Below, piece by piece: positions 1 to 64,000 of a stretch of DNA of 64,000 nucleotides. Positions within the stretch are counted from its first letter, which is position 1; the number at the start of each line of letters is the position of its first letter. The position numbers and the translations under genes were made by a program. The notes beneath the pieces are model-generated. The model worked only from the letters and a program-made list of their open reading frames with translations, was not told where the DNA came from and searched no databases. Origin of the DNA: Candidatus Lustribacter sp. Its GTDB lineage: Bacteria > Vulcanimicrobiota > Vulcanimicrobiia > Vulcanimicrobiales > Vulcanimicrobiaceae. The DNA lies in NCBI GenBank assembly GCA_965277805.1, contig OZ255842.1:3584001-3648000 (forward strand), in the 5' to 3' direction.

Positions 1-807
1 GACCGCCGGCGGCGCATAGCGCAGCGCGATCGCGATGTGGGTCGGATTCACGACGACGAACGACGCCTCACGCGTGCGCGCGATCCCGCCGCGCACGAGC
101 GTGCGGTGCAGTTGCTTGCGGCGCGACTTCGCTTGCGGGTCGCCGTCTTGCTCCTTCGCGTCGCGCTTGAACTCTTCGAACGTCATCTTCAATGACTGCA
201 GCCAGCGCCGGCGCACGACCGCATAGTCGGCCAGCGCGAACAGCCCGCCGACCCCGGCCGCGACGAAGCAGGCCTGCAGCATGCCGTCCAGCGCCACGCC
301 GGCCGCGGCCGGCACCGACGTCGTCGCCGTAACGGCGGCAACGGTCCGAACGCCCAGCGGTGCAACGATCGCAATGACCGCAACGAACGCAACGCCCGCG
401 CGCGCTGCCGCCACGGCGGCCTCTGTGCCGAACATCCGTTTGATGCCCGGCAGCGGCGCGAGCTTCGCGAATGCGAACGTTACCGGCGCAACGCGCAGGC
501 CGCCGGTTTGCGCGAAAGTGGTCAGCAAGCCGGCTGCGGCTGCGCACGCTGCCGGCACCAGCGCGAGCTCCGTCAACACGAGCAGCGGCAACGGATCGAT
601 GGGTCCGGCGACGTTCGTGCTCGCGCGCACCGCGTTCGCCGCCGCCGCCGTAACGAGCGGTAAGCACGCCGTGAGCCCGAGCACCGCCGCGGCAAATCCG
701 GCGATGCTCGCGAGTTCGTGCGAGCGCGCGGCATTGCCCTCGCGCTTCGCCCGTTCGCGCCGTGACGGCGTCGCGTCGAACCGTTTCTCCGCACCGTCAT
801 CGCTCAC
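1..807 (-). CDS. flhB: Flagellar export substrate-switch protein FlhB (3' end runs off the window)
   Basis: Not in the ORF track because it has no stop in the window. GTG at 807 gives MSDDGAEKRFDATPSRRERAKREGNAARSHEL; in frame near base 40 reads FVVVNPTHIAIALRY (NPTH autocleavage motif). Confidence 0.95.
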   Translation of the reverse strand, partial: MSDDGAEKRFDATPSRRERAKREGNAARSHELASIAGFAAAVLGLTACLPLVTAAAANAVRASTNVAGPIDPLPLLVLTELALVPAACAAAAGLLTTFAQTGGLRVAPVTFAFAKLAPLPGIKRMFGTEAAVAAARAGVAFVAVIAIVAPLGVRTVAAVTATTSVPAAAGVALDGMLQACFVAAGVGGLFALADYAVVRRRWLQSLKMTFEEFKRDAKEQDGDPQAKSRRKQLHRTLVRGGIARTREASFVVVNPTHIAIALRYAPPAV

Positions 808-1520
808 GGGCGCAACTCGAACGGCAACACGAGCCACGGCTGCGCGGCCAGCGGCGCAAACAGTGGGATGCCGCTCAGCGCAACGACGATCGCGACCGCG
901 AACACTACCGGAAACGCAAGCGAGAAGCTCGCCAGCCGCGGCACGACACGCGCCACCGCAGCCAGCGCGACCTGCACGGTCAACGCAACGGCCAGCGCCG
1001 GTGCCGCAATGAGCAGCGCGGCGCGAACGATCGTCGCGGGCAGTGCAATAGCGAACTGCGTCCACGCTGCCGGCGCGATGATCCCGCCGGGTGCAACGGC
1101 GTCGAAACTGCCCGCGAACGCGCGTACGACCGGCACGTAGCCGTCGAGGAGAAAAAAGCCGGCCAGAAAGACGGACGACCATAGACGGCCGAACGCCTGC
1201 GCCGAAGTGACGTTGGCGTTCGGCACCGCGCCGCGCACGCCGACGTAATCGTCGATCGTGCGCCCGGCGTAATATGCACCGTCGTAGAGCAGCGAGGCGC
1301 CGGTGCCGATGGCCGCACCGAGCAGCGTCTCGCCGGCAACCGCGAGCGTGAACCGGACGCCGTCGAAGGACGCAGCGCGCACGTGCGGCGCGATGACGAA
1401 AGCCAGCGCGAGCGCCAGTGCCGCGCGCACCGGCGGCGGCACGCTTGGGTGCGAGAAGCCCGGTGCCCGGAAGATCATGCCTGCGCTGCGCGCGAAGACG
1501 AGCAGCATCGTCTGCGTCAT
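804..1520 (-). CDS. fliR: Flagellar export gate protein FliR
   Basis: MTQTMLLVFARSAGMIFRAPGFS...GETLLGAAIG...RVVPRLASFSLAFP; hydrophobic; ATG overlaps the fliQ stop; lies between fliQ and flhB. Confidence 0.9.
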   Translation of the reverse strand: MTQTMLLVFARSAGMIFRAPGFSHPSVPPPVRAALALALAFVIAPHVRAASFDGVRFTLAVAGETLLGAAIGTGASLLYDGAYYAGRTIDDYVGVRGAVPNANVTSAQAFGRLWSSVFLAGFFLLDGYVPVVRAFAGSFDAVAPGGIIAPAAWTQFAIALPATIVRAALLIAAPALAVALTVQVALAAVARVVPRLASFSLAFPVVFAVAIVVALSGIPLFAPLAAQPWLVLPFELRP

Positions 1521-1783
1521 CCACGCACGAGCTGCGGGATGCGCGCCACCGCCTCGAGCAGCAATTGCTCGCAAAGCGTGAGGCCGAAACGGCCGAACAG
1601 CGCGCAGGCGAGGCCGACGACGATGACTTTCGGTAACAGCGTGAGCGTCTGTTCCTGGATCTGCGTCGCTGCCTGAAGGATTGCCACGAGCGCGCCGACG
1701 AGCGTCGCAATCGTCAGAATCGGGATCGTCAACAGCGCCGTTACCAGCAGCGCGTCACGTAAGAGGCTCTCAAACTCGGCCAC
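1517..1783 (-). CDS. fliQ: Flagellar export gate protein FliQ
   Basis: 88 aa containing LVAILQAATQIQEQTLTLLPK. Confidence 0.95.
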   Translation of the reverse strand: MAEFESLLRDALLVTALLTIPILTIATLVGALVAILQAATQIQEQTLTLLPKVIVVGLACALFGRFGLTLCEQLLLEAVARIPQLVRG

Positions 1784-1850
1784 ACCGCATACTCGCCGTT
1801 ACGCGATGACCGCGCGATGACCGGGATGTTGCGAAACCTCGACGATTTTC

Positions 1851-1878
1851 GCGGTCCCTCGACAAGCTTGGGATGACA
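1851..1878 (+). repeat. REP-like dispersed repeat, copy 1
   Basis: GCGGTCCCTCGACAAGCTTGGGATGACA; one mismatch to the copy at 6950. Confidence 0.9.
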
Positions 1879-1926
1879 AACTGCGCGCAGGAGATCAGGC
1901 CTGTGCCACGTACGGCAAAAATTACC

Positions 1927-3345
1927 ATGCCGGCCAAGACGATGTTCGACAAGATCTGGGAGCGCCACGCCATCCTCGAAGAGGCAGACGAGACCCTCCT
2001 CTACGTCGACCGCTGTCTATTACATGAGGGCTCGAGTCACACGTTCGAAAACTTGCGCGAAACCTCGACGCCGGTAGCGCGTCACAAGCAAGTGTTTGCT
2101 TTCGCCGATCACTACGTGCCGAGCGATCCCGAGCAGCGCAAGCGGGGAACGACCGCAATTGCCGATCCGGAGATTCGTCACATGGTCGAGCTGCTCGAGA
2201 GCAACACGACCGAACACGGCATCACGCAGTTCGGCATCGCTGACGAGCGTCAGGGCATCCATCACGTTGCCGGTCCCGAGCTCGGCATCACGCTGCCCGG
2301 TCTCGTGATCACCGGCGGCGACTCACACACGTCCACGCACGGTGCGTTCGGAAATTTTTCGTTCGGCATCGGCGCTTCGGAAGTCACGCACGTGCTCGCA
2401 ACGCAAACGATTTGGCAGCGCCGGCCCGGCAACAAGCGGATCGTGGTCGACGGCACGCTCGGCTTCGGCGTCGCACCGAAAGACCTGATCCTCGCGATCA
2501 TCGCGCGCATCGGCATCGGCGGCGGTCTCGGCCACGTGCTCGAATACGCCGGCTCGACGTTCCGCAAGATGTCGATGGACGAGCGCATGACCATCTGCAA
2601 CATGTCGATCGAAGCGGGCGCGCGCGCCGGCATGATCGCCCCTGACGACGTCACGTACGCTTATATTGAAGGCCGCCCATATGCGCCGCAGGGCGCAGAC
2701 TTCGAGCGTGCGGTCGCATACTGGAAGACCCTGCCATCGGATGACGACGCCAAATTCGATCAAATCGTCACGCTCGATGCGGCCGCAATCGCGCCGCACG
2801 TCACCTGGGGGACGAATCCCGAACAGGGCCGGCCGATCTCCGAACGCGTCCCCGATCCGGCCGCCGAAGCCGATCCGGAACGCCGCGCCGAAATCGCCAA
2901 GTCGCTGCAGTACATGGACCTCAGGCCCGGCATGCCGCTAACCGAGATCGGCGTCGATCGCGTCTTCATCGGCTCGTGCACGAACAGCCGCATCGAAGAT
3001 CTGCGCTCCGCCGCCGCCGTTGCGCGTCGCGGTCACGCCGTGGTGCCGACGTGGGTTGTGCCCGGCTCGGTTGCGGTGAAACGGCAAGCCGAAGCGGAGG
3101 GCCTCGATCGCGTGTTCATTACGGCGGGCTTCGAATGGCGCGAACCGGGCTGCTCGCTGTGCACGGCGCTCAACGGCGACATGATTCAGCCGGGCGAACG
3201 CTGCGCGTCAACCTCAAACCGCAATTTCCCCGGCCGGCAAGGACCGCTCGGACGCACGCACCTGATGAGCCCGGCGATGGCCGCAGCCGCGGCGATCACG
3301 GGTCACCTCACCGACGTTCGCCAACTCTCCGCCGGCAACAACTAA
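1927..3345 (+). CDS. leuC: Aconitase-family LeuC-like dehydratase/isomerase large subunit (divergent paralogue)
   Basis: KTMFDKIW, GDSHTSTHGAFG, FIGSCTNSRIEDLR, PGCSLC, STSNRNFPGRQG. Confidence 0.85.
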   Translation: MPAKTMFDKIWERHAILEEADETLLYVDRCLLHEGSSHTFENLRETSTPVARHKQVFAFADHYVPSDPEQRKRGTTAIADPEIRHMVELLESNTTEHGITQFGIADERQGIHHVAGPELGITLPGLVITGGDSHTSTHGAFGNFSFGIGASEVTHVLATQTIWQRRPGNKRIVVDGTLGFGVAPKDLILAIIARIGIGGGLGHVLEYAGSTFRKMSMDERMTICNMSIEAGARAGMIAPDDVTYAYIEGRPYAPQGADFERAVAYWKTLPSDDDAKFDQIVTLDAAAIAPHVTWGTNPEQGRPISERVPDPAAEADPERRAEIAKSLQYMDLRPGMPLTEIGVDRVFIGSCTNSRIEDLRSAAAVARRGHAVVPTWVVPGSVAVKRQAEAEGLDRVFITAGFEWREPGCSLCTALNGDMIQPGERCASTSNRNFPGRQGPLGRTHLMSPAMAAAAAITGHLTDVRQLSAGNN

Positions 3346-3962
3346 TGGAACCATTCACCCGCGTCACGGCGATCGCCGTGCCGTTCGACGAAGCCAACGT
3401 CGATACGAACCAGCTCTGCCCGACTCGCTTCAACAAGGTTCCGCGCGGCGAACGCTTCTGGAGCGTGATGCTGCACGACCGGCGCTTCAATCCGGATGAG
3501 TCGGAGAAGCCCGAGTTCATCTTCAATCAAGAACCATACCGGAAGGCCGGCATCATCGTGGCCGGCCGCAACTTCGGCGTCGGGTCGTCGCGCGAGACGG
3601 CGGTCTTCGGGCTCGTCTACTTTGGCATCCGGTGCGTCATCGCGCCGAGCCTGGGCGACATCTTCACCAACAACGCATACAAGAACGGGTTGCTCCCGAT
3701 CGTCCTGCCGGCCGAAGCGGTGACCGATCTCATGCAGCAACTGCAAGCCGAACGCGGCGCGGAGATCACCGTCGATCTGCCGAGTCAAGCCGTGATCGCG
3801 CCCAATGGCACGACCTACACGTTCGACATCAAGCCGCTGCGCAAGCGCTGCTTGAGTCTCGGTCTGGATGAGATCGCGCTAACCAAAACGTTCGGCGACA
3901 AGATCGATTCGTTCGAGGCGAACTACAAACGCACGTATGACTGGCTCGACACCGGAGCCTGA
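3345..3962 (+). CDS. leuD: LeuD-like small subunit (divergent paralogue)
   Basis: ATG overlaps the leuC stop; NVDTNQLCP, GRNFGVGSSRE, GDIFTNNAYKNGLLPI, GLDEIALT. Confidence 0.85.
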   Translation: MEPFTRVTAIAVPFDEANVDTNQLCPTRFNKVPRGERFWSVMLHDRRFNPDESEKPEFIFNQEPYRKAGIIVAGRNFGVGSSRETAVFGLVYFGIRCVIAPSLGDIFTNNAYKNGLLPIVLPAEAVTDLMQQLQAERGAEITVDLPSQAVIAPNGTTYTFDIKPLRKRCLSLGLDEIALTKTFGDKIDSFEANYKRTYDWLDTGA

Positions 3963-4443
3963 TCGCCCCTCGACGCTCGAGCACCTCGGCTTCGTCTTGG
4001 TGCTCGGTGTATTCATGGGCTGGTATCTCTGGAACAGCGCTGCCGCATCGGCGACCTTTGAGAACTTGTTCTTGGTCGGCCCGGTCAGCGTGCTCGGGCT
4101 CGCGCTGGTCGCGATCGTCATCGGGTTGACCATCGCGCAGAAAAACGCGCCGGCCGCAGCCGCGGGAGCGATCCCGGATCGCTTGCCGGTTGGCCGCACG
4201 CGCGATGCGATCGCCGTCATTATCGCGTTTCTCGTTTTCGTCGCTGCAGCACCGGTCATCGGTTTCGATCTCTCGACCTTCTTCTTCATGGCCGCCGTGA
4301 TGTGGTACCTCGGCGAGCGGCGCATCGTGTGGATCGCGGGCATCTCGCTCGCGCTCGCGGTGCTGCTCACCATCGGCGCGCTCGCGACGCTGACCTATCC
4401 CCTGCCGACCGCGATTCTCGGCCGGCTCTGGGCGCTGCTGTGA
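3937..4443 (+). CDS. tctB: Tripartite tricarboxylate transporter small membrane subunit TctB-like
   Basis: 168 aa with 4-5 TM segments, directly upstream of tctA. Confidence 0.7.
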   Translation: MTGSTPEPDRPSTLEHLGFVLVLGVFMGWYLWNSAAASATFENLFLVGPVSVLGLALVAIVIGLTIAQKNAPAAAAGAIPDRLPVGRTRDAIAVIIAFLVFVAAAPVIGFDLSTFFFMAAVMWYLGERRIVWIAGISLALAVLLTIGALATLTYPLPTAILGRLWALL

Positions 4444-5963
4444 TCGATCTCCACGCGCTGCAATCGGCGTTCACGATTCTCTCATCGTCAAACTTGGCGT
4501 GGCTGCTCGTCGTTCCGGGCGTCATCCTCGGCATGCTCGGCGGTGCCTTGCCCGGCGTCTCCGGCGCGCTGATTTTGGCGCTCGTGCTGCCGGTGACGCT
4601 GCGTATGGATTTTCTGCCGGCGCTCGTGTTTCTCACCGCAATCCACACCGGCTCGCTGTTCGGCGTTGCAGTGCCCGCGATTCTCATGAACGTGCCGGGC
4701 TCGGCGGCCGCAGTCGCCACGTCTTTCGACGGCTATCCGATGTCGCGGCGCGGCGAACACAACGTCGCGCTCGGCCTCGCGCTTTCGGCCTCCGTGCTTG
4801 GCCATCTCGGCGCCTACATTCTGCTGTTCTTGTGGATCGAACCGATTTCGCACGCGGTGTTGAAGCTTGGTCCGCCGGAGATGCTGTTGATCATGCTGTG
4901 GGGCCTGACGCTCATCGCGGCCTTACGCGGCAAACACATGTCGCGCAGCCTGCTCGCCGGCGTGCTCGGCATTTTGATCGGCACGATCGGGCTCAGTCCG
5001 GGCGGCGCGATTCGCGGCACGTTCGGCATACCGGATCTGCTCGACGGCGTCCCCGTCATCTCGGCGCTGATCGGGCTTTTCGCAGCCGGCGAACTCTTCA
5101 ATCTGGCGGGCACGAAGTTTCTCGTCGATGCGGCCGAACATCGCCGCGTTCGCATCAACGAGATCATCCGCGGTATGCTCGCGGCGCTGCGGTACCCGGT
5201 CGTCATCCTGCGCGGGCTCGCGATCGGCTCGACCATCGGCGGCCTGCCCGGCGTCGGCGCATCTGTCTGCAATCTCATCTCCTACGTCGAGACGCGCCGC
5301 ACCGACAAACACCCGGAAACGTTCGGCACGGGCAATCCCAAAGGCGTCGTCGCCGCCGAAGCGGGCAACGCGAGCTCCGAAGGCGGCTCGATGGCGACGC
5401 TGCTCGCGCTCGGCATCCCGGGTGGCGCCTCGTCGGCCGTGATGCTGGCCGCCTTTGCGCTGCACAATATCACCGGCGGCCCGCAATTCATCACGAAGTC
5501 CAAAGATGTCGTCTACGCAATCATCATGACGAACTTCGCCAACGGCGTCGTGCTGCTGCTGCTCGGCATCGTGCTGACCGGTCTGATGGCAAACATCGTG
5601 CGCATTCCCGTACGCATCCTCATCCCGGCGATCTTGGCGCTCGCGACGTTCGGTGCGTACAGCTTCGACGGCAGCATGATCGGGCCGTTCACCATGGCGG
5701 TGTTTGCCGTGCTCGGCTGGTTCATGCGCCGTCACGATTATTCGATCCCCGCCTGCGCCGTCGGCTTGATCCTCGGCAAGAACATCGAACAGCAACTGCT
5801 CAACTCGATTCAGGTGAGCGGCGGCGGACTCAGCTACTTCTTAGGCCGGCCGATCGCGCTGACACTTTTCGTGCTTCTCGTCGGTTCGATGGTCTATCGC
5901 CCGGTCATGGACCGGGTACGCACGTTCGGCCGGCGCGCCGAGAAAGATCCCGCTGCATGTTGA
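4440..5963 (+). CDS. tctA: Tripartite tricarboxylate transporter large permease TctA
   Basis: GTG at 4440; GALPGVSG, AILMNVPGSAAAVATSFDGYPM, FGTGNPKGVVAAEAGN, LALGIPG. Confidence 0.92.
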   Translation: MIDLHALQSAFTILSSSNLAWLLVVPGVILGMLGGALPGVSGALILALVLPVTLRMDFLPALVFLTAIHTGSLFGVAVPAILMNVPGSAAAVATSFDGYPMSRRGEHNVALGLALSASVLGHLGAYILLFLWIEPISHAVLKLGPPEMLLIMLWGLTLIAALRGKHMSRSLLAGVLGILIGTIGLSPGGAIRGTFGIPDLLDGVPVISALIGLFAAGELFNLAGTKFLVDAAEHRRVRINEIIRGMLAALRYPVVILRGLAIGSTIGGLPGVGASVCNLISYVETRRTDKHPETFGTGNPKGVVAAEAGNASSEGGSMATLLALGIPGGASSAVMLAAFALHNITGGPQFITKSKDVVYAIIMTNFANGVVLLLLGIVLTGLMANIVRIPVRILIPAILALATFGAYSFDGSMIGPFTMAVFAVLGWFMRRHDYSIPACAVGLILGKNIEQQLLNSIQVSGGGLSYFLGRPIALTLFVLLVGSMVYRPVMDRVRTFGRRAEKDPAAC

Positions 5964-6949
5964 TTCGCTGGTTGTTGCCCGTTCTCGGACTCGTGCTCGC
6001 GCTCACGGCGGGCCGCACGATGGCTGCCGACGACGCGTGGCCAACCAAACCGCTCACGATCGTGGTTGCGACGGCGGCCGGCGGCGGCTTCGACCTCATG
6101 GCGCGCATGACGGCCCCGCTGCTCGGCCAGCAACTCGGCGTTCCGGTGGCGGTCATCAACAAGGAGGGCGGCTCCGAGCTGATCGGCTCCGCGTATCTGC
6201 TAAGCCAGCCGCACGACGGCAACACGATCCTGGTCGTGGGTTCGGTGCCGTATTGGTATGCCGACATCAACGAATTGCACGCACCGTTCAAACTCGCCGA
6301 TTTCGACGTGCTCAACATTCAGTCGGAAGACCGCTCGTCGGTGATGGTTCCGAAAGACAGCCGGTTCAAGTCGCTCAAAGATCTGCTGACCGAAGTGAAG
6401 GCGCATCCGGGGACGCTCAGCGTCGCGGTCGTTCGCGACTCGGGGGAGTTCTATAACTTCGGCATCATGCGCGAGAGCCTCGGTTTGCCGCCCTCGGCGA
6501 TTCGCGTCGTCACGTATGAATCGAGCGCACCGCTGCGCACGGCGCTCGCGGGCGGCCAAGTCGATTTCGCCGTCATCTCGCTCGATGCGAGCGCATCGAT
6601 CATTCAGCTGCTGAAACCGCTGGCGATCTTCGGACCGCCCGATAAAGCATTCCCCGGGCTGCCGTCGGTCGAGAGCGTGATCAAACCGATGGGCGCGAAG
6701 TCGCCCGAATTCGTGCCGAGTTCTTACCGCGCATTCGTCGTGCCGGCCGACTTCAAGACGCTCTATCCCGACCGCTACAAAAAGCTACTGCACGCCTACC
6801 AAACGGTCGTGCAGAGCCCCGAGCTGATCCAGAAAGCTGCCGCAGCAAGTCTGCCGGCGCTTTGGCTCGGCCCCGACAAGTCGAAGCAAGAGATCGACCA
6901 TGCCTTCACGCTGTTTCAAAAACATGGAAACTTGCTAACGGAAAAGTGA
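5957..6949 (+). CDS. tctC: TctC/Bug-family periplasmic binding protein
   Basis: ATG at 5957, signal peptide, WPTKPLTIVVATAAGGGFDLMAR, LGVPVAVINKEGG, ALAGGQVD. Confidence 0.9.
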   Translation: MLIRWLLPVLGLVLALTAGRTMAADDAWPTKPLTIVVATAAGGGFDLMARMTAPLLGQQLGVPVAVINKEGGSELIGSAYLLSQPHDGNTILVVGSVPYWYADINELHAPFKLADFDVLNIQSEDRSSVMVPKDSRFKSLKDLLTEVKAHPGTLSVAVVRDSGEFYNFGIMRESLGLPPSAIRVVTYESSAPLRTALAGGQVDFAVISLDASASIIQLLKPLAIFGPPDKAFPGLPSVESVIKPMGAKSPEFVPSSYRAFVVPADFKTLYPDRYKKLLHAYQTVVQSPELIQKAAAASLPALWLGPDKSKQEIDHAFTLFQKHGNLLTEK

Positions 6950-6980
6950 GTGGCGGTCCCTCGACAAGCTCGGGATGACA
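6950..6980 (+). repeat. REP-like dispersed repeat, copy 2 (consensus form)
   Basis: GTGGCGGTCCCTCGACAAGCTCGGGATGACA, beginning immediately after the tctC stop. Confidence 0.92.
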
Positions 6981-7157
6981 GTGGGCATGGTTGGCTACCG
7001 TACATAATACCGTGCAGTAGGTCGAACGACCCATTGCCGAGCGTATTCTCGACTTAGTAGCATTACAGAGCCGTAGTTAGGCCGTCTGAACGAGGGAGCG
7101 ATACGTGTTTGCTCCGGCTCGCAAATATGCCCCGATTGCCGTTTTGAGCTGGGGACC

Positions 7158-8357
7158 GTGATACGTCACCGCTGGCTGAGTTCGTTTGCCTTCTACTTGC
7201 TGGCGACGAACTGTGCCCAGCGGCAAGCCCGCGCGGCTGACGCTCCTGCGCCGGCGGCATTCCAAGAATGGAGTACCGCATTCGCGGCGTGGATCACCGA
7301 GAACCAAGTGAGTAAGAGCGGCTTGGCGCGCTATTATCGCTTCGGCCCCCTTTCGGATCTCGAATCGACCGTCGCGACCGCATATGCGATCATTTACTTT
7401 TGTGCGAACGATCCGCGAGCGGCAATTGCGTTCGGTGATGCACTGCTTGCGCTTCAGCGGCGATTCCAGCACGACAAACTGGTCGGTGGCGGCATTCCGA
7501 GCGATCCGGAAAAGAAGAACGCCGGCTTTTATTCAGGGGATGCCTTGATCGCCCTGGACGCGATGATGGCGCTATATTCCGTGACGCACGATGCGAAGTA
7601 CGCCGAATCAGCACGCCTACTTGCCGGCTTCATCGTACGGTTGTCCGATGGCGAGCGCCTCGGCGCCTTGGCGAAGAACTTGTCGTTTCCGATTGCCTAC
7701 GTCGTCCCGGACGGTACGTTCGAAAACTCCATTCGAACCGACGTTCCGTTGATGTGCTTCAAAGCGCTCGGGAATTATGCCGCGCTCAGCAAGGACCGTG
7801 ATGCGCAGATCCTCTATGAAGGCGGGCGGCAATTCGTCTTGGCAGAAGCGCAGAGCGCGAGCGGCGTGTTCTACGATCATTACGATCCGGGCTACCCTCC
7901 GAAGCACTACAGTCGCGACCGCTGGCGCTTTTATTCGAGCCAGCATGGTCGCGACGCCGTCCTCGCAGACAACGTCCTCATGGCGGCGTTGGGCATCAAG
8001 CGGCTCGGCGGACAGCCGCAGGTCGATCGCTTTCTCGACTGGCTCAAACCCCACGACGGAGCGTTTTACGGATACACGGACGCGCACACGTCGGATTCGG
8101 CGTTTTTGCCCCTCAGCGTACCCTATTTCGACATCGTCGCGTCCGGCATGTACCTCACGCTTGTCGCAGGGACTCCCAAAGCCGACGGGGCGGACGCTCG
8201 GGCCGCGCGCCGGCTGTTAGAGCGCCAGCGTGCCCCGGACGGAGGCTGGTACTGGGGGCTTCAGACCGACGGTCTCCATACCGACAGCAACGCCGAAGCA
8301 CTCATCACCGGTTTTTGGGCGGTTCGAACGTTGAGCGATGCGGCGTGGCTCGGATGA
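7158..8357 (+). CDS. Secreted protein, possibly an alpha/alpha-toroid glycoside hydrolase/epimerase-like fold
   Basis: Signal-like N-terminus; repeated helical units (FYSGDALIALDAMMALYSVTHDAKYAESA; QRAPDGGWYW); first gene of an overlapping 7-gene run. Confidence 0.5.
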   Translation: MIRHRWLSSFAFYLLATNCAQRQARAADAPAPAAFQEWSTAFAAWITENQVSKSGLARYYRFGPLSDLESTVATAYAIIYFCANDPRAAIAFGDALLALQRRFQHDKLVGGGIPSDPEKKNAGFYSGDALIALDAMMALYSVTHDAKYAESARLLAGFIVRLSDGERLGALAKNLSFPIAYVVPDGTFENSIRTDVPLMCFKALGNYAALSKDRDAQILYEGGRQFVLAEAQSASGVFYDHYDPGYPPKHYSRDRWRFYSSQHGRDAVLADNVLMAALGIKRLGGQPQVDRFLDWLKPHDGAFYGYTDAHTSDSAFLPLSVPYFDIVASGMYLTLVAGTPKADGADARAARRLLERQRAPDGGWYWGLQTDGLHTDSNAEALITGFWAVRTLSDAAWLG

Positions 8358-9172
8358 GAGCGGCTGCGTTGGCCTGTGCTTGTGCGTTGGCGACCATGAA
8401 CGCCCTCGCACCGGCGTCGGCTGCGCCAACGACCGAAGTGGAACTGAGCCAGAGCGCCATCTACTTCACGAGCCCCGGGGACACGTACGGTCCCTGGCAC
8501 TTCACCTCGCTGACGGTCGAAAGCAATGCCAACGGGTCGACCTACGGCGGCGAAGTGGACTATGGCACCACCGAGCAGTCGTTGTCGGACATTTCACGCG
8601 GGACGTTCGTCTCGCTCAATAACACGCAAAACTGGACGAATACGTTCTACACGTTTGCCGCGATCGGCGCAGGCACGGCGAACCCATACCCGACGCTTTC
8701 AGCATATCTCGAAGCCGACTTCAAGACATTGCCTTCCCGCCGGCTCGTTCTTTCGGTTGGTCTCGGCACCGACCACTATGCGTCCGGCTTCGGCGGCAAC
8801 CTGCTTTCGATCGGCGGCGAGTACTACTGGCCGAAATTCGTCGCCGGTGTGCGGGCGCTCATCGACCACAACACGTCGAGTCCGACGGTACTGGGCGCCC
8901 TTACGACGTTTGAATACGACCCTGCCGCGGGCCGCAGCATCATCGGCACCCTGCAAGTCGGACAACAGGATTATCTTTCAGCGGCACCGTCGCTGCCGCC
9001 ATCTCGCGCGAACTATCAAGGCTACGCCGCGACGTTGACCTTCAAGCAGAACATCACCCGGTCGGTAGGTGTCGCCTTGGGCGGCGTGCTGCAGCAACAG
9101 CACGACGCGGTTAGCGGTCTACCCGTCTTTACCTCACGCGGCTTTACTTTCGGCTTCTATTTCGAGCAGTGA
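8354..9172 (+). CDS. Outer-membrane beta-barrel, YaiO-like
   Basis: ATG at 8354, signal peptide, alternating aromatic beta-strands (LSIGGEYYWPKFVAGVR), C-terminal GFTFGFYFEQ. Confidence 0.6.
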   Translation: MRAAALACACALATMNALAPASAAPTTEVELSQSAIYFTSPGDTYGPWHFTSLTVESNANGSTYGGEVDYGTTEQSLSDISRGTFVSLNNTQNWTNTFYTFAAIGAGTANPYPTLSAYLEADFKTLPSRRLVLSVGLGTDHYASGFGGNLLSIGGEYYWPKFVAGVRALIDHNTSSPTVLGALTTFEYDPAAGRSIIGTLQVGQQDYLSAAPSLPPSRANYQGYAATLTFKQNITRSVGVALGGVLQQQHDAVSGLPVFTSRGFTFGFYFEQ

Positions 9173-9173
9173 G

Positions 9174-9914
9174 ATGCTTCCACACCGTGCCCATCGTCGC
9201 CTGAAGCGGACGCACCGGCCGTTTATCGCACTGCTTGCGTTCGCTGCTGCAGTCGAAGGTGTACTGTTCGCATTTTTGCCCTCCGTATTGCGCGCCGGCG
9301 TGATGCTTGACGCAAGCCTTCTCCAAGCACTCGGACAAAGCGCACCGGTCATATACGACAATTTCTTGCACCTCGGCGCTACCGTGATCGGATTGGCGCT
9401 GCCGCCCATCGACTACCGCACGCTGACGGTTCTGTCGGCAAGCGGAGTCGCGCTGATCGCGATCGTGTCGGCAATCCGTCTGCCGTTGCCGATCCGCTAC
9501 GGCGTCAATCTGCATCTCATCCTCGTGATCGCCGCCGCGATGTACCTACTCGCCGGAACGGCGCCGGGTTACGATGGAACGGAATTCTCCGCGCTGATCG
9601 TTCATACCGCGCTCCTCACCATTCCGGTGCTCGCGCTGTTTGCGGCCGCCATGGGGGTTCTCTTCCCGTTGACTCTGCCGGAAACCATCGGTTTCGTGCT
9701 GGCGGTGGTTGCGTATGATTTCGTACTGACCGTCCTGCGGTACGCCGCGTTTCTCATCATCGCAGCTCACCTGGGTGCTATCGTGTTGCCGCTGCTTTAT
9801 ATGCTTTACGGCCCCTTACTCGACATCTTGCCGATCGGAATGATGCTCATGGTGCTCCTTACCCGCGTTTCAGCGCGCCTGCAACGTACTCCCGAGGCGT
9901 GGCAATGGATGTAG
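9174..9914 (+). CDS. Multi-pass membrane protein of unknown function
   Basis: ATG at 9174; about 7 hydrophobic segments; overlaps the GT2 start. Confidence 0.7.
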   Translation: MLPHRAHRRLKRTHRPFIALLAFAAAVEGVLFAFLPSVLRAGVMLDASLLQALGQSAPVIYDNFLHLGATVIGLALPPIDYRTLTVLSASGVALIAIVSAIRLPLPIRYGVNLHLILVIAAAMYLLAGTAPGYDGTEFSALIVHTALLTIPVLALFAAAMGVLFPLTLPETIGFVLAVVAYDFVLTVLRYAAFLIIAAHLGAIVLPLLYMLYGPLLDILPIGMMLMVLLTRVSARLQRTPEAWQWM

Positions 9915-11176
9915 CGCTGCGTGTCTGGATCGTTTTCGTAGCCGTTATCGGGAGCCTTTACGCCGTGCGCCACCTGCTGTTTTCGTGGAACCGGCTATGG
10001 ATGTGCCAGCGCACCGCCCTACACGAACTGCAGGATCGAACTCCACCTCCGGTCACGGTTCTGGTTCCGATGCACAACGAAGAGAAAGTCGCCGCCCGTA
10101 TCCTCGAACTCTTGGCCGGAAGCGACTATCCGAAAGAACTGCTGCAAGTGATTGCGATCAACGATCATTCGGAAGACGGAACCGCCGAAATCGTCGACGC
10201 GTACACGCGCCGCTTTCCGTTCATCGAAGCACTTCATATAAAGCAGGGCGCGCGCGGAAAGGCAGCGGGGCTCAATCGCGCGCTGATCCTCGCAAAGTAC
10301 GAAATCGTCCTCGTGTTCGATGCCGACTATGAGCCGGCTCCCGGATTGCTTCGAACACTGGGGGCCGTCTTTCTCGATCCGACCGTCGGTGCTTGCATGG
10401 GACGCGTGGTGCCCGTGAACACCGGCCGGAATCTCTTGACGCGATTACTCTCGCTCGAGCGCACCGGCGGCTACCAAGTCGATCAGCAAGCACGCTTCAA
10501 TCTCGGACTGCTGCCGCAGTACGGGGGCACGGTGGGCGGCTTCAGACGGTCGGTCGTCATGGAACTGGGCGGATTTGACCCGTCGGCCGTTTCGGAAGAC
10601 ACCGATCTAACCATTCGGATGTACATCGCCGGCTGGGGCGTCGCCTACGTGAATCGCGCTGAGTGCTACGAGGAAGTCCCCGAAACCTGGAGCGTGCGAT
10701 TCCGGCAGTTGCGCCGCTGGTCGCGCGGACACAATACCGCGTTGATCAAGACGTGCGTCGCGTTACTGCGCTGCAGACGCAGCTGGCGGGAAAAATACGA
10801 TGCCTTCCTGCTCATGGGTGAGTTCACGATGCCGCCGCTCATCCTTTCGGCTGCAGCGGCGAACGTCGTGTTGTTCTTGCAAGGATCCGCTCTTGCTTGG
10901 GAAGAGCTGGCGCTTTCGCTTTTGATCGTTCTGTACAACGCCTTCGGAAGCTTTGCACCGTTTTATCAAATCGCCGCCGGCGAACTGCTCGACGGAGCAA
11001 ACCGCCGTCTGATGCTCATTCCGTTCATGGCTCTCGCGTTTCCATTCAATTGCTGGTGCGTCACGACGGGAGCGTTTGATGCCTGGGGCGACGTTCTCAA
11101 ACAGCGGATACCGATCTGGGAAAAGACCGAACGCTTCGCCACGGCGGTGACGGTGGAAAATGCAGGCGTTGGTTAG
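9899..11176 (+). CDS. Processive GT2 glycosyltransferase (cellulose/PNAG-synthase-like)
   Basis: VLVPMHNE, NDHSED, KAAGLN, FDAD, SEDTDL, QLRRW (D,D,D,QxxRW motif), plus N- and C-terminal TM helices. Confidence 0.92.
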   Translation: MAMDVALRVWIVFVAVIGSLYAVRHLLFSWNRLWMCQRTALHELQDRTPPPVTVLVPMHNEEKVAARILELLAGSDYPKELLQVIAINDHSEDGTAEIVDAYTRRFPFIEALHIKQGARGKAAGLNRALILAKYEIVLVFDADYEPAPGLLRTLGAVFLDPTVGACMGRVVPVNTGRNLLTRLLSLERTGGYQVDQQARFNLGLLPQYGGTVGGFRRSVVMELGGFDPSAVSEDTDLTIRMYIAGWGVAYVNRAECYEEVPETWSVRFRQLRRWSRGHNTALIKTCVALLRCRRSWREKYDAFLLMGEFTMPPLILSAAAANVVLFLQGSALAWEELALSLLIVLYNAFGSFAPFYQIAAGELLDGANRRLMLIPFMALAFPFNCWCVTTGAFDAWGDVLKQRIPIWEKTERFATAVTVENAGVG

Positions 11177-12107
11177 CATTCTGATCTTGGCGACGCTCTT
11201 GGCGGTCGTCACGATCCCTTTCATGCCGGGCCTCTTCGAAATACTGCGGCCCAGCGACGACCGGCCGTTGGCCTTGGATCGTTCGTACGCGCGAGATCCG
11301 TTTGTTCTTGCGCGGGAATTTCGCGCCGAGTTTCAGTCCTTACTCGCGATTCCAAGCTGGCGGCATACGAGCTCCCCTTCAAAGGACGTCCGGCTGGCGT
11401 CGGTGCTCCGCATCGCAAACGGTGGTCACGAGCGGCGCGCGGTTTTTGCTACGACGTCGATCGAGACGGGCACGGAAGCGCGGCTCGGCAACTGCTATGC
11501 GCGCCAATCGGTCACGCTCGGTCCGAATTCGCGCGCTCGCGCGGTGCTTACTGAGGGCAGCCTCCGGCTGATGTACGGATCGAGCATCGAGCGTTGGTGC
11601 CATTCGGCAGTAGACACATATGCGGAGGCCGCCTGCGACTTGGGCCGATCGGCAACCAGCGAGGGCACGCTCAACGCGGAGCGCGGCGTTCGCTTTCAAC
11701 GTGTGCATGGGAATCCGGTATGCACCTATGCGGACGTTTTGACGTCCGGCACGGCGATGGAGCAATTGGTTTTAGCGGGCGAGGAGGGCCCGCTCGTGAC
11801 GAACGGTGACTGCGACATTCCGGCCGGGACGGTCATACACGGGTCGATCCGGTCGCGTGCGGCCGTTCGGGTCGGAAGCGCGGCGCAAGTACATGGCAAC
11901 GTAATCGCTTCCGGAGAAATCGTGCTCGAGCCCCACGCGATCGTCTTGGGACACGTATCATCGCCGGCCGACATAAGGCTCGGCGCAAACTCCCGCGTCG
12001 GAAGCAGTCTCAACGCGAAGACGGTCTACGGTAGCCGCGTCGTGCTAGCCGCCGGAGTGCGCGTCTTTGGATCGATCGTGACGAACCGCGGGGGATTGAT
12101 CGAATGA
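11160..12107 (+). CDS. Membrane-anchored beta-helix (bactofilin/polymer-forming-like) protein
   Basis: N-terminal TM followed by repeats such as VIHGSIRSRAAVRVGSAAQVHGNVIASGEIVLEPHAIVLGHV. Confidence 0.6.
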   Translation: MQALVSILILATLLAVVTIPFMPGLFEILRPSDDRPLALDRSYARDPFVLAREFRAEFQSLLAIPSWRHTSSPSKDVRLASVLRIANGGHERRAVFATTSIETGTEARLGNCYARQSVTLGPNSRARAVLTEGSLRLMYGSSIERWCHSAVDTYAEAACDLGRSATSEGTLNAERGVRFQRVHGNPVCTYADVLTSGTAMEQLVLAGEEGPLVTNGDCDIPAGTVIHGSIRSRAAVRVGSAAQVHGNVIASGEIVLEPHAIVLGHVSSPADIRLGANSRVGSSLNAKTVYGSRVVLAAGVRVFGSIVTNRGGLIE

Positions 12108-13942
12108 ATCGGCAGGTCGTCCTCGCGGCCGGCGTCCTGCTGCTCTGCATCGCGACGTTTCATCGCGCGTACACGCTTGCGACGTTTGCGCCGGCCAACC
12201 GCATCGTCGTCGGAATGGTGTATGACTCCAGACCTCTGGCGTCGGAGTCGGAGCTGCTCGCGGCGTACCAGTCGTTTTTTGAGGAAAACGGCATCCCGTT
12301 CACCATGGTCGCCTCAAGCGATCTCGTGCTGAAGACGCCTGACGAACTGATCGCAACGTTTCCTGCCCTCGTCTTCGGGGACGGGGTCGACGCCTGGGTC
12401 CCCGCCGCCACGCCGCAATTGATGCGTCGATATGCGGCCCTGGGCGGTAACGTGGCGCTGATCGGAGACGTTGGAACCCGGGATCGATTTGGGCAATTTC
12501 TCGGGCGCGCGGCGACCGCCGACCTGATCGGGGTCGACTACGTGCGATATTCAATCAGCCCGCAAACGTCGCTTTTTCACGGATCGTTTCAATTCGCCGA
12601 CGACGCCACGGTGGCCCGATGGGGCGTCCCGCTCGGAAAATTGACGCCGAAATTGGAGATCGCGTCCTATCAGTACGGCCCGTTGATCTATCCGTTCGCA
12701 AAGGCTGTCGTCATTGCACCGGACGTTCGGATCGATGCATCGAGTGGCAATAGCCCGGTGCTGGCGACGCGCCGCATCCGTCGCGGGAACGTCCTTTGGA
12801 CCGGACTGCCGCTGGGCTACCTGAAGGGTCACAGCGATGCCTTTCCCATGCAACTCATCTTACAGCAGTTTCTGGACCATACGGCCGGCGTGCCGCATCT
12901 CGTGCCCGCGCCGGGCGGCATCGGCCGTCTTATCATCAACGTCCACCTCGATTCGAATGCGGAGTGGCAGTCGATCCCGCACCTATTTGCCGCACGGCTC
13001 GTTCGCAAAACGGTACCGATGGAGTTCGACGCGACGGCCGGCCCGGATCGCGACCGCCCGGGTGATCACGAAGGCCTCGACGCGTGCGGACTCGGTGAAC
13101 CGCTGATTCGAGAACTCGAGGGATACGGCACGATTGGATCTCACGGCGGCTGGGCGCACAACTATTTCGCCTGGGGTGTCGAGGACGGCACGCTCGCGAA
13201 AAACCGCATCACCGATCTCATCAAGCGCAACAACGAGTGCCTCACGAGCATTACCGGCAAGCCGATCCGCAGCTTCGCGGCTCCCGATGGCGCTCAACCG
13301 CAACCATTGATGACAAACATCTTGGCGCGGTTGGGCATGAATTCGTATTACTATACGGGCGATACCGGAATGTCGGCGACGCGCGCCTTCTACGACGGAA
13401 GAATGGTGAGCTCGTCCGTTTGGGCGTTCCCGATCATGCCGTACGATCGCGCCGCATCCCTACATGAGATGGCCGTCGCGAAGGACAAGCCACAAGCCGT
13501 TCTGCATTGGCTCGACACCTCGGCAGCGTACGCGGCGCGCACGCGTTCGATCATGTTGGTGTACAGCCATGGCTACGACCTCTTCGTAAACGATCAGTTC
13601 GACTCGTCGTTCAGGAGCTTCTTGGACTCCGTCCAACGTCTAGAGAAATCGGGCCGGCTCTTGACGGCCGGCATGGCGCAATCCGCAACCTTTCTGCAAC
13701 GGTTCGTCACGACGAACGATACGTTCGAACGGACGACGCACGGCATGATCGTTCATTTAGCGAACGGCAAGGGGCTCCGGGATATCGCGTTTGCGGTGCC
13801 GTTCGGCTACGTCCCGCAAGTTCGTACGCCGTGGTTGGCGTACCGCGGCGCGGAGCAGGCGTCCGGAGTATTCGCGATTACCGACAATCGCAAGACAGCC
13901 GACATATCATTTTCCACGACGTCTATGACGCTGCGTCGATGA
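12104..13942 (+). CDS. Polysaccharide deacetylase (CE4/NodB-like) with an N-terminal alpha/beta domain
   Basis: N-terminal anchor; NVHLDSN, IGSHGGWAH, RSFAAPDG, LVYSH motifs. Confidence 0.75.
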   Translation: MNRQVVLAAGVLLLCIATFHRAYTLATFAPANRIVVGMVYDSRPLASESELLAAYQSFFEENGIPFTMVASSDLVLKTPDELIATFPALVFGDGVDAWVPAATPQLMRRYAALGGNVALIGDVGTRDRFGQFLGRAATADLIGVDYVRYSISPQTSLFHGSFQFADDATVARWGVPLGKLTPKLEIASYQYGPLIYPFAKAVVIAPDVRIDASSGNSPVLATRRIRRGNVLWTGLPLGYLKGHSDAFPMQLILQQFLDHTAGVPHLVPAPGGIGRLIINVHLDSNAEWQSIPHLFAARLVRKTVPMEFDATAGPDRDRPGDHEGLDACGLGEPLIRELEGYGTIGSHGGWAHNYFAWGVEDGTLAKNRITDLIKRNNECLTSITGKPIRSFAAPDGAQPQPLMTNILARLGMNSYYYTGDTGMSATRAFYDGRMVSSSVWAFPIMPYDRAASLHEMAVAKDKPQAVLHWLDTSAAYAARTRSIMLVYSHGYDLFVNDQFDSSFRSFLDSVQRLEKSGRLLTAGMAQSATFLQRFVTTNDTFERTTHGMIVHLANGKGLRDIAFAVPFGYVPQVRTPWLAYRGAEQASGVFAITDNRKTADISFSTTSMTLRR

Positions 13943-14469
13943 TCGGCAGCGCACGTGCGGCAGGCTACGTTCCAAGATTCAGCATTGCTCTTCTCGTGCT
14001 GGCTGCGGTGCTGATTTGGCCGGCGACCGCGATTTCGAGCCTCCCCCGGCTCGCGCGCGTGTCGTATGAGGATCCGCTGCTCTCGCGTGTGACGATCCTT
14101 TGGCGATGCGACCCGGTATCCGGCGGAAACGTCGTCTACCGCGGTTACATGGATGCGGCTCCGCATGGAACCGCCGAGACGGTCGTGGGGGGTCTCATCT
14201 GGCTCGCCGATAGCGGCTTGATCGGCAAGGGCAAGACCGTGACGTCTCGCCAAACGGACGGCCGTTTTTCGGCAGCGGTCGACGTCCCTCGCGGTCCCGA
14301 GGGAACCTTCAACCTGATGCCGTTTCGGATTCTGTTCAACGGTTCGAAGTGCGGATCGCCGGTCAGCATCTACTGGTTGCCCATCGACGAGGCCGACCTG
14401 CCGTCCATCGCACGCTCGAACGATCGGCGTTTCTCCATCGACCGCGCACACGAATTCGCGTTGCGCTGA
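13939..14469 (+). CDS. Hypothetical exported or membrane-anchored protein
   Basis: ATG at 13939 overlaps the previous stop (ATGA); hydrophobic N-terminus. Confidence 0.55.
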   Translation: MIGSARAAGYVPRFSIALLVLAAVLIWPATAISSLPRLARVSYEDPLLSRVTILWRCDPVSGGNVVYRGYMDAAPHGTAETVVGGLIWLADSGLIGKGKTVTSRQTDGRFSAAVDVPRGPEGTFNLMPFRILFNGSKCGSPVSIYWLPIDEADLPSIARSNDRRFSIDRAHEFALR

Positions 14470-14484
14470 CGGGCCACGTTCATT

Positions 14485-15168
14485 TCACCGGAACGAGGCG
14501 ACGACGCCGTTGCAGACGAGTGCCCAGCCGTCGACGAGTACGAATAGGAGCAGTTTGCAGGGGAGTGAGATGATGGGCGGGCTTAGCATGAACATCCCCA
14601 GGCCCATCAGCACGGCGGCGACGGCAAGGTCGATGGCGACGAACGGGAGATAAAGCGCGACGCCGATCGCGAACGCGCTACGCAGTTCACCGACGACGAA
14701 CGCGGGGATCAGAACCGTAAGCGGCGTGCGTTCGGGCGCTTCGTCGGACGGGCGGTGCGCGACGTGCGCGAAAACGTCGATGTCGCGCCGTTTCGTCTGC
14801 CGCAGCATGAACGCGCGCAGCGGTTCGACGGCACGATTGAGAAACTGCCGCTGCGACATCGTACCGGCGGCGTACGGGCGCAATGCGTCGTGCTCGATGC
14901 GCTCGATCGTCGGCGTCATGATGACGAACGTCAACACGAGCGCGAGGCCGGTCAACACGGGATTCGGCGGCAGCGATGCCGCGCCGATCGCGGAGCGCAC
15001 CAGCGAGAGCACGACGACGATGCGAACGAACGACGTCGAAAGCACCAGCACGAACGGTGCGATCGAGAGGAGCGTCAGCCCGGCCAGAATATCGAGCGGC
15101 AGCGCCGCGTGATTGCGGCCCGCGATCGAAAGCAACTCGTCCATGCGTCCACCGTAGACGGTGCGCAT
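14485..15168 (-). CDS. fliP: Flagellar export gate protein FliP
   Basis: TSFVRIVVVLSLVRSAIG, PPNPVLTGLAL, LIPAFVVGELRSAF, YLPFVAIDL, LGMFMLSPPIISLPCKLLLFVLVDGW. Confidence 0.95.
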   Translation of the reverse strand: MRTVYGGRMDELLSIAGRNHAALPLDILAGLTLLSIAPFVLVLSTSFVRIVVVLSLVRSAIGAASLPPNPVLTGLALVLTFVIMTPTIERIEHDALRPYAAGTMSQRQFLNRAVEPLRAFMLRQTKRRDIDVFAHVAHRPSDEAPERTPLTVLIPAFVVGELRSAFAIGVALYLPFVAIDLAVAAVLMGLGMFMLSPPIISLPCKLLLFVLVDGWALVCNGVVASFR

Positions 15169-15186
15169 GGCCGCGATGTTACCGCG

Positions 15187-15444
15187 TTACGGTTTTTCGA
15201 TGAGCTCCGTGACGCGGACGCCGAAGTTTTCATCGATGGCGACGACTTCGCCGCGCGCGACGAGGCGATCGTTGACGAGCAAGTCCACCGGACCACCGGC
15301 GAGACGATCGAGTTCGACCACCGAACCCGTCCCGAGCTTCAGGATGTCGCGCACCAACATTTTGGCCGTGCCAAGTTCAGCCGTTACCGTGAGCGGCACG
15401 TTCATCAACAGATCGAGATTATTGCCGTCCGGCGCGATCACCAC
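15187..15444 (-). CDS. fliN: Flagellar C-ring protein FliN
   Basis: LDLLMNVPLTVTAELG...GSVVELDRLAGGPVDLLVNDRLVARGEVVAIDENFGVRV. Confidence 0.95.
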   Translation of the reverse strand: MVIAPDGNNLDLLMNVPLTVTAELGTAKMLVRDILKLGTGSVVELDRLAGGPVDLLVNDRLVARGEVVAIDENFGVRVTELIEKP

Positions 15445-16235
15445 GGATCTCCCCTCGGGGTAATGGACCGTACTTCGAATGCGGGCCGGCCATGTTGCAG
15501 GCCGCAGGTCCCGAAGCCAATCCTCTGGCCGCCGACGTTCAATTCGCCCTCGCCGTCGACCTTGGTACTCAGCAGGACAACGGTGCCGACTCGGAGCTCG
15601 AGCAGGCGTGGAACGGCCAGTTCCCCGCGTCCCAGGAGCACCCGGACATCCACCGCGGCGCCGCCGAGCGTGGCGGGGGTCACGGTTGCCGACGGCGGCG
15701 CCTCAGGCAGGTCGCGCACGATCCCGACACCCAGCGTCAGCGCCACCGGCGCCGTGACCCGAACGTCGAAATAGGCCACCGACCGTGGGACCTGTGCCGC
15801 TTCGACCGCGCGCGTCGGCCCACGCCGCTCCACGCACAGCGCCTCGCAGGCGTTCGCGCAGCGGGCTACGATGCGTTCGATCGCCCCGGCCTCGAGCGCA
15901 CTCCAGGAACCTTGATCCGCGGATGAATCTTCGCCGAACGCCGCCGCCACCAGCCGGCGCGCGTCGCGGGCCGCGAGTACGAACACGACATCGGTCGCGC
16001 GGCCGGGGGTCGCGAAGAGCAGCGCGTCCTGCGTGAGGCTGCGCCAGGCCGCCGCATCGAGGGCAACCGGCTCGCCGATCGTCACGCTGCACGCCTCGCC
16101 CAAGAGTGTCCGCAAGCCCTCGCGCACGCCGTTGGCAAGAACGCAGGCCGCATCGACCGGGAGGCTTGGACGGGGCACGAAACGGGTGTGCCGCACGCGT
16201 CCGCGGCGCGGCCCGAACGCAAGCGTCGCGATCAC
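15438..16235 (-). CDS. FliM-like protein with a C-terminal SPOA domain
   Basis: GTG at 16235 overlaps the upstream stop; C-terminal VDVRVLLGRGELAVPRLLELRVGTVVLL...FGTCGLQHGRPAFEV; directly upstream of fliN. Confidence 0.7.
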   Translation of the reverse strand: MIATLAFGPRRGRVRHTRFVPRPSLPVDAACVLANGVREGLRTLLGEACSVTIGEPVALDAAAWRSLTQDALLFATPGRATDVVFVLAARDARRLVAAAFGEDSSADQGSWSALEAGAIERIVARCANACEALCVERRGPTRAVEAAQVPRSVAYFDVRVTAPVALTLGVGIVRDLPEAPPSATVTPATLGGAAVDVRVLLGRGELAVPRLLELRVGTVVLLSTKVDGEGELNVGGQRIGFGTCGLQHGRPAFEVRSITPRGDPW

Positions 16236-16954
16236 TTGAGCAAATCCATCACGACTTTGGAGCCCGCGCCCTGCGCTTTGTTCGCGGCCTGCAGCGCGGA
16301 GAACGCAACGTAGGCTTCGGTGAGCCGTTGCAAGCCGGTATCGATGTCGACGTTGCCGATGTCGCGAGCGTGCGTCGCGAGCGCGGGGAATGCGCCGTCG
16401 GCCGGCGCACCGACGTGCGGCACGATGCCGGCCACCGCACCGAAGTGCGTCGCATCGAGCCGCTGCGGATTGCTCCCGGCCGGAAATCGCGCCAGCGCAA
16501 TGCGCCCGACGACCGCGCGTTCGGCTGACCGTTCGCGCGTGCGCGGATCGATCGACGTGCGTGTGTACGCCAGCACGCCGTCGTCTTCGAGGTGCACGTC
16601 GGTGCCACGGCCGAGCGTGCGATCCGGCTCGGGCAAGCGCAACGGCGCGAGCGCGCCGCCGCCGGGCGGCGTGCCGAGCACGCGCGCGCCGTCGGCCGTT
16701 TGCAGCGTGCCGTCGCTGCCGATATGGAAGCTGCCGGCGCGCGTGAACGTGCGCGCACCGCGCTCGTCCGCCGCGACGAACCACGCGCCGGGCGGTGCCG
16801 CGACGCTGAGCGGATCGTCCGACGGTAACGGCGGCAGATTGCCGCCCACGTCGCCGAATTGCGGCATCGCGCCCGGTGTATAGGCGGCGAGCACGTCGTT
16901 CGCGCGATCGGCGATACGTTTGAGCGCATCGAGCGAGGCGGCCGGCAGCATCAT
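16232..16954 (-). CDS. Flagellar rod/hook family protein (FlgE/F/G-like), divergent
   Basis: DPLSVAAPPGAWFV, TFTRAGSFHIGSDGTLQTADGARVLG, VGRIALARF, GNVDIDTGLQRL...YVAFSALQAANK. Confidence 0.8.
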   Translation of the reverse strand: MMLPAASLDALKRIADRANDVLAAYTPGAMPQFGDVGGNLPPLPSDDPLSVAAPPGAWFVAADERGARTFTRAGSFHIGSDGTLQTADGARVLGTPPGGGALAPLRLPEPDRTLGRGTDVHLEDDGVLAYTRTSIDPRTRERSAERAVVGRIALARFPAGSNPQRLDATHFGAVAGIVPHVGAPADGAFPALATHARDIGNVDIDTGLQRLTEAYVAFSALQAANKAQGAGSKVVMDLLK

Positions 16955-17475
16955 GGCGCGCCGACCCGCACGCCGCTGCCGGCCAATGCGAAGCGCGCGC
17001 TCGCGAGCGCACGTTCCACGACATCACGCAGCGGATTGCTGCAGAGCGCAACGATGCGCAGCGCCGTGCCGTCGTGATGAACGAGCAGACGCACGCGCCC
17101 GCCCGCGACGTCGAGGGTGTGCGTGGCCGGCACCGGACGGCGCGCGCTGAGCCGTTCCACCGCCCGCTCGATGCGCCGTGTCGTCTCGCTCGGCGGGCGC
17201 CGCCGTTCGGGTACCGCCGACGCGCGTGCGTCTGCAGCGTGCCGCACGCGCGTGGGCGGCGGCGCGATGACGCGTTCGCGGTGAGGCGGAACCGCAGCAA
17301 CGCGCGCGAGCACCGCCGGACGCGCATCCTCTGCGCTGCGCTGCGCGGCCGGCATTCGCGCCGGCCCCGCATCGTGCGCCAAATGCAGCGCGGAATACCA
17401 GGCTTCGCTGAGCGCGCGCCGGTCGGTCTGCGCGATCTGGGTGGCGATCACCGCCACGCCGTCGGATGCATTCAT
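16951..17475 (-). CDS. Short FliK-like protein (possible hook-length-control C-terminal domain)
   Basis: 174 aa; Pro/Ala/Arg-rich middle; C-terminal GGRVRLLVHHDGTALRIVALCSNPLRDVVERALASARFALAGSGV resembles the FliK-C pattern; GGAGGG RBS; sits at the fliK position. Confidence 0.5.
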   Translation of the reverse strand: MNASDGVAVIATQIAQTDRRALSEAWYSALHLAHDAGPARMPAAQRSAEDARPAVLARVAAVPPHRERVIAPPPTRVRHAADARASAVPERRRPPSETTRRIERAVERLSARRPVPATHTLDVAGGRVRLLVHHDGTALRIVALCSNPLRDVVERALASARFALAGSGVRVGAP

Positions 17476-17534
17476 CTCGTTTTCCCTCCGGCGTCAGCGT
17501 AGCGTGCCGGAATCATCGCAAAACTGCGGCGTTG

Positions 17535-17963
17535 TTACCGGCTTGCGATCAGCTGGTCGATCGCAAGCGTGGCGTCGGCAACGCGGCGGTACAGTCCACG
17601 CGCCACGTTGACGCCGAGCGCCGGTAACGCCGTCAGCGCCGCGAGCAGCACGTCGCCGTCTGCCACCGCCACGTGCGTCTCCTCGCGGCAGACCGCCGAC
17701 CACGGATGGCGCGGCAACGGCTCGAGTAAGGCGCCTTCACCCGTGAACTCCCCTGGACCGAGCACCGCCACCGTGGTGCGCTCGCGTCCCGTGCGCTGCA
17801 CGATCGCAACGCTGCCGTTGAGGATCAGGAACACCTCGTGCGCCGCGCCGCCGCGTTCGTAGAGCGTCGCGCCCGCTGGAAACGTCGCGAGGCGAAAGGC
17901 CGGCAACACGCGCATCAACGACGCCGCATCCACGCCGCTGAAGAACGCGTTGTCGGTGAGCAT
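17535..17963 (-). CDS. Stand-alone cyclic-nucleotide-binding domain protein
   Basis: ATG at 17963; FPAGATLYERGG, VFLILNGSV, LGPGEFTGEGALL; no HTH. Confidence 0.8.
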   Translation of the reverse strand: MLTDNAFFSGVDAASLMRVLPAFRLATFPAGATLYERGGAAHEVFLILNGSVAIVQRTGRERTTVAVLGPGEFTGEGALLEPLPRHPWSAVCREETHVAVADGDVLLAALTALPALGVNVARGLYRRVADATLAIDQLIASR

Positions 17964-18484
17964 CAGTGCTCGGCGAGCAATTTCTGCACGATCCGGTTGA
18001 CCGCATCGTCTTGCGAATCGCCGACCACCGTCGCTCGCAGCTTTCCGCTGCGATCGAAAAACAGCTGCGTCGGCCAGGCGTCCACGCCGTAGGCGTTCCA
18101 GATCGCATACGAGTTGTCGATCGCAACGGGCCAGGTGATGCCCTGCTTCTTCAGGTTCTCGATCACGTTCGCACGGTTCTTCTCGAACGGCGTCTCGGGA
18201 CTGTGAATCCCGACGATCAGCAGATCGCCGGCTTTCTTCGCATTGAGCGCACGCAGATTCGGCACGACGTTCTGGCAGTTGTAGCAGTCGAACGTGAACA
18301 CGTCGACGACCACGACCTTGCCCGCGGTTTCGGCCGGCGTCAGTTGACCGTTGAGCCAGCCTTGCGAGGCGGCGTACACCGGTGCGAGCGTCGCGGCGCG
18401 CACCGGCGCGGCAGCGGCCGAATGCGTTGCCGATCCGGCGACGAGCGTGGCAACGATGCCGGCGAGCAGTGTGGTGCGGAACAT
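17963..18484 (-). CDS. Exported redoxin (thioredoxin fold, DipZ/TlpA-like)
   Basis: Signal peptide; GKVVVVDVFTFDCYNC, GIHSPE, WNAYGVDAWPT. Confidence 0.88.
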   Translation of the reverse strand: MFRTTLLAGIVATLVAGSATHSAAAAPVRAATLAPVYAASQGWLNGQLTPAETAGKVVVVDVFTFDCYNCQNVVPNLRALNAKKAGDLLIVGIHSPETPFEKNRANVIENLKKQGITWPVAIDNSYAIWNAYGVDAWPTQLFFDRSGKLRATVVGDSQDDAVNRIVQKLLAEH

Positions 18485-18487
18485 CGG

Positions 18488-19168
18488 TCAATCCTTCCGG
18501 TGCAGAACGGTGATATAACCGCCCTCTTGTTTGATTTGGCCCGCGCGCACGAGCTGGTTCATCTCGAGGCTCACCGTTTCGCGCGTGCTGCCGATGATCG
18601 AGGCGATGTCTTGATGCGTCAGCCGCAGGTCGAGTAGCGTGCCGTCACCGGTGGTTCGGCCGTGCTCGGCCGCAAGACGCTCGAAGAGATTCACCAGCCG
18701 GTCGCTGATCTTCGCATAGGCGAGATCTTCGATCGTCGCCGACGCATCGCTCAAACGGTCGTTGAGCATCTGCGCGACGTTGAGCGCGAGTGCCGAGTTG
18801 CCGGCGAGCAGCGCGAACAGATCGTCCGCGTGCGCTTTGCAAATCAGCGTTTCTTCCATGCACGTCGCGACCGTCGTGCGTTCACCGCCGCCGAAGAGCG
18901 CGTCTTCACCGAACATGTCGCCCGGGCCGAGAATCGCAACCGTGACTTCCTTGCCGTCGGCGGTGTTGCGCGCGATGCGTACGCGACCGGTCTTGATGAG
19001 AAACACGACCTTCTTCGCATCGCCCTGATCGAAGAACGTGGAGCGCTTGGGCAGCAGCTCCATCGTGAAGATGCCCTCGCTGCCCGCGATCGCCTCGACC
19101 GGCACGTTCGCGAAAAGCCGGTTCTTCTTCAGATACCAGATCTTGTTTTCGGTGTCTTCGGCTTCCAT
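18488..19168 (-). CDS. Crp/Fnr-family transcriptional regulator
   Basis: cNMP domain (ILGPGDMFGE) plus HTH LTHQDIASIIGSTRETVS. Confidence 0.92.
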   Translation of the reverse strand: MEAEDTENKIWYLKKNRLFANVPVEAIAGSEGIFTMELLPKRSTFFDQGDAKKVVFLIKTGRVRIARNTADGKEVTVAILGPGDMFGEDALFGGGERTTVATCMEETLICKAHADDLFALLAGNSALALNVAQMLNDRLSDASATIEDLAYAKISDRLVNLFERLAAEHGRTTGDGTLLDLRLTHQDIASIIGSTRETVSLEMNQLVRAGQIKQEGGYITVLHRKD

Positions 19169-19474
19169 CTAGAGCACCGCCCCGACGACGTGCGGCCGCC
19201 TCAGCGCGCCGGCATGGCTGTCCGCGCGCACGTACGAGAGTTGGATCGCGGCAGTGCCGGAGCGCACGGGCAGCGTCACGTGAAACGGCGAGCACACGTG
19301 CGGCGTGCAGAACGAGGCGATCCAGCCACGCGGCACGTCCACGGCGCGCAACCGCACGACCGATCCCGCCGGGGCGCCGACGCGCACGGCAAACGAGGTC
19401 ACGCCCGGATCGGCCGAGGGGTGGCACGTTCCGGCCGCGAGGGCGCACGAGAGAATCGCCAGTGCCAGACTCAT
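19169..19474 (-). CDS. Small secreted Cys-containing protein
   Basis: 101 aa; hydrophobic start; VPRGWIASFCTPHVCSPF; stop abuts the crp start. Confidence 0.6.
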   Translation of the reverse strand: MSLALAILSCALAAGTCHPSADPGVTSFAVRVGAPAGSVVRLRAVDVPRGWIASFCTPHVCSPFHVTLPVRSGTAAIQLSYVRADSHAGALRRPHVVGAVL

Positions 19475-19518
19475 AGCGCGATGCTACGCTTCCAGCCCCG
19501 GGGCGGCAATAAGCCCGC

Positions 19519-21099
19519 TTACATCCCCGGCCGTTCGAGATACAGCGCGTGGCCGGCGAAGTCGAAGGTGACCGTGAACTTGCGCAGGAGGGCGAGGCCC
19601 ACGTTGCCTGCGTCGATGCGGTCGGCGAAGGCGCCGCTCTTGGCTTGGATCACGTCGGCGTCTTGGTTCGAGACGGTCGTCGAGCCGAGCCGCAGCGAGC
19701 TTATCCGCGTGGCATAGCTCTTGTCGCTGCCGCCCACGCCGATGAAGCTGCCCGTCCCGGTGCCCACCGCCGGCGCCAGCGCCGGGTGCGCGTCGGCGAA
19801 GGGACCGTAGATCAAGAGCGGGCTGCTGTCGCCCGTGTCGATGATGAAGGGCGCGTCGATGTCGTTGATGCGCAACACCGCCTCGGGAATGTCGCGGTCG
19901 GTATCGATTGCGATGCGGTCGCCGGCCGGTGTAATCGAACCGGGCGGGCCGAAGCGCATCACGTGGTGCGCGAAGTCGAGCTGCACGATGCTCGCGGCGA
20001 AGAACGGATAGCCCAAAATGCCGTCGATGCGCATGTGGCCGGCCGACGAACCCAACTCGATCGTCGAGATGACCAAGTTGTCGAGATATGCGTTGCCGAT
20101 CGTCAAGCGCGGCAATCGCGCGACGTGCAGGCCGCCCGCGCGCACCGCGCCGCGCACTTCCATCGAGCCTTCTTGCCCGATACCGGCCGCTTGCGCGACC
20201 TGCGAATCGAGCAGCACGTCGGCGGATCCGCTGTCGATGAGAAATGCGTACGGTTTGCCGCCGATCTGCACGACGCACGCGATGCGCGTGCCGTCATCGA
20301 GCAGCGGTACCGTTTGCGCGCCCGCAGCGATCAACCGCCGCGGCACAAGTGGCGCAAACAGGGCGCCGTCGATCGCGCCGCCGACTTTCACCGACGTCGT
20401 TTGCACGATCGTATCGAAGTCGTGTTCGCCGTCGGTCGTGACGGCGTGAAACGCCATCGCCATGCCGCTGACGTCGTGCCAGTCCGACAGGTCCACGTAC
20501 GTCGGCCCGTCGCCGTCGAGATATTCCGTGCGCAGCGGCAAGCCGCTCTCGGTATCGATCCAGATCGTTTCGGGTTCGCCGCCCTCGGCGTTGACCTCGA
20601 TGTTCCACGTGCGCCGGTCGCCGACCATGCCGAAGGCCAGAAAGCGCGCGCGTTCGGGCGCGGTGAGAAATTTTCCCGAATCGATGAAGTTCGCGGTCAG
20701 CGCGCGCCGGCGCAGCACGCCGGTGAGTTCTTGCACGTTGCCGTCGCTCGACGCCCAGATGCGATCGCCGATGCGCAGCGTCGTTTCCATCCGTGGACCG
20801 AGGCTCTCATCGTCGCGTTCGCGGTCCCCGTCGCGCCAGCTGTGAAAGACGCCGCTGAGTCCTTCGCCCGTAATCGTGCCGGTGGTTTCCATCGTCGCAA
20901 CGTCGCGGCCGTGCGTGGCTTTCTGATACGCCGCGAGAATGCCGGTGATCGGCGGCGGATCGCCGATATCGCGTGCTTCGGCAACGGGCATGCACGCAAG
21001 CGCAATCAGCGCCGCGGCAAAGAGAACGCCCTTACGGTTGCGAGCGGTACTGGTCGAGCGAACCGAGGACGTTTTTGACGTAGTTTTGCGTCTCGGCAT
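19519..21099 (-). CDS. Secreted aspartyl protease with two retropepsin-like domains (start uncertain)
   Basis: FLIDSGS...DGILGYPFF and FIIDTGD...GNVGLALL; signal-like [12 protein letters not shown]. Confidence 0.8.
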
Positions 21100-21610
21100 A
21101 CGGGGGCACATCACCGTATTTTTCAACGGCATTCGGACCGGCATTGTAGGCGGCGACCGCAAGGCGCGTGTCGCCTTTGAAACGATCGAGCAGGCCGCGC
21201 AGATAGCGCGTTCCGCCCGCAACGTTCTGGGCGGGATCGTAGGGGTTCTTCACACCGAGCGACGCGGCCGTCTCGGGCATGAGCTGCATCAGCCCCTGCG
21301 CGCCGACCGGCGACGTTGCGTTGGCGTTGAACGACGACTCGTTCGCGATGACGGATTTGATCAGCGCGGGATCGACTTGCCAGATGTCGGCGTTCTGCTG
21401 CACGAGCGAGTTGATCTGCTCGGGCGGAACGGGTGCGGGCGCGTCGGGATTCTCCGTGCTCGCCGGGGCGAGTTCGGGCATCAGCGCCTGTGCGAGGACC
21501 GCGTTGAAATCGCTGCCGGGCGGCGTCGTGACGACGGCGCCGGCCGGGGGTGCTCCGCTAATCTGGGCAATCCGGTTCTGGATCGCCGAGATGTCACTGA
21601 GGATATCCAT
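21032..21610 (-). CDS. Lytic transglycosylase (SLT domain)
   Basis: [43 protein letters not shown]. Confidence 0.93.
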
Positions 21611-22640
21611 CGTCCAAGCTATCGGCGATTGCGGTCATCTGCATGAGGGTTTCGGCCGGATCCGCTCCCCCCTCCGCTTGCTTGAGAAAGCCCGCGATGC
21701 GGGCCTCGGCGGCGATCGCGCGGGCCAGGACGGGATCGCCGGCACCCGGATCGAGGCCGAGTGAGCGGGCATCGCGAGCGCTATCGAGCGCAGCCAGAGC
21801 TGCCCGCAGGCGCGCCGCAGCGCGACGATGCTCGGGCGTTGCGACTTCGCCCAGGGTGCGGCTCGCGCTGGCCGGGAGATCGATCGCCGGAAACCAGCCC
21901 GCGGCCGCGAGACGCGCGCTGAGGACGATGTGGCCGTCCAGCGCGGCCCGCGCGGCCTCGGCGACCGGATCGTGCTCCAGCGGGCCCTCGGAGAGCACGG
22001 TGGCCACCAGCGTGATGCTGCCGGCCGCCGTCGCCCCGGCGCACTCGAGGAGCCGTGCCTGTGTAGCCGTGACCGATGGTGGAAAACCCGCGCGCCCGAC
22101 CGGCTCGCCCCGCGCGATGGCGAGGTCGCGCGCGGCCGCTGCGACCCGCGCTAGGCTGTCGACGACCAGCAGCACGTGCAGTCCGCGCGAACGCAACGCG
22201 TCGGCCTGGGCAAACGCCATTTCCGCCACGCCCAGCCGTTCCGCCGCGGGACGGTCGCTCGTGGCGCACAGGACGGTCGTGCGCGGCGGGATCCGGCGCA
22301 GCCAGCGCTCGGCCTCGCGGCCCCGCTCGCCGGCCAGCGCCACCACCGTGGCGTCGGCGCAGCTGCCGGCGACGATCGCTTCGAGCAGCGTCGACTTGCC
22401 GGCCCCGGGGCTGCCGAAGATCCCGATCCGCGCGCCGCGCCCGAACGCGAGCGGGCCGTCGAGGGCGCGGATCCCGGTGTGGAACGGCGTCGTCACGGCG
22501 ACGCGCCGGCGCAGTTCCGGAACGCGCGGTGCGGCCGCCCGGCGCCGTCCGATCGGAGCCGGACCGCCGTCCAGCACGCAGCCGCCGGCACCGACGGCGC
22601 GGCCGAGCAGCGCCGTTCCGAGCACGACGCGCGCACTCAT
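21594..22640 (-). CDS. fliI: FliI/SctN-family export ATPase lacking the N-terminal domain
   Basis: ATG at 22640 (ATGA overlap); [17 protein letters not shown] (Walker A), [15 protein letters not shown] (Walker B), [20 protein letters not shown]. Confidence 0.88.
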
Positions 22641-22921
22641 GACACGCGCTCGAGCAACGCCGCGAGTACCGCGTCGATCTCGCGGCCCAATGCTGCACGC
22701 GCGGCCTTCCCGAGCGCGGGATCGCACGATGCATCGAACGCGTCGGCGAGCCGCGCGCGAAACACGCGCACGTCGCGCGCGAAATCCGCACCATCTGCAC
22801 GCGCCGGCGGTTGCGGTTCGGCCGGCGCATCATCTGCCGGCGGCTCCTCCGCGACGGTCGCTTCGGGTGCGGCGCGCAACAACTGCGCGAACGAGACGAA
22901 CGCATCGTCAGCCGCGGGCAC
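22637..22921 (-). CDS. Short protein at the fliH position (FliH remnant?)
   Basis: GTG at 22921; 94 aa; helical ARDVRVFRARLADAFD; overlaps both fliF and fliI. Identity rests on position only. Confidence 0.45.
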   Translation of the reverse strand: MPAADDAFVSFAQLLRAAPEATVAEEPPADDAPAEPQPPARADGADFARDVRVFRARLADAFDASCDPALGKAARAALGREIDAVLAALLERVS

Positions 22922-24377
22922 GCAACAACTCCTCAGGATGCGGCACGAGGTCGCTCGCGGCGCGCGCCAGTCGCCGCACGATTTGCGCGCGCTCCTCAGG
23001 CGGATAGAGTTCGAGCACGGCGGCGGCCGTCGCGGCCGGCAGCGCGGAGATGACGGCGGCGGCAACGTGCGGCGGTTCGCCGGCGAGCGCGCCGCGCACG
23101 CGCGCCGGTGGAAGTCCCGCTGATTCGCGCGATGACTTGCGCACGCCGGCCGCTTCCACCGCGCGCACCAGCAAGGCATAGACCGGGCGCGCGCTGCGCA
23201 ACGTCAACACGACGGCACCCGCGACGAGGGCGAGTTGCGGCAGCATGCCGGTGAACAATCCCGCAATGCCCCACGCATCAATCCCGCGTACCGCGGCCGG
23301 CGCCGTCGAGGCGAAGCGCACGGCCTCGACGCGCAACGTATCCCCGCGATGCGCGTCGATGCCGGCCGCGGCCGCCGCGAGCGCGCGAATCGCATCGAGA
23401 TCGATGCCGCGCGCGCCGTCGACGAAGATCGCGACCGATAGGCGCGCGGTCGCATCGGGCGCAGCGGAATGATGCACGTCGCGCGTTTCGCTGCCGCGCT
23501 CTTCGGTGGTCGTGGTTTTCTGGTACTTCTTCTGCGGGCTCGCGTAGCGTTCGTCGCCGTTCGTGCGGGTGAGATCGCCGGCCAGCGGGAGACGTTTGAC
23601 GTCGTGCTCGTCGCGCGCTTCGCCCAGCGGTTCGCGATGCACGCGGACGATCGTCGCGCCCGCGCCGAGCGCCGCATCGAGCGCCGACTGCAGCGAGGCT
23701 TGCAGCGACGTGTCGTCGGGTTCGCTCGTGCCGCCGTCGAGCGCACCGCGATCGTCGAGCACGGTCACGCGCGCGGCATCCAAACCCGGCACACCGCCGG
23801 CGACGAACGCGCGAATACCCGCCACCGCCGCCGGCGAAAGATGCGCGCCCGGCGCGAGCGTGATGCGGACGCTGGCCGATGCGTCGCGCGTCGTTTCGTC
23901 GGCATAGGCGCCGGAACTCGCCGGCGCCACGATCACGCGCGCATCGGCGACGCCGTCCAATCCTCGCAGGCCTTGCGCGAGATCGGCAGCCAGCGCATCG
24001 CGCGTCTGCGCTTCGAGAATGCTCTGCGGCGTGAGCGCGTTGACGTGCGCGAACGTTTCGTCCGACGTGGCGAGATGCCGGTGCGGAACGCCGGCCAGCG
24101 AAAGCCGCAACAGCAACTCCGCGCGTTTGCGCGGATCGACGCGCACGTTGTCGGCCAACGGCGCGTAAGGAACGCCCCAGCCGGCGAGGCGCGTCTGCAC
24201 TTCGGTCAACTGATCCGCGTAGAGCGGCGTGGCGAACAGCGGGATGCGCACGTCGCGCGTCGCGGTGACGCCCCAGCCGAGCGCGACGATCGCCGCGACG
24301 AAACCCGCGAACAGCGCGGCCTTGAGACGCAGCGGCAACGCGCCCAGACGCGCAAGCTCGCGCCGGAACACCTCCAT
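22908..24377 (-). CDS. fliF: FliF MS-ring protein fused to a FliG middle-domain-like tail
   Basis: TM, PLFATPL, LLLRLSLAGVP, GVADARVIVAP, ASASVRITL, FVAGGVPGLDAARVTVLDDRG, RLSVAIFVD, RGDTLRVEAVRF, second TM, then LAGEPPHVAAAVISALPAATAAAVLELYPPEERAQIVRRLA. Confidence 0.85.
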   Translation of the reverse strand: MEVFRRELARLGALPLRLKAALFAGFVAAIVALGWGVTATRDVRIPLFATPLYADQLTEVQTRLAGWGVPYAPLADNVRVDPRKRAELLLRLSLAGVPHRHLATSDETFAHVNALTPQSILEAQTRDALAADLAQGLRGLDGVADARVIVAPASSGAYADETTRDASASVRITLAPGAHLSPAAVAGIRAFVAGGVPGLDAARVTVLDDRGALDGGTSEPDDTSLQASLQSALDAALGAGATIVRVHREPLGEARDEHDVKRLPLAGDLTRTNGDERYASPQKKYQKTTTTEERGSETRDVHHSAAPDATARLSVAIFVDGARGIDLDAIRALAAAAAGIDAHRGDTLRVEAVRFASTAPAAVRGIDAWGIAGLFTGMLPQLALVAGAVVLTLRSARPVYALLVRAVEAAGVRKSSRESAGLPPARVRGALAGEPPHVAAAVISALPAATAAAVLELYPPEERAQIVRRLARAASDLVPHPEELLRARG

Positions 24378-24380
24378 CGG

Positions 24381-24656
24381 CTAGATCTGCAGGCCCAGCA
24401 GCGTTTGCAGTCCCTGCGTGACGCGTTGCGCGCTTGCGGCAGCGAGCTGCAGCGCGATGTCGGCCCGCGCGCGCTCGACGACCATCTCTTGCAGTCCGCC
24501 GCGATGCGCCGCAAACGCGCGCTCGGCATTATCGGCTCCGGCGAGCGCGCCGCTCGCGGCATCGACCAAATCGCCGAACGCGCTTCCAGCTTGCGGCAGC
24601 GGGGTGACCGACGGCGCGTCGGGCGCAACGTCGGGAACGAGCGGTGCGACCTGCAT
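24381..24656 (-). CDS. fliE: Flagellar basal-body protein FliE
   Basis: FGDLVDAA...LQEMVVERARADIALQLAAASAQRVTQGLQTLLGLQI. Confidence 0.85.
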   Translation of the reverse strand: MQVAPLVPDVAPDAPSVTPLPQAGSAFGDLVDAASGALAGADNAERAFAAHRGGLQEMVVERARADIALQLAAASAQRVTQGLQTLLGLQI

Positions 24657-24988
24657 CAGCGTTCGATGTCCAACGTGCGTTCCGCCAGCCGTTTCCCGAT
24701 GTCGAAGATCGATGCGTCGGCTTCATACGCGCGCTGCGCATCGAGCGTCGCGATCAGCTCCGTCAACGCATCGCCCGTGCCGGGTTCCGACGACACCGTG
24801 AAGGCTTCGGTCGTGTCGTCCTCGGCGCCGTCACCCGGAGTTTCCACGAGATGCGCAACCAAACGCTGATACGGATGTCCGGGCGTCGCGGCTTGCGCAG
24901 CCGCTACGTTGCGCGCGTCGAGGTCGAGCATCGTCCGCTGCGCGCTCATCCCGCGCGCCGCAACGTCGAGCAACGCAAAATCCGTCAC
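24656..24988 (-). CDS. flgC: Flagellar rod protein FlgC (short)
   Basis: LDVAARGMSAQRTMLDLDARNVAAA...PYQR...ELIATLDAQRAYEAD. Confidence 0.85.
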   Translation of the reverse strand: MTDFALLDVAARGMSAQRTMLDLDARNVAAAQAATPGHPYQRLVAHLVETPGDGAEDDTTEAFTVSSEPGTGDALTELIATLDAQRAYEADASIFDIGKRLAERTLDIER

Positions 24989-25170
24989 TTCGCCACCAGC
25001 TTGAGCTCGTTCACGCGCGCCTTCACCGCGCCGAGCAGCGCTTCGGTAAACAGCGCCTGCCGCGCCACCGCGCCCATCGACCGCTCATTCGCAGCCCGGC
25101 TCGCCGCAGTAAGTGCATCCCGCGCCCCGGCAGCCGCCGCCGCAGTGGCGTCCCCAATATCAAGACTCAT
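24985..25170 (-). CDS. 61-aa helical protein at the flgB position
   Basis: Stop overlaps the flgC start; C-terminal LLGAVKARVNELKLVAK resembles rod-protein C-termini. Confidence 0.5.
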   Translation of the reverse strand: MSLDIGDATAAAAAGARDALTAASRAANERSMGAVARQALFTEALLGAVKARVNELKLVAK

Positions 25171-25227
25171 GCCGCAACTCTAGCCCCGCACCATGAACGA
25201 ATTGTTGCGCAACCATGAGCGCGGATT

Positions 25228-25249
25228 GTGGCGGTCGAGGGACCGCCAC
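25228..25249. repeat. Perfect hairpin formed from two head-to-head ends of the REP-like repeat
   Basis: GTGGCGGTC-GAGG-GACCGCCAC. Confidence 0.8.
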
Positions 25250-25305
25250 GAATCTTTGGGGAAGCGCGGGTGATTGAAGAAATCTTTCTCACTGGGAGAT
25301 TCAAC

Positions 25306-26400
25306 TTGAAACGTTTGCTTACCGGCGTCTTGATGCTCGCGCTTATGAACGTTCCGGCGTTCGCGCAGCAGTCGTCGCCGCCCATCATTCCGTTCGACTC
25401 GGTGCCGAATCCGATTCAGCTCCCCTACGGGATGTATCTCGGCGAAGCGGCCGCGGTGGCCGTGAATTCCAAGGGTCACATCTTCGTGTTCTCGCGTGGA
25501 AATTCAACCGGCCCGGCCTATGCGGCCACCGCCGCGCAGTTGCTCGAATTCGATCAGAACGGTAAGTATCTGCGCGAGATCGGCCACAATCTCTACGCAT
25601 GGTCGTTCGCGCACGGCGTGGCGATCGACCCCGACGACAACATCTGGGCTGCCGACAAGGGCTCGGATATGGTGGTCAAGTTTACACCGAACGGCCGCGT
25701 CGCGATGGTGCTCGGCCGCAAACAAGAAGCGTCCGACGAAGGCACGGGCCCGCTCAAGCACCCGAAGCCGCCGCTACCGCCGGTGAACGGCCTCTTCCGC
25801 CAAGTCACCGACATCGCGTTCGACAAGGCACGCAACGGCTACATCAGCGACGGCTACATCAACTCGCGCGTCGTCAAGATCGCCAAAGACGGTCGCTGGC
25901 TGACGACATGGGGCACGCCCGGGACCGGACCGGGGCAATTCAATACGCCGCACAGCATCGCGGTGGATGCTGCCGGACTCGTGTATGTCGCCGACCGCGG
26001 CAATCGCCGCATCCAAGTCTTCGACGGCAACGGCACGTTCATTCGGCAGATCACAATCGATTTGCCGGTGCCGCCCAACACGCAAATGGTACTCGGTGAT
26101 TATCCCAAAGCCGACGATCCGGACGGCGACAACTTGCCGGCGCTGCTCAAGCCGGGCGCGCCGTGGGTCGTCTGCATCACGCCGCCCCCGCATCAGTTTC
26201 TCTACACCGCCGACGCCTATCCGGGCCGCGTCTACAAACTCACCCTCGACGGGAAGCTCGTCGGAATGCTCGGCACGGCCGGCAAAGCGCCCAAACAGTT
26301 CGGCTGGATCCACGGCATGGCGTGCCCCTCGGAAAACACGATCTACGTCGCCGAAATCCTCAACTGGCGCATCCAAAAACTCATCCTGCACCCAAGATAG
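25306..26400 (+). CDS. Secreted NHL-repeat beta-propeller (peptidyl-alpha-hydroxyglycine alpha-amidating lyase-like family)
   Basis: TTG at 25306 after GGGAGA; signal peptide; AHGVAIDPDDNIWAAD, GTGPGQFNTPHSIAVD, VYVADRGNRRIQVFD. Confidence 0.85.
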   Translation: MKRLLTGVLMLALMNVPAFAQQSSPPIIPFDSVPNPIQLPYGMYLGEAAAVAVNSKGHIFVFSRGNSTGPAYAATAAQLLEFDQNGKYLREIGHNLYAWSFAHGVAIDPDDNIWAADKGSDMVVKFTPNGRVAMVLGRKQEASDEGTGPLKHPKPPLPPVNGLFRQVTDIAFDKARNGYISDGYINSRVVKIAKDGRWLTTWGTPGTGPGQFNTPHSIAVDAAGLVYVADRGNRRIQVFDGNGTFIRQITIDLPVPPNTQMVLGDYPKADDPDGDNLPALLKPGAPWVVCITPPPHQFLYTADAYPGRVYKLTLDGKLVGMLGTAGKAPKQFGWIHGMACPSENTIYVAEILNWRIQKLILHPR

Positions 26401-26431
26401 CCCGATATGTCGGGGCGACGTCACGACATAC

Positions 26432-26467
26432 AAAAAAAGCCCGCGTCTTGCGCGGGCTTTCCTTTTT
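26432..26467. terminator. Bidirectional intrinsic terminator between the NHL gene and rpsI
   Basis: AAAAAAAGCCCGCG-TCTTG-CGCGGGCTTTCCTTTTT between convergent genes. Confidence 0.85.
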
Positions 26468-26499
26468 CGGCGCCTCGAGAGATCAAGGCGTTCGCGTGA

Positions 26500-26895
26500 T
26501 TAGCGCTTCGAGAACTGGAAGCGTTTGCGGGCGCGTTTGCGGCCGTACTTCTTCGATTCTTTTTCGCGCGGGTCGCGCGTGAGGAGGCCGTTGCGGCGCA
26601 GCGGTTCGCGCAGCGCTTCGTCCATCTCGAGCAACGCACGAGCGATGCCGTGGCGCACGGCGCCGGCTTGTCCGGCCGGTCCGCCGCCGGCGCACTTCAC
26701 GTCGACGTTGAAGCGCGAGCCGGCTTCGGTGACAACGAGCGGCTGCCGCACGATTTGCTGCAGGACCGCGCGGGGGAAGTAATCGTCGATCGGCTTTTTG
26801 TTGACCGTGATGACGCCCTGACCGAGGGTCATCCGGACGCGCGCGACGGCGCGCTTACGACGGCCGGTTCCGAGAAAAAGTTCTGCTGGTTGCAT
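26500..26895 (-). CDS. rpsI: 30S ribosomal protein S9
   Basis: [12 protein letters not shown]...[14 protein letters not shown]...[27 protein letters not shown]. Confidence 0.98.
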
Positions 26896-26898
26896 GCC

Positions 26899-27324
26899 CT
26901 ACGCCAACGCCGCGGGCTTTTGGGCCGCGTGCGGATGAGAGTCGCCGACGTAGACGCTGAGACGTCCGAGCTGGACGTTGCGCATCCGGTTGGTCGCCAG
27001 CATGCCGCGAACGGCGCGCTCGATCAAACGTTCCGGGTACTTCGCACGAACCTGTGACGCCGTCTCGGTGTGGAGGCCGCCGGGAAAACCGGAGTGACGG
27101 TGATAGACCTTCTGGTTCCACTTGTCGCCGCCGAGCTCGATCTTGTCGGCGTTGATCACGACGACGAAGTCACCGGCATCGATGTGCGGGGTCCAGGTGG
27201 GCTTCTTGCGGCCCGAGAGCGTGCGAGCGATCTTCACCGCGAGCGTGCCGAGGCGTTGCCCCGCCGCGTCGACGATGTACCAATCGTGCGTGGCCTCTGC
27301 CGTGGTCTGTTGGTAGGTGCGCAT
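26899..27324 (-). CDS. rplM: 50S ribosomal protein L13
   Basis: ATG at 27324; WYIVDAAGQRLG, KPTWTPHIDAGDFVVVINA, YHRHSGFPGG, HPHAAQKP. Confidence 0.98.
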   Translation of the reverse strand: MRTYQQTTAEATHDWYIVDAAGQRLGTLAVKIARTLSGRKKPTWTPHIDAGDFVVVINADKIELGGDKWNQKVYHRHSGFPGGLHTETASQVRAKYPERLIERAVRGMLATNRMRNVQLGRLSVYVGDSHPHAAQKPAALA

Positions 27325-27383
27325 GTCTTCTAATCTGTCAGCAAGAGAATAAGACCGCTCCGGCTCGGAACGGCAACCTAAGG

Positions 27384-27412
27384 AGTATACCGGGAGAGCC
27401 GGGGGATGTCCA
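27384..27412 (-). promoter_or_regulatory. Sigma70-type promoter of rplM-rpsI
   Basis: Minus strand TGGACA-17 bp-TATACT. Confidence 0.75.
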
Positions 27413-27420
27413 GGCCTTGG

Positions 27421-27451
27421 GTGGCGGCCCCTCGACAAGCTCGGGGTGACA
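27421..27451 (+). repeat. REP-like dispersed repeat copy
   Basis: GTGGCGGCCCCTCGACAAGCTCGGGGTGACA (2 mismatches to consensus). Confidence 0.9.
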
Positions 27452-27456
27452 GCTGC

Positions 27457-28218
27457 TTAGCTTGCTTGCTCTGAGTCGAAGTTGGGATAGCGGACGCCGA
27501 CGAGGCAGAGGCCTTCGGGCGGGGCGGTATAGCCGGCGCGTTTGCGGTCGCCGGAGCCCAGGATCGCGGGGATGTCGTCCGGGGGGCGGCGGCCGGTGGC
27601 GATCTCTACCAGGGTGCCGGTGATCCGCCGGACCATGCGGTGGAGGAAGCCCTGCCCGGCGATCCGCAGGACGATCCGGTCGCGGCTGCGGTCGATGTCG
27701 ATCGAGTGGATCGTCCGGACCGTCCCGCCGCGCTCGGGCGCCAGGCCGCAGAACGCCACGAAGTCGTGGGTGCCGATCAGGCCGGCCGCGGCCACCCGGG
27801 CCAGTTCGACGTCGGCGGCGCGATGGACGTGATGGGCGAACCGGCGCTCGAAGGCCGAGGGCATCGGCCGGTTGATGATCCGGTACTCATACGTGCGCGC
27901 CTCCGCGTCGAAGCGCGCGGAGAAGCCGTCGGGCGCGAGGCCGGCGTAGCGCACGGTGACGTCGCGCGGGAGGTTGCCGTTCATCGCCAGCGCGAGCCGT
28001 TCGACCGGAAATTCACGCTCGCTCGTAAACGAGATGACTTGGCCCGAGGCATGCACGCCGGCGTCGGTGCGGCCGGCGGCGCTGATCTTCACCGTTCCGG
28101 CGAACAGTAGGCCGAGCACGCGCTCGAGTTCGCCGGCAACGGTTCGCACTTCAGGCTGAAATTGCAATCCGCAAAAGTTCGTGCCGTCGTACTCGACGAC
28201 GGCGCGATAGGTCGGCAA
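27457..28218 (-). CDS. truA: tRNA pseudouridine(38-40) synthase
   Basis: EYDGTNFCGLQ, AGRTDAGVHASGQ, FSARFDA, GTHDF, FLHRMVR, TAPPEGL. Confidence 0.96.
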   Translation of the reverse strand: MPTYRAVVEYDGTNFCGLQFQPEVRTVAGELERVLGLLFAGTVKISAAGRTDAGVHASGQVISFTSEREFPVERLALAMNGNLPRDVTVRYAGLAPDGFSARFDAEARTYEYRIINRPMPSAFERRFAHHVHRAADVELARVAAAGLIGTHDFVAFCGLAPERGGTVRTIHSIDIDRSRDRIVLRIAGQGFLHRMVRRITGTLVEIATGRRPPDDIPAILGSGDRKRAGYTAPPEGLCLVGVRYPNFDSEQAS

Positions 28219-28221
28219 ACG

Positions 28222-28662
28222 TTATGCGGCTACGCGGTGCGGGACCGAGCGCTTTTCGTCGAGATCGAGCAGATCGGCCCACGACGTGACGTCGGTGCGA
28301 TCCGGCGCGACTTCGCTGCGCAGTTTGAGGAAGTACTCCTCGCCCTTCGAACCCGGCTCCGGCGCATGCTTCAGCCAATCGCGATTGAACGTTTCGATTT
28401 CGCTGTCTTCCTTCGCATGCACGTACGGCGCGACGAACTCGCTGATCTCGCCGTCGTTGCTCGCGCTCTTGATCACATCGAGCAGCGTGTCGCCGTCGAG
28501 ATCGAGAAATTCGAACAAGTGCTTGTCCATCGGACAATCGTACACGTACTCGCCGATCGTTCCCGCGGCCTGAGCCTTGCCTTTGTCGATCGTGCGCTTG
28601 AGTTGCACGATGCCGTGCATCTGTTCACGAACGCTGGCGGGATAAGACTTGGTGAGATCCAT
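28222..28662 (-). CDS. DUF5069-like protein
   Basis: MDLTKSYPASVRE...GIVQLKRTIDKGKA...GEYVYDCPMD...TSWADLLDLDE. Confidence 0.7.
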   Translation of the reverse strand: MDLTKSYPASVREQMHGIVQLKRTIDKGKAQAAGTIGEYVYDCPMDKHLFEFLDLDGDTLLDVIKSASNDGEISEFVAPYVHAKEDSEIETFNRDWLKHAPEPGSKGEEYFLKLRSEVAPDRTDVTSWADLLDLDEKRSVPHRVAA

Positions 28663-28745
28663 GCGTGACTTTCCGTTCGGCGAAGGTGGTATGGAACTGA
28701 ATCGTACGATTGGACTGTTCGCTGTGCTGCCGGTACGCGACCTGG

Positions 28746-28776
28746 GTGGCTGCCCCCCGACAAGCTCGGGGTGGCA
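28746..28776 (+). repeat. REP-like dispersed repeat, degenerate copy
   Basis: GTGGCTGCCCCCCGACAAGCTCGGGGTGGCA, just downstream of the lysS stop. Confidence 0.8.
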
Positions 28777-28779
28777 ATC

Positions 28780-30270
28780 TTACGACAGGGGACGCTGGAG
28801 CGGGAAGAGGACGACGTCGCGGATCGATGCGTTGTTCGTGAGGAGCATGACCAGCCGGTCGACGCCGATGCCGATCCCGGCCGTCGGGGGCATGCCGTAT
28901 TCCAAGGCGTTCACGAAGTCCCAGTCGGGCGGCGGAACTTCGTCGTCGCCCGCCGCGCGTTCGGCGACTTGCAGCTCGAAGCGCCGCCGCTGATCGTCGG
29001 GATCGTTCAGCTCGGTGAAGGCGTTGGCGACCTCCATCGACGCGCAGAAGAGCTCGTAGCGGTCCGTGAGCTCGGGGTCGCCGGCCTTGCGCTTCGCCAG
29101 CGGCGAGAGCACGACCGGATAGTCGTGCACGAACGTCGGGTGCAATAACTCGGGCTCGACGACGCGCTCGAAAATCTTGTCGAGCGCGTGGGCGTGCGAG
29201 GGCGACGTCGGCAAACCGAACTCTTGCAAAATCTGCTGCGCGCCGCCGAACGAGAGCAGTTTCTCGCGTTCGAGGCCGCCGAATTCTTTCATCGCGTCGA
29301 GATACGCAATGCGCGCAAACGGACGCTTGAACGAGATCGCGTCTTCTTTGTACATTAGCGTGTCGCTGCCGTGTACGTCGTTCACCAGATGCGACATCAG
29401 CGCTTCGTTGAATTCCATCATCTCGTGCACGGACCAATAGGCCGCGTAAAGTTCGAGCATGGTGAACTCGGGGTTGTGCGTGGTGTCGATTCCCTCGTTG
29501 CGGAAGATCCGGCCGATCTCATAGACGCGTTCGAGGCCGCCGACGATCAGGCGCTTGAGGTTGAGCTCGGTCGCGATGCGCAGCGTCATCTCGATGTCGA
29601 GCGCGTTGACGTGCGTGATGAACGGGCGCGCGGCCGCGCCGCCGGCGATGTTGAGCAGCGTCGGCGTTTCGCACTCATAGAAACCTTGCGCGTCGATGAA
29701 GCGGCGCATCGCGGCGATGATCTTGCTGCGCTGCATGAACACGTCGCGCACGTGCGGGTTGACGATCAGATCGACGTACCGCTGGCGGTAGCGCTTTTCG
29801 ATGTCGACCAGGCCATGCCACTTGTCGGGCAGCGGCGCGAGGCCTTTGCTCAGCACCTCGAAGGACTGCACGTGCAGCGCGAGGTCGCCCATCTTCGTGC
29901 GAAACACGAAGCCGCGCGCGCCGATGAAGTCACCGCGGTCGAGCGATTTGAGCAGCGTGAAGGCTTCGCCCAGTTCTTTTTTTGCGAAGTAGAGCTGAAA
30001 GCGTCCGGTGCGGTCGGAGACGTCGGCGAACGGGCCGCGCAGGGACATCACGCGACCGGCGATTTGCCACACGTCGGATTCGGCGTGCTCTTCAGGCCCG
30101 AGCTTCCCGTACTTTTCCGCTAAGTCGCCGGCGTGCGCGGTGACGTCATAACGCGTTGCGGCAAACGGGTCGACGCCATGTGAACGAAGGGCGGCCAGGT
30201 TTGCACGCCTGGCCGCTATCAGCTCTGCTTCGCGTTTCCCGTGCTCGCCGGGATCGGTCGAATCGTCTAC
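28780..30270 (-). CDS. lysS: Lysine--tRNA ligase (class II); start unresolved
   Basis: LPDKWHGL, RYRQRYVDL, GGAAARPF, FRNEGID..HNPEFTMLE, YGMPPTAGIGIGVDRL. Homologous sequence (ELIAARRANLAALRSHGVDPF) continues in frame for about 66 codons upstream of the first GTG at 30072. Confidence 0.95.
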   Translation of the reverse strand, partial: VDDSTDPGEHGKREAELIAARRANLAALRSHGVDPFAATRYDVTAHAGDLAEKYGKLGPEEHAESDVWQIAGRVMSLRGPFADVSDRTGRFQLYFAKKELGEAFTLLKSLDRGDFIGARGFVFRTKMGDLALHVQSFEVLSKGLAPLPDKWHGLVDIEKRYRQRYVDLIVNPHVRDVFMQRSKIIAAMRRFIDAQGFYECETPTLLNIAGGAAARPFITHVNALDIEMTLRIATELNLKRLIVGGLERVYEIGRIFRNEGIDTTHNPEFTMLELYAAYWSVHEMMEFNEALMSHLVNDVHGSDTLMYKEDAISFKRPFARIAYLDAMKEFGGLEREKLLSFGGAQQILQEFGLPTSPSHAHALDKIFERVVEPELLHPTFVHDYPVVLSPLAKRKAGDPELTDRYELFCASMEVANAFTELNDPDDQRRRFELQVAERAAGDDEVPPPDWDFVNALEYGMPPTAGIGIGVDRLVMLLTNNASIRDVVLFPLQRPLS

Positions 30271-30773
30271 GATGCTTTTTTCGCCACTTTCTTCGTTGCT
30301 TTGTTGATCGCTTCGATCTTGTATTTCATCGAGCCGCGCGGCGTCGTGACGTCGACGGTCTCGCCGTTCTTGTGACCCATCAGCGCTGCGCCGACCGGCG
30401 ATTCGTTCGAGAGGCGCGCGTTCTTCGGATCGGCTTCGGCCGAACCGACGATCGTGAACTCGTGCGAGCGGCCGGAGACCAGCTCTTTCACTTTCACCGT
30501 CGCACCGAGGTGGACGGCATCGGCGACGAAGTCGCTCTGATCGATGATGCGCGCGTTGCGGATCATCGACTCGAGTTTGAGGACGCGTCCTTCCACGAAG
30601 GCCTGTTCTTGCTTCGCGTCTTCGTACTCGGCGTTTTCCGAGATGTCGCCGAACTCTTTGGCTTGGCGAATGCGTTCGTTGACTTCCCGGCGGTGGACGG
30701 TCTTCAACTCGTCGAGCTCGTCCTCGAGCTTTTTGAGTCCGTCGCGCGTCAGAATGATCTCTTTGTCGTTCAA
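30267..30773 (-). CDS. greA: Transcription elongation factor GreA
   Basis: LTRDGLKKLEDELDELK, AKEFGDISENAEYEDAK, LSNESPVGAALMG. Confidence 0.97.
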   Translation of the reverse strand: MNDKEIILTRDGLKKLEDELDELKTVHRREVNERIRQAKEFGDISENAEYEDAKQEQAFVEGRVLKLESMIRNARIIDQSDFVADAVHLGATVKVKELVSGRSHEFTIVGSAEADPKNARLSNESPVGAALMGHKNGETVDVTTPRGSMKYKIEAINKATKKVAKKAS

Positions 30774-30847
30774 AACCGACTCCTGGGACTATGCGCCCGA
30801 GCGCAACAAAACGCTGCGACTCTTAAGGAAATATCGACCGCCGCAGT

Positions 30848-32173
30848 TCAAAGCTGAGGGGCGGAGGACCTGCCCCGGGCGCGCCAGACGGCGAACGGCA
30901 CCCCCAGAATTGCCGTCACCAGCAAGAAAAGCTGGGTCGGCCGGTCGCTCTCCGCTACCGATACGGTAAGCACGCCGGCCAGCGCCAGCGTGGCGAGCGC
31001 GGGCAGGATCACGCCGTCGATCCAGGCCGTGCGTGCCAGCACGAAGATCCGCACCGCCGCCGCGGCGCTCAGCAAGAAGAGCACGCCCAGAAACAGTGCC
31101 GTGCCGCTAAGAATGAAGTCGAACGCCGCGCGCACGCTCGGAAAGAACGCACAAGCAACCAGTCCGGCGACACCCAATGCGGTGAGCAAGCCGACCGCGA
31201 ACGCCGGCTGCGCGCGCAGGTCGAGCGTGCCGAAGCGTTCCGGCAGCACGCCGTCGCGCCCCATCGCGTAGAAGCTGCGGCTGAGATAGACCAGCGTCGT
31301 TTGCAGCGATGCCGCCAGCGACACGAGCACAGTCACCGTGATCGCGATGCGCCATGCGCCGCCGCCGATCGCGTCGCCGACGTACGCCAGCGCATCGCCC
31401 TCGTGCGCGGCGAAGCCGTCGAGCGTGCCGACGCGCAGAAACGCCGTCATGCAGATCCACAGCACGGCGGCGGTCAGCAAGAGCCCGGCAAGCCCGCCCG
31501 CGCCCGGCGCAGTGCTCCCATCGTACGCCTCCTCGGCGGTCGATGCGGAAACTTCCCAACCATCGATCATCCAGATGCCGATCGCGACCGCGGCGATCAA
31601 TTCCCCCACCGAGGGCGGTGGAGCGAAGCTGGCGGCGTGCGCGGCCGGTGCGTGCAGTGCCGCTACCGTCGCCGCAACGGCAAGGAGCACCAGCTCCGCG
31701 ATCGCGAGCGCGTTCGCCGTACGCGAGGTCGGCCGCAAGCCGCCGTAGAGCAGCAGGCCCGACGCCAGCACCCAGGCCGCGCCGGCGAGCCCGTCGGCCA
31801 CCGGCGTGCTTTGCAGACCGGGCACGGCCAGCGCGAGCAGCGAGAGCGTGTACGCGCCGGCGGGCAGCGCGGTCGCGACGATCGCGAACAGGTTCGCCGC
31901 GATCAGCACCCAGGCCGCATACGCGCCGACGTACCGGCCGAACGCTAGCCGCACCCACGTGTACGCGGACCCGGCGTCGGGATAGCGCGAACCCAGCCGG
32001 CGGTACGAGATCGCGACGCACACCATGATCGCGGTGACGACGACGAGCGCGAGCGGCGTCGCGCTGCCGCCGGCCGCGACCATCGGACCGAACGCGGTTG
32101 CGAGCGAAAACGCCGGGCCGATCGCCGCGGCGGCGATCAGCAGCAGATCGCCGAAGCCGAGGACGCGGCGCAC
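30848..32173 (-). CDS. APC-family amino acid/polyamine permease
   Basis: About 12 TM segments; IGPAFSL, YPDAGSAYTW, GWEVSASTAEEA, YAMGRDGVLP. Confidence 0.88.
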   Translation of the reverse strand: MRRVLGFGDLLLIAAAAIGPAFSLATAFGPMVAAGGSATPLALVVVTAIMVCVAISYRRLGSRYPDAGSAYTWVRLAFGRYVGAYAAWVLIAANLFAIVATALPAGAYTLSLLALAVPGLQSTPVADGLAGAAWVLASGLLLYGGLRPTSRTANALAIAELVLLAVAATVAALHAPAAHAASFAPPPSVGELIAAVAIGIWMIDGWEVSASTAEEAYDGSTAPGAGGLAGLLLTAAVLWICMTAFLRVGTLDGFAAHEGDALAYVGDAIGGGAWRIAITVTVLVSLAASLQTTLVYLSRSFYAMGRDGVLPERFGTLDLRAQPAFAVGLLTALGVAGLVACAFFPSVRAAFDFILSGTALFLGVLFLLSAAAAVRIFVLARTAWIDGVILPALATLALAGVLTVSVAESDRPTQLFLLVTAILGVPFAVWRARGRSSAPQL

Positions 32174-32176
32174 GCC

Positions 32177-33601
32177 CTACGTTTCGCGCAGGCGCGAGTG
32201 ACGGTAACCGTAGGCCGCGTACACGCCGACGCCGACGAGAAACCACACGACGAAGCGGATCCAAGTCAGCGTGCCGAGACCCGTCATCACGAGCAGGCAC
32301 AGGATCGCGCCGAGCGCCGCGGTGACGAGTCCGAAGGGCGCGCGAAAGGGCCGCACCGCGTCCGGTTTGCGCAAGCGCAGCACGAACACGCCGATGCACA
32401 CGATCGTGAACGCGGAGAGCGTGCCGACGTTGACCAGCGCCAGCAATTCCGCAATCGGCAGGATGCCGGCGAGGATCGCGACCAGCACGCCGGTCGTCAT
32501 CGTCGTGATGATCGGCGTGCACGTGCGCGCGTCGACGCGGGCGACGATCGGCGGCAGCATGCGATCGCGCGCCATCACGAAGAAGATCCGGATCTGTCCG
32601 AGCAGCGAGGTGAGCATCACGGTCGTCGTGCCGGCGAAGGCGCCCGCGAACACGACCGCATTCAGCCAACTCGCGTTGCCCGCATGATGCACGGCGTCGG
32701 CCATCGCGGCGTTCGGGTCGACGGTTTTCCACGGCACGATGCCGACCGTGACGTAGGCCGCGAGCATATAGATCACGATGCCGATGATCAGCGACCAGAT
32801 CACGGCCCGCGGCACGTCGCGCACGGGGTTCTTCGCCTCTTCCGATGCGACCGTCACCGTGTCGAAGCCGATGTAGGCGAAAAACACGAGCGCGGCGCCG
32901 GCGATAATCCCGCTGCCGCCGAGCGGAAACGGCGGCATGAAATGCGCCGGCGAGACCGCCCCGAAGAGCGCCAGCACGAACACGATCAGCGCGATGATCT
33001 GAATGCCGACGAAGAGCGTGTTGGTGCGCGTCGATTCGCGAATCCCGATCGCGAGCAGCGCCGAAATACCGAGCACGGCGAGAATCGCCAGCAGATCGAT
33101 CGACGAGTGCGCGAAGTCGATTCCACCCGGCGCGAATACGACGTGCGCGACTTGCAGCGCGGGCGGCAGCGTGATGTGAAACCCGGTGAGGAAACTTTGC
33201 ACCGAGCCCGACCAGGCGGCGGCAGTCGGCGCAACGCTGATGCCGTACTCGAGGATCAAATCCCAGCCGATGATCCAAGCGACGAATTCACCGAGCGTAG
33301 CGTAGGCGTAGGTGTAGGCGCTGCCCGCGATCGGGACCATCGCTGCGAGTTCCGCATAGCACAGCGCGACGAAGATGCAGGCGACGCCGGTGAGTGCGAA
33401 TGACGCCAGCACGCCGCCGGCACCGGCCGCCTGCGCGCCGGAACCGATCGTCGTGAAGATGCCGCCGAGCATCGTGCCGAGGCCGACGCCGATCAGCCCC
33501 GCCACGCCGAGCGCGCGGCGCAGCGGAACGCCGCCTTCGCCGCCGGAGGGCGAGATGCGATCGTACGGCTGCGTCGCGGCGAGCCGCTGCCATACGTTCA
33601 C
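32177..33601 (-). CDS. APC-family (cationic amino acid type) permease
   Basis: GTMLGGIF, LCYAELAAMVPIAGSAYTYAY, FFAYIGFDTV, EEAKNP, MARDRMLP. Confidence 0.93.
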   Translation of the reverse strand: MNVWQRLAATQPYDRISPSGGEGGVPLRRALGVAGLIGVGLGTMLGGIFTTIGSGAQAAGAGGVLASFALTGVACIFVALCYAELAAMVPIAGSAYTYAYATLGEFVAWIIGWDLILEYGISVAPTAAAWSGSVQSFLTGFHITLPPALQVAHVVFAPGGIDFAHSSIDLLAILAVLGISALLAIGIRESTRTNTLFVGIQIIALIVFVLALFGAVSPAHFMPPFPLGGSGIIAGAALVFFAYIGFDTVTVASEEAKNPVRDVPRAVIWSLIIGIVIYMLAAYVTVGIVPWKTVDPNAAMADAVHHAGNASWLNAVVFAGAFAGTTTVMLTSLLGQIRIFFVMARDRMLPPIVARVDARTCTPIITTMTTGVLVAILAGILPIAELLALVNVGTLSAFTIVCIGVFVLRLRKPDAVRPFRAPFGLVTAALGAILCLLVMTGLGTLTWIRFVVWFLVGVGVYAAYGYRHSRLRET

Positions 33602-34509
33602 GAAGCGGCGAGGTTCACGACGCGCGGGCGCAGCTTCAACTCGATCAGCACGCGTTCGTAGTCGGCCGCCGTGACTTCAGCCCACGTTTTTCCGAGCAGC
33701 GCGAGCAGTGCCGCCTCGACGACGTTCGTGCCGAACGAGCGGCCGTCGAAATCGGGCGTCGTCGTGACCAGCATCGCGACGCCGCGCGTGCGCAGCTCTT
33801 CGACGTCGTTGGCGGTGAGGGTATTGGTCAGCACCATCTTGCCGTCGAGCCGGTCTGGCATGTACTGCCGCATGAAGTGGAAGTCGCCGGCGATGATATC
33901 GGCGTCGTCGTAGTATTCGGGATACTTGGGCTCGGGCTTGCGGTCTTGCTTCTTGCCGGTGGGATAGAAGAACTGAAACGGCAGCTTGCAGGCATCGGGC
34001 AGATACTTGCGCGCCATCTCTTCAAATTCATCGAGGCCGCGCACCGGCCGGTCGAGATCGAGCGCGAAGATGAAATCTCCGAAGATCATGTCGGCCCCGG
34101 CCGCCACCAAGGCCTGCGCCATTCCGAACCGGTCGAGCGCGCTGACCATCAGCACGCGCTTCCCGCCGAGCTCCATCCCGAGTTCACGCTGCAGATACTC
34201 CACCGCTTCGCGCTCGAGCGTATTCTTGAGCCCGCTACCGTCGACCACCGGCGTCTTCTTCACCGCATTCAACAGCCGCAGCCCGTCTTTCAACGCGAAC
34301 CGCTGCGTGCCGGCATACAAATACACATCGATCCCGCCGAGCCCGATCGCATCGACCGTCCCATCCAACTCGCGCAACCGCTTGAGCGCGCGATCGATGC
34401 TCCCGTCCATCCCCTCCCGAGAAATAGCAAACTGCTCCCCCAACAACTCCACCATCGCCCGATGATCCCGCGACGAAGACCCGAGACTAACCGAAACAAT
34501 CGTCTTCAT
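33598..34509 (-). CDS. Conserved protein of unknown function (family often auto-labelled 'quinate 5-dehydrogenase')
   Basis: MKTIVSVSLGSSSRDH, LDGTVDAIGLGGID, PVVDGSGLKNTLE, GRSFGTNVVEA. The family label is recalled, not searched. Confidence 0.65.
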   Translation of the reverse strand: MKTIVSVSLGSSSRDHRAMVELLGEQFAISREGMDGSIDRALKRLRELDGTVDAIGLGGIDVYLYAGTQRFALKDGLRLLNAVKKTPVVDGSGLKNTLEREAVEYLQRELGMELGGKRVLMVSALDRFGMAQALVAAGADMIFGDFIFALDLDRPVRGLDEFEEMARKYLPDACKLPFQFFYPTGKKQDRKPEPKYPEYYDDADIIAGDFHFMRQYMPDRLDGKMVLTNTLTANDVEELRTRGVAMLVTTTPDFDGRSFGTNVVEAALLALLGKTWAEVTAADYERVLIELKLRPRVVNLAAS

Positions 34510-34513
34510 TCCA

Positions 34514-34544
34514 TGTCATCCCGAGCTTGTCGAGGGACCGCCAC
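34514..34544 (-). repeat. REP-like dispersed repeat, exact reverse-complement copy
   Basis: TGTCATCCCGAGCTTGTCGAGGGACCGCCAC fills most of a 40-bp intergenic gap. Confidence 0.93.
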
Positions 34545-34549
34545 AATCT

Positions 34550-35659
34550 TCATCGTGTTGCCGCTTTTCGGGCGTCGGCGGCGGCGCGGGTGGCGGCGAT
34601 GCTTTCGGGGGAGATGACTTTGTCGAAGGCTCGCATGTCGGCGAGTTCGAAGCCGGCGCGGGCGGCGAGGGTATCGATTTCGCGGACTTTTTCGAGATTG
34701 ACGCCGCGTCCGACGGTGTAGGATTCGCAGCGGTTTTCGAGTGCGAGAACCATCGTTTCCGACATGCATGCAAGCGCGGTACCGGGTGATAGCGCGAGGT
34801 CGAAGTCGGTGCCGGGTTCGCGCACGCGTTCGGCCCGGAACGAACCCGGGACGCGCATGTTGCCGCCTTCGACGACCAGCACGTCGGGCCGCTCGAGTGC
34901 AACGCGGCGGCTCACATCGTGTGGCAGCGAAACCTCGCACACGACCGCGCCCGGGCGCAAATTCTCAGGCTCAATCACGTCCTGCGTAGACGATGTCGCG
35001 GTCAAGATGAGGTCTGATTCGCGCAACGCGGCGGCAAGATCGACCGTGTAGCGTAATTCGCACTTCACCCGCGGCTGCAAATCGGCCACGAGTGCCTTCA
35101 ATCGCGTCTCGTTTCGGGCGACACAAATCACCGTGTGGACGCGGTCCCCGATCAATTGCACGCAGGCCGCGCCGATCGACCCGGTCGCTCCCACTACAAC
35201 GGCCGTCGACGTTGCAACATCGATGCCCATCTCATCGGCGCCACGAAAGAGCCCGCGCACGGCCGCCGCGATCGTCAGCGAATTCCCGGTCGTCACCGGA
35301 ATCGGCGAACGTTCGGCAATCGTCACGCCGCCGTCACCGACGACGCCGGTAAAGGCACCGAGGCCGGCCACCTTCGCGCCAAGCGATACGCCCACGTCGA
35401 TCGCCGCGAGTATCCGCGCATACACATCATCGCGCGGAAACGCGAGCATCTGCTCCGGGAGCAAGGGCGCGGCAACGAACCAGCCTTCGGTTTCGCGCCC
35501 ATCCGGGGTTCGTATCCCGGTGAGGTGAGCCGCCGCATAGGCCGGCATCCACTCCAGGATCTTGGCCACGATCGGCTTCCCCTTGCCGGCCGCGCCCGGC
35601 TCGTAGCGGATCACGTCCTCGAACGACAGGGGATGGATAACGAAACAGAACGGGACCAT
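34550..35659 (-). CDS. Acyl-ACP-reductase-like NAD(P)-dependent oxidoreductase
   Basis: FCFVIHPL, GLGAFTGVV, TTGNSLT, VVGATGSIG (Rossmann), ACMSETMVLALE (Cys at the position of the AAR catalytic Cys motif). Confidence 0.75.
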   Translation of the reverse strand: MVPFCFVIHPLSFEDVIRYEPGAAGKGKPIVAKILEWMPAYAAAHLTGIRTPDGRETEGWFVAAPLLPEQMLAFPRDDVYARILAAIDVGVSLGAKVAGLGAFTGVVGDGGVTIAERSPIPVTTGNSLTIAAAVRGLFRGADEMGIDVATSTAVVVGATGSIGAACVQLIGDRVHTVICVARNETRLKALVADLQPRVKCELRYTVDLAAALRESDLILTATSSTQDVIEPENLRPGAVVCEVSLPHDVSRRVALERPDVLVVEGGNMRVPGSFRAERVREPGTDFDLALSPGTALACMSETMVLALENRCESYTVGRGVNLEKVREIDTLAARAGFELADMRAFDKVISPESIAATRAAADARKAATR

Positions 35660-35671
35660 GCCCGGCTAGTC

Positions 35672-36133
35672 TTAGCGAACGACGCGCCGCGCCCTAGCCG
35701 ACGTTTCCGCCTCTGCCTTGAGCGCGGCCAGCATCATCTCGGCGTTTTCGCGGACTTTTTTCTCCAGGGTCGGGCCGATCAGTTCGGCTAAGGTCGGCAC
35801 GCCGAAGTCGTAGGTTACGTCGAGCGTGACCAGCGTGCCGGCGGGGTCGGAGACGAACGTCCAGGCGCCTTCGAAGGTGTCGAGGTCGCCTTCGAGCAGT
35901 TTGTAGTCGATGCGCAGCGCGGCGTCATCGAAGCGGTCTTCTTCGAGCCACTCGATCGGCGCGTCTTCGATCAGCGTTTTCCAGCGCGTCAGCACGCGGT
36001 CATCGTGGCGCTCGACGACCGTCACCGATTCGACGTCGGGCATGAACTGCGGAAAGCGTTCCTGATCCTTGGCGAGTTCGTAAATCAGCGCGGCGGGCGC
36101 GTCGATCACGATCGAGGTGGCTACGTAGGGCAC
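35672..36133 (-). CDS. SRPBCC/START-fold (Coq10/polyketide-cyclase-like) protein
   Basis: IYELAKDQERFPQFMPDVESV, LEGDLDTFEGAWTF. Confidence 0.85.
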   Translation of the reverse strand: MPYVATSIVIDAPAALIYELAKDQERFPQFMPDVESVTVVERHDDRVLTRWKTLIEDAPIEWLEEDRFDDAALRIDYKLLEGDLDTFEGAWTFVSDPAGTLVTLDVTYDFGVPTLAELIGPTLEKKVRENAEMMLAALKAEAETSARARRVVR

Positions 36134-37395
36134 GCGAGAACTCCGAGACGTTCGACTGCCACCGCGACGGCTTCATCGAACGCCCGCAGCGCCGTCGCGA
36201 TTTGCGTCGCATCGACGATCAACGGGGGCTCGAGGCGGATCACACGCTGCTGGTTCAGCGTCCAAGCCGCCGTGACGCCACGCTTGAGCAGTTCGGGGAT
36301 GATCGTACCGCCATACCCTTCGTTGCGCAGTTCGACACCAACCAGCAATCCGACGCCGCGGACATCGGCGATGACATCCTGGTAATTTGCTGCGATCTCG
36401 CGTGCGCCGGCCAGCAGTTCGGCGCCGCGCGCCCGCGCGTTGGCGGCGAGGTCATCCTCAACCAGCACGTCGAGTGCAGCGAGCGCCGCCGCACAGGCTA
36501 GCGGGTTCCCACCGAAGGTGGAGGTGTGCAGTAGCGGGTCCTTCGCGTAGGCCGCGTTCCACACGGCCGGGCGCGCGACGTACGCGCCGATGGGCATCAC
36601 GCCACCGGATAGCCCTTTGGCGAGCGTCATCACGTCGGGTACGACGCCGGCCAGATCGCAGGCGAAGAGCGCACCGCAGCGGCCGAGGCCGGTCTGCACT
36701 TCATCGGCGATAAAAACCGCGCCCGACCGGTCGCACAACTCGCGGACGCCGCGCAGATACGCGGGCGGCGGGACGTTGACGCCGCCCTCGCCTTGCACGG
36801 GTTCGACGATCACGGCCGCCGCATCGTCGACCAGTGCCGCGAGCGCCGCGAGATCGCCGAACGGCGCGTGCACCACATCGGCGAGCAGCGGCGCGAACGG
36901 CGCGCGGAACGCGTCGCGTCCGCTGACCGACAGCGCGCCGAACGTCTTGCCATGAAACGCGCCGTGCGTACCGACGAGCTTCGTACGCTTCGTCGCGGCG
37001 CGCGCGAGCTTGAGCGCGCCCTCGACCGCTTCCGTTCCGCTATTGGCAAAAAACGAAATCTTCAAATCGCCCGGCGTCAGCTCGGCGAGCCGTTTCGCCA
37101 AGCGTCCCAAGAGCGGGTTGAACATCGTGCGGCCCGACAGCGCCATTTCATCGAGCTGCGCGCGCACCGCCGCGACGACGCGCGGATGGCGATAACCCAC
37201 CGTGAACACGCCGTACCCGCCGGCGAAATCGAGGTAACGTTTGCCGTTGTGATCGACGATCGTCACGCCCTGCGCCGACACTTCGACCGGGCTGCCGGAG
37301 AGCTTCATCACCCGCGCGAGCGGCGGGTTTACGTATTCGCGATAATTCTCGTACGTCTCGTCGTAAAGAGCCTGCGCGTCAGCGCCGTCGGTCAC
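36121..37395 (-). CDS. Class III PLP-dependent aminotransferase
   Basis: GTG at 37395; NSGTEAVEGALKLA, FHGKTFG, EPVQGEGG, DEVQTGLGR, TLAKGLSGG, STFGGNPLA. Confidence 0.93.
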   Translation of the reverse strand: MTDGADAQALYDETYENYREYVNPPLARVMKLSGSPVEVSAQGVTIVDHNGKRYLDFAGGYGVFTVGYRHPRVVAAVRAQLDEMALSGRTMFNPLLGRLAKRLAELTPGDLKISFFANSGTEAVEGALKLARAATKRTKLVGTHGAFHGKTFGALSVSGRDAFRAPFAPLLADVVHAPFGDLAALAALVDDAAAVIVEPVQGEGGVNVPPPAYLRGVRELCDRSGAVFIADEVQTGLGRCGALFACDLAGVVPDVMTLAKGLSGGVMPIGAYVARPAVWNAAYAKDPLLHTSTFGGNPLACAAALAALDVLVEDDLAANARARGAELLAGAREIAANYQDVIADVRGVGLLVGVELRNEGYGGTIIPELLKRGVTAAWTLNQQRVIRLEPPLIVDATQIATALRAFDEAVAVAVERLGVLACPT

Positions 37396-38408
37396 GACGC
37401 GACGGCGAATTCGCGCGGCGGCGCTTCGAGCGTGAGGATCGTCTCGGCCACGATGCGCAGCGTCTCGGCCGCGGTTTCCGTACGCATCAAGCGTTCGCGC
37501 AGCGCGCTCGCGCCGGGGAACCCTTTGAGGTAGTAGCCCAAGTGCTTGCGCATCTGCGGCACCGCGCGCGCTTCGCCCCACTCCTCGACCATCGCGTGAT
37601 AGTGGCGCACGGCAAAACGCAGTCGCTCCGGCGCGTTCGGAATGGCGTCGGGCTCGCGGCCTTCCATCAGCGCGCGCAGTTGGCCGACGAGCCAAGGATT
37701 GCCGAGCGTCGCACGGCCGAGCATCACGCCGTCGACGCCGCTCGCGCGCATCTTCGCAAACGCATCGCGCGCATCGGCGAGATCGCCGTTGCCGATGACC
37801 GGAATGTCGACCGCGCGTTTGAGCGCCGCAATGTGGTCCCAATCGGCCGAGCCTTTGTAGAACTGCTTCGCGGTACGCGCGTGCAGCGTCACGGCTTTGA
37901 TGCCGACGGCTTGCGCGCGCTTCGCGACTTCGACGTAAACGAGATCCGTCTCGCTCCAGCCCAGGCGCATCTTCATCGTGACCGGACAATCGACGGCCCC
38001 GACGACCGCACGCATGATCGCCTCGCAGCGGTCGACGTCGCGCAAGCAAGCACTGCCGCCTTCGGTCTTCGTCACCTTCGGCGCCGGGCAGCCGAAGTTG
38101 ATGTCGACGATGTCGGCGCCGCACTCGCGCACGAGCTTCGCGGCCTGCGTCATGATCGAGGGATCGTTCCCCCACAACTGCGTCGAGACAGGACGCTCTA
38201 CGCCGTGCTGGTCGATCATGTCCATCGTGCGTTCGTTCTTGTACTGCAGCGCGTTCGACGAGACGAATTCCGTGACGGTCAAACCGAAGCCGAACGGCTT
38301 GTAGAGGGCGCGCAGCGTCCGGTTCGTCACCCCGGACATCGGGGCAAGAACGATGGGTGGCCAGATGCTGATCGAGCCGATCTCGAGCGGCTTTACGGTG
38401 GGCGTCAC
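37392..38408 (-). CDS. dusB: tRNA-dihydrouridine synthase (DusB-like)
   Basis: GTG at 38408; LAPMSGVT, DINFGCP, VTMKMRLGW, LHART, IPVIGNGD, GVMLGR. Confidence 0.9.
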   Translation of the reverse strand: MTPTVKPLEIGSISIWPPIVLAPMSGVTNRTLRALYKPFGFGLTVTEFVSSNALQYKNERTMDMIDQHGVERPVSTQLWGNDPSIMTQAAKLVRECGADIVDINFGCPAPKVTKTEGGSACLRDVDRCEAIMRAVVGAVDCPVTMKMRLGWSETDLVYVEVAKRAQAVGIKAVTLHARTAKQFYKGSADWDHIAALKRAVDIPVIGNGDLADARDAFAKMRASGVDGVMLGRATLGNPWLVGQLRALMEGREPDAIPNAPERLRFAVRHYHAMVEEWGEARAVPQMRKHLGYYLKGFPGASALRERLMRTETAAETLRIVAETILTLEAPPREFAVAS

Positions 38409-38448
38409 AAGAGCGGATTGTATCACACCGAGGGCGTACGGCGCGAAC

Positions 38449-39090
38449 GTGAGCGATTCGCCGAATCCGCCGACCCTGCTGAGCCTCATCGTGGCGTTCG
38501 CGAACATCGGACTCACCAGCGTCGGCGGCGCCGGCGGCCCCCTGCGCTACGTCGTCGTCAAGCAGCGCCGCTGGCTCTCCGAAGGCGCGCTGGCCGAACT
38601 TTTCGGCGTCGCGCAGGCACTGCCGGGCGCGACGGCCGTCAACATCGCGGTGATGTTCAGCGACCGTGCAGTGGGCCCGCTCGGTCCGCTCGCAGCGCTC
38701 TTCGGCCTGATCGTTCCCTCGCTGATCATCGCGATCGCCCTGGCCGGCATTGCCACGCAACTCGCGGCGGTCAACTACCGTTTCGCGGCAGCCGAAGTCG
38801 GCGTGACCGCGGCCGTCGCCGGCATCTTTATCTCCAACGGCTTCCGCGTCATGGGTCAGCTGTGGAGCGAAACGCCCGACCTCCAGCTCGTGTGGCGTAG
38901 CTCCCGCGTCGCGATCAGCGCGCTCGGCATCGTCATGGTCGCCGGTTTCCACATCTTCATCCCGTTGACGATGGTGGTACTCGTAACGCTCAGCCTGCTG
39001 CTGGAATGGCGCATCCCCCGTAATCCCGAGCTTGTCGAGGGACCGCCACCCGTCGACCCCATCGACCCGATCGACGAGAAGCAGTCATGA
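38449..39090 (+). CDS. Short-chain chromate transporter (ChrA family), subunit 1
   Basis: GTG at 38449; IGLTSVGG, WLSE, AQALPGA. Confidence 0.85.
   Translation: MSDSPNPPTLLSLIVAFANIGLTSVGGAGGPLRYVVVKQRRWLSEGALAELFGVAQALPGATAVNIAVMFSDRAVGPLGPLAALFGLIVPSLIIAIALAGIATQLAAVNYRFAAAEVGVTAAVAGIFISNGFRVMGQLWSETPDLQLVWRSSRVAISALGIVMVAGFHIFIPLTMVVLVTLSLLLEWRIPRNPELVEGPPPVDPIDPIDEKQS
39019..39049 (-). repeat. REP-like repeat copy inside the chrA-1 reading frame
   Basis: CGTAATCCCGAGCTTGTCGAGGGACCGCCAC, translated as RNPELVEGPP. Confidence 0.88.
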
Positions 39091-39617
39091 TCGGTGAGCT
39101 ACAGCAACTCTGGACGCTAGCGCTGCACTTCGCGCTGATCTCGTTCTTCGCAGTCGGCGGCGGCGTCAGCATGCTCGTCCCGCAGATGCATGCGGAGTTC
39201 GTTCAACAATTCCACTGGCTCAGCGAACGCTCGTTCCTCGAATTGCTCGCGGTCGCGCAAGCCGCGCCGGGCCCGAACTTCCTCTTGGTGCCGCTGATCG
39301 GCTATCGCGTCGCCGGCTGGCCCGGCGCCATCGTCAGCATCACCGGGTTCCTGATTTTCCCGGTCATCATCTCGTTTTGCGTCGGACGCATCTTACATCA
39401 GCACGAAAACGAATGGATCGTCCGCTTCCGCCGCGGCTTCCGCCCCGTCACCGGCGGTCTCTGGATCGCCTCGGGCCTCGTCGTCGCCGCTACCGTCGAC
39501 CACAGCCCCGTCCCCATCATCGTCACCGTCGCCGTCGCCATCATCTCGGTCATCATCGACATCAGCCCGATCTGGTGGTGCATCATCGCCGGCGTCGCCG
39601 GCTACGCACTCGCATAA
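39087..39617 (+). CDS. Short-chain chromate transporter (ChrA family), subunit 2
   Basis: FFAVGGG, HWLSERSF, AQAAPGPN, GYRVAGWPGA. Confidence 0.88.
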   Translation: MIGELQQLWTLALHFALISFFAVGGGVSMLVPQMHAEFVQQFHWLSERSFLELLAVAQAAPGPNFLLVPLIGYRVAGWPGAIVSITGFLIFPVIISFCVGRILHQHENEWIVRFRRGFRPVTGGLWIASGLVVAATVDHSPVPIIVTVAVAIISVIIDISPIWWCIIAGVAGYALA

Positions 39618-40118
39618 GTGTTTGATTATCAGCCGCACCTGAGCGGTGAATTGCTGACGATGCGTCCCGTGACGCAGGCGGACTACAAGGCGCTCTCGCG
39701 GCTCGGCCACGACCCGGGTGTCTGGGAACTGCATCCGGAGAGCGACCGCTATCAAGAACCGCGCTTCGCTGAATACTTCGCCGAGGGCTTAGCATCGGGC
39801 GGCGCACTCGTCGCCGTCACCAAGGAGACGGGCGCCATCGCCGGCTGGTCGCGCTTCTCGAGCGACAATGTTGGGCCGGACGAAATCGAGATCGGCTGGA
39901 CGTTCCTCGGCCGCGCCTACTGGGGCGGCGCCTACAACCGCGACATGAAGCGCATGATGCTCGCCCACGCGTTCCGCTACGTCAACCGCGTGATCTTCCG
40001 CATCGGCCCCACGAACTGGCGCTCCCGCCGCGCCGTAGAAAAACTCGGCGCCATCCTCATCAAACAAACGGAATCACGAGTCATTTATGCACTGACTGCA
40101 GCCCTAAATTGTCATTAG
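39618..40118 (+). CDS. GNAT (RimJ/RimL-like) acetyltransferase
   Basis: EIGWTFLGRAYWGG, NWRSRRAVEKLGA. Confidence 0.85.
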   Translation: MFDYQPHLSGELLTMRPVTQADYKALSRLGHDPGVWELHPESDRYQEPRFAEYFAEGLASGGALVAVTKETGAIAGWSRFSSDNVGPDEIEIGWTFLGRAYWGGAYNRDMKRMMLAHAFRYVNRVIFRIGPTNWRSRRAVEKLGAILIKQTESRVIYALTAALNCH

Positions 40119-40131
40119 TTTGTGTTTAGAT

Positions 40132-40177
40132 TGTCATTCCGAGCAGCGCCGTAGGCGCGTCGACGAGGAACGCGCCA
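40132..40177 (-). repeat. Related REP-like element (TGTCATTCCGAGC subfamily)
   Basis: TGTCATTCCGAGCAGCGCCGTAGGCGCGTCGACGAGGAACGCGCCAC shares both ends with the 31-bp repeat. Confidence 0.65.
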
Positions 40178-40254
40178 CGATCTATAATCTCGAGTGCGAT
40201 GCGCGAAGGCGCGAGCAGTGGACAACTCTTCTGTTTTTTTACTCCACTGCTAAA

Positions 40255-41199
40255 CTATGCGAAGCCGGAGGCGATTATTTCTGAGGCCATGACTGGGCGT
40301 TCGATGACTTTGTAGCGCGCTGCCATGTCCAGCAAAGGTTGGATGTAGGCGGGGTTTAGGGATGTGGAGAGTGGGTTGCGCTGCATGGTGTGGACGACGG
40401 CCGGGTCGACTTTGGTGATGCCGGCTTCAACGGTTGCGGACTCGGCTTTGTGGGTGTTGGCCCATTTGCCGGCTTGGTAGAAGGCGGATGCGAGCGAGTG
40501 CGCGAGGTCGGTGTTGGCGGCGATCCAATCGCGGCGCGCAAACCAGCCGAAGATGTAGAACAGTTTTGCGACCGTGTCGAACGGCACGCCGATCGGACGG
40601 ATCGCGTCTTTGTTTTCCGTGAGGAACGGCTCGCCGATCAGCGCCGCATCGACCGTGCCGCGGGTCAGTCCCGGCGTCATCTCGGGGAAGTGGAGCTCGA
40701 AAAACTTTACCTGCGACGCATCCGCGCCGTTCTTCGTGAGCCATTCCCGCGTCGTGATCTCCATCGTCGCGTGCAGGCTGATGATCGCGACGGTCTTGCC
40801 TTCGAGATCCTTGGCGGTCTTGATCGGGCTGTTCTTGGCGACGTTCAGCACCAGGGTCGGTGCATCGCGCGAGGAGAGCGGGCCTCCGGCAAAGTATGCG
40901 AACGGCAAGCCTTTCACGTACGCTTGCGCGATCGCCGTCGGGTCGACCATGCCGATGTCGATCGCGCCGGCCGCCAGCGCTTCGGCGTAGGCGCCCGGGT
41001 TGGCGGCGTGCACGATCTCGTAGTCGATGTTCAGCTTCTTGAACAACCCGAGGTTCTCGGCGTAGTACGGCTGCATGAACGCATCGTCGATGCCCGCACC
41101 GATACGCACGTGCCGGTTCGTTTGCGCGCGGGCGGGAAACGCCGTAAAGGCGAGCGGCGCAGCAGCCGCGAGCCCGAGCGCGTGGCGGCGCGAGATCAT
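40255..41199 (-). CDS. SsuA/THI5-like substrate-binding protein with a Tat-type signal
   Basis: ATG at 41199; SRRHAL; YAENLGLFKK, IKTAKDLEGKTVA, GTVDAALIGEPF. Confidence 0.85.
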   Translation of the reverse strand: MISRRHALGLAAAAPLAFTAFPARAQTNRHVRIGAGIDDAFMQPYYAENLGLFKKLNIDYEIVHAANPGAYAEALAAGAIDIGMVDPTAIAQAYVKGLPFAYFAGGPLSSRDAPTLVLNVAKNSPIKTAKDLEGKTVAIISLHATMEITTREWLTKNGADASQVKFFELHFPEMTPGLTRGTVDAALIGEPFLTENKDAIRPIGVPFDTVAKLFYIFGWFARRDWIAANTDLAHSLASAFYQAGKWANTHKAESATVEAGITKVDPAVVHTMQRNPLSTSLNPAYIQPLLDMAARYKVIERPVMASEIIASGFA

Positions 41200-42473
41200 C
41201 GCGGCACCAGCGTCTTCGTCGCGTCGCGCCAACCCGTCTTGTAGTCGACGCTGTCGGGGATGATCGCCGAGATGACGGCGATATCGCTCATGTCGTTGTC
41301 GGCCTCGCTGCGCACGACGTGCGGCGGCGTTTCGCCCTTCTGCACGCCGCGAATCGCATCGATGATGAGGCGGCGCGCGGTGGTAATGCAGACGTCGCTT
41401 GTGGCCAGATGCTCGCGCGTGCGGTCGTGAATCGGGCCCGGCGATTCGGTCGCGAAGGCGTCTTGCGCGGGAAAGTACGGCCCCATGCCGCTGAACGTCT
41501 TGGTCTTCATCTCATCGCGATCTTGGAGATAGCGATTCGCGGCGTTGCGCACGAGGAAGCCGTCGGGACGGATTTCGCCCGCCATCGTGGCTTCGCTGAA
41601 CTCTTTGTTCGGCGCGTGGTGGCGGTTGAAGACGTAGTCGATGCGCATGTGCGTTACGTCGTCCACCGGCACGTGCCAGTGCGCGCTGTAGCCCTCGCCG
41701 ATGCGGCCCTCGTTGCCGATGATCGCGGCCATGTGCGGCAAGATGTAGTTCGTGATGCGAAGGTAGCGCTTGTCGGGCCCGGCGCGCCGCACCGAGAAGT
41801 TGCGCATCCCGTAGTGCGTCTTCTCGACCTCGAGTTTCGGCGCCGAATCGACCTTGTAGAGCTGATCGGCCGGCACGCTGCCGCCCGGAACGGGCCGCGT
41901 GTCGACCTTCCCGATCGGCACGTGCAGATAGGAGAGATGCGAGGGATCGATCTCGCCTTCGAGCGACTGCAGCCAGTTGCAGTTAAGGAACGTGCGGGTG
42001 AGCAGCCGGTGCTCCTCGCCGTAGCTGAAGAACTCGTAGTTGGGCAAGAGCGGCGGATCGTCCGTGCCCAAATACGCGAAGATCAGGCCGCCGCGCTCTT
42101 CGCACGGATAGGCGAGATGGCGCACTTTGTCTTTGTACGTGCTCTCGGGCGGCTCGGCCGGCATCTCGAGCACGCGGCCCGCGATGTCGTAGAGCCAACC
42201 GTGGTAGAGACAGCGCAAACCGCCGTTTTCGACGCGCCCGTAGCTCAGATCGGTGCAGCGATGCGCACACAACAGGCCGAGCAACCCCGCCCGGCCGGCA
42301 TCGTCGCGGAAGAGCACCAGATCCTCGCTGAGGATGCGGACCGGTTTGGGGGCGCCGCCGGGCGGCAGTTCCGATGTGAGCGCGATCGGATGCCAGTACT
42401 TGCGCATGAACGCGCCGCCCGGCGTGCCGGGGCCGGTCTGCGTGACGAGATCGTTTTCTTCTTTGGTCAGCAT
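41196..42473 (-). CDS. Rieske non-heme iron oxygenase, phthalate 4,5-dioxygenase-like
   Basis: MLTKEENDLVTQTGPGTPGG, CAHR...CLYHGW, CNWLQSLEGEIDPSHLSYLH, QDAFATES, REHLATSD. Confidence 0.9.
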   Translation of the reverse strand: MLTKEENDLVTQTGPGTPGGAFMRKYWHPIALTSELPPGGAPKPVRILSEDLVLFRDDAGRAGLLGLLCAHRCTDLSYGRVENGGLRCLYHGWLYDIAGRVLEMPAEPPESTYKDKVRHLAYPCEERGGLIFAYLGTDDPPLLPNYEFFSYGEEHRLLTRTFLNCNWLQSLEGEIDPSHLSYLHVPIGKVDTRPVPGGSVPADQLYKVDSAPKLEVEKTHYGMRNFSVRRAGPDKRYLRITNYILPHMAAIIGNEGRIGEGYSAHWHVPVDDVTHMRIDYVFNRHHAPNKEFSEATMAGEIRPDGFLVRNAANRYLQDRDEMKTKTFSGMGPYFPAQDAFATESPGPIHDRTREHLATSDVCITTARRLIIDAIRGVQKGETPPHVVRSEADNDMSDIAVISAIIPDSVDYKTGWRDATKTLVPR

Positions 42474-42474
42474 G

Positions 42475-43587
42475 TTACACGGCCGCCGCGGCGAGCATGG
42501 CGCGCGATTTCGCGATGCGCGGGAACATGCGCAGCGGGTTGTCGTGCACGATCGCGATCTTGTCTTCGGTGGTGAGCCAGTCGTAGCTGTCAATCAGCGC
42601 CAGCACGTCGTCGGCCGCGGCCTGCGTTTCGGGATTGAAGATATCCGAGCCGCTGCCGGGGACCTCGGTGCCGAACACCATCCGGTTGACGCCGCGCTGC
42701 TTGATCACCGCGCCGAGGAAGTGCGGATCGTAACAGCACGTATCGAAGAACAGGTTGTTCGTGACGTCGACTTTCTTCTTTTTGGGCGCCGCCTTTTTCG
42801 CGATGCCGACGCTGCCGCCGGTCTCTTCACCGCTATCGGTCGCGATCGTGTCTTCGCCGTGCGACTGCTTGACGTAGTCGACCGGTTTGCCTTTGTAGAG
42901 GAAACGGTTGAGCGCGCCGCCGCAGTGGCAGATCACGATGCGCAGCTTCGGATAGCGCGCAAACACGTCGCTCTGCTCGAGCAAGAGCGTCGCGAGCCAC
43001 TCTTCCTTGACGTTGTTGTATTGATAGGAGTGCGGCAGAATCTCGAAGCGCGGGTCTTTCGAGATCGAGGGATGCACGACCAGCGTCATGTCGAGTGCTT
43101 CGGCGCTTTCATACAGCGCGAACCAGTACGGATCGTTCATGCCGGGCGTGAGGCCGTCGGCGCCGGGATCGGGGTTGACCGTTGCGCCGACGAAGCCCAT
43201 GTTCGCGCAGCGTTCGAGTTCTTCGACACAGTTGTCGCTATCGCGGTCGCGGCTCTGCGGCAGCTGCGCGATGCCGACGAAGCGGTCGCCCCAGATCTCG
43301 CACTGCGAATTGATGATGTCGTTGGTGACGCGGGTCCACGGCTCCACCAGATACGGGCTCTCCCAGTGCATCATCGCAACCGGACGCGGGGAGATCATCT
43401 GCACGTCGATGTTGTGCGAATCGAGCATCCGCAAATGTCGGTCGATCGGCCCCTTCATCTGCTGCTCGGAGAGCATCAGTTCGTCTCCCGGCGTGCGCAG
43501 TGCGATCAAGTTGTACGCATATGCGCGAAACTGCGGCGGCGTCGACATATGGCCGTGGCAGTCGATGACTTTCTTGCCGTGAAACAT
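42475..43587 (-). CDS. Amidohydrolase_2-family hydratase/decarboxylase (LigJ-like)
   Basis: IDCHGH, QMISPRP, GIAQLPQ, VNPDPG, ICHCGG, FFDTC, FGTEVPG. Confidence 0.8.
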   Translation of the reverse strand: MFHGKKVIDCHGHMSTPPQFRAYAYNLIALRTPGDELMLSEQQMKGPIDRHLRMLDSHNIDVQMISPRPVAMMHWESPYLVEPWTRVTNDIINSQCEIWGDRFVGIAQLPQSRDRDSDNCVEELERCANMGFVGATVNPDPGADGLTPGMNDPYWFALYESAEALDMTLVVHPSISKDPRFEILPHSYQYNNVKEEWLATLLLEQSDVFARYPKLRIVICHCGGALNRFLYKGKPVDYVKQSHGEDTIATDSGEETGGSVGIAKKAAPKKKKVDVTNNLFFDTCCYDPHFLGAVIKQRGVNRMVFGTEVPGSGSDIFNPETQAAADDVLALIDSYDWLTTEDKIAIVHDNPLRMFPRIAKSRAMLAAAAV

Positions 43588-43600
43588 GACGGGAGTCTCC

Positions 43601-44365
43601 TCAAAGTGTTAGGTAATGAGCGCGCAGTCCATAGAGCACGAGATGGGGTTCGACGCGTTCGATGACCGGGGTTTCTCCGCCGATCACCGCCGCAAGACCC
43701 CCTGACGCGATAACGCGGGCATTGGCGCCGATCTCGGCACGGATGCGGGCGACGATCGCCTCGGCGGCACCGATCGCGCCGTACACGATGCCGGCTTGAA
43801 TCGAGGTGACCGTGTCGCGGCCCACGACGATCCCCGGGGCGTGGAGCGCCACCTGCGGCAGCTTCGCGGTGCGTCCGACCAGGGCGTCGAGCGACACTTG
43901 CAGCCCGGGCGCGATCGCGACGCCGGCGTAGCCGCCTTCGGCATCGATCACGCCGTAGGTCGTCGCTGTCCCGAAGTTGATCGCAATCGCAGGCGCGCCG
44001 AGCAGCTCGCGCGCGGCGATCGCGGCGGCGATCAAGTCGGCGCCGACGTCCGCCGGGCGGTCGGTGTGGATCGGCATGATCGTTTGCTTGGCGGCCGTGA
44101 ACGCGATCGGCCGCACGCCGAAGTACTTCTCGCAGCCCTCGAACAGCGGCCGGTCGACGATCGGCACCACCGAAGCGACGACGATCGCCGTCACGTCGCG
44201 GATCGGGAAGTGCGCGGCCGAGAAGAACGAGGAGAACAGGATCCCGTACTCATCCGCGGTGCGGCGCGGCGCGGTCGTGATGCGCCACGTGCCGGCGATC
44301 GCGCCCGAATCGTCGAACGCGCCGAGCTTGGTTTCGGTATTGCCGACGTCGATGACCAGCAGCAT
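43601..44365 (-). CDS. coaX: Type III pantothenate kinase
   Basis: MLLVIDVGNT, SVVP, VGADL, NFGTATT, IAPG, TAKLP. Confidence 0.93.
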   Translation of the reverse strand: MLLVIDVGNTETKLGAFDDSGAIAGTWRITTAPRRTADEYGILFSSFFSAAHFPIRDVTAIVVASVVPIVDRPLFEGCEKYFGVRPIAFTAAKQTIMPIHTDRPADVGADLIAAAIAARELLGAPAIAINFGTATTYGVIDAEGGYAGVAIAPGLQVSLDALVGRTAKLPQVALHAPGIVVGRDTVTSIQAGIVYGAIGAAEAIVARIRAEIGANARVIASGGLAAVIGGETPVIERVEPHLVLYGLRAHYLTL

Positions 44366-44367
44366 CG

Positions 44368-45561
44368 TCAGTTACGCGCTTCGCGGCGGATGGCGACGAT
44401 CGCGTCCCACAAGCCGGCCGCCAGCACGCGCTTCGACGCCGTCGGCAACGCGCGCCGGCCGGAGTCGCCCCACAGCACGACGAGCGAGCTTTCGCCCGGA
44501 CCGAACCCGCGTTCGCCCGCGACGTCGTTGACCGCGATCGCATCGAGGTGCTTGCGCACGAGCTTCTCGCGTGCGTTCGCTTCGTGCGCGTCCGTTTCGG
44601 CGGCAAAGCCCACCAGGAACATCCCGTTCTTGCGCTCGCCGAGCGCGGCAAGAATATCCGGATTGCGCTCGAGCCGCAACGGCGGCGCATCGTCCGTTTT
44701 TTTCACCTTTGACGCATGCGTGTCCGCCGGGCGCCAGTCGGCGACGGCGGCGGTGGCGATCGCGATCGTCGCGCCGCCCGCCCGGGCCAGCGTCGCCGTC
44801 TCCATCTCGCGCGCGGTCGTCACGCGTTCCACGAGCGCACCGCCGGGCGGTGTCAGCGACGTCGGCCCGAGCACGAGGTCGACCGTCGCACCGCGCGCCA
44901 GCGCTTCGCGCGCCAGCTCGATTCCCATCGTGCCGGTCGATGCGTTGGATAGAAAGCGCACGGGATCGATCGGCTCGCGCGTCGGTCCGGCGGTGATCAG
45001 CACGCGCTCGCCGTTGAGGTCGTGCGTACGGGCCAGCACCGCTTCGATCGCGGCGACAATGGCGTCTTCATTCGCGAGGCGGCCCGCGCCGCTCTCGCGC
45101 TCGGCGAGGAACCCGCTCTCGGGCGCAACGATCGTCACGCCGCGAGCTTCGAGCGTGCGCAGGTTTTCCATCGTCGCCGGATGTTCGAGCATCGCCGTGT
45201 TCATCGCCGGCGCGACGATGAGCGGAATGCGCGCCGCGAGCGCGGCGTTGGTGAGCAAATCGTCGGCGATGCCCTGCGCGAGTTTCGCGATCGCGTTTGC
45301 GGTCGCGGGGACGATCGCAAACACGTCCGCTTCGCGCACGAGCGCAATGTGCGGGATTTCTTCCGTGCGTTCCCACATCGACGTCCACACCTTGCGCCGC
45401 GCGAGCGCCGCGAACGTCGCCGCGCCGATGAAATGCTGCGCTTCCGCGGTGAGGATGACGTCGAGGTCCACGCCGCGCTGCACGAGCCGGCTCGCTAGCG
45501 CGGCAGCCTTGTAGGCGGCGATTCCGCCGCACACTCCGAGCAGCACCCGGCGTCCGTTCAC
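44368..45561 (-). CDS. coaBC: Bifunctional phosphopantothenoylcysteine decarboxylase/synthase
   Basis: GTG at 45561; LGVCGGIAAYKA, PATAN, PAMNTAM, TAGPTREPIDPVRFLSNASTGTMG, VGFAAET. Confidence 0.95.
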   Translation of the reverse strand: MNGRRVLLGVCGGIAAYKAAALASRLVQRGVDLDVILTAEAQHFIGAATFAALARRKVWTSMWERTEEIPHIALVREADVFAIVPATANAIAKLAQGIADDLLTNAALAARIPLIVAPAMNTAMLEHPATMENLRTLEARGVTIVAPESGFLAERESGAGRLANEDAIVAAIEAVLARTHDLNGERVLITAGPTREPIDPVRFLSNASTGTMGIELAREALARGATVDLVLGPTSLTPPGGALVERVTTAREMETATLARAGGATIAIATAAVADWRPADTHASKVKKTDDAPPLRLERNPDILAALGERKNGMFLVGFAAETDAHEANAREKLVRKHLDAIAVNDVAGERGFGPGESSLVVLWGDSGRRALPTASKRVLAAGLWDAIVAIRREARN

Positions 45562-46454
45562 GAAGAAACGCTTTCGTGCAGCACGGCGTTCGTCGGCACC
45601 GCCGGAACAACGAGCTCGACATTGTCGATCAACCGCGTCGAGCCGAGCCAGGCACTGCCGATGGCAAGAAGGCGGCTGTCCGGCCCACCTGTGACATGCG
45701 CGATGTCGTTCACTCCTTCGAACGTAATCTGGTCGACGACATCGAGGTAGGCTTCGCGTAGGGGGGCGGCGATTTGCGCGCGGCCGAACGCGACGATGCG
45801 ATCGCGGTTCGTTTCGCCGCGCGTTACGGCGTCGGCCATCGCTTGCAGTGCGAGATAGAGTCCGGGCGCAGCCGCGCGTTCGGGCGGGCGAAGATAAGCA
45901 TTGCGGCTCGAGAGCGCAAGCCCGTCCGCGTCGCGCACCGTCGGTACCACAACGATCTCGGTCGGAATGCAGAGATCGCGCACGATCTGCCGCAGCACCG
46001 CGACCTGTTGCGCGTCCTTCGCGCCGAAGTACACGCGCTCGGCGCGCGCGATCGCGAAAAGCTTCATGCACACCGTGGCGACGCCGCGGAAGTGTCCAGG
46101 CCGCAACGCGCCTTCGAAACGCGTCGCGATCGCGCCGGGGTCGACGGCCGTATCGAAACCGGGCGGATACATTTCCTCGACGCTCGGCGCGAACAGCAGA
46201 TCGACGCCGGCCGCTTCGAGCTGGCGCGCATCGTCGGCAAACGCGCGAGGATAGCGCGAGAAGTCTTCCGTCGGCCCGAACTGCAGCGGGTTGACGAAGA
46301 GCGACGCCATCACGGAGGCGTTCTCGCGACGCGCTTGCGCCACCAGCGCCAGATGACCGGCGTGCAGGGCGCCCATCGTCGCGACGAGCGCCAGGGGCCG
46401 GGGCAAGCCGGCCGCCGCCTGCGCCGCTTCCGCGGCAGTCCGAAGGGTCTCCAT
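45558..46454 (-). CDS. panC: Pantoate--beta-alanine ligase
   Basis: TMGALHAGH, FVNPLQF, RPGHFRGV, FGAKDAQQ, DGLALSSRN, RLIDN. Confidence 0.96.
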   Translation of the reverse strand: METLRTAAEAAQAAAGLPRPLALVATMGALHAGHLALVAQARRENASVMASLFVNPLQFGPTEDFSRYPRAFADDARQLEAAGVDLLFAPSVEEMYPPGFDTAVDPGAIATRFEGALRPGHFRGVATVCMKLFAIARAERVYFGAKDAQQVAVLRQIVRDLCIPTEIVVVPTVRDADGLALSSRNAYLRPPERAAAPGLYLALQAMADAVTRGETNRDRIVAFGRAQIAAPLREAYLDVVDQITFEGVNDIAHVTGGPDSRLLAIGSAWLGSTRLIDNVELVVPAVPTNAVLHESVSS

Positions 46455-46456
46455 GT

Positions 46457-46753
46457 TTAGCCTTTGATCACCCGCAGTATCGTACGCCCGACCGTGAACG
46501 CTTGCCCGACCGCCAAGGGTTGCGGTGATGCGACGGGCCGGCCGTCAACCTGGGTACCATTGCGGCTAGAGAGATCTGCTAGCTGGAGATCGCCCGCTTC
46601 CTCGTAGAGCTTCGCGTGTTTTCGGGAAATATACCGATCTATAGTGATACAGGCGCCCGCTACGGCGTCATCCCGGCCGATGGTGATCTCTTGCTCGAAG
46701 GTCCATGTCTTGCCGTCGAGCGGCCCACTCATCACTTCCAAGACATACATCAC
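46457..46753 (-). CDS. Stand-alone FHA domain protein
   Basis: ITIGR, ISRKHA, DLSSRNGTQVDG. Confidence 0.88.
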   Translation of the reverse strand: MMYVLEVMSGPLDGKTWTFEQEITIGRDDAVAGACITIDRYISRKHAKLYEEAGDLQLADLSSRNGTQVDGRPVASPQPLAVGQAFTVGRTILRVIKG

Positions 46754-46806
46754 TGACCGCCTTCGCCCGCGCGCGACCGGCGGTCCTCTCCAAACGAAAT
46801 GACTGT

Positions 46807-47007
46807 ATGACCGAAGACCTTGCCGCCGACATCGACCCCGACGGTCTGCGTGAAGCCGAACTCATGCAAGCGCGAGCGATGCTGCAGCGCCTGGTGGGCC
46901 GGACGATCCGCGATCTGCGGGTGGAAGAGACGCGCATCGCGCTCGAAACCGACGATGGCGTGACCTACTACTTCTATGGCTTCATGGGCGAGGACGTCCC
47001 GGAATAG
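46807..47007 (+). CDS. Small hypothetical protein (66 aa)
   Basis: ATG at 46807; globular-looking LVGRTIRDLRVEETRIALETDDGVTYYFYGFMG; 3' end overlaps the convergent gene. Confidence 0.55.
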   Translation: MTEDLAADIDPDGLREAELMQARAMLQRLVGRTIRDLRVEETRIALETDDGVTYYFYGFMGEDVPE

Positions 47008-48242
47008 ACCGCGTCGGCAGCCAGGATCGCGCCTAGAGCGGTGTGCTCGGCGACGATCCCGCCCTGCAGATAGACGTCCCATGGCGCGCGCAGCGGTGCG
47101 TCGCACGACAGATCGATCGTGGACCCGCTGATGAACGAGCCGCTCGACATGATGACCGGGTCGGTATATCCCGGTACCGGCCCGGGCTCGGGCATGAAAC
47201 GGGCGTTGATCGGCAGCGCCGATTGCAGCCCGCGCGCAAAGGCGATCAGCGCCTCGCGCGAGCCCAGCCGAATCGCCTGCACGATGTCGGTGCGCAGTTC
47301 GCCCGGCAGCGGATCCACCTCGTACCCGAGCAGCGCGAACAGCGAGGCCGCAAAGTCGAGCCCGCGCAGCGTTTCGCCGATGACGAGCGGCGCGTAGAAG
47401 AGCCCCTGCATCAGCGTGCGCCCGAAGCCGAGCGAGGGCCCAAGGCCGGCGCCGATGCCGGGCGCGAACACGCGGGCCGCGATGCGATCGATCAGCTCGG
47501 TGGTGCCGGCGATGTAGCCGCCGGTCGGCGCGAGCCCGCCGCCGACGTTCTTGATCAGCGAACCCGCGATGACGTCGGCACCGACTTCGAGCGGTTCGCG
47601 TTCCTCGACGAGTTCGCCGTAGCAGTTGTCGACGAAGACGATCGTGGCCGGCGCGTGCTCGTTGCAGACGTCGACGATGTGTTCGATCGCCGCGATCGAA
47701 AGCGAACGCCGCGATGCGTAGCCGCGCGAGCGCTGCACGAAGAGGACCGCCGGCGGATCGTCGCGCAACGCCTCGGCCAGCGCCACGAGGTCGGGCTCGC
47801 CGGTGAGCGTGCGCCCGACCTCACCGTACTGCACGCCGCGCGCGACGAGCGAATGCGGCGCATCGGCCAGCGCGTAACGCAGCGTGTCGTACGGCGCGCC
47901 GTTCGCGCACAAGAGCAATTGCCCGGGAACGAGCAGCGCGTCGAGCGCGGCGACGATGGCGTGCGTACCGCTGACGATCGACAAGCGCGCCAGCACGCGC
48001 TCGGCGCGAAAGACGCGCGCCAGCAGCGATTCGTAGCGGTCGCGCGCCGCATCGTCATAGCCGTAACCGGTCGAGCCGGCCAAGTCGCTTTCGGCGACGC
48101 CTTCGGCCAGAAACGCATCGAGCACGCGCATGCGCACGGCGCGCCGGCGTGGGTCGTGTTCGTTCAGGCGCGCCAGGGCCGTCTCCGCCGCCGTGCGCAC
48201 CTTCGGAGCGACGGTCCGGCCGCCGAGGATCGCATCGATCAT
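46974..48242 (-). CDS. Methionine gamma-lyase family (YnbB / aluminium-resistance-like) PLP protein
   Basis: GSTGYGYDD, VSGTHAI, PYDTL, QRSRGY, FVDNCYGE, GSLIKNVGGG, YLQGG. Confidence 0.9.
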   Translation of the reverse strand: MIDAILGGRTVAPKVRTAAETALARLNEHDPRRRAVRMRVLDAFLAEGVAESDLAGSTGYGYDDAARDRYESLLARVFRAERVLARLSIVSGTHAIVAALDALLVPGQLLLCANGAPYDTLRYALADAPHSLVARGVQYGEVGRTLTGEPDLVALAEALRDDPPAVLFVQRSRGYASRRSLSIAAIEHIVDVCNEHAPATIVFVDNCYGELVEEREPLEVGADVIAGSLIKNVGGGLAPTGGYIAGTTELIDRIAARVFAPGIGAGLGPSLGFGRTLMQGLFYAPLVIGETLRGLDFAASLFALLGYEVDPLPGELRTDIVQAIRLGSREALIAFARGLQSALPINARFMPEPGPVPGYTDPVIMSSGSFISGSTIDLSCDAPLRAPWDVYLQGGIVAEHTALGAILAADAVYSGTSSPMKP

Positions 48243-49453
48243 GGTTTGGCCAGTTCCATCGCTTCATACATCCGCACGAACGGCAGATAGATCGCGCCGG
48301 CCACCAGGATGTTCAGCAAGAGCAACGGGATCGCGCGCCAGTCGAGCGTCGTGAGGAACACGTTTAGGAACAACGGCAGCGTTGAGGGCAAGTAGTAGAT
48401 CGGCGCGCGCACGAGATGAAACCACAGCGCAGCATACGTCGTGCACACGAGCGCGAGCGGCGCGAGCAAGTACGGGATACCGAGTATCGGATTGTAGACC
48501 ATCGGCAAACCGAACATCACGGGTTCGTTCGTGTTGATCAGCGACGGCACGAGCGTGGCATAGGCAAACTTGCGCAAACGCGGCACGCGGCTGCGCAACA
48601 TGAGCAGCACCATCGGCAGCGTGGCACCGCAGCCACCCGGGAACACGAACATGAACGTCGACACGGCGACGTAGTGCGGCAAGTCATGGCCTTCATGGAA
48701 CGCGGCGGTGTTCTGCACTTGGAAGTTCAGGTACACCGGCAACACGATCGCGGCCAGCAGCGCCGGTCCGTGAATGCCGAAGAGCCACAGGAACGATTCG
48801 ATGCCCGCGATGAGGAAGAGCGCGACGAAACTGTCGCCCAGAAATCCGAGCGGCGCGAGCAACGCCGCAAGCAGCGCCGCGACCGATACGTGCGCCGCGA
48901 ACAGCAGCGCGGACACCGCCGCGACGGCGACGATGCCGATCGCGGTGCCGCCGCTACCGGCAACGTACCGGCGCGCGAGCACGATCGCGCCGGCCGACGC
49001 GAGACAGCACAAGATCGCGGTGAAGAGCCCCGACGTGCCGAGCGTTGCGGCCAGCACGGTGAACGACTTCCACACCGCGCGCGGCAACGCGAAACCGAAC
49101 GCGCACATCGCCGCGCCGAGCACGGCACCGATCGGCAAGACCAGGCGTTGCGCCAAGCGCACCGCGAGCACGAGCAGCAGCAGGATCGACATCACGGCGA
49201 AACCGCCGGGAATGCTGAGCTTCAGCCGATTGACGAACGAACCGGGTTCGAAGAAGACGATCAGCACGCCGAGCGCGATCAGCAATCCGCCGAAGCTGAT
49301 CGGCAGCGCTTCCCGCAGCGCGAGGACTGCCGGCGCGTTGCCGAAGCGCTGGGCAAACGGCGCAACGCGCCGCTCGAGCCAGCTCAGCCCTTGGACAACA
49401 CGCGGTTCAGAGCCGTCTGACGACTGCCTCGACGCGTCCGACGACCGTAACAT
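48239..49453 (-). CDS. PTS lactose/cellobiose-family EIIC permease (start uncertain)
   Basis: LGTSGLFTAI, LWLFGIHG, GGCGATL, PSLINTNEPVMFGLPMVYNP, IYLPFVR. Confidence 0.85.
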   Translation of the reverse strand: MLRSSDASRQSSDGSEPRVVQGLSWLERRVAPFAQRFGNAPAVLALREALPISFGGLLIALGVLIVFFEPGSFVNRLKLSIPGGFAVMSILLLLVLAVRLAQRLVLPIGAVLGAAMCAFGFALPRAVWKSFTVLAATLGTSGLFTAILCCLASAGAIVLARRYVAGSGGTAIGIVAVAAVSALLFAAHVSVAALLAALLAPLGFLGDSFVALFLIAGIESFLWLFGIHGPALLAAIVLPVYLNFQVQNTAAFHEGHDLPHYVAVSTFMFVFPGGCGATLPMVLLMLRSRVPRLRKFAYATLVPSLINTNEPVMFGLPMVYNPILGIPYLLAPLALVCTTYAALWFHLVRAPIYYLPSTLPLFLNVFLTTLDWRAIPLLLLNILVAGAIYLPFVRMYEAMELAKP

Positions 49454-50048
49454 CGTCGACGTAGATTGGCTCCATAGTTCGATTCTCCGGCTGAAGCCGG
49501 ATGCGATTCGCTTCGCGGTAGAACGTCTTCACGGTTGCTTCGCCCTCGATCATCGCCACGACGATCTCGCCATTGTTTGCGGTGGGCTGGGGTTGGACCA
49601 CGATCAGGTCGCCGTCGAGGATCGCAGCGTCGACCATCGAGTCGCCCTTGACGCGCAACATGAACGAACCGCCGCCCTTGCCCACAAAGCTCGAGGGCAA
49701 CACGAAGGTATCTTCGAGGTTCTCGGTCGCCGTGATCGGCACACCGGCCGCGACCCGGCCCACAATCGGGAGAGAGATCGTCTCGGGGCCGGATTCGCGG
49801 CGTGCCGGTGGTGCTACCGCACGCAGCACCATGTCGGCCGGCACCAGGGCGCGGGGCTTCGTGGGATCGCGGCGCAATAGGCCGCGGCGCTCCAACGTCT
49901 TCAGATGGGATTGGACGGTCGACGACGAGGACAGCCCAACGCGCTCGCCGATCTCGCGGACGGACGGCGGGTAGCCCATTTCAGCCGTAAACTCGCGGAT
50001 GACGTCGAGGATGCGCAGCTGCTTCTCGGTCGTTCCTCGATCGATCAT
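49407..50048 (-). CDS. lexA: SOS repressor LexA
   Basis: GYPPSVREIG, SSSTVQSHL, VGRVAAGVP (A-G cleavage site), VKGDSM, ATVK; GGAGG RBS before the ATG at 50048. Confidence 0.97.
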   Translation of the reverse strand: MIDRGTTEKQLRILDVIREFTAEMGYPPSVREIGERVGLSSSSTVQSHLKTLERRGLLRRDPTKPRALVPADMVLRAVAPPARRESGPETISLPIVGRVAAGVPITATENLEDTFVLPSSFVGKGGGSFMLRVKGDSMVDAAILDGDLIVVQPQPTANNGEIVVAMIEGEATVKTFYREANRIRLQPENRTMEPIYVDDVTVVGRVEAVVRRL

Positions 50049-50176
50049 GGTTCCTCCGATCGGCGGCAGACCCCAAAACTTCAACGAAGCTCATCGGTAG
50101 TGCCACCCAGTAGGCACAGCGTTAGCGCACGCTGCCCGTATTGGGTCCGATCCTAGCACGATTGCGTCCCAAAATG

Positions 50177-50251
50177 CAAACGTATGTTCGAGAGACATCT
50201 TGACGCTTGCCCGGCGGCGGGTGTATCATCTGGTGGACGAACAAGCGTTTG
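50177..50251. promoter_or_regulatory. Two Cheo-type SOS boxes flanking a sigma70 promoter
   Basis: CAAAC-GTAT-GTTCG (50177-50190) and CGAAC-AAGC-GTTTG (50238-50251); TTGACG (50200)-18 bp-TATCAT (50224). Confidence 0.85.
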
Positions 50252-50278
50252 GCACTATATCTAGGGAGTACACGAGAA

Positions 50279-50566
50279 ATGCGCGGAACGCCGAGAAAAC
50301 GATTCACCCTGATGCCGCTGATCGCGATCGCAGGCCTCAGCCTGGTGGTCACGCTGCCCGCACTCTCCGCCACTCAGCTCCACGCCGCCAAGCCGGTCAC
50401 GTACACGAACGTGACGGTCAAGTCGGGCGACAGCCTGTGGAATCTGGCCGACGATCGCACGCCCCGCGGCGGCGACGTCCAAGCGACGGTCGACGCAATC
50501 ATCGCCGTCAACCACCTCCACGGCGCCGAGATCGCCCCCGGCCAGCACCTCAGCATCCCCCAATAA
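50279..50566 (+). CDS. YneA-like membrane-anchored LysM protein (putative SOS cell-division inhibitor)
   Basis: TM helix plus LysM VTVKSGDSLWNLA...IAPGQHLSIP; divergent from lexA. Confidence 0.82.
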   Translation: MRGTPRKRFTLMPLIAIAGLSLVVTLPALSATQLHAAKPVTYTNVTVKSGDSLWNLADDRTPRGGDVQATVDAIIAVNHLHGAEIAPGQHLSIPQ

Positions 50567-50608
50567 CTTCGCCCTAGGGCACAAGCCGCGGTCGGACCGC
50601 CGGCCAGG

Positions 50609-50640
50609 AAAGGAGCCGTATCAAGCACGGCTCCTTTTTC
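50609..50640 (+). terminator. Intrinsic terminator
   Basis: AAAGGAGCCGT-ATCAAGC-ACGGCTCCTTTTT. Confidence 0.85.
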
Positions 50641-50659
50641 TATTCGGTCGGCACTAAAA

Positions 50660-50698
50660 GGGCAACGTGCTCGGCACGGCGCTCCGCTCGGAATGACA
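50660..50698 (+). repeat. Related REP-like element (subfamily of the 40132 copy)
   Basis: Reverse complement is TGTCATTCCGAGCGGAGCGCCGTGCCGAGCACGTTGCCC. Confidence 0.6.
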
Positions 50699-50727
50699 CG
50701 CATCTGGGCCACGCCTCTTTGGTCGCG

Positions 50728-51888
50728 CTATTTTGACCAAAGCTCCGCCGAGGCGAGTTTGGCGCCTTCGACGAGTGATTGGAATTTGGCCCAGACGATC
50801 GTCTCGTGGATTTCGGGGACGCCGCCGGGATTGGTGGCGAAGCCGCAGTCGCTGCCGGCGATCACGCGCTCTTTGCCGAGGGTGCGGGCGTAGCGGATGA
50901 TCCGTTGCGAGACGACTTCGGGGTGCTCGACCAGCGGGCTCGTGTGGGTGATCACGCCGGGAATAATGAGCGCGTCGTCGGGCAGCTTGGCCTCGCGCCA
51001 GAGCTTCCATTCATGTTCGTGCCGCGGGTTCGCGGCCTCGAACGAGAACGCGCCGGCCTTGACGCTCATCACGAGGTCGACGAAGTGCTTGAGTTCGAGA
51101 TCCGAGGTGCGCGGCCCGATGTTGATGCCGTAGCAGGTGTGGTAGCGGATCTTCTCCTTCGGGATATCGCGAACTGCATGGTTGAGCGCCTCGACGCGCA
51201 GCGTTCCCCATTTCACCACGTCCGCGACGGTTGAATTGGGATCGACCATGTAGTGCATGGCGAGGAACGGGTCGTCGAGCTGCAAGATGAAGCCCGCGTC
51301 GACGATAGCGTGATACTCGTGGCGCATTGCATCGGCGATCGCGAAAAGATACTCGTCGTCTTTTTTGTAGTAGCTGTTCTTCTGCCAGCCTTCGACGCTT
51401 GCCGGCGAGGCGCTCGGTACGAACACGTCCGCGACCGGCTTGCCGGCCGTGGCACGCTTGAGGTTCGCCAAGTCGCGCTTGAGCTGCGCGTCGCCCTTGT
51501 AGGTGATCGGCCCCGTGCAGATCACGCTGTCGACGTGACCGCCCGGACCGCGGTGCTCCGCGTAGTATTCCGGAAAGTTGAGCAGCTCGCGCGAGCCGGC
51601 AAACGGAACGCGCCCGGGCGGCGTCGGAAAGGGCTCGTAGCCGCCGAGCCGCTCGTTCAGATACGCGATAAAACCGGCCTTCGACTGCTCGCCATCATCG
51701 ACGACATCGATCCCGAGTGCGACTTGCTTTTCGACGATCGCATCGACCGCGTCGGCGACGGCCGCATCGTATTTCAAATCCGACACATCGACGCCGCGCG
51801 CCCGTTTCATTGCCAGATCGACCAGCGCGTCCGGCCGCGGCAAACTGCCGGTGTGCGTCGTGAGTATCCGTTCAGTGCTGCGTGTCAT
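50728..51888 (-). CDS. Cobalamin-independent methionine synthase II family (single-domain MetE-like) protein
   Basis: TTHTGSLPRP, DDGEQSK, LQLDDP, HTCYG, FEAANPRHEHEW, GSDCGF. Confidence 0.88.
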   Translation of the reverse strand: MTRSTERILTTHTGSLPRPDALVDLAMKRARGVDVSDLKYDAAVADAVDAIVEKQVALGIDVVDDGEQSKAGFIAYLNERLGGYEPFPTPPGRVPFAGSRELLNFPEYYAEHRGPGGHVDSVICTGPITYKGDAQLKRDLANLKRATAGKPVADVFVPSASPASVEGWQKNSYYKKDDEYLFAIADAMRHEYHAIVDAGFILQLDDPFLAMHYMVDPNSTVADVVKWGTLRVEALNHAVRDIPKEKIRYHTCYGINIGPRTSDLELKHFVDLVMSVKAGAFSFEAANPRHEHEWKLWREAKLPDDALIIPGVITHTSPLVEHPEVVSQRIIRYARTLGKERVIAGSDCGFATNPGGVPEIHETIVWAKFQSLVEGAKLASAELWSK

Positions 51889-51897
51889 AACTCTGCT

Positions 51898-53079
51898 TCA
51901 TAGTAAATACCCGTGCGGACGGCTCGCTCGCACCCACGTGTGTTTCGCGGCGTCCCACTGCGCCATTTCCTCGGCGTTCTCGCCGATCCCGCGCTGTCCG
52001 CCGTCGCTCATGTCGTACACGCCGTCGATGCCGACCCACCCATGAAGATGGACCAGGTAATCGTGAATCGCCGCAGCACTCGCATCCGGGCCGAACTTAC
52101 GCAACGCATCGATCAGCATGATCGTCGGATCCCACGGCAAGTTGGTCGCGAAATCCGGGCGCACGCCGACGGCCTTGAGCGATTTTACATACGCCGCTTG
52201 CGCATCGCGAATGGGACCCGCCGGCGTGCCCTCCGGCGTCGACGCCAGCAAAGTCGGGAAGAATAACCGCTTCGGCAAGAACTTCTCATACGCCGCGAGC
52301 TGTGCGTAAATCAAGTTGGAGCTCGGAATCTGCACCGGCACGTCGAGTCCGGCATCGCTGATCGCGCGCAGCGCGGTCGCAACGGGCGTACCGGTCGTCC
52401 ACAACAGAATCGCATCGGGCTTCGCCGCCACGATGCGCGCGATCTGCGCGGACACGCTCACGTCGGCGGGACCGAAGCGTTCGCGCGCCACGAGTTGCAC
52501 GTCCTTGTTTTCCGGGAGCGCGAGCGTCTGCATCGTCTTTGCGTCGTAGTCCGAGCCGGTCGCATCGGTCGACGTGATCATCGCTAGCCGCTTCCAGCCG
52601 CGCAAGCGGAAGTTGCGCACGCCGACGTTGATGATGTCGCTCGCGCCCGTACTCGCCGAGAAGACGTAGCCGAACGGCGTCGTCTTCACGAGCGGCGAGA
52701 GACAGTAATCGACCGGTCCGGCCTTGTCGACCAGCGGAACGGAGGCGTTGCACACCGTGCTCGGTCCGCCGTCGATGAACAGCGCATCGTGTTTGGCGAT
52801 GAAGCCGTTCACGATCTGCACGCCGAGTTGCGCCGACGTCTGCGAATCGACGGTGGCGATCTTGAGCGGCCGCCCGCGAATGCCGCCGGTCTCGTTGGTG
52901 AGAATTTCGATAGCGCGAAACGCATTGATATACGCCGTCGCCAGAAACGCCCCGCCGCCCGTGCTCGGCACGATCGCATCGATCACGACCGGCGCGCCGG
53001 ACACGCCGGGAGCGCCGGCGCCCAACAGCCCAACGACCAGACCAACCACGCCAAACCGGTATAGTCTCTGTACTATCAT
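51898..53079 (-). CDS. Branched-chain-type (LivJ-like) periplasmic binding protein
   Basis: Signal peptide; GGIRGRPLKI, GWKRLAMITSTDATG, AQIARIVAAKPDA. Confidence 0.85.
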   Translation of the reverse strand: MIVQRLYRFGVVGLVVGLLGAGAPGVSGAPVVIDAIVPSTGGGAFLATAYINAFRAIEILTNETGGIRGRPLKIATVDSQTSAQLGVQIVNGFIAKHDALFIDGGPSTVCNASVPLVDKAGPVDYCLSPLVKTTPFGYVFSASTGASDIINVGVRNFRLRGWKRLAMITSTDATGSDYDAKTMQTLALPENKDVQLVARERFGPADVSVSAQIARIVAAKPDAILLWTTGTPVATALRAISDAGLDVPVQIPSSNLIYAQLAAYEKFLPKRLFFPTLLASTPEGTPAGPIRDAQAAYVKSLKAVGVRPDFATNLPWDPTIMLIDALRKFGPDASAAAIHDYLVHLHGWVGIDGVYDMSDGGQRGIGENAEEMAQWDAAKHTWVRASRPHGYLL

Positions 53080-53109
53080 GGTCCGACATATATCGCATCA
53101 CCCGGCATT

Positions 53110-53160
53110 TGTCATCCCGAGCTCGTCGCTGTCATTCCGAGCTGGTCGAGGGACCGCCAC
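53110..53160 (-). repeat. Tandem partial plus full REP-like repeat
   Basis: TGTCATCCCGAGCTCGTCGC followed directly by TGTCATTCCGAGCTGGTCGAGGGACCGCCAC. Confidence 0.88.
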
Positions 53161-53171
53161 CAGCCGCGTTT

Positions 53172-53657
53172 TTAGCGGAGGATCTCCACCAGCAGCACCC
53201 AGGAGTTGAGGAAGGCGACGATGATGGCGATGAGCATCGAGAAGGCCAGCGCGTACAGGCCGGCCTCGACGCCGAAGCAGAGGGCGATCGCGCCGGCCAA
53301 CGCGGGCAGCGCGGCAAGCTGGACGATGAACGCGCTTAGCCGCGTACCCGAAGCGTACGCTTTCGGCGCGCGCGAGGCCGCGATCGTGAGCCGGACGGTG
53401 AACACGAAGGCGATGGCGGTCGTCACGAACTCTTCGGCTCCGGTGGCAAACGTCGGCTGATGCGGCCAGAGCCCAATCAGCGCTTCAATCACCGAGCCGA
53501 GAAGCAGCACGATCGTTACACCGGCACGCGGCGGCAACCACGGCTGTTTGATGATGCTTTCGATGTTGATCGATAGCGCGACGAAGAGCAGGCCGGCGAG
53601 CGCGGCGCCCGCGCCGGCCTGCGCTACGAAGAAGTCGTGCCACCCTTCCAGTTCCAA
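53172..53657 (-). CDS. Membrane protein of unknown function
   Basis: TTG at 53657; WHDFFVAQAGAGAALAGLLFVALSIN...NSWVLLVEILR; about 5 TM segments. Confidence 0.7.
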   Translation of the reverse strand: MELEGWHDFFVAQAGAGAALAGLLFVALSINIESIIKQPWLPPRAGVTIVLLLGSVIEALIGLWPHQPTFATGAEEFVTTAIAFVFTVRLTIAASRAPKAYASGTRLSAFIVQLAALPALAGAIALCFGVEAGLYALAFSMLIAIIVAFLNSWVLLVEILR

Positions 53658-53667
53658 CCGCCATGCC

Positions 53668-54567
53668 TCAAAAGCCGTAACCCGTGACTTGTTCGGCGAC
53701 GGCGACCAGGTTGAGGTGATTGGCCGGCCCGTCGATTCCATACAACTCTACCACGTACGGCGTAGCGGACGGCGCGGCGACGGTGGTGAGCGGCACGACG
53801 GTCCCGGTCGCGATGCCGATACCGTCGTAGAATGAGGTGGGTGCGGCCGCGAGGGCCGACGTTACCGCCGGGTTGACCACCGCCGCGCTCACCGCCGAGA
53901 CCACCGGCGCCGCGACGCTCGATGCGCCCGTAAGCGTCGCCGGAACGCCGCCGGCAACGTCGCCGAAGCCGACCGATTTGAGTGGGGTTGTCGCGCTGAA
54001 TGCGGGCGCCGCGTTCTGCGAGATCGCCTCGGCGCCGGCGGGCGCGGAGACGAAGCTCGGCTCGCCGTACACGTAGAGTCCGAGCGTATGCGTCGCCGCC
54101 GTTCCACCGAGCACGATCGTCTCTCGCGCCGCGTTTCCGTTCACGCCCGGTGCGATCGTCGTTACTGCGATCGCTGAGGTCCCGAAGTAGGGTCCCGGCG
54201 CGGTCGCACACTCGGAACCCGCGGGTCCGGCGAACGCGCCGAGCGCCGGATAAACCGCCACCGTATGGCTGATGCCTCCGCCGACGGCGTAGAGACTCGT
54301 CGATGCGCTGCCGTACGAAACCGACGGCGTGGTGACGAGCAAGGGCGTCTGATCGATGCAGACGTCGGCCGATGCATAGTCCGGCGAGCCCTCCACGAAC
54401 CGCAAGAGCGCGGTGCTCGTTCCACCGGGCTGATAGGTGCCGCTCGATCCGCCGGCATTGTTCGGCGTTCCCGCAAACGGCAACGCGGTACCGTTTCCAC
54501 CCGAACACGCCGTAGCCGTGAGGGCGAATGCGGCCAGCGCCGCCAGACGCGCGAAATGATGCTTCAT
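53668..54567 (-). CDS. Lipoprotein with a DUF4397-like domain
   Basis: Lipobox-like ATACSGG; ALLRFVEGSPD..SADVCID...VSYG. Confidence 0.65.
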   Translation of the reverse strand: MKHHFARLAALAAFALTATACSGGNGTALPFAGTPNNAGGSSGTYQPGGTSTALLRFVEGSPDYASADVCIDQTPLLVTTPSVSYGSASTSLYAVGGGISHTVAVYPALGAFAGPAGSECATAPGPYFGTSAIAVTTIAPGVNGNAARETIVLGGTAATHTLGLYVYGEPSFVSAPAGAEAISQNAAPAFSATTPLKSVGFGDVAGGVPATLTGASSVAAPVVSAVSAAVVNPAVTSALAAAPTSFYDGIGIATGTVVPLTTVAAPSATPYVVELYGIDGPANHLNLVAVAEQVTGYGF

Positions 54568-54583
54568 CACTGCGGTGACCTCT

Positions 54584-57196
54584 CTAGAATCGGACCGCGA
54601 AGTCGACCGCTTCACGATTTTGGCTATAGTTGAACGCCGGCACGACGTAGTCGGTGTACTGCTGGTTGCCGAAGAGCACGCCGATGGATTGCGTCGTGCG
54701 CGGAATCGTGTAATTCAAACTCGCCGATGCGTCGTTCTTGTGCTGCGCGATATTTTGACCGAGCGTCGTACCGTACGAGCCGTGATAGGTCTGCATGTCG
54801 TACACCGCATTGAAGGTGAGATGACGCGTGAGTGGGACCGACACCGACGGCGCGATCGTGCCGTGATACTCATCGACGAAGTTCGGATAGAACAGCACCG
54901 GCGTGGCGCCGCCCGCGAGGTAAGCGTTGTCCGCCGCACTGGCAGCAGAATCGGCGCTGCCGCTCGCGAGATTGAACGGCACGTAGGCATACGCGGTCTG
55001 GTCGCGGCGCGAGAGGTGTTCGGTGCCGATCGTCAAGTTCGCAGTGGCGCGCGAGCCGTGCAGCGGCAGGCCGAGCTGGAAACCACCCTCGAGTTTATCG
55101 AACTTCGCCGCCGTGCCGGATGCGAAACCCGGACCGTAGGTGATCTGTCCGAACGCATCGGGCGTTATCTCGGAGAGCCGTTGCGCGCGAACGAACACCG
55201 AGTTGCCCCACACCGCGTTGCCGATCGGAATCGTCAGCTCGCCGGAGAAGCCGCGCGTATTGGGCGCGTAATTGCTGAAGAATTCCGGTCCGCTGGCGGC
55301 AAACGGATTGAAGACCGGATAGATATAGGTCAATGCCGGATTGCGGCTCGTGCACGCGGTGGTGCAGCCGGGCGTCACGGCGCCGTCGAACGTTTGATTG
55401 ATGGCGAGGTTGTTCGCGAAGCCGAAGAAGCCGGGCATGAAGGTGCCGCGCCACCCGGCGAACGTTGCCGGCGCGGGCCCGAGATATTCGAGCGGTCCGC
55501 CGTCGAGGAAGTTTGCGCCCACGGCCTGATACTGAACGGTCGCACGCGCGCCGAACGCGCGCAGGCGCAGTCCTAGTACCGCGGCACTATCGGTAACCGG
55601 AGCGAGGTTGAACGCATCGGGCGTGTACTTGCTGTAGGCACCTTCGGCGTAGAGCACCGGCTGCACCGCGCGCACGACACCCGCCGGGACGAACGTAAGC
55701 GGAATGCGCGCGTCCACACCCATGACCGTGTCGCTGAGCGCGCCGTAGCCATTGCCGAAGTACGTGGGAACGGTCGGCGAGGTGCCGGCGTCGACGATGC
55801 GGCTGAGCGAGAAGCCGACTTCGGTGCCGGGCAGCAGCGGAATTTCTTGGTTCACGCGCGCGGTGAAATGCTCGCGCGTGTAGCCGAATTGCGATGGGCC
55901 GGCACTACTCCCGGTGCCGGCGCCGGTGTTGTACGAGACTTGGACGATCGAGCCGGCGGGCAGCGGCGCTTGAAAGACGACCTGGTTCGTTTGATCGATG
56001 TAATACCAGGTGCCGGGGCGGATCGGGCACGGCGCACCGCCGGGCGTGAGACCGGCCGGCGTGCAGACGGTGCCGTTGACCGCCGAGATGTAGACGCTGC
56101 CGATCGCCGCCTTCTGGCTCAGATAGAGCGAGGGAACGGGGCCGGCACTAGCCGTGTACGTATCGGTGTGCACCGTCCCCGTCAGCGCCGTCGCCGCGCC
56201 GCTTTGAAAGTAGCTCGACTGACCGGGCGTGACGGTCAAGAAGTAGTTGTTGTAGGGCGCGCCCGGAAACGTGTCGACCATCGACTGATCGATCGTCGAC
56301 CACGCAACTTGAAACTGCGTCGTTCGGCCGAGCCGGCCCCCGAGTTCGATGCCGTTTTCATACGGCTGCGCGGGATTTTGGAAATCGCCGCCCTGCTTCG
56401 TGGCATCGGGCGCGCTGTAGGTGAGGCCGAGGCGCGATGATGCGAGATTGTCGAGCTGTCCGCCGCGCACGTAGAAGTCGTGCAGCCCGGCGAAGTGCCC
56501 CACGTTCAGGACGAGCGCCGGCTCGAAGACGTAACCGCCGGGCGAGGTGAACGGACTATCGTACTGCTGCACGTGGATCGGCAGCGAAAGCGCGACGTTT
56601 TCGTTGAAAGCGTACGTCGGGCTGACCTTCGTATCGAAACGCAGGACGTTCGTATTCGGCTGGTGGTCGAAGGGATCGTTATCGGCCGGGCTCGTCAAGT
56701 AGGCGTTGATGAACGGGTCGAGATCGGTCCCCGTCATTGCCGGATGCAGGATCACATCTCGGAACGACTGGTCCGCGACCACCGCGCCTTGCACGGAGAA
56801 ACCTTGCTGCGAGGGCCGCTGACCGGCCGGCAGCAACGCGTCGCTCACCGACGTGATGCGAACGCCGATCAGCACGAGTTCGTAGCGGTAGTCGTCTGCG
56901 AGACGCTGCAGGCGCGCGAGATCCGCACGCGAGACATTGCCGGCGCGCCGAGCTTTGGCGATCGCGCGCGCGATCAGCTTCGCCACGTCGGCCCGCGTGC
57001 GCGGACGATCGCCGCGAAATGCGTGATCGGGATAGCCGTCGAGCAGACCGTCGGCGGCCAGTTTGTCGATCGCCGCGTACGTCCACGGTTCGGGAATTTC
57101 GTACGAGGGCGCCGCGGCTGCGGTCAGCGTTGCGGCGCCGAACAGCGCGGCCGAAACGGACGCTGCGCTGATGAGGGAAGCGATGCGGTTGATCAT
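54584..57196 (-). CDS. SLH-domain outer-membrane beta-barrel (OmpM-like architecture)
   Basis: Signal peptide; SLH WTYAAIDKLAADGLLDGYPDHAFRGDRPRTRADVA; coiled coil; long beta-rich body ending in VDFAVRF. Confidence 0.8.
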   Translation of the reverse strand: MINRIASLISAASVSAALFGAATLTAAAAPSYEIPEPWTYAAIDKLAADGLLDGYPDHAFRGDRPRTRADVAKLIARAIAKARRAGNVSRADLARLQRLADDYRYELVLIGVRITSVSDALLPAGQRPSQQGFSVQGAVVADQSFRDVILHPAMTGTDLDPFINAYLTSPADNDPFDHQPNTNVLRFDTKVSPTYAFNENVALSLPIHVQQYDSPFTSPGGYVFEPALVLNVGHFAGLHDFYVRGGQLDNLASSRLGLTYSAPDATKQGGDFQNPAQPYENGIELGGRLGRTTQFQVAWSTIDQSMVDTFPGAPYNNYFLTVTPGQSSYFQSGAATALTGTVHTDTYTASAGPVPSLYLSQKAAIGSVYISAVNGTVCTPAGLTPGGAPCPIRPGTWYYIDQTNQVVFQAPLPAGSIVQVSYNTGAGTGSSAGPSQFGYTREHFTARVNQEIPLLPGTEVGFSLSRIVDAGTSPTVPTYFGNGYGALSDTVMGVDARIPLTFVPAGVVRAVQPVLYAEGAYSKYTPDAFNLAPVTDSAAVLGLRLRAFGARATVQYQAVGANFLDGGPLEYLGPAPATFAGWRGTFMPGFFGFANNLAINQTFDGAVTPGCTTACTSRNPALTYIYPVFNPFAASGPEFFSNYAPNTRGFSGELTIPIGNAVWGNSVFVRAQRLSEITPDAFGQITYGPGFASGTAAKFDKLEGGFQLGLPLHGSRATANLTIGTEHLSRRDQTAYAYVPFNLASGSADSAASAADNAYLAGGATPVLFYPNFVDEYHGTIAPSVSVPLTRHLTFNAVYDMQTYHGSYGTTLGQNIAQHKNDASASLNYTIPRTTQSIGVLFGNQQYTDYVVPAFNYSQNREAVDFAVRF

Positions 57197-57205
57197 GGTC
57201 TCCCC

Positions 57206-57805
57206 TTACTGCAGCGGGTTTTGCGGATCGGTAACCGCAACGGTGATGGAGCCGCCGGCGCCGGTGGTCGCCGGGGTCGTATTACCGATGACGACGTTGG
57301 CGGTAACCGTCACGCAGTACGGATATGTCGTCGTAAGCGTTGAGCCGGCGGGCGCCGGAATCGTGGGCGGCGGGCTGAACAGCACGTTCGCTTCGTTGGT
57401 CGGATCGATCGTGATGTAGATCGAGAAGTCGGTCGTGTACGGCGTCGTGACGCCGCCCGTCGTCCTCGTAATCGTCGCGCATGCTCGCGTATCGCCGGCT
57501 GCATCGTAGGCGTACGTTCCGCCCGAGACGAGCGTCGCGCTCCAGAGGAACCGGTTGTTGCTGAGGATGCCGTTCGTTGATCCCGCCGTCGCGACCGCAG
57601 CGAGTGCGAGGCTGCCGCCGGGAACGACTCGCGCAACATTGACCGGCGCGGCAACGCTGACGGAGACGTTGCTCGGCGTTTGATTCGATGTGGTGCTTAG
57701 CACTGCGCCGCCGTTGCCGCACGCACTCAGCGCGCCAACAGCAAACGCTGCAGCTACCCATAACATGAAGCGATGCATACGGGCCCGCCGGTTCGCATGC
57801 ATCAT
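57206..57805 (-). CDS. Thr-rich lipoprotein
   Basis: Lipobox LSACG; AAGGAG RBS 5 nt upstream of the ATG. Confidence 0.7.
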   Translation of the reverse strand: MMHANRRARMHRFMLWVAAAFAVGALSACGNGGAVLSTTSNQTPSNVSVSVAAPVNVARVVPGGSLALAAVATAGSTNGILSNNRFLWSATLVSGGTYAYDAAGDTRACATITRTTGGVTTPYTTDFSIYITIDPTNEANVLFSPPPTIPAPAGSTLTTTYPYCVTVTANVVIGNTTPATTGAGGSITVAVTDPQNPLQ

Positions 57806-57885
57806 CTGCGCTCCTTTCGATTTTTTGAAAGGAGAATATCCGACTTTTCGGAGTATGCGGAGAGCGCTGCCGGGCGCTCGCCTGC

Positions 57886-58098
57886 TTAATTCGACTTCGA
57901 GACGATCACTAAACTATGGCCGTCGTGGCGTTCGAGAAACTCCATGCCGTCCATAATCCACGTGTCGAGGCCGCCACTCACGTGCTTGAGCACTTCACGC
58001 ACGAGGTGACGGCGATTGCGCAGCCACGTCAGCTCCGTGCGCGTCGTTGCGAGCCACACGGCTTCCTCGCACTCCTCGCACTGATACCCGACGCGCAC
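57886..58098 (-). CDS. Small CxxC protein (70 aa)
   Basis: YQCEECEEAVWL...FLERHDGH; starts 2 bp after the sucD stop. Confidence 0.6.
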   Translation of the reverse strand: MRVGYQCEECEEAVWLATTRTELTWLRNRRHLVREVLKHVSGGLDTWIMDGMEFLERHDGHSLVIVSKSN

Positions 58099-58100
58099 GC

Positions 58101-58982
58101 CTACGCGCGAACGGTTTTGAGACGTTCGGCGAGCAGCTTCGGAATGTCCGACGGACGGTCGGCAACGGGCGCGCCGATCGCTTCGAACGCTTTGACCTTG
58201 CTCTCCGGCGTGCCGGTGTTGCCCGAGATAATCGCGCCGGCGTGACCCAGCCGCGCACCCTTCGGAGCCGAGCGGCCGCCGATGAACGCGACGACCGGCT
58301 TGTTCGGCATGTGCTTGCCGATGAATTCCGCCGCCGCTTCTTCCGCCGCGCCGCCGATTTCGCCGGCCACGACGACCGCGTGCGTTTCCGGATCGTTGGC
58401 GAACTCGCGCAGGCAGTCGACGAACGACGTGCCGATGATCGTATCGCCGCCGATGCCGACGCAGGTCGACTGACCGAGGCCCGCGCGCGTGAGACCGTCG
58501 ACGATTTCATACGTCAGCGTTCCCGAACGCGAGATCATCCCGACGTTACCGGCCTTGAACACTTGGCTCGGCATGATGCCGACGAGCGACTTGCCGGGCG
58601 AAATCACGCCCGGGCAATTGGGCCCGATGATGCGCATGCCTTTGGTCGTCGCGACGACCTTGAGCATCTCGTGCACCGGAATGCCCTCGGTGATGCACAC
58701 CGCGAACTCGATGCCCGCATCGTAGGCTTCATAGAGCGCATCGGAGCCGGCCTGCGGCGGAACGAAGATGATCGAGTGCGTGGCACCGGTCGCGTCGACC
58801 GCATCTTTGACCGTGTTGAACACCGGCTGACCGGTCTCGATCTTGGTGCCGCCCTTGCCGGGCGTGACGCCGCCGACGATGTTCGTGCCGTACGCGATCA
58901 TCTTTTGCGTGTGGAAGAGGCCTTCGCGGCCGGTGATCCCTTGAACGATCACCTTAGAGTTCTTATCGAGGAAGATCGCCAC
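58101..58982 (-). CDS. sucD: Succinyl-CoA ligase alpha subunit
   Basis: [38 protein letters not shown]. Confidence 0.97.
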
Positions 58983-58984
58983 GG

Positions 58985-60175
58985 CTACTTCGCACCTTTC
59001 GTGAGCGCGACAGCTTTGGCCGCACCTTCATCCATCGTTTCGACCGGATAGAATCCGGCGTCGGCCAAAATCTTGCGGCCCTCTTCAGCGTTCGTGCCGG
59101 TCAAGCGAATGACCATCGGCACCTTACGCACGTCGTCGCCCTTGAGCGCATCGACGATGCCGAGCGCAACTTGATCGCCGCGCGTGATCCCGCCGAAGAT
59201 GTTGATGAACATCGCCTTGACCCGCGGATCGCTCGTGACGAGGTTGTAGCTCTTTTTCACGAGGTCGGCTTGCGCGCCGCCGCCGATATCGAGGAAGTTC
59301 GTCGCGCCGCCGCCGGCGTTTTTGACCGCGTCCATCGTGCCCATGCCGAGGCCGGCACCGTTCGCGATCGTGCCGATTTCTTTGGCCGGCTCGCCCGCTT
59401 CATCGAGCAGTTTCTTATAGTTGAACATGCCGAGCCCGATCGCGAGCGCGGCTTCCTGATCCTCATCCGACGGTGCGGCTTTGTTCCAGGCCTGCACGTC
59501 GGGATGTTTCCAGAGGCCGTTGTCGTCGAGGTCGACCTTCGCATCGGCCGCGATCACGGTGCCTTCTTTGGTGAGGACGAGCGGGTTGATCTCGAGCAAG
59601 TTCGCGCCGTACGTCATGAACAGTTCGTAGAGTCCGGCGCAAATTTTCGGGAACGTCTTGCCGTAACCGGCCGGCAGCCCCGCGGCGAAGAACAGCGAGC
59701 GCGCGATGTAGGGCGAGAAGCCGATCGCCGGATCGACTTCGTACTTCACGATCGCATCCGGATCGTGCTCGGCGACTTCTTCGACGTCCATGCCGCCCTT
59801 GGCGCTGCAGATGAACACCGGCCGGCGCGCGTCGCGATCGACCGTGATCGAGATGTACGCCTCGCTCTCGATGTTCGTCTTCTCTTCGACCAGCAGCGAC
59901 TTCACCGTCTCCCCGTCGGGATTTTGAATCGAGACGAGGTGCTTGCCGATCAATTCTTTCGCGAGCGTTTCGCCTTCAGCGGCAGTGTCGGCGAATTTGA
60001 TGCCGCCCGCTTTGCCGCGGCCGCCCATCATGACTTGGCTCTTGAGGACCCACGAACCGGGGTTCTTCTCGATGAACGCCTTGACTTCGGCGGGCGTGGT
60101 GGCAAAGACGCCGTTCGGGGTCGGGATACCGACGCGCCGGAACAGGTCCTTGCCCTGATATTCGATCAATTTCAT
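58985..60175 (-). CDS. sucC: Succinyl-CoA ligase beta subunit
   Basis: MKLIEYQGK, GGRGKAGG, EINPL, NGAGLGMGTMD, NFLDIGGG, NIFGGI, RLTGTN. Confidence 0.97.
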   Translation of the reverse strand: MKLIEYQGKDLFRRVGIPTPNGVFATTPAEVKAFIEKNPGSWVLKSQVMMGGRGKAGGIKFADTAAEGETLAKELIGKHLVSIQNPDGETVKSLLVEEKTNIESEAYISITVDRDARRPVFICSAKGGMDVEEVAEHDPDAIVKYEVDPAIGFSPYIARSLFFAAGLPAGYGKTFPKICAGLYELFMTYGANLLEINPLVLTKEGTVIAADAKVDLDDNGLWKHPDVQAWNKAAPSDEDQEAALAIGLGMFNYKKLLDEAGEPAKEIGTIANGAGLGMGTMDAVKNAGGGATNFLDIGGGAQADLVKKSYNLVTSDPRVKAMFINIFGGITRGDQVALGIVDALKGDDVRKVPMVIRLTGTNAEEGRKILADAGFYPVETMDEGAAKAVALTKGAK

Positions 60176-60227
60176 GGCCCGAGTCGGTTCCCCGGACGTC
60201 CCGGCGCACCCTGGACGACTTAGGTCG

Positions 60228-62018
60228 TCATCGAACCTGAAGCGGGATGACGAGCTTCTCGGTGTCGTTGGGATGGAAATCGGGAATGCGATTGAGGAAC
60301 GGCGTCAACGTGAGACGGTACGTGCCTGGAACGGCCGGCGCGACCACCCTCCCGAGGGCGTACGCCGTTTCGCCTTGCGCAATCGTGTCCGGAACGAACA
60401 GTATCGCCGCCGCGCTCGCCGGACCGGACACATCCACACGAACGCGCGCTTGGCCGTTCCAGTATCCGGAGCGGTAACCATACAAGCGAGACGAACCTCG
60501 ATTTTGCAGCGTCGCGACGAGCGCGATCGGCTCGCCCGCGCTTGCGGTGAGCACCCGCGCCGGTTCCATACCGGCTTCACGAACGCTGGTCGGCGCGAAT
60601 GCGACGTGCGCGAGATATTGCGGCACGTCGAGCCGGTTGCGCTGGAACTTGCGGAATGTCGCGGCGGCGTCCCGCTGCACCTGACTGTCGTTGACAATCC
60701 ACACCCGCGCCGGATCGATGTCGATGTCGACCGGGATTCCGCTCCACTGACTTTCCTCTTCACCATTCGCGCCGGCGAATTGAACCCCGACGGACGCAAA
60801 CAGCAGCACCACGAACGCCGCGGAGACGACGGTGCGAGCGAGGCTACCGCGCCAGAACTCGAACGGCTTCTCCGGCAGAACGTAAATGAGCAGCAGCGCT
60901 CCGATACCGGCGATGTCCGTCAGGTAGCGAGCGCCGAACGACGCGCCGCCCCACCATCCGGTGAAGAAGCTGTATTGCAGGATCAAGACGGCGGCCGCCG
61001 CCGTAAGAGCGAGCACCAAGCGCGCGGGCGCCGTACGGGCACGAGCGGCATACCACACGCCTGCGACCGAAAACACGAACAGGGGTGTAAAGACGAAAAG
61101 CCCTTTCCCCGGACTGATCAGCAAGCCGACTAGGCTTTCGGCAAACTGCGCGAGCGTGACGACGTAGCGCGGACCGAGCCCGCCGTAACCGCCGATCAGC
61201 GTACCGAACGAGTACTCATTCCATAGCGCTCCGGGCGCGAGGCCGATCGCCGTTCCGACGGCAAACGGCCACGAACTCCGGCGAAATTCCCAGACCGTAA
61301 ACGCGAACGCAGCGACGAGAAAGAGCGCCGCCGTCGGGCGCACCACCGGCAAGAAGCCCGCGCAAACGCCGGCGAAAAACAGCCACCACCCAAGCGACCT
61401 GCCGCGCGCGCGCGTGGCGGCGAGCAACGCGCACGTCATCGTCAGCACAACGAGATTGACCGGCCCATGCTGCCACAACGCTTGCGAGCCGATCGTCCAC
61501 ATTTCCGTGCCGGCCGCGAAGAACACGGTGACGATCAGCGCGCGCGTGAGGCCGCCGATCTGGCGAGCGCAGAGAAACATCATCACCGCGGCAAGCGCCG
61601 CGAGCGACATTGCGGCCAACTTCTCGTAATGAACGCGAACGCGTTCGAAGTCGACGGACGTTATGTCGACCGGTTGATGCTTTGCGTGTAACTGGGCGTC
61701 GAAGGCCGCATACAGCAGCGCGCTCAGCAGCGCCGTACCGATCGGGAAAAACGAGGTGATTTGGCCGGCTCGGCCCGGCACAAAGATATATGAAGCGCCG
61801 AAACCCTGAAAGTAGCTGGTGCGAAAGTCGTCAAATTCGAGCTCGTGATGTTCGAGCACGTTGAACGTCCACAGCGAGTTCGGCGCACTGTCGAAGGTGT
61901 AGATGTAGGTATCGCCGTTCGAGCGGTAGAGCGCGAGGCACGCAACGACGATCAAGACCGAAATCGCGACGTTTTGCCGGATGACGGACTGCCGGAGGCG
62001 TTGGACGAGCCTATTCAC
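60228..62018 (-). CDS. Polytopic membrane protein, GT-C-like glycosyltransferase with a C-terminal Ig-like domain
   Basis: SFFPIGTALL, SQALWQHG, LLISPGKGLFVFTP, WWGGASFGARYL; beta-rich tail VVAPAVPGTYRL. Confidence 0.6.
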   Translation of the reverse strand: MNRLVQRLRQSVIRQNVAISVLIVVACLALYRSNGDTYIYTFDSAPNSLWTFNVLEHHELEFDDFRTSYFQGFGASYIFVPGRAGQITSFFPIGTALLSALLYAAFDAQLHAKHQPVDITSVDFERVRVHYEKLAAMSLAALAAVMMFLCARQIGGLTRALIVTVFFAAGTEMWTIGSQALWQHGPVNLVVLTMTCALLAATRARGRSLGWWLFFAGVCAGFLPVVRPTAALFLVAAFAFTVWEFRRSSWPFAVGTAIGLAPGALWNEYSFGTLIGGYGGLGPRYVVTLAQFAESLVGLLISPGKGLFVFTPLFVFSVAGVWYAARARTAPARLVLALTAAAAVLILQYSFFTGWWGGASFGARYLTDIAGIGALLLIYVLPEKPFEFWRGSLARTVVSAAFVVLLFASVGVQFAGANGEEESQWSGIPVDIDIDPARVWIVNDSQVQRDAAATFRKFQRNRLDVPQYLAHVAFAPTSVREAGMEPARVLTASAGEPIALVATLQNRGSSRLYGYRSGYWNGQARVRVDVSGPASAAAILFVPDTIAQGETAYALGRVVAPAVPGTYRLTLTPFLNRIPDFHPNDTEKLVIPLQVR

Positions 62019-63159
62019 CCAGGCGGCCGACCAGATCGCGGGAGATGATCACTTGCTGTATCTCTGAGGTGCCCTCGTAGATCTCGGTGATTTTGGCATC
62101 GCGGTAATAGCGCTCGACCGGGAACTCCGTCGTGTAGCCGTAGCCGCCGTGAATTTGCACGGCTTCGGAGGCGTGCGTCCGTGCGGCGGTCGATGCGAAG
62201 AGCTTGGCCTTGCTCGCGGCGATCGTGAAGGGTTCACCGGCGTCGCACAACGCGGCGGCGCGATAGGTCAGCAAGCGCGCCGCATCCAGATCGGTTGCCA
62301 TCTGCGCGATCTTGAACGCGATGCCTTCGAACGCGCCGATCTTCCGTCCGAATGCGACACGCTCGGTGGCGAACTTCACCGATGCATCGAGGCACGCGGC
62401 GAGAATCCCCACGGCCTGCGACGCGATGCCGATACGGCCCGCGCCCAAGGTCGCGAGCGCCGAGGTAAAGCCCGTGCCCTCGACACCGATCCGCGCGCTC
62501 GCCGGCACGCGCACGTCGGTGAACACGAGATCGACCGTGTTGCTCGTATGGATGCCGAGTTTTTCGGTGACTTTCTCCACCTCGACACCCGGCAGCGACA
62601 TATCGATGAGAAATGCCGAGATACCGTGCGCGCCGGCGTCGCCGGTGCGGAACATCGCCATGACGACGGCGGCGTAACCGCCGTTCGTGCACCACTGCTT
62701 GCGGCCGTTGAGGACGTAGTTCTCGCCGTCGGGCACCGCGCGCGAACGGATCGCCGCCGCGTCGGAGCCGGCATCGGGTTCGGTCAGCGCAAAGCCCGCG
62801 AGCGCGTCCTTGGTCGCGAGTTCCGGTAACCAGCGCTCGCGCTGTTCTTCGCTGCCGAGCTTCGCGATCGCATTGCAGATCATCGAATGCACCGAGAGCG
62901 TCGTCGCCGTGCCCGCATCGACGCGCGCGATCTCTTCGATCGTCAGCGCGTAGCTGACGTAGTCCGCCGCGCTGCCGCCGTACGCTTCGGGAACTTGCAA
63001 CCCCATGAGCCCGGCATCGGTGAGCGTCGTGAAGAGCGCACGCGGAAACGTATGCTCGCGGTCCCAGCCGGTGACGTGTGGCGCGATCTCGCGCACGGCA
63101 ATTTCGCGCGCAAGTTCACCGACCGCGCGCTGGTCGTCAGTCGGCTCGAACGGCGTCAC
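62011..63159 (-). CDS. Acyl-CoA dehydrogenase
   Basis: GTG at 63159; FALTEPDAGSDA, LNGRKQWCTNG, GRIGIASQAVG, QIHGGYGY, IYEGTSEIQ. Confidence 0.95.
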   Translation of the reverse strand: MTPFEPTDDQRAVGELAREIAVREIAPHVTGWDREHTFPRALFTTLTDAGLMGLQVPEAYGGSAADYVSYALTIEEIARVDAGTATTLSVHSMICNAIAKLGSEEQRERWLPELATKDALAGFALTEPDAGSDAAAIRSRAVPDGENYVLNGRKQWCTNGGYAAVVMAMFRTGDAGAHGISAFLIDMSLPGVEVEKVTEKLGIHTSNTVDLVFTDVRVPASARIGVEGTGFTSALATLGAGRIGIASQAVGILAACLDASVKFATERVAFGRKIGAFEGIAFKIAQMATDLDAARLLTYRAAALCDAGEPFTIAASKAKLFASTAARTHASEAVQIHGGYGYTTEFPVERYYRDAKITEIYEGTSEIQQVIISRDLVGRLGE

Positions 63160-64000
63160 ACCGCCGCCGGAACCGTTACCGTGCCGCGATAGTCGTAAAA
63201 GCCGCGGCCCGACTTCTTTCCGAGCCAGCCGGCGGCAACGTATTGCTTGAGCAAAGGGCACGCACGGTACTTCGAATCGCCGAAGCCGTCGTAGAGCACG
63301 TTCATGATCGCGAGACACGTATCGAGACCGATGAAGTCGGCCAACGTCAACGGACCCATCGGATGATTCATGCCCAGCTTCATCACGGTGTCGATCGCGT
63401 CGATCGACGCCACGCCTTCGTACACGGCGAAGATCGCTTCGTTGATCATCGGCATCAGGATCCGGTTGGCGATGAAGCCCGGGAAATCGCGCACTTCGAC
63501 CGGCGTCTTGCCGAGCGAGGTGGCCAGCTCGATGATCGCGCGCGCCGTGGCATCGCTCGTTGCGATGCCGCGAATCACTTCGACCAGCATCATGACCGGA
63601 ACCGGATTCATGAAGTGCATCCCGATCACACGTTCGGGCTTGCTCGTCGTCGCGCCGAGCGTGGTGATCGAGATCGAGCTCGTGTTGCTGGCGAGAATCG
63701 TGTCGGGCGCGGTGTTCTCATCGAGCCGGTGGAACAGATCGACCTTCGTATCGAAGTCTTCCGTCGCCGCCTCGATCGCGAGCGCCACGTCGAGATCCTC
63801 GAAGTGCGGACGCGCGTCGATGTGCTCGAGCACCTTGCCGCGCGCATCGGCCGTCATGCGGCCCTTGTCGACGTCGCGTTGCAAGCGCTTCGCGATGCCG
63901 TCGATGCCGCGCGCGATGCGCACCTCATCGACGTCGTTGAGTAGTACCTCGTGCCCGTGCATGGCAAAGACTTGCGCGATGCCGGCTCCCATCTGGCCGG
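63156..64000 (-). CDS. hbd: 3-hydroxybutyryl-CoA dehydrogenase (5' end beyond the window)
   Basis: GQMGAGIAQ, LASNTSSISIT, GMHFMNPVP, PGFIANR, HPMGPLTLADFIGLD, LGKKSGRGFY. Confidence 0.9.
   Translation of the reverse strand, partial: GQMGAGIAQVFAMHGHEVLLNDVDEVRIARGIDGIAKRLQRDVDKGRMTADARGKVLEHIDARPHFEDLDVALAIEAATEDFDTKVDLFHRLDENTAPDTILASNTSSISITTLGATTSKPERVIGMHFMNPVPVMMLVEVIRGIATSDATARAIIELATSLGKTPVEVRDFPGFIANRILMPMINEAIFAVYEGVASIDAIDTVMKLGMNHPMGPLTLADFIGLDTCLAIMNVLYDGFGDSKYRACPLLKQYVAAGWLGKKSGRGFYDYRGTVTVPAAV

Follow-up and report, generated by a model that had tools for sequence, protein, structure and literature searches.

A divergent, stator-less flagellar-type gene set maintained by selection in an Eremiobacterota genome

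Gene content and layout of the cluster

The window, a 64,000-nucleotide stretch of an Eremiobacterota genome (G000), carries at positions 1-25170 of its minus strand a second, divergent set of flagellar-type genes, referred to here as set-2 (Table 1). Set-2 is a paralogous flagellar-type III secretion gene set of the class Eremiobacteria, and the window holds most of it. The genes were called with Pfam and NCBIfam profiles plus direct reading of the frames, and all three bore out the minus-strand gene order of the original prediction. All frames are open. By their coordinates, neighbouring genes are mostly joined by start/stop overlaps of 1-17 nt.

Table 1. Features of set-2 and embedded genes in the window (dN/dS where given per gene)
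Feature	Position	Strand	Description	dN/dS
flhB	1-807	-	PF01312, E 7.9e-49; runs off the window's left end	
fliR	804-1574	-	at most 256 aa; PF01311, E 1.2e-34	0.09
fliQ	1517-1783	-	88 aa; PF01313, E 6.3e-20	0.03
Unrelated block	1810-13942	+	~12 kb, splits fliP and fliQ; Pfam	
fliP	14485-15168	-	227 aa; PF00813, E 1.8e-72	0.02-0.10
fliN	15187-15444	-	85 aa; SpoA domain alone	0.012-0.014
FliM-like	15438-16235	-	265 aa; PF01052, E 1.8e-10	
Rod/hook-type axial protein	16232-16954	-	240 aa; FlgE/F/G D1 domain, PF22692, E 1.4e-7	0.13-0.15
orf174	16951-17475	-	direct reading	0.26-0.33
Embedded non-flagellar genes	17963-21060	-	Pfam; signal peptide read directly	
Redoxin	17963-18484	-	embedded	
Crp-family regulator	18488-19168	-	embedded	
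orf101	19169-19474	-	embedded	
Protease	19519 to ~21060	-	embedded; Sec-signal protein, LolA-like and two retropepsin-like domains	
SLT lytic transglycosylase	21032-21610	-	directly 3' of fliI; PF01464, E 6e-30	
fliI	21594-22640	-	348 aa; PF00006, E 2.3e-53	0.12-0.15
Truncated FliH	22637-22909	-	at most 90 aa, about 85; ATGA overlap with fliI	
fliF	22908-24377	-	489 aa, MS-ring protein; PF01514, PF08345, PF14841	
FliE-like	24381-24656	-	91 aa, between flgC and fliF; PF02049, E 0.025 (weak)	0.10-0.16
FlgC-like proximal rod protein	24656-24988	-	110 aa; TIGR01395, E 1.4e-11, under cut-off	0.06-0.11
orf61	24985-25170	-	at the flgB position; direct reading	0.05-0.06

The predicted order missed the SLT lytic transglycosylase gene, and its gaps conceal non-flagellar genes in two places. 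The block between fliP and fliQ encodes aconitase, a TctA transporter, a GT2 glycosyltransferase, a bactofilin-like protein and a polysaccharide deacetylase (Pfam); the fliP-fliQ gap is ~1.1 kb in L041, 2.6 kb in G145 and 0.95 kb in G047. The second run, from redoxin to protease, is found at this location in L032-L054, G145 and G011 and is missing from it in G047 and G134. The SLT protein is 51% identical to the product of the same-position gene of G047. An SLT gene also lies 3' of fliI in G134, a member of the sister family (f3), and the enzyme is conserved in both f3 and the source genome's family (f1). Synteny of set-2 holds across genera and families, with gene lengths and order kept across the bacterial class and the order retained down to 42% FliF identity.

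The export gate of set-2 is complete and of flagellar type, consisting of FliP, FliQ, FliR, FlhB and FlhA; the FlhA gene lies just beyond the window edge. The whole FlhB protein is ~307 aa, a length taken from the genome, and its autocleavage motif, NPTH, lies around window position 30. The likely fliR start is an ATG near 1520, which overlaps the fliQ stop. FliP scores 236.8 bits with TIGR01103 and exceeds the cut-off of 217.45. FliR scores 95.9 bits with TIGR01400 versus 70.1 with SctT, and FlhA 626.6 bits with the FlhA model versus 467.8 with the SctV model (NCBIfam).

Set-2 also encodes several rod-type axial proteins. FlgC, FliE, orf61, orf174 and the 240-aa protein are assigned by sub-cut-off scores or by position. 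The FlgC-like protein matches PF06429 at E 0.0046, and the PF02049 match of the FliE-like protein spans model positions 21-88 of 89. No family match to orf61 was found in the profile search; the frame is conserved in G145, G011, G047 and 8 metagenomic loci. The 240-aa protein has weak matches to TIGR03506 and TIGR02490, and the N-terminal motif PF00460 was searched for in it and not found. Counting it as the one rod/hook gene, as originally done, is too few: a FlgF/FlgG-like pair lies 155 kb away, outside the window (G000:C1:3763817-3765129). In orf174, a conserved N-terminus and a likewise conserved C-terminal domain are separated by a variable Pro/Arg/Ala-rich linker (alignment A3). Its look-alikes in the Atlas carry HpaP/SctP and Flg_hook (scores 0.93 and 0.91); a ruler assignment found no backing in sequence searches of Pfam and the PDB. 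As a lead only, orf174 is a candidate for a ruler or switch of the FliK/SctP type.

The ATPase FliI has the Walker A motif GSPGAGKS and lacks the N-terminal β-barrel domain, so that NCBIfam models align only from model positions 70-100 on; FliI of G145 and G011 has ~80 extra N-terminal residues. The preceding gene, described before as a 94-aa ORF, encodes a truncated FliH. It has no Pfam match itself; in a visual alignment it corresponds to the first half of ~160-aa proteins in L034, G145 and G047. PF02108 matches those of L034 and G145 (E 7e-5 to 1e-4). Some members of the clade, among them this genome, lack the FliI N-terminal domain and have a shortened FliH. This could indicate ongoing loss of the ATPase module; a dN/dS of 0.12-0.15 tells against it.

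A FliF-FliG_M fusion and the FliM/FliN platform

No fliG, fliJ, flgD, fliL, fliO, mot or che genes are located within the set-2 cluster. The reported absence of fliG holds for a separate gene, but a remnant of FliG is fused to FliF. FliF contains RBM1-3 followed at about residues 424-473 by a C-terminal remnant of the FliG middle domain (FliG_M; PF14841 at residues 426-472, 36.2 bits versus a cut-off of 25), with 'EPPH' at the position of FliG's EHPQ. In the Vibrio FliF-FliG fusion 8z4d, the FliG part aligns with residues 422-473 of set-2 FliF, the EHPQ region included; the resident FliG aligns weakly with this tail through its residues 143-210. The FliF C-terminal region is the most conserved stretch of alignment A1, and the tail is near-invariant in 25 sequences. 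FliG_M is annotated in 118 of 120 among the homologues listed. These include WPS_28630 of Vulcanimicrobium alpinum, which is 64% identical; excerpts of the description of this organism report that flagella were not observed and that the flagellin gene is missing (PMC9758169).

The predicted model of FliF has three periplasmic domains. In Foldseek, FliF MS-ring structures are matched at E 3e-20 to 6e-15 and RBM3-only entries at ~E 1e-7. Both RBM2 and RBM3 structures are among the matches, and FliF with RBM3 fits better than SctJ.

The FliM-like protein consists of a CheC/FliM middle-domain fold and a SpoA C-terminal domain, and no CheY-binding N-terminal peptide is recognisable in it. The best Foldseek match of its AlphaFold model (pLDDT 71.4) is Salmonella FliM (E 3e-10), and FliM middle domains are matched with TM 0.55-0.66. 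FliN scores 105.2 bits with TIGR02480, exceeding the cut-off of 84, and the copies of 7 metagenomic relatives are 98.8-100% identical to it. Co-folding of the FliF tail with the FliM-like protein gave a score of 0.58, while the best of 3 controls reached 0.05; at least 94% of contacts agree between runs, and the partner pLDDT is at least 71. The pair passes a mark that is passed by 58 of 80 solved complexes and 2 of 110 mismatches, and a passing score of 0.60 or lower was obtained for 7 of the 80 solved complexes and for both passing mismatches. The modelling lends weak support to a contact between the FliF tail and the FliM-like protein. The pass may reflect memory, as the FliG_M-FliM complexes 4fhr and 4fq0 are already solved.

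Paralogy, selection and distribution

A complete canonical flagellar set is present elsewhere in the genome (G000:C1 ~0.934-0.958 Mb and 1.847-1.859 Mb). It has its own fliF, fliI, fliPQR and flhBA; FliG_C is located at 0.936 Mb and motA at 0.950 Mb, FlgI was found, and the genome has four Flagellin_N (PF00669) matches. The canonical FlhA at 0.956 Mb scores 876 bits versus 638 for the set-2 FlhA, and set-2 proteins share 25-51% identity with their canonical paralogues. The original prediction had named such genes elsewhere as evidence against it. The genome-wide search did find full-length fliG, motA, flgI and flagellins, but as a separate complete set. They belong to that set and neither complete nor refute set-2.

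The two clusters share the order fliF...fliI...fliM-fliN-fliP-fliQ-fliR-flhB-flhA and differ in protein length. With canonical fliG named via its FliG_C match and canonical fliH, fliM and fliN by position alone, the canonical versus set-2 lengths in residues are at most 576 versus 489 for FliF, 361 versus none for FliG, 282 versus at most 90 for FliH, 445 versus 348 for FliI, 328 versus 265 for FliM and 319 (FliN/Y) versus 85 for FliN. In the gate they are 264 versus 227 for FliP, 89 versus 88 for FliQ, 263 versus 256 for FliR, 356 versus 307 for FlhB and 706 versus 705 for FlhA. The term 'miniaturised' suits the cytoplasmic parts FliG, FliH, FliI, FliM and FliN but not the gate, where FlhA, FliQ and FliR are near full length. 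The extent of reduction differs among lineages.

Set-2 is under purifying selection, with dN/dS of 0.012-0.33 over 14 genes in 26 gene-pair comparisons. One alternative is that it is a decaying duplicate made up of pseudogenes. The truncation of FliH and of the FliI N-terminus, the insertions that split the cluster, the varying lengths among lineages and the lack of a FliF match in 14 of 160 f1 genomes point that way. The open frames, the low dN/dS, the conserved order, and the conservation of FliN and of the FliF tail contradict decay, and we reject it as very improbable. Selection rather than decay, as first proposed, also agrees with the order and lengths conserved across the class.

In FlhA trees, set-2 forms its own clade (support 99-100) on the flagellar side of SctV, and 5 SctV references split from it with support 98-99. 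The canonical FlhA of this genome is not its sister. The split between the set-2 clade and the main FlhA clade is supported at only 87-90, and the basal place of set-2 may result from long-branch attraction. It is highly unlikely that set-2 is an injectisome-type non-flagellar T3SS that delivers effectors into other cells. That reading draws on FliI, for which the SctN and FliI models give similar scores (293.8 versus 281.2 bits), and on the SctP/HpaP look-alikes of orf174. It is opposed by the FlhA trees, by the flagellar NCBIfam models that outscore Sct models for FliP, FliQ, FliR and FlhA, by the flagellum-specific FliE, FlgC, FlgF/G-like and FliM-type proteins, and by the fold of FliF. Secretin SctC, the SctD ring and needle SctF were also absent among the cluster genes scanned. 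The SctV split and the model scores uphold the proposed origin apart from injectisomes.

The distribution of set-2 was surveyed in a sample of 250 genomes of the phylum plus G000 (251 in total), which are related to one another. Set-2 FliF is found at E <= 1e-41 in 144 of 160 f1, 3 of 3 f2 and all 18 f3 genomes; the other 69 genomes gave FliF matches at E 2e-6 to 2.7e-26 or nothing. FliG_C (PF01706) is present in 66 of 160 f1 genomes, in none of the 18 f3 genomes and in none of the 50 genomes of the genus g4. Set-2 FliF occurs without FliG_C in the same genome in at least 78 of 160 f1 and 18 of 18 f3 genomes. Flagellin_N matches occur in 77 of 160 f1 genomes, 12 of them weak matches in g4. Five of these 12 were rechecked; all were under the cut-off, and one is an HlyD-family protein. 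No flagellin was found in the 18 f3 genomes, nor any genuine match in g4. Set-2 is present with or without a canonical flagellum.

Five flagellin-less genomes, 97-99% complete, each have one FHIPEP (FlhA) and one FliP. No MotA-type stator was found in these set-2-only genomes. Each has only one MotA_ExbB match (112-115 bits), which is TolQ/ExbB-like and is the counterpart of a 114.6-bit match at 2.82 Mb in this genome; a counterpart of the canonical-cluster motA is absent. The FlgF/FlgG-like pair is conserved in all five, and together with the in-cluster FlgC it accounts for every Flg_bb_rod motif found there. FlgI was absent from the 4 flagellin-less genomes tested. Overall, the Flagellin_N, Flg_bb_rod and FlgI searches revealed no cap, junction, P/L-ring or filament gene among set-2-only carriers.

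These data bear on another possibility, that set-2 serves the canonical flagellum as an accessory module, providing a second basal body or export gate under other conditions and sharing its hook, filament and stators. Dual flagellar systems occur in other bacteria, and both sets coexist in this genome. We consider this improbable, given the many genomes that have set-2 FliF without any FliG_C, the lack of flagellin in f3 and g4, and the five genomes with a single FlhA and a single FliP. Set-2 also has no FliG_C to engage the stators.

Proposed function and closest known systems

Set-2 derives from a flagellum, has no stator and is maintained by selection. Its products include neither a FliG torque domain nor a stator, hook, junction, cap or filament protein. 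The lack of torque machinery stated in the original prediction is supported by the absence of FliG_C and MotA-type stators from set-2-only genomes. The torque parts are missing, and the set is kept by selection and present in relatives without a flagellum; therefore, it is probably a non-rotating protein-export device. Non-rotation is deduced here from missing genes, and a stator or torque interface that escaped recognition may exist. The export or adhesion function first proposed is likewise inferred.

The explanation we favour, and consider reasonably probable, is a static basal body of FliF ring and rod, predicted to serve as a protein-export conduit, with its platform docked without FliG. 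FliF would build the MS ring surrounding the gate, and its FliG_M-like tail would dock the FliM/FliN sorting platform directly, bypassing FliG. Such a ring could not be turned without FliG_C and MotAB. The gate would export rod proteins, driven by the proton-motive force and helped by the reduced ATPase, and these proteins would pass the peptidoglycan where the SLT enzyme opens the wall. A short switch of the FliK/SctP type may be provided by orf174. The end product would be a static basal body with a rod, most likely a conduit for protein export.

Set-2 could instead assemble the FlgF/FlgG-like pair and the 240-aa protein with the D1 domain into a short static appendage on the surface or in the periplasm, such as a hook-like stub, an adhesin or an envelope strut. 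Its function would then lie in the structure rather than in secretion. The sole recognisable substrates are indeed axial proteins, orf174 with its variable linker is a possible mini ruler, and both f1 and f3 conserve an SLT enzyme that would allow passage through the wall. However, cap, junction, P/L-ring and filament genes were not found in set-2-only carriers, the ruler assignment of orf174 found no sequence-level support, and the present data fit export equally. We regard the appendage as possible but unlikely.

The conduit that we favour resembles an injectisome in being a non-rotating derivative with an SctQ/FliMN-type platform, a lytic transglycosylase and possibly a ruler. Unlike an injectisome, set-2 has an FlhA on the flagellar side and keeps FliE, FlgC, an FlgF/G-like rod and a FliF-type ring. 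With a rotary flagellum it shares the flagellar-type export gate and the MS-ring protein FliF; the FliG_C rotor, a MotA-type stator and the hook, junction, cap and flagellin proteins are absent in the PF01706, MotA_ExbB, Flagellin_N and Flg_bb_rod searches.

Precedents for such a derivative are found in Buchnera, Chlamydia and Lysobacter. Buchnera has basal bodies without a filament; it has lost flagellin and motility and retains the genes for the basal body and for export, and a role as protein transporter has been proposed. It is a reduced endosymbiont with a single ancestral flagellar set. In contrast, set-2 is a second set in free-living soil bacteria; its losses, of FliG_C and the hook, differ from those of Buchnera, and it has a gene fusion. 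A leftover of the organism's single ancestral flagellar set was considered for set-2 and rejected, since both sets are present here and the set-2 FlhA is not sister to the canonical one.

Passages of a study on Chlamydiaceae describe a FliF whose C-terminal domain is cytoplasmic and homologous to the middle domain of FliG, and the lack of a FliG torque domain (Bergeron, 2016; PMC4768692). Set-2 shares both features. According to the same passages, Chlamydiaceae are not flagellated and retain flagellar-type FliI and FlhA paralogues, and their FliF is ~330 aa, without RBM1 and RBM3 (PMC4768692). Compared with that short FliF, the 489-aa set-2 FliF has RBM2 and RBM3 structure matches and three modelled periplasmic domains. 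As those passages portray them, Chlamydiaceae carry few flagellar genes beside a full injectisome, whereas set-2 has its own FliPQR, FlhB, FliM, FliN, FliE and rod genes.

[quoted passage not shown] Set-2 is similar to what these excerpts describe, a flagellar export apparatus without flagellin with a proposed role in exporting non-flagellar proteins. Unlike it, set-2 is a diverged paralogue with its own FlhA clade that coexists here with a full flagellum, and its parts are remodelled, with FliG_M fused to FliF and FliG_C lost.

Gene content and organization of set-2

A second, divergent flagellar-type gene set (set-2) occupies the minus strand of the window from 25170 down to 1 in the source genome (G000), a single contig of 5.53 Mb with ~65% G+C; the window spans G000:C1:3584001-3648000. 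Genes were assigned with Pfam and NCBIfam. Homologues of the window proteins are named Candidatus Eremiobacterota (Lustribacter, Velthaea, Vulcanimicrobium); look-alikes in the Atlas come under the label Vulcanimicrobiota. These assignments bore out the gene order of the original prediction, but its parts list had overlooked three things: an SLT gene, a remnant of FliG within FliF, and the nature of the short ORF upstream of fliI. Neighbouring set-2 genes mostly overlap, by 1-17 nt.

Features of set-2 and associated genes in G000, in minus-strand order
Feature	Size	Position	Strand	Remarks
orf61		first set-2 gene from 25170	minus	no family match in Pfam/NCBIfam scans
FlgC-like	110 aa		minus	Pfam/NCBIfam
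FliE-like	91 aa		minus	Pfam/NCBIfam
FliF	489 aa		minus	Pfam/NCBIfam
Short ORF, putatively FliH-like	at most 90 aa	between FliF and FliI	minus	
FliI	348 aa		minus	Pfam/NCBIfam
SLT lytic transglycosylase	192 aa	after FliI	minus	
Sec-signal protein		within 17963-21060	minus	one LolA-like and two retropepsin-like domains
orf101		within 17963-21060	minus	no family match in Pfam/NCBIfam scans
Crp-family regulator		within 17963-21060	minus	
Redoxin		within 17963-21060	minus	
orf174		after redoxin, before 240-aa D1 protein	minus	
Rod/hook-type protein	240 aa		minus	FlgE/F/G D1 domain
FliM-like	265 aa		minus	
FliN	85 aa		minus	
FliP	227 aa	before 12-kb plus-strand block	minus	
Unrelated block		1810-13942, between fliP and fliQ	plus	aconitase, TctA transporter, GT2 glycosyltransferase, bactofilin-like repeat protein, polysaccharide deacetylase
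FliQ, FliR, FlhB		beyond 12-kb block	minus	FlhB with NPTH
FlhA	705 aa	directly outside the window, after FlhB		last flagellar gene of the run
FlgF-like and FlgG-like pair	195 and 242 aa	G000:C1:3763817-3765129		155 kb from the set-2 cluster

The arrangement is conserved among relatives. In the relative G047, the genes form an almost uninterrupted run of 12 kb (orf61-flgC-fliE-fliF-fliH-fliI-SLT-orf174-rod-fliM-fliN-fliP-[metF]-fliQ-fliR-flhB-flhA), and in the sister family f3 it is split into two pieces with the order unchanged. The SLT gene directly follows fliI in G000, G047 and f3. The protease-orf101-Crp-redoxin insert between SLT and orf174 is found at the same place in the relatives G145 and G011 and in 8 metagenomic loci, and is not at that place in G047 or f3. 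Relatives carry a second Crp-like gene in the insert, and these embedded cyclic-nucleotide regulators may control the set-2 cluster. The 12-kb block, which separates fliQ-fliR-flhB-flhA from the remaining set-2 genes, is peculiar to G000 among the genomes compared; the gap in relatives is 1-2.6 kb, so the block looks like a lineage-specific insertion. Reads covering 14485-17475 of the window came from four runs of one study, of DNA or unspecified kind, none listed as RNA.

The FlgF/FlgG-like pair has both the N- and C-terminal rod motifs in canonical form, and a counterpart is present in 5/5 flagellin-less genomes. Two genes from the pair, G047 encodes a 229-aa sigma-70-family factor with regions 2 and 4 (locus L022 5853-6542, on G047:C3); this gene is absent from the corresponding place in G000.

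The ATPase complex is reduced. FliI begins just ahead of the LLGR motif and lacks the N-terminal β-barrel, and NCBIfam models align to it only from model positions 70-100. The short ORF before it is predicted from its sequence to be the N-terminal half of a FliH-like protein, which in relatives is ~160 aa long and matches PF02108 with E 7e-5 to 1e-4. The FliI N-domain is kept in G145, from the same genus, and in G011, and is missing in G047, the related locus L034 and G000; the short FliH occurs in G000 and the locus L032. These losses, of the FliI N-domain and of most of FliH in particular lineages, provide a natural experiment on the dispensability of the ATPase complex.

The orf174 protein is conserved at its N-terminus and in its C-terminal domain, which are joined by a variable Pro/Arg/Ala-rich linker. 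Its gene stands at the position of fliK in Bacillus-type operons. Language-model look-alikes include HpaP/SctP (0.93) and Flg_hook (0.91), and on these it is a candidate FliK/SctP-type protein, which we offer as a lead only; neither Pfam, run with 9 homologues, nor profile searching of the PDB returned anything above chance level.

Nei-Gojobori comparisons with the related loci L032/L041 (dS 0.32-0.90) and L034 (dS 0.57-1.78, the highest values being near saturation) gave dN/dS from 0.012 (fliN) to 0.33 (orf174) in 26 comparisons of 14 genes. These values rule out decay for practical purposes, and the selection proposed originally stands.

The fused FliG remnant and the FliM-like protein

In set-2 FliF, residues 426-472 score 36.2 bits with the FliG middle-domain model PF14841 (cut-off 25), and residues 422-473 align with the EHPQ-bearing FliG segment of an engineered Vibrio FliF-FliG fusion (8z4d). 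EPPH stands at the place of the FliG EHPQ. Profile comparison with the resident FliG reproduced the register seen with Pfam and the PDB entry, but was not significant alone (E 0.19, probability 0.3). In an alignment of 25 sequences, conservation along FliF peaks in the FliG_M-like tail, and among the homologues listed a FliG_M domain is precomputed for 118 of 120. The FliF model (pLDDT 66.8) matches Salmonella FliF rings, RBM3-only entries included, at E 3e-20 to 6e-15, with SctJ-type proteins ranking behind them. Judged by its model, set-2 FliF is thus predicted to be a genuine MS-ring protein.

The model of the FliM-like protein (pLDDT 71.4) contains a CheC/FliM middle domain and a SpoA domain. 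Its best structural match is Salmonella FliM (E 3e-10), and FliM middle domains superimpose with TM 0.55-0.66; injectisome SctQ matches over the SpoA part only. Co-folding of the FliF tail with the FliM-like protein scored 0.58, compared with 0.05 for the best of 3 controls. Contacts agree between runs to at least 94%, with a partner pLDDT of at least 71. In the benchmark, the mark was reached by 58 of the 80 solved complexes and 2 of the 110 mismatches, and passing scores of 0.60 or under came from only 7 of the solved complexes and both of those mismatches. The pass may also reflect memory, because FliG_M-FliM complexes have already been solved. The co-fold therefore weakly supports a contact between the FliF tail and the FliM-like protein.

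Origin and distribution

A canonical flagellar cluster is located at 0.934-0.958 Mb of G000 and includes separate copies of fliF, fliG, fliI, motA, fliP, fliQ, fliR and flhA. The genes for rod, hook and P-ring lie elsewhere, as do four Flagellin_N (PF00669) matches. The canonical FlhA scores 876 bits, versus 638 for the set-2 copy; the canonical FliG_C match is 142 bits, and set-2 proteins are 25-51% identical to their canonical paralogues. The original prediction had named full-length fliG, motAB, flagellin and hook-junction genes elsewhere, completing a normal flagellum, as evidence against it. Such genes are literally present in G000, but they belong to a complete separate system. The description of set-2 as miniaturised holds for the cytoplasmic parts, which are smaller than their canonical paralogues, but not for the gate proteins, which are of nearly equal size.

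For the four gate proteins, NCBIfam flagellar models outscore Sct models: 236.8 versus 181.7 bits for FliP, 62 versus 48.5 for FliQ, 95.9 versus 70.1 for FliR and 626.6 versus 467.8 for FlhA. FliI scores about equally with flagellar and injectisome models. FlhA trees were built from 4 set-2 sequences, the resident canonical FlhA, four named FlhA and five named SctV from plasmids, and full-length rows (≥640 aa) among the best 150 representatives of a 1.84-billion-protein library (136 in FastTree; 8 chosen and 24 random in IQ-TREE). In both trees, the set-2 clade, which includes the homologues P0121, P0124 and P0125, has support of 99-100 and groups with FlhA and not with SctV (support for that split 98-99). 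It is also apart from the clade of the canonical G000 FlhA, on branches with support of 87-90 and possible long-branch effects; on these trees we rejected a recent duplication of the resident flagellar genes. The claim is limited by sequence composition, which was flagged as heterogeneous, and by possible long-branch attraction: set-2 is, from its sequences, judged to be flagellar-type, monophyletic and no recent copy of the resident gene. The trees and the gate-protein scores agree with an origin independent of injectisomes, as originally proposed.

We scanned the same genomes, 250 of the phylum and G000, for set-2 FliF, FliG_C and Flagellin_N; the tallies include seven unpublished genomes (G128, G178, G213, G231, G233, G246, G248), two of them among the 18 of f3. 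Strong FliF matches (E ≤ 1e-41) occur in 144/160 genomes of the window's family f1, 3/3 of family f2 and 18/18 of f3, and the other 69 sampled genomes have weak matches or none. FliG_C was found in 66/160 genomes of f1, 3/3 of f2, 0/18 of f3 and 0/50 of the genus g4. By subtraction, at least 78 f1 genomes and 18/18 of f3 carry set-2 FliF without FliG_C. Flagellin_N was found in 77/160 genomes of f1, 12 of these being weak g4 matches, and in 0/18 of f3. We rejected the weak g4 matches as flagellins: 5/5 rechecked were below the cut-off and far from the cluster, and one is an HlyD-family protein.

Five flagellin-less carriers of set-2, 97-99% complete, have one FHIPEP and one FliP match apiece. 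Each also has one MotA_ExbB match of 112-115 bits, the counterpart of the TolQ/ExbB-like match of G000 and not of its motA. FlgI was not found in 4/4 of the flagellin-less carriers searched. V. alpinum has a homologue (P0106, WPS_28630) with 64% identity to set-2 FliF; its description states that flagella were not observed and that the flagellin gene is missing (PMC9758169). With a homologue in this cultured flagellum-less species, tomography, knock-outs and secretomics are feasible.

Several other patterns were observed in the scans. FliG_C matches of 78-95 bits occur in families f6 (16/19), f13 (5/6) and f20 (16/16), with Flagellin_N in 0/19, 0/6 and 6/16, respectively; these families may have another flagellin-less or divergent flagellar-type system. 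G077 (genus g12) carries set-2 FliF twice, with strong matches at G077:C62:79813-81225 (E 1e-105) and G077:C18:20802-22226 (E 4e-99); this genome also matches FliG_C but not flagellin. In G209, G181, G178 (unpublished), G122, G243, G249 and G073, the alignment to set-2 FliF covers only its first ~250 residues (E 1e-64 to 6e-69), in frames of 426-478 aa, which points to a variant whose C-terminal half differs. P0124, labelled Candidatus Binatus sp. at NCBI, is the closest full-length FlhA outside f1. It is 73% identical to the f3 set-2 FlhA despite the other-phylum label, and we did not accept it as evidence of spread outside the phylum; the alternatives are a mislabelled bin and presence of the system beyond the phylum.

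Predicted function and known systems

Our best reading is that set-2 encodes a stator-less basal body with a rod, maintained by selection and derived from the flagellum independently of injectisomes. This gene-based prediction keeps the original interpretation in part; the system is not miniaturised throughout. Most likely, set-2 would act as an export conduit. A more specific proposal, which we regard as possible but rather doubtful, is that set-2 evolved on its own into a third non-rotary nanomachine of flagellar descent, beside the injectisome. FliG would have collapsed into the MS-ring protein, the FliM/FliN platform would dock directly, and the stators and all external parts would have been discarded, leaving a rod-bearing basal body as a dedicated protein-secretion organelle across the class Eremiobacteria. 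If true, set-2 would be a present-day analogue of the intermediate through which the injectisome is postulated to have arisen.

The conversion of a flagellum into a static secretion system is usually argued from one case, the injectisome, whose intermediates are lost. Set-2 retains the flagellum-specific rod, FliE, FliF and FliM parts, while the torque domain, stators, hook and filament are gone and a piece of FliG is fused to FliF. Selection has conserved it in most of the sampled members of a lineage that is widespread in soil and peat. Some genomes have it next to a normal flagellum and others have it alone, which provides natural controls.

Our literature search, which did not extend to subscription journals and supplements, found no description of the set-2 system in Eremiobacterota. 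Chlamydiaceae and Lysobacter enzymogenes offer precedents, and Buchnera is a further one. Chlamydiaceae have a FliF-FliG(M) fusion without the torque domain; their FliF is ~330 aa and lacks the ring-building domains, and only a few flagellar genes are left beside an injectisome (PMC4768692). In L. enzymogenes, the flagellar export apparatus is kept without flagellin and is reported to serve other proteins (PMC7688988). Unlike these three systems, set-2 is a diverged paralogue that stands beside a full flagellum in some genomes and alone in others, and its gate, ring, platform and rod are encoded by genes of its own.

What the first reader, a model, noticed from the sequence alone, without database searches (positions are those of the whole stretch)
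30072..30300. lysS lacks a canonical start codon; possible -1 frameshift from the Lys-rich tail of greA
Seen: the lysS frame carries typical LysRS N-terminal sequence (ELIAARRANLAALRSHGVDPF...DLAEKY) upstream of the first GTG (30072). It has no ATG/GTG/TTG back to the in-frame TAA at 30823-30825. greA ends AAA GCA ACG AAG AAA GTG GCG AAA AAA GCA TCG TAG (KATKKVAKKAS). A -1 slip on G-AAA-AAA-G (T6 run at 30276-30281) reads GAA AAA AGC ATC GTA GAC, which is the lysS frame. Weak hairpins follow (ATCG-TAGA-CGAT; TCCCG...CGGGA). Established: tRNA-Lys on A-runs is shift-prone, and lysine-starved codons promote frameshifting. Inference: LysRS is made either as a GreA-LysRS fusion, possibly tuned by Lys-tRNA supply, or from a non-canonical start (ATC, GTA, CTG or ATA) coupled to greA termination.
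Basis: partly seen in the sequence, partly recalled or inferred. Interest (0 to 1): 0.75.

Follow-up and report, generated by a model that had tools for sequence, protein, structure and literature searches.

The report
lysS gene starting at AUC codon
The only lysyl-tRNA synthetase gene of this soil bacterium has no normal start codon and most probably starts at the rare codon AUC, right at the end of the neighbouring greA gene, rather than by a frameshift that would fuse the two proteins.

Summary
On the minus strand the lysS frame has no ATG/GTG/TTG from the TAA at 30825-30823 down to GTG 30072, yet the 58 codons before that GTG are conserved LysRS sequence (pN/pS 0.05-0.37). lysS is the only LysRS gene in this one-contig genome.

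All 23 relatives outside the genus start lysS with ATG/GTG/TTG next to the greA stop, eight of them as a 4-nt overlap. Within the genus, 6 of 7 genomes and 7 of 17 informative metagenome contigs lack such a codon. They carry an AUH codon at that site in three contexts:
- ATC-N-TAG overlapping the greA stop, as in this window.
- A GGTGA ribosome-binding site followed by TAA-ATA.
- AAGGGGAAGGTT followed by ATC.

In the last two, in-frame stops or the wrong frame rule out a -1 fusion with GreA, although the A-run is kept. The A-run simply encodes GreA's Lys-rich tail.

My best reading is near-cognate AUC initiation, probably coupled to greA termination. The frameshift fusion is not supported.

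lysS is not alone. selA, a GH15 trehalase-like gene, ymdB, an S1-protein gene and probably infC show conserved ATC/ATT/ATA/CTG starts in this lineage. Public gene calls truncate many of these LysRS proteins.

The parts
28780..30273 (-). lysS (class II lysine-tRNA ligase) as proposed: 497 codons from ATC 30273 to the stop at 28782-28780
   Evidence: Open frame. NCBIfam NF001756 627.5 bits (cut-off 468) and TIGR00499 579.5 bits (cut-off 427.6). Pfam tRNA_anti-codon at residues 69-141 and tRNA-synt_2 at 158-493. Only LysRS gene in the genome.
30271..30273 (-). Proposed lysS start codon ATC (AUC), 1 nt before the greA stop codon
   Evidence: Only one-mismatch near-cognate codon between the greA overlap and the conserved GKREAE motif. 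Conserved in G000, G003, G004, G001, G006 and contigs L157-L161. Replaced by ATA (G007, L162) or another ATC behind an SD (L163) where the genes are separated. Lies one codon before the site where relatives have a GTG overlapping the stop.
30268..30270 (-). GTA codon, aligned with the GTG start of relatives that have a GTGA start/stop overlap (e.g. L012)
   Evidence: It is CTA in G001, G006 and L159-L161, so it is not conserved as a possible start.
30267..30269 (-). greA stop codon TAG
30276..30281 (-).
   Evidence: Kept in G005, G007 and L163, where a fusion is impossible, and present in G022 beside a canonical start.
30267..30773 (-). greA (transcription elongation factor GreA), 168 codons, TTG start
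   Evidence: NCBIfam NF001263 203.2 bits (cut-off 145). Pfam GreA_GreB_N and GreA_GreB. greA lies directly upstream of lysS in all 29 relatives' loci examined.
30780..30784 (-). AGGAG Shine-Dalgarno sequence 6 nt before the greA TTG start
   Evidence: Read. The 16S 3' end of the genome carries the usual CCTCC.
30073..30240 (-). Conserved LysRS N-terminal segment (GKREAELIAARRANL...DVW region) upstream of the first canonical start
   Evidence: pN/pS 0.05-0.37 in 21 of 21 pairs within the genus. Covered by the LysRS family profiles.
30070..30072 (-). First canonical start codon in the frame (GTG); the start gene finders would pick, giving a 430-aa truncated protein
   Evidence: The codon is ATC, ACC, GAG or ACG in G004, G006, G001, G007 and G005 (residues), so it is not a conserved start.
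30217..30222 (-). CTG-ATA pair, considered as alternative near-cognate starts and rejected
   Evidence: The six codons before it (GKREAE) change only synonymously across the genus, and the motif is conserved in relatives whose start lies upstream.

Best explanation
lysS is translated from the near-cognate codon AUC at 30273-30271, read by initiator fMet-tRNA, so the protein should begin with Met. This gives a full-length 497-residue LysRS. The codon lies inside the last two sense codons of greA, 1 nt before its TAG. greA and lysS are most likely one transcript, and ribosomes ending greA (which has a good AGGAG ribosome-binding site) probably restart on the AUC. The arrangement derives from an ancestral GTGA-type start/stop overlap that lost its GTG. 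Shown: the missing canonical start, its conservation, the coding constraint on the N-terminus, and an AUH codon at the start site in three different sequence contexts. Inferred: that AUC is the initiating codon, that Met is inserted, and that initiation is coupled to greA termination.
For: 1. Need for an upstream start. lysS is the only LysRS gene: 1 class II match, and no class I family PF01921 match. Its N-terminal 58 codons before GTG 30072 are under purifying selection, and the family profiles cover them.
2. Position. All 23 of 23 loci outside the genus (22 of 22 without the unpublished G015) have ATG/GTG/TTG 9-25 codons before the RRxN motif. Eight of them form a 4-nt overlap with the greA stop. 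In L012 the GTG sits exactly where this window has GTA.
3. Within the genus, 6 of 7 readable genomes lack a canonical start. Five have ATC-GTA or ATC-CTA at the greA stop. G007 has a 64-nt insert, then GGTGA, 6 nt, and ATA directly after in-frame TGA and TAA.
4. Metagenome contigs. Of 17 informative loci at 67% identity or more, 7 lack a canonical start: 5 with ATC at the overlap, 1 like G007, and L163 with the insert followed by AAGGGGAAGGTT-ATC.
5. Indels in the short N-terminal extension among these sequences are all multiples of three.
6. Other genes of the lineage show the same pattern:
- selA: ATC is the only near-cognate between an in-frame TGA and the conserved motif in 7 of 7 genus genomes, against ATG/GTG/TTG in 20 of 23 other loci.
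- GH15 trehalase-like gene: CTG in 5 genomes, aligned with GTG in G005.
- S1-protein gene: ATC/ATT in 20 of 20 loci of family f1, aligned with ATG in 6 of 6 loci of f3.
- infC: probably AGGAG, 8 nt, then ATA.
7. Hecht et al. (bioRxiv 10.1101/063800, passages read) measured AUA, AUC, AUU and CUG at 1-2% of AUG in E. coli and found Met at the N-terminus of an AUC-started protein.
8. No promoter-like or terminator-like site lies between the genes on the coding strand.
Against: There is no direct evidence of initiation: no peptide, ribosome-profiling or reporter data. In the overlap context the ATC is also fixed in part by GreA's own Ala-Ser codons, so its conservation in five closely related genomes is weak evidence on its own. 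The ribosome-binding site before the ATC in this window is poor (GGCGA, one mismatch to GGTGA), and SD use is weak across the genome, so SD spacing cannot confirm the site. AUC is a very weak start in E. coli (1-2% of AUG), which is surprising for a sole, essential synthetase. Coupling to greA is inferred from geometry only, and G007 and L163 show that lysS can apparently start at AUH without any overlap. Kin are not independent, and several metagenome contigs may be the same populations as the genomes.
Confidence: 0.75

Rival explanations
1. A programmed -1 ribosomal frameshift on G-AAA-AAA-G at the end of greA makes a GreA-LysRS fusion, which is the source of LysRS.
For: The lysS frame is -1 to greA, and an A6 run lies 3 codons before the greA stop. 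The run is conserved in the overlapping genomes and is A7 in L159 and L160. Lys codons in A-runs are known to be shift-prone (general knowledge). In the G003 assembly greA and lysS read as one frame.
Against: G007/L162 and L163 also lack a canonical start and keep the A-run, yet stops or the wrong frame make the fusion impossible. G005 and G022 keep an A-run beside a canonical start. The 0-frame motif is G AAA AAA, not a full X XXY YYZ heptamer, so the P-site tRNA would re-pair on GAA. No structure better than chance follows: z -1.63, and the only strong hairpin starts about 60 nt downstream. The G003 reading comes from a single extra base in an assembly that also splits lysS, the S1-protein gene and selA into pieces, so it is probably an error. 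No relative needs a fusion.
Confidence: 0.04
2. Translation restarts after greA termination, or starts de novo, at some other non-canonical codon. Candidates are the GTA/CTA that replaced the ancestral GTG, CTG 30222 or ATA 30219.
For: GTA sits exactly at the ancestral GTG site. CTG is conserved in all genus members. In the FMN-dependent lactate dehydrogenase gene of this genome the codon aligned with ATG/TTG/CTG of relatives is likewise CTA, at the upstream gene's stop. That hints that restart at a stop may be tolerant of the codon.
Against: GTA and CTA differ from AUG at two positions, and they are not the same codon across the five overlap genomes. The six codons before CTG vary only synonymously, and the GKREAE motif is conserved in relatives that start upstream. 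G007 and L163 have no greA stop nearby, and ATA or ATC is their only one-mismatch candidate behind an SD.
Confidence: 0.12
3. The protein really starts at GTG 30072 (a 430-aa LysRS without the N-terminal helices), as gene finders call it.
For: It is the first canonical start. Public gene calls for close relatives begin at such internal codons in 27 of the 60 closest clusters.
Against: GTG 30072 is not conserved in the genus, and the 58 codons upstream are under purifying selection. The internal 'starts' in public calls fall at scattered positions (423 to 480 aa), as expected from software picking the next ATG/GTG/TTG. About 50 profile positions of the LysRS family would be lost.
Confidence: 0.03
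4. A sequencing or assembly error, or lysS is a decaying pseudogene.
For: G000 is a single-contig assembly with 5.9% estimated contamination. Some relatives' assemblies clearly contain indels.
Against: The same junction occurs in many-contig assemblies G004, G001 and G006 and in metagenome contigs from other studies. The frame is intact over 497 codons, with strong family scores and low pN/pS. There is no second LysRS.
Confidence: 0.02

Closest known systems
AUU start codons of Escherichia coli infC (IF3) and pcnB
   Same: A conserved housekeeping gene starts at an AUH near-cognate codon read by initiator tRNA. Hecht et al. (bioRxiv 10.1101/063800, passages read) name infC and pcnB as the only two confirmed cases in E. 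coli. infC of this genome also appears to start at ATA behind AGGAG.
   Different: The codon here is AUC (AUA in one lineage), and the gene is an aminoacyl-tRNA synthetase. In this window the start lies inside the end of the upstream gene with only a poor SD. The autoregulatory logic known for infC (IF3 discriminating against its own start; recalled, not read here) has no obvious counterpart for lysS.
Translational coupling by termination-reinitiation at overlapping stop/start codons (Huber et al. 2019, PMC6728339, abstract and passages read; Yoo and RajBhandary 2008, PMC2268962, abstract read)
   Same: Co-directed genes whose stop and start overlap or nearly touch. Relatives have the classic NTGA overlap between greA and lysS. 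Here the start is 1 nt before the stop codon.
   Different: The described overlaps use ATG/GTG/TTG. I found no mention of near-cognate restart codons in the passages read or in the 2025 review PMC12548453 (term search only). Dependence on greA translation is not shown here.
dnaX-type -1 programmed ribosomal frameshifting on A AAA AAG (recalled from general knowledge, no paper read)
   Same: An A-rich run decoded by tRNA-Lys, close to the end of a gene, with the downstream frame at -1.
   Different: There is no full slippery heptamer in the 0 frame and no nearby stimulatory structure. The run is retained in relatives where a shift cannot reach lysS.

Membership tests
Class II lysine-tRNA ligase (LysS; NCBIfam TIGR00499 / NF001756) | Whole-protein score above the curated cut-off of the family model | tested here: met
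   NF001756 627.5 bits (cut-off 468) and TIGR00499 579.5 bits (cut-off 427.6), covering residues 17-495 of the ATC-started protein.
Class II lysine-tRNA ligase (LysS; NCBIfam TIGR00499 / NF001756) | N-terminal OB-fold anticodon-binding domain followed by a class II catalytic core | tested here: met
   Pfam tRNA_anti-codon at 69-141 and tRNA-synt_2 at 158-493.
GreA transcript cleavage factor | Score above cut-off, with N-terminal coiled-coil and C-terminal domains | tested here: met
   NF001263 203.2 bits (cut-off 145). Pfam GreA_GreB_N at 6-76 and GreA_GreB at 84-157.
Genes with a near-cognate (AUH) start codon, infC/pcnB type | No ATG/GTG/TTG in the interval where homologues start, although the coding sequence extends upstream of the first canonical codon | tested here: met
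Genes with a near-cognate (AUH) start codon, infC/pcnB type | A one-mismatch near-cognate codon at the homologous start position, conserved among relatives | tested here: met
   ATC in 5 genomes and 6 contigs, ATA in G007 and L162. It is the only such codon in the allowed interval.
Genes with a near-cognate (AUH) start codon, infC/pcnB type | Ribosome-binding site at the proper distance from the codon | tested here: inconclusive
   Good in G007 (GGTGA, 6 nt) and L163 (AAGGGG, 6 nt). Poor in this window (GGCGA, 7 nt). The genome uses SD weakly overall.
Genes with a near-cognate (AUH) start codon, infC/pcnB type | Protein N-terminus begins with Met at that codon | not testable with these tools
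   Needs N-terminal proteomics or initiation-site ribosome profiling.
-1 programmed ribosomal frameshift (dnaX type) | Slippery heptamer X XXY YYZ in the 0 frame | tested here: not met
   The 0 frame reads GCG AAA AAA GCA, so the heptamer is G AAA AAA and the P-site tRNA would re-pair on GAA.
-1 programmed ribosomal frameshift (dnaX type) | Stimulatory structure a few nucleotides downstream | tested here: not met
   Fold of 30290-30190: z -1.63, with 18 of 200 shuffles as good. The near stems have 4-5 pairs, and the stable hairpin begins about 60 nt downstream. No Rfam match.
-1 programmed ribosomal frameshift (dnaX type) | The shift site and an open path into the downstream frame are conserved together | tested here: not met
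   G007/L162, L163 and G005 keep the A-run, but the -1 frame is closed or is not the lysS frame.
Termination-reinitiation coupling | Stop of the upstream gene and start of the downstream gene overlap or lie within a few nucleotides on one transcript | tested here: met
   ATC 30273-30271 and TAG 30269-30267. No promoter-like or terminator-like site on the coding strand between the genes.
Termination-reinitiation coupling | Downstream translation depends on translation of the upstream gene | not testable with these tools
   Needs a reporter with an early stop in greA.

The most novel reading that the evidence does not exclude
In this bacterial order near-cognate starts (AUC, AUU, AUA, CUG) may be a regular, selected part of gene expression rather than a rare accident. 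The screen needed long stretches without any in-frame ATG/GTG/TTG. At 6.2% such codons per position, only about 3% of such genes would stay visible at 55 codons or more. The five cases found at that length would therefore extrapolate to roughly 50-400 genes per genome. The set would include translation genes (the S1 protein across a family, infC, lysS, selA). That would imply start-codon proofreading tuned differently from E. coli, or a group of genes whose output is tied to IF3 activity or to translation of the upstream gene. The initiator tRNA looks ordinary.
Probability: 0.3. Interest if true: 0.7.

Novelty: new member of a known kind. Interest (0 to 1): 0.42.

Why it matters
Standard gene finders accept only ATG/GTG/TTG. 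They therefore cut the N-terminal helices off LysRS in this genus: 27 of the 60 closest public clusters are truncated at scattered internal codons. They would do the same to selA, the S1-protein gene and others. That distorts protein catalogues, family alignments and completeness estimates for a widespread, mostly uncultured soil and peat lineage. Biologically, it shows a sole essential synthetase kept on a start codon that gives 1-2% of AUG activity in E. coli. The AUH start was kept or re-acquired after an insertion separated the genes. This suggests that low or coupled expression is tolerated or selected, and it offers natural test cases for near-cognate initiation and restart at gene overlaps in bacteria. 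I found no description of this in the held literature.

Tried and rejected
- Frameshift fusion: rejected on comparative grounds and for lack of a heptamer or structure.
- GTA as a miscalled GTG: rejected, because five assemblies and five contigs show GTA or CTA.
- CTG 30222, ATA 30219 and GTG 30072 as starts: rejected.
- A second LysRS that would make lysS dispensable: none found, neither class II nor class I PF01921. G000 is estimated 95% complete.
- An unusual initiator tRNA: rejected. The genome has three CAU tRNAs. One has the C1:A72 mismatch and three G-C pairs next to the anticodon loop, and no odd Ile or Met tRNA was found.
- A leader RNA (T-box, riboswitch): no Rfam match at E up to 1 in 29500-31500.
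- SD spacing as a genome-wide test of the ATC: abandoned, because only about 7% of 482 unambiguous starts carry AGGAG and purine enrichment is weak.
- The codon-bias screen for coding sequence upstream of the first canonical start is noisy. Of the 17 top ORFs checked with Pfam, only 5-6 show homology upstream of the first canonical codon. The rest are unresolved.
- FMN-dependent lactate dehydrogenase gene: the start stays ambiguous. The aligned codon is ATG, TTG, CTG, CTA or CTC in different genomes, and an ATC 6 codons downstream is conserved in 7 of 7.
- ymdB: my first count of 24 of 24 was wrong. The correct count is 21 of 24, and several loci outside the genus have a TTG/GTG close by that may be the true start.
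- S1-protein gene in family f2: ambiguous, because a TTG lies 3 codons after the ATC.
- G002 was left out of the lysS count because its gene is in pieces with TGA stops. L190 was left out because the contig ends before the junction.
- The paper search 'lysS, start codon, greA' returned only lyssavirus and 'great' hits.
- Depth and habitat information from the sequencing runs was not used.
Full report
**What is there**

Both genes are on the minus strand. greA runs from TTG 30773 to the stop TAG at 30269-30267, with an AGGAG 6 nt before the start. Family models identify it as GreA: NF001263 scores 203.2 bits against a cut-off of 145.

The next frame, -1 relative to greA, encodes a class II lysine-tRNA ligase. 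TIGR00499 scores 579.5 bits (cut-off 427.6) and NF001756 scores 627.5 bits (cut-off 468). This frame is open from 30822, just after TAA 30825-30823. Its first ATG/GTG/TTG is GTG 30072. Read in the lysS frame, the junction is GAA AAA AGC ATC GTA GAC. In the greA frame it is GCG AAA AAA GCA TCG TAG.

**Why the start must lie upstream of 30072**

- The LysRS family profiles begin at about residue 17-19 counted from the ATC, whereas GTG 30072 is residue 68.
- Among seven genomes of the genus, the 58 codons before that GTG have pN/pS 0.05-0.37 in 21 of 21 pairs. The GTG itself is replaced by ATC, ACC, GAG or ACG in the others.
- lysS is the only LysRS gene of this one-contig, 5.53-Mb genome. There is one class II match, the other matches being the weaker Asp/Asn-type enzyme, and no class I family match.

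**Relatives**

I searched 40 related genomes and read 29 loci. greA lies directly upstream of lysS in all of them.

Outside the genus, 23 of 23 loci have an ATG, GTG or TTG 9-25 codons before the conserved RRxN motif. One of these, L027, belongs to the unpublished genome G015; without it the count is 22 of 22. In 8 loci the start overlaps the greA stop by 4 nt. In L012 the GTG sits exactly where this window has GTA.

Inside the genus, G005 has a TTG start behind a spacer. The other six readable genomes have no canonical start:
- G000, G003 and G004 read AGC ATC GTA GAC.
- G001 and G006 read AGC ATC CTA GA.
- G007 has a 64-nt insert after the greA stop, then GGTGA, 6 nt, and ATA directly after in-frame TGA and TAA.

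G002 was left out because its gene is in pieces with stops.

A scan of metagenome contigs gave 17 informative loci at 67% identity or more. Ten have canonical starts. Seven do not:
- Five have ATC at the overlap.
- One is like G007.
- L163 keeps the greA end of this window, carries the same insert, and then reads AAGGGGAAGGTT-ATC. There lysS is in greA's own frame, and the -1 frame is closed by a stop.

The short N-terminal extension differs in length among these sequences only by whole codons. Some contigs may come from the same populations as the genomes, and close kin are not independent.

**Frameshift or AUC start**

The -1 fusion cannot be made in G007/L162 or in L163, yet these also lack a canonical start and keep the A-run. 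G005 and the distant G022 keep an A-run next to a normal start. The run therefore goes with GreA's tail (...AKKAS), not with the missing start.

The 0-frame motif G AAA AAA is not a full slippery heptamer. The fold of the junction is no better than chance (z -1.63; 18 of 200 shuffles as good). No Rfam family matches.

The one assembly in which greA and lysS read as a single frame (G003) owes this to one extra base. The same assembly also breaks lysS, selA and the S1-protein gene.

Among non-canonical candidates:
- GTA is not conserved; it is CTA in five sequences.
- The six codons before CTG 30222 change only synonymously.
- In every context the only codon one mismatch away from AUG in the allowed interval is ATC or ATA.

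Hecht et al. (bioRxiv 10.1101/063800, passages read) measured AUA, AUC, AUU and CUG at 1-2% of AUG in E. coli and recovered an N-terminal Met from an AUC start. I therefore read ATC 30273-30271 as the start codon.

Its place 1 nt before the greA stop, the ancestral NTGA overlap, the strong greA ribosome-binding site, and the lack of promoter-like or terminator-like sites between the genes all suggest restart by ribosomes finishing greA. This mechanism is described in Huber et al. 2019 (PMC6728339, abstract and passages read) and Yoo and RajBhandary 2008 (PMC2268962, abstract read). The coupling is inferred, not shown, and G007 and L163 show that an SD-led AUH start without overlap also occurs.

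**Sequence quality**

Contigs of four runs from four studies bridge the junction: X1 record 1 with 0 differences, and X4, X5 and X6 records with 9, 10 and 2 differences. No indel is listed, and no difference appears between 30149 and 30330 among the rows shown. However, 57 rows were not shown, and X1 may be the source sample.

**lysS is not alone**

I ran a codon-bias screen for coding sequence upstream of the first canonical start. lysS ranks 13th of 2572 gene-like ORFs. Pfam and NCBIfam show homology upstream of the first canonical codon in several others. Comparative reading gave the following:

| Gene | Finding |
|---|---|
| selA | ATC is the only near-cognate between an in-frame TGA and the conserved motif in 7 of 7 genus genomes; 20 of 23 other loci have ATG/GTG/TTG |
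| GH15 trehalase-like gene | CTG in 5 genomes, aligned with GTG in G005 |
| ymdB-family phosphoesterase | ATC or ATA at the upstream gene's stop in 21 of 24 loci; the geometry ATC-C-TAA in this genome matches the ATC-C-TAG of lysS in G001 and G006; some loci outside the genus have a nearby TTG/GTG |
| Four-domain S1-protein gene | ATC/ATT in 20 of 20 loci of family f1 (19 of 19 without G015), usually behind a purine-rich tract, aligned with ATG in 6 of 6 loci of f3 (5 of 5 without the unpublished G036); best matches are to ribosomal protein S1 models but below their cut-offs; family f2 is ambiguous |
| infC | Probably starts at ATA, 8 nt after AGGAG |
| FMN-dependent lactate dehydrogenase gene | Unresolved |

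The initiator tRNA is ordinary and the anti-SD sequence is the usual one.

In-frame ATG/GTG/TTG make up 6.2% of codons. Cases visible to my screen are therefore a small fraction of any such genes. A figure of 50-400 per genome is a rough extrapolation, not a count.

**Public annotation and literature**

Of the 60 closest LysRS clusters in the protein collection, 27 begin at scattered internal codons (423-480 aa) and 33 are full length. Sources name somewhat more distant hits (74-79% identity) as Candidatus Velthaea and Candidatus Elarobacter. I recall these as Eremiobacterota, but that comes from no call.

Searches of the held literature found no description of such starts in this group:
- non-canonical start codon, AUC, bacteria, IF3;
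- Eremiobacterota with start codon (2 unrelated papers);
- rpsA or S1 with AUC/AUU/ATC start codon.

Supplements were not consulted. Hecht et al.'s supplementary tables of annotated start codons might list comparable cases.

Earlier notes of this scan report recurrent AUH or ACG starts in several archaea, and a restart without a start codon in an archaeal virus-like element. I did not test them. They only show that the pattern recurs.

**Verdict**

The frameshift fusion is not supported. A near-cognate AUC start, probably coupled to greA termination, is the best explanation (0.75). It is a new member of a known kind, of moderate interest. The recurrence across conserved genes of the lineage is the part most worth following.

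Noticed in passing
G000:C1:4060880-4062034 (-), locus L033/L105: A four-domain S1-protein gene has no canonical start for 85 codons. Its best NCBIfam matches are to 30S ribosomal protein S1, but below their cut-offs. ATT (this genus) or ATC (14 other genera of the family) aligns with the ATG of a sister family, usually behind a purine-rich tract. Two loci have an in-frame GTG 15 codons upstream, and family f2 has a TTG 3 codons downstream. The counts include the unpublished G015 and G036.
   Followed up: partly
G000:C1:4921388-4922752 (+), locus L045/L051: selA starts at an ATC four codons after an in-frame TGA, inside the 3' end of the upstream gene. This is conserved in 7 of 7 genomes of the genus. 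Three other genera (G020, G022, G013) also lack a canonical start there.
   Followed up: partly
G000:C1:2658050-2658847 (-), locus L044/L081: A ymdB-family metallophosphoesterase gene has ATC-C-TAA at the upstream gene's stop, the same geometry as ATC-C-TAG at lysS in G001 and G006. Eight other genera have ATA overlapping a TAG stop (A-TAG).
   Followed up: partly
G000:C1:4618619-4620397 (-), locus L041/L135: A GH15 trehalase-like gene begins at CTG in five genomes of the genus where G005 has GTG.
   Followed up: partly
G000:C1:1630258-1631472 (+), locus L036/L146: FMN-dependent L-lactate dehydrogenase gene. The codon aligned with the family's N-terminus is ATG, TTG, CTG, CTA or CTC in different genomes of the genus, and in this genome it overlaps the upstream gene's TAA. 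The real start is unclear.
   Followed up: partly
G000:C1:3912084-3912200 (+), locus L050: infC probably starts at ATA, 8 nt after AGGAG. Two in-frame TTG codons lie just upstream and contain that AGGAG.
   Followed up: no
L029 (G007), L006 (G005), L162, L163: between greA and lysS: A roughly 64-nt element with imperfect inverted ends (GTGTGGTCC...GGTCCACAC) is inserted directly after the greA stop in some members of the genus. After it lysS starts with TTG, ATA or ATC. In G007 a 6-codon ATG-started mini-ORF ends 2 nt after the ATA.
   Followed up: partly
G000 whole genome: Stop codon use among 2572 gene-like ORFs is TGA 1058, TAG 820 and TAA 694. The TAG share seems unusually high to me for a 64% G+C genome (recalled expectation). 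A change of an upstream stop from TGA to TAG or TAA would destroy an NTGA-type overlapping start, as seems to have happened at lysS.
   Followed up: no
G000:C1:2823928-2825319 (-), locus L049: rho has 62-81 codons of coding-like, Arg-rich sequence upstream of its first ATG, with no canonical start. ATC and CTG are present. The Pfam Rho_N domain begins 4 residues before that ATG.
   Followed up: no
L008, G003 and G002 assemblies: Few-contig assemblies G003 and G002 carry frameshifts and in-frame stops in lysS, selA and the S1-protein gene. These look like indel errors, so apparent fusions or splits in them should not be trusted.
   Followed up: no

Follow-up and report, generated by a model that had tools for sequence, protein, structure and literature searches.

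The window analyzed here is a 64-kb stretch from the genome (G000) of a soil bacterium known only from metagenome assemblies. In this window, a short-form REP-like element occupies positions 34514 to 34548 on the plus strand. It lies between two coding sequences that are both on the minus strand, as an earlier note on this DNA had recorded. The left gene (33598 to 34509, minus strand; open reading frame with a translation of 303 aa) has its start codon 5 nt from the element. It is conserved, with 57 relatives confirmed by tblastn, but it was assigned to no family in a Pfam search. The right gene (34550 to 35659, minus strand; open reading frame with a translation of 369 aa) ends with its stop codon just right of the element. 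Its product is dehydrogenase-like and predicted to bind NAD(P), based on a match to Pfam Shikimate_DH (E = 1e-9) and other Rossmann-type matches. In relatives without the element, the counterpart of the right gene abuts or overlaps the next gene.

The element at 34514 consists of a 5' box (TGTCATCCCGAGC), the loop TTGT, a 3' box (CGAGGGACC) and a tail (GCCACAAT), and its 25-nt core is matched exactly. Genome-wide, the repeat is a hairpin of about 35 nt with the 5' box TGTCATYCCGAGC, and it is present in 245 non-tandem copies. At up to 5 mismatches to the 25-nt core there are 139 short-form copies (about 0.1 expected with shuffled cores), and information content is limited to about 35 nt. The tag of the 5' box has the consensus TGTC in G000 (124 exact copies of TGTCATCCCGAGC; CGTCATCCCGAGC occurs 15 times); fewer than half of the G000 copies, but most of those shown for genome G002, start with CGTC. 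The tail after the 3' box is conserved as GCCAC(A/G)AT. A long form consists of the 5' box, a GC-rich inner hairpin and the 3' box. The outer stem shows compensatory changes (T5-A23 exchanged for C-G, 93 vs. 22; C-G exchanged for T-A in long forms, 41 vs. 20), and its tandem G.A/A.G mismatches are invariant. Stems of long forms hold more G.T pairs (23) than A.C pairs (8) on the element's strand, and this strand is therefore taken as the folding strand. With a folding energy of -5.6 kcal/mol, the short hairpin is weak and not more stable than shuffled sequences (z = +0.73), and a role as a strong pause hairpin was rejected. Rfam covariance models gave no match at gathering score in the window and none at E <= 1 in 34300 to 34700.

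Most copies are single half-units placed shortly after genes, with distances of 1 to 13 nt from the stop codon predominating. Elements are found in 72 of 648 convergent gaps, 77 of 3018 tandem gaps and 13 of 695 divergent gaps. In tandem gaps, 36 are co-oriented with the genes and 34 anti-oriented; thus, orientation itself is not selected. There are 33 inverted pairs with a spacing of 60 to 300 nt; in these, the 5' boxes (TG...CA ends) lie outermost and the inner modules are conserved. T-runs are not a notable target (7 of 245 boxes have TTTTT in the 15 nt before them, compared to 71 of 5178 stop-codon flanks).

The element is REP-like and closest to the CGTC-tagged REPs, with no transposase of its own in the genome. 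As described in the sections compared, CGTC-tagged REPs are short palindromes (20 to 40 bp) with an unpaired end tag and a CCA-containing tail; they often form inverted dimers, lie up to about 20 bp after the 3' ends of ORFs, mostly in convergent or unidirectional gaps and rarely in divergent ones, and have no dedicated transposase (Di Nocera et al., 2013; PMC3733652). The present element shares the palindromic unit, CCA tail, inverted dimers, placement after stop codons and lack of a RAYT. It differs in its mostly TGTC tag, the invariant tandem G.A/A.G mismatches in its stem, a long form with a second inner hairpin, and a host in the phylum Eremiobacterota. The same sections mention no compositional halo in the flanks of CGTC-tagged REPs (PMC3733652). 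A GTAG-tagged REP of the REPIN/RAYT type was rejected, given the TGTC/CGTC tag and the lack of a Y1_Tnp domain (PF01797, 0 matches in G000, which is 95% complete; control genomes respond). MITEs of DDE transposons resemble the element in their inverted pairs, outermost 5' boxes and conserved inner modules, but differ in that the element occurs mostly as single half-units and has no target-site duplication. This identity was also rejected, as 29 of the 33 inverted pairs have no abutting direct repeat of at least 2 nt.

Base composition flips across the 34514 element. The counts in the earlier note were reproduced letter for letter: C48 A33 G22 T17 on the plus strand at 34381 to 34500 (GC skew -0.371, AT skew +0.32) and G53 C29 T25 A13 at 34561 to 34680 (GC skew +0.293, AT skew -0.316). 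With D defined as the GC skew of the right flank minus that of the left flank (flanks of 120 nt, gap of 60 nt), the locus has D = 0.664; the sd of D across the genome is 0.128, and only 0.0136% of all positions reach at least 0.664. A joint GC and AT flip of this size is found at 0.0018% of positions. The upstream halo extends from 34080 to 34513 in the 5' part of the left gene, where the plus strand is C/A-rich, and every 120-nt window from 34080 to 34559 has a GC skew of -0.22 to -0.38. Codons of the left gene within the halo end in G or T, as had been noticed at the gene start. On the right, a second halo covers 34553 to 34860 at the 3' end of the right gene; the plus strand is G/T-rich (GC skew +0.11 to +0.30 over 34560 to 34859) and the coding strand C/A-rich.

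The signal persists when averaged over copies (mean D +0.168, sd 0.158, at the 139 short-form copies). Neither outcome that the earlier note gave as refuting its idea, a loss of the signal on averaging or the same skew at repeat-free gene ends, was observed. The earlier note had described a pattern independent of repeat orientation. Instead, the C/A-rich, G/T-poor halo is confined to the sequence preceding the 5' box, as read on the element's strand, decays over about 300 nt, and has the same one-sided polarity for plus copies (n = 81) and minus copies (n = 58); the two-sided flip at 34514 is an exception. The note's inference that the strand leaving the element gains G and T has the right sign on the side of the 5' box, and applies to the other side only at inverted pairs. 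Convergent gaps containing both element orientations have D +0.529 (n = 15), compared to +0.116 for element-free convergent gaps. Across orientation classes, D is +0.12 to +0.53 with elements and -0.03 to +0.12 in element-free controls. Natural autocorrelation of skew is low (r = 0.18 at a lag of 120 nt), and the halo reaches further.

Coding direction, which the earlier note had set aside, does matter. In 161 of the 245 elements a co-oriented gene reads into the element, and third-codon GC skew in this class is -0.65, -0.52, -0.42, -0.34 and -0.28 in successive 40-nt bins starting 40 nt out (baseline about -0.13), returning towards baseline by about 450 nt. Over all positions, co-oriented flanks at 40 to 80 nt have C 0.41 and G 0.22. 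Anti-oriented genes (n = 53) show about 40% of this shift (that is, the effect is about 2.5 times stronger in co-oriented genes), and their weaker halo is still present (p = 0.005). Several anti-oriented halos coincide with G/T-rich signal-peptide codons. Non-coding upstream DNA at 40 to 120 nt has a GC skew of only about -0.12.

Gene 3' ends facing the 5' box (n = 52) have a GC skew of -0.230, compared to -0.042 for 4287 element-free ends, which lack the halo (Mann-Whitney p = 4e-21). No effect is seen at gene 3' ends that face the opposite end of the element (n = 49; p = 0.35). Third positions of ends facing the 5' box are C 0.60, G 0.20, T 0.04 and A 0.16, and those of element-free ends are C 0.45, G 0.34, T 0.10 and A 0.11; in coding sequence beside the repeat, third-position G falls from 0.34 to 0.14 and T from 0.10 to 0.04. 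Within 1 to 40 nt of the box, G+T is 0.442 [0.403-0.477] in spacers and 0.244 [0.217-0.274] at third positions, and composition over all positions beside the box is similar in coding and non-coding DNA. The target of the shift is regional, not per-site. Among tails with (G+T-A-C)/length of -0.2 or below, those with an element (n = 21) have -0.674 at third positions and -0.142 at positions 1+2, compared to -0.319 and -0.193 in element-free tails (n = 96; p = 7e-10). Element tails are not a sample of natural extremes, and the shift falls almost wholly on silent third positions.

Other copies in the window vary in halo strength, and some have none. The pattern had also been seen by eye near 25228, 40132, 50660 and 53110. 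D is positive at all four (+0.19, +0.32, +0.25 and +0.28), and almost all of this is due to C/A-rich left flanks (GC skew -0.21 to -0.27), the right flanks being near zero (-0.08 to +0.08). The first is a fragment with only the 3' box and tail (25227 to 25249, plus strand), present as an insertion of about 40 nt compared to G002 and G003, and the second is a long-form copy (40132 to 40178, plus strand) with a halo to its left (left-flank GC skew -0.24). At 50686 to 50698 (minus strand) lies the 5' box of a truncated long-form copy, with a flank (G+T-A-C)/length of -0.12. A bare 5' box followed by a short-form copy with 2 mismatches (53110 to 53160, plus strand) has a halo to its left; the box is present in all three genomes G000, G003 and G004, with flank values of -0.27, -0.24 and -0.37. 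The short-form copies at 27426 to 27450 (minus strand, 2 mismatches) and 28751 to 28775 (minus strand, degenerate with 5 mismatches) have halos to their right, the former in a gene 3' end with a (G+T-A-C)/length of -0.22 in element orientation and the latter weak with a GC skew of -0.20. No halo is seen at 1853 to 1877 (minus strand, 1 mismatch; +0.15) or at 39020 to 39044 (plus strand, 1 mismatch, at the end of a membrane-protein gene; +0.10), and the exact-core copy at 6955 to 6979 (minus strand; -0.05) has a weak halo or none. Beyond this genome, 67 elements in G002 also have an upstream halo (GC skew -0.15 to -0.10 over 0 to 160 nt).

The 34514 locus was compared among relatives with and without the element. 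At 10 to 130 nt from the box, the upstream halo has a (G+T-A-C)/length of -0.35 in G000 and -0.32 in G003, compared to -0.07 to -0.17 in four element-free relatives; the right-flank halo on the minus strand is -0.32 and -0.33, compared to -0.02 to -0.18 in four element-free relatives. Altogether, six relatives without the copy lack the halo at this locus. At the C-terminal end, GC skew is -0.31, -0.33 and -0.20 in the three carriers, and all of the approximately 40 element-free relatives scored lack the halo (-0.17 to +0.14). The halo is weaker in the more distant carrier G001 (+0.16/-0.20 vs. +0.40/-0.31), and derived C>G/T changes are common to G000 and G003. The closest relative, G003, carries an inverted pair of long-form elements at this site. 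From this arrangement, the two-sided flip is probably two halos back to back, the second from the inverted partner present in G003, and the right-flank halo at 34553 to 34860 would be a relic of a partner copy that G000 has lost.

Turnover of the elements appears rapid. Different element forms occupy the same site across genomes at 27426 (a long form in G003, an opposite-orientation variant in G004, none in G006), 28751 (a long form in G003, none in G002, G004 and G006), 34514 and 39020 (only CGTCAT remaining in G003). Over 374 kb compared with G003, 7 of 11 G000 elements are in both genomes. None of 27 clear cases is a site common to G000 and G002; therefore, turnover is fast and sites may be reused. 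Direction of change was scored in the last 40 codons of 27 orthologous pairs with the element in one genome only. Changes were G>C 68 vs. 27, G>A 64 vs. 16 and T>C 50 vs. 20, with similar odds against controls (2.5 to 3.6). Element-bearing tails are at -0.275 in G000 (n = 17) and -0.212 in G002 (n = 10), their element-less partners at -0.105 and -0.088, and 718 element-free orthologous pairs at -0.040 and -0.034.

These results are very unlikely to reflect chance at a single locus or the usual composition of gene starts and ends, an explanation already refuted by the element-free controls. Gene 3' ends are in general slightly C/A-rich (the GC skew of -0.042 applies to the last 120 nt), element-free convergent gaps have a positive D, and several anti-oriented halos overlap signal-peptide codons. 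However, the D range of the element-free controls lies below that with elements, the contrast at 3' ends facing the 5' box is strong (p = 4e-21), and the halo recurs around the G002 elements. Furthermore, variant boxes just downstream are enriched about 40-fold at those element-free 3' ends that have strong C/A tails. It is rather doubtful that C/A-rich gene ends came first and that elements preferentially landed or survived behind them, which would make the halo a cause of element position instead of its consequence. Element-less orthologues do retain about 30% of the halo (-0.105 vs. -0.034, p = 0.002), and the reoccupied sites and fast turnover agree with site preference. Matched element-free extremes regress almost as far, to -0.130 compared to -0.096 observed in element-less orthologues (p = 0.24), and the weak halo in these orthologues is indistinguishable from regression to the mean. 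The case from orthologues for a halo that follows the element is weakened by this, and reliance is therefore placed on the partition by codon position: at equal total skew, silent sites drive the shift in element tails, unlike in natural extremes, and a preference at the DNA level could not choose by codon position. Insertion or retention bias is also opposed by the many element-free relatives without a halo at 34514, by the reach of the halo beyond natural autocorrelation, and by the lack of a separate population of strong halos among element-free tails (73 of 2025 are at -0.217 or below, approximately what mean and sd predict in a normal-tail estimate).

A mutational footprint would arise if recurrent nicking or a stalled RNA polymerase at the 5'-box end led to repeated one-directional repair synthesis running outward with a bias towards inserting G and T. 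This is the more credible of the alternatives, although still unlikely. In its favor, the halo is fixed to one end of the element, weakens with distance and has the sign expected of a nascent or leading strand; inverted pairs give origin-like two-sided flips; and at 34514 the halo is the derived state of the element-carrying lineage and weaker in G001. The weaker halo in anti-oriented genes and non-coding DNA also favors mutation, as selection on RNA explains it poorly. Nicking, strand displacement and repair synthesis had been proposed in the earlier note, but this cause fits poorly with several results. The nearest non-coding spacers are far less skewed than silent sites, the effect is stronger under co-oriented read-in, and transversions of the G>C type show the same degree of asymmetry as G>A and T>C transitions. 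Within halos, G000 and G003 have not diverged more at silent sites than elsewhere (27 of 268 sites, background 139 of 1416; Fisher p = 0.91), in a comparison of 8 loci that is still compatible with a 1.5-fold rise. Perfect-core copies carry the strongest halos (-0.232 at 0 mismatches), not the weakest, and halo strength showed no significant relation to core mismatches as an age effect (Spearman 0.19, p = 0.09). In its specific form, the outer end of the element would be a hot spot of strand-specific DNA resynthesis that rewrites silent sites over up to 300 nt, and we consider this slightly less likely than the mutational account in general.

The halo pattern looks more like selection than mutation. 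The best reading, to which we give a probability of roughly 0.45, is selection for an unstructured RNA tract of the Rho-loading type ahead of the element. Where a sense-oriented element lies behind a gene, the last 100 to 300 nt or so are C/A-rich and G/U-poor, almost entirely through silent third positions. A and C cannot pair, which would leave an unstructured, C-rich, G-poor stretch of transcript before the element. Such a tract may be maintained by selection on the RNA, most likely as a Rho loading zone (rut-like site), with transcription that enters a sense copy ending at the element. The tract could form once an element has arrived; alternatively, only copies at places that allow such a tract may survive. 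Selection as the agent, RNA as the level of its action and Rho as the reader are what we infer from these patterns. Halo RNA is predicted to be less structured than controls (-33.7 vs. -42.9 kcal/mol per 120 nt, p = 1e-8), the genome encodes Rho (Rho_RNA_bind, 115.7 bits, open frame of 464 aa), and the C-rich, G-poor composition and predicted weak structure of co-oriented flanks agree with the unstructured tract of about 80 nt or more that precedes the end point at Rho-dependent terminators.

Several observations stand against Rho as the reader. A weaker halo is also seen in anti-oriented genes and in non-coding DNA, and the left flank at 34514 is skewed, though no known mRNA enters the element there. 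Rho sites are not stated to require U depletion or A enrichment in the portions of the literature compared. The tract lies within translated sequence, where ribosomes would compete with Rho. In addition, the short hairpin is weak, some copies have no halo, and element orientation is not selected. Insulation of the hairpin by the halo was considered as another role and rejected, as predicted outer-stem probability is 0.081 with the native upstream sequence and 0.087 with control tails, in a folding model that handles G.A pairs poorly.

Known extragenic repeats offer a partial parallel. In the sections compared, E. coli REP/BIME elements are described as partial Rho-dependent terminators and stabilizers of mRNA 3' ends (PMC6061677; bioRxiv 10.64898/2026.03.23.713779), and a C>G zone is reported downstream of E. 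coli REPs (PMC6061677). Both systems are extragenic hairpin repeats after genes with C>G-rich sequence nearby, and a link to Rho-dependent 3' ends is described for E. coli and proposed here. The flanks of E. coli REPs are not reported as recoded in these sections. In contrast, the zone described here is upstream, inside coding sequence, strongly depleted of U as well as G, and tied to one orientation. Compared to rut sites, the halo stretches over as much as about 300 nt, is located in translated sequence, and is A-enriched and U-depleted. Among the papers listed in full-text literature searches, none was on compositional halos beside REPs or MITEs.

REP-like repeats are usually seen as passive intergenic passengers, and here a strong, directional compositional signature in the neighboring coding sequence is linked to the repeat. 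Should selection be the cause, a small repeat is able to force the recoding of as many as 100 codons in a host gene, and the halo would be a readable mark of Rho-type termination zones in an uncultured phylum of high GC content, whose terminators are otherwise difficult to predict. Should mutation be the cause, the halo would represent a new site-anchored, strand-specific mutation process. Under resynthesis, a selfish repeat would leave a miniature origin-like mutational shadow in host genes, which could serve as a clock of site occupancy and would be a new source of local change in codon usage. Either way, the signature can distort analyses of codon usage, skew and selection in repeat-adjacent genes, and halo strength and side provide a computational handle on the age, orientation and loss of copies, for example at the putative relic at 34553 to 34860.

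Strand asymmetry of replication and transcription produces an excess of G+T on the leading or coding strand. The halo resembles it in opposing keto and amino bases and in its origin-like sign where the element is an inverted pair. It differs in extending over hundreds of bases rather than megabases, in being tied to a repeat, and in running opposite to the usual coding-strand bias. Third-position GC skew in the halo reaches -0.65, compared to genome-wide values of about 0.01 to 0.03 per 100 kb. A replication-strand bias of the elements themselves was rejected, as counts of plus and minus copies per 0.5 Mb do not track the gene-orientation switch, except for a cluster of 31 vs. 2 copies at 2.0 to 2.5 Mb.

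The base counts that the earlier note gave for the two flanks of the REP-like hairpin repeat at 34514 (34514..34548, plus strand) were reproduced exactly by script (34381-34500: C48 A33 G22 T17; 34561-34680: G53 C29 T25 A13). With D as the difference in GC skew between two 120-nt flanks set 60 nt apart (right minus left), the locus has D = 0.664. The standard deviation of D over the whole 5.53-Mb genome is 0.128, and 0.0136% of positions have a D as high. AT skew reverses opposite to GC skew (+0.32 to -0.32). Both flanks are minus-strand genes, as had been noted: a 303-aa gene with no Pfam family and 57 confirmed relatives (33598-34509), and a 369-aa Rossmann-type dehydrogenase (34550-35659). 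Genome-wide, positions with |D| ≥ 0.664 are nearly all positive, that is, C-rich left and G-rich right (0.01359% vs. 0.01366% of positions). A looser cut-off of 0.45 gives 223 positive and 149 negative clusters, and a short-form repeat core lies within 200 nt of 17 and 7 of these, respectively; because so few are near a core, sharp flips also have other causes.

The short form of the element has a consensus of about 35 nt, T-GTCATCCCGAGC-TTGT-CGAGGGACC-GCCACAAT. Allowing ≤5 mismatches, its 25-nt core occurs 139 times (one match in ten shuffled cores combined). The 5' box, TGTCATYCCGAGC, is common to the short form and the wider repeat family, with 124 exact and 107 one-mismatch copies (2 and 136 in ten shuffles). 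In long forms, a GC-rich inner hairpin sits between the 5' and 3' boxes. Long forms often occur in inverted pairs spaced 60-300 nt apart; the 5' boxes lie at the outer ends, and the inner modules are conserved. Covariation is seen in stem pairs (T-A ↔ C-G, 93 vs. 22; C-G ↔ T-A, 41 vs. 20), two tandem G.A/A.G mismatches are invariant, and the element's strand has 23 G.T pairs vs. 8 A.C pairs; despite this evidence of structure, nearest-neighbour energies predict a weak hairpin for the short form. Target-site duplications are absent from 29 of 33 inverted pairs, the genome has no Y1 transposase domain, and Rfam gave no match in the 64-kb window (gathering score) or in 34300-34700 (E ≤ 1). Elements lie mostly 1-13 nt past stop codons and occupy 72 of 648 convergent, 77 of 3018 tandem, and 13 of 695 divergent gaps. 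Apart from the tag, which is mostly TGTC, they fit the profile described for CGTC-tagged REPs (Di Nocera et al., PMC3733652). The box occurs 184 times in this genome (G000), compared to 0-22 times in 40 further genomes of its class; the tally includes the unpublished genomes G030 and G055, but nothing depends on them. Large genome size and repeat expansion occur together (3.4-5.8 Mb in the genus of the window; 2.1-4.4 Mb in the 40 other class genomes).

A C/A-rich, G/T-poor halo lies upstream of the 5' box, read on the element's strand. For plus-strand copies, GC skew in successive 40-nt bins upstream of the box is -0.26, -0.20, -0.145, and -0.105, with AT skew of about +0.15; minus-strand copies have the same upstream halo in element orientation, and the downstream flank is flat in the mean over copies. 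Mean D on the plus strand is positive for either orientation (+0.176 and +0.157) because the halo sits on the 5'-box side only. The skew observation is confirmed as real and general across copies, and its geometry is corrected: the earlier note held it to be independent of repeat orientation, whereas the halo is one-sided and tied to orientation.

Gene ends were split by what faces them, using calls from our own codon-usage scorer (5178 genes, 91.6% coding). In 3' ends facing a 5' box (n = 52), the last 120 nt have a GC skew of -0.230 and third-position C 0.60, G 0.20, T 0.04, and A 0.16, compared to -0.042 and C 0.45, G 0.34, T 0.10, and A 0.11 in element-free 3' ends (n = 4287; p = 4e-21). 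The 3' ends facing the element's 3' side show no effect (n = 49; p = 0.35), nor do 5' ends facing that side (n = 24); 5' ends facing the 5' box are shifted less, but in the same direction when read on the element's strand (n = 38; p = 0.005). All 245 non-tandem members of the family were grouped by what lies upstream: 161 have a co-oriented gene (reading into the element from the 5'-box side), 53 an anti-oriented gene, 21 a mixed context, and 10 non-coding DNA. Third-position GC skew in the co-oriented genes, from 40-80 nt outward, is -0.65, -0.52, -0.42, -0.34, -0.28, -0.25, and -0.22, returning towards baseline (about -0.13) by about 450 nt; anti-oriented genes depart from baseline by about 40% of that amount. 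Element-free 3' ends with strong C/A tails are enriched about 40-fold for variant boxes just downstream. Stratifying gaps by gene orientation, the control proposed with the original observation, gave higher D with elements than without in ++ (+0.04 to +0.21 vs. +0.003), -- (+0.12 to +0.19 vs. +0.011), and convergent gaps (+0.33 to +0.53 vs. +0.116); the few divergent gaps with elements range from -0.13 to +0.24 (-0.030 without). The top value, +0.53, belongs to convergent gaps with elements in both orientations. The class of 34514 (-- gap, plus copy; n = 19) has a mean D of just +0.123.

A matching upstream halo is present at 67 elements in 2.0 Mb of the related genome G002, with GC skew of -0.15 to -0.10 across 160 nt. 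Gene tails of this stretch and of G000 were paired by tblastn, and their final 120 nt were scored as (G+T-A-C)/length. No site carried an element in both genomes among 27 clear cases. Tails with an element averaged -0.275 where only G000 had one (partner without, -0.105; n = 17, paired p = 0.0006) and -0.212 where only G002 did (partner without, -0.088; n = 10, paired p = 0.008); 718 pairs with neither averaged -0.040 (G000) and -0.034 (G002). Tail composition is only moderately conserved (r = 0.655), and extreme element-free tails of one genome likewise move towards the mean in the other, so orthologue pairs alone do not fix the order of events: the element-less partners average -0.096, against -0.130 expected from matched controls (p = 0.24) and -0.177 by linear prediction (p = 0.0003). 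Codon position sets element-bearing tails apart from natural extremes. Among tails totalling ≤ -0.2, third positions score -0.674 with elements (n = 21) and -0.319 without (n = 96; p = 7e-10), whereas positions 1+2 score -0.142 and -0.193, respectively.

The earlier note read the skew as a local mutational footprint of the element. This reading is possible but is not the best fit. In its favour, a cause at the DNA level more easily accounts for the fainter halos of anti-oriented genes and non-coding DNA. Over the last 40 codons of 27 informative pairs, changes towards the element-bearing genome vs. the reverse were G>C 68 vs. 27, G>A 64 vs. 16, T>C 50 vs. 20, C>A 28 vs. 10, and G<>T 5 vs. 4 (odds against controls 2.5, 3.6, 2.7, 2.5, and 1.1). 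Transversions and transitions are thus equally favoured, as expected if the end base matters and not the mutational path, and the C>A excess shows an additional pull towards A. Distance-decaying mutation pressure should strike the nearest neutral sites most, but 1-40 nt from the box G+T is 0.442 [0.403-0.477] in non-coding spacer (baseline 0.50) and 0.244 [0.217-0.274] at third codon positions (baseline about 0.45). All-position composition is alike in coding and non-coding flanks. A regional composition target, with third positions compensating for constrained ones, fits better. Third-position divergence between G000 and its relative G003 at eight shared loci is 27/268 within 120 nt of the box and 139/1416 at 360-900 nt (p = 0.91), a low-power comparison with no sign of ongoing hypermutation in halos. 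The strongest halos are at perfect-core copies, which also speaks against a footprint.

For a composition target, we propose a role in transcription termination. A and C alone form no pair with each other, which leaves a tract poor in G and U unstructured, and predicted folding per 120 nt is -33.7 kcal/mol in halos vs. -42.9 in control tails. Rho loading sites are described as C-rich and G-poor (PMC6061677), and a rho gene is present in the genome. The halo RNA would be an unstructured, C-rich, G-poor tract ahead of the element, on which Rho may load and end transcription that reads into the sense copy; weaker halos would mark places with only weak antisense or intergenic read-in. In Escherichia coli, REPs are described as partial Rho-dependent terminators and stabilisers (bioRxiv 10.64898/2026.03.23.713779), and a C>G zone is reported downstream of them (PMC6061677), whereas the halo here is upstream. 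Elements in tandem gaps are randomly oriented to transcription (36 co-oriented vs. 34 anti-oriented), which argues that the element acts as a selfish insert; the halo resembles a host response or a precondition for element survival. No description of a compositional halo beside such repeats was found in the literature searched.

Six relatives (G002, G004, G005, G006, G011, and G016) have no element at the site orthologous to 34514, and their two genes lie directly against each other. An inverted pair of long forms occupies this site in G003, which is 92-95% identical to G000, and G001 has another pair. Derived changes common to G000 and G003 are G>C/A on the left and C>G/T on the right. In element orientation, (G+T-A-C)/length in G000 and G003 is -0.35 and -0.32 on the left flank (-0.07 to -0.17 in four element-less relatives) and -0.32 and -0.33 on the right (-0.02 to -0.18). 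Of the named relatives with a usable score, the three carriers have a C-terminal GC skew of -0.31, -0.33, and -0.20 at the locus and about 40 non-carriers range from -0.17 to +0.14; some windows are off by a few bases. The pairs, the shared derived changes, and the carrier-only halo suggest that the right-hand halo is the trace of a second copy that G000 no longer has. At 34505-34555 in G000 the element stands between the two genes. Where relatives lack it, the upstream stop codon touches or overlaps the downstream start, so insertion split a pair that was probably translationally coupled. The downstream start codon is GTG in several element-less relatives and ATG in G000.

At 39012-39060, a complete element stands at the end of a membrane-protein gene in G000. 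In this position G003 retains just CGTCAT and G004 carries a longer variant, while G002 and G006 are empty. The site seems to record a gain, a replacement, and a near-precise loss, and it has no halo. Some 12-20 nt after a long form there is usually a second (…GAGTGCGACCGCGAAGGCGGGAGCAGTGG…) or third (…CAGGGCAAYKCC…) conserved module, as at 40179-40215 in the window and throughout G000; inverted long forms thus bracket composite units of 100-230 nt. At 50620-50650, a GC-rich hairpin followed by a T-run, resembling an intrinsic terminator, lies directly left of a truncated box (50686-50698, minus strand), and several other copies are also directly behind such sequences. Bare 5' boxes form tandem arrays in G000 (five boxes, 21-nt period; C1:2165286-2165404) and in genome G013 (ten boxes, about 28-nt spacing; C1:212411-212775). 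Between 2.0 and 2.5 Mb of G000:C1, 31 elements are on the plus strand vs. 2 on the minus strand; orientations are balanced in the rest of the genome.
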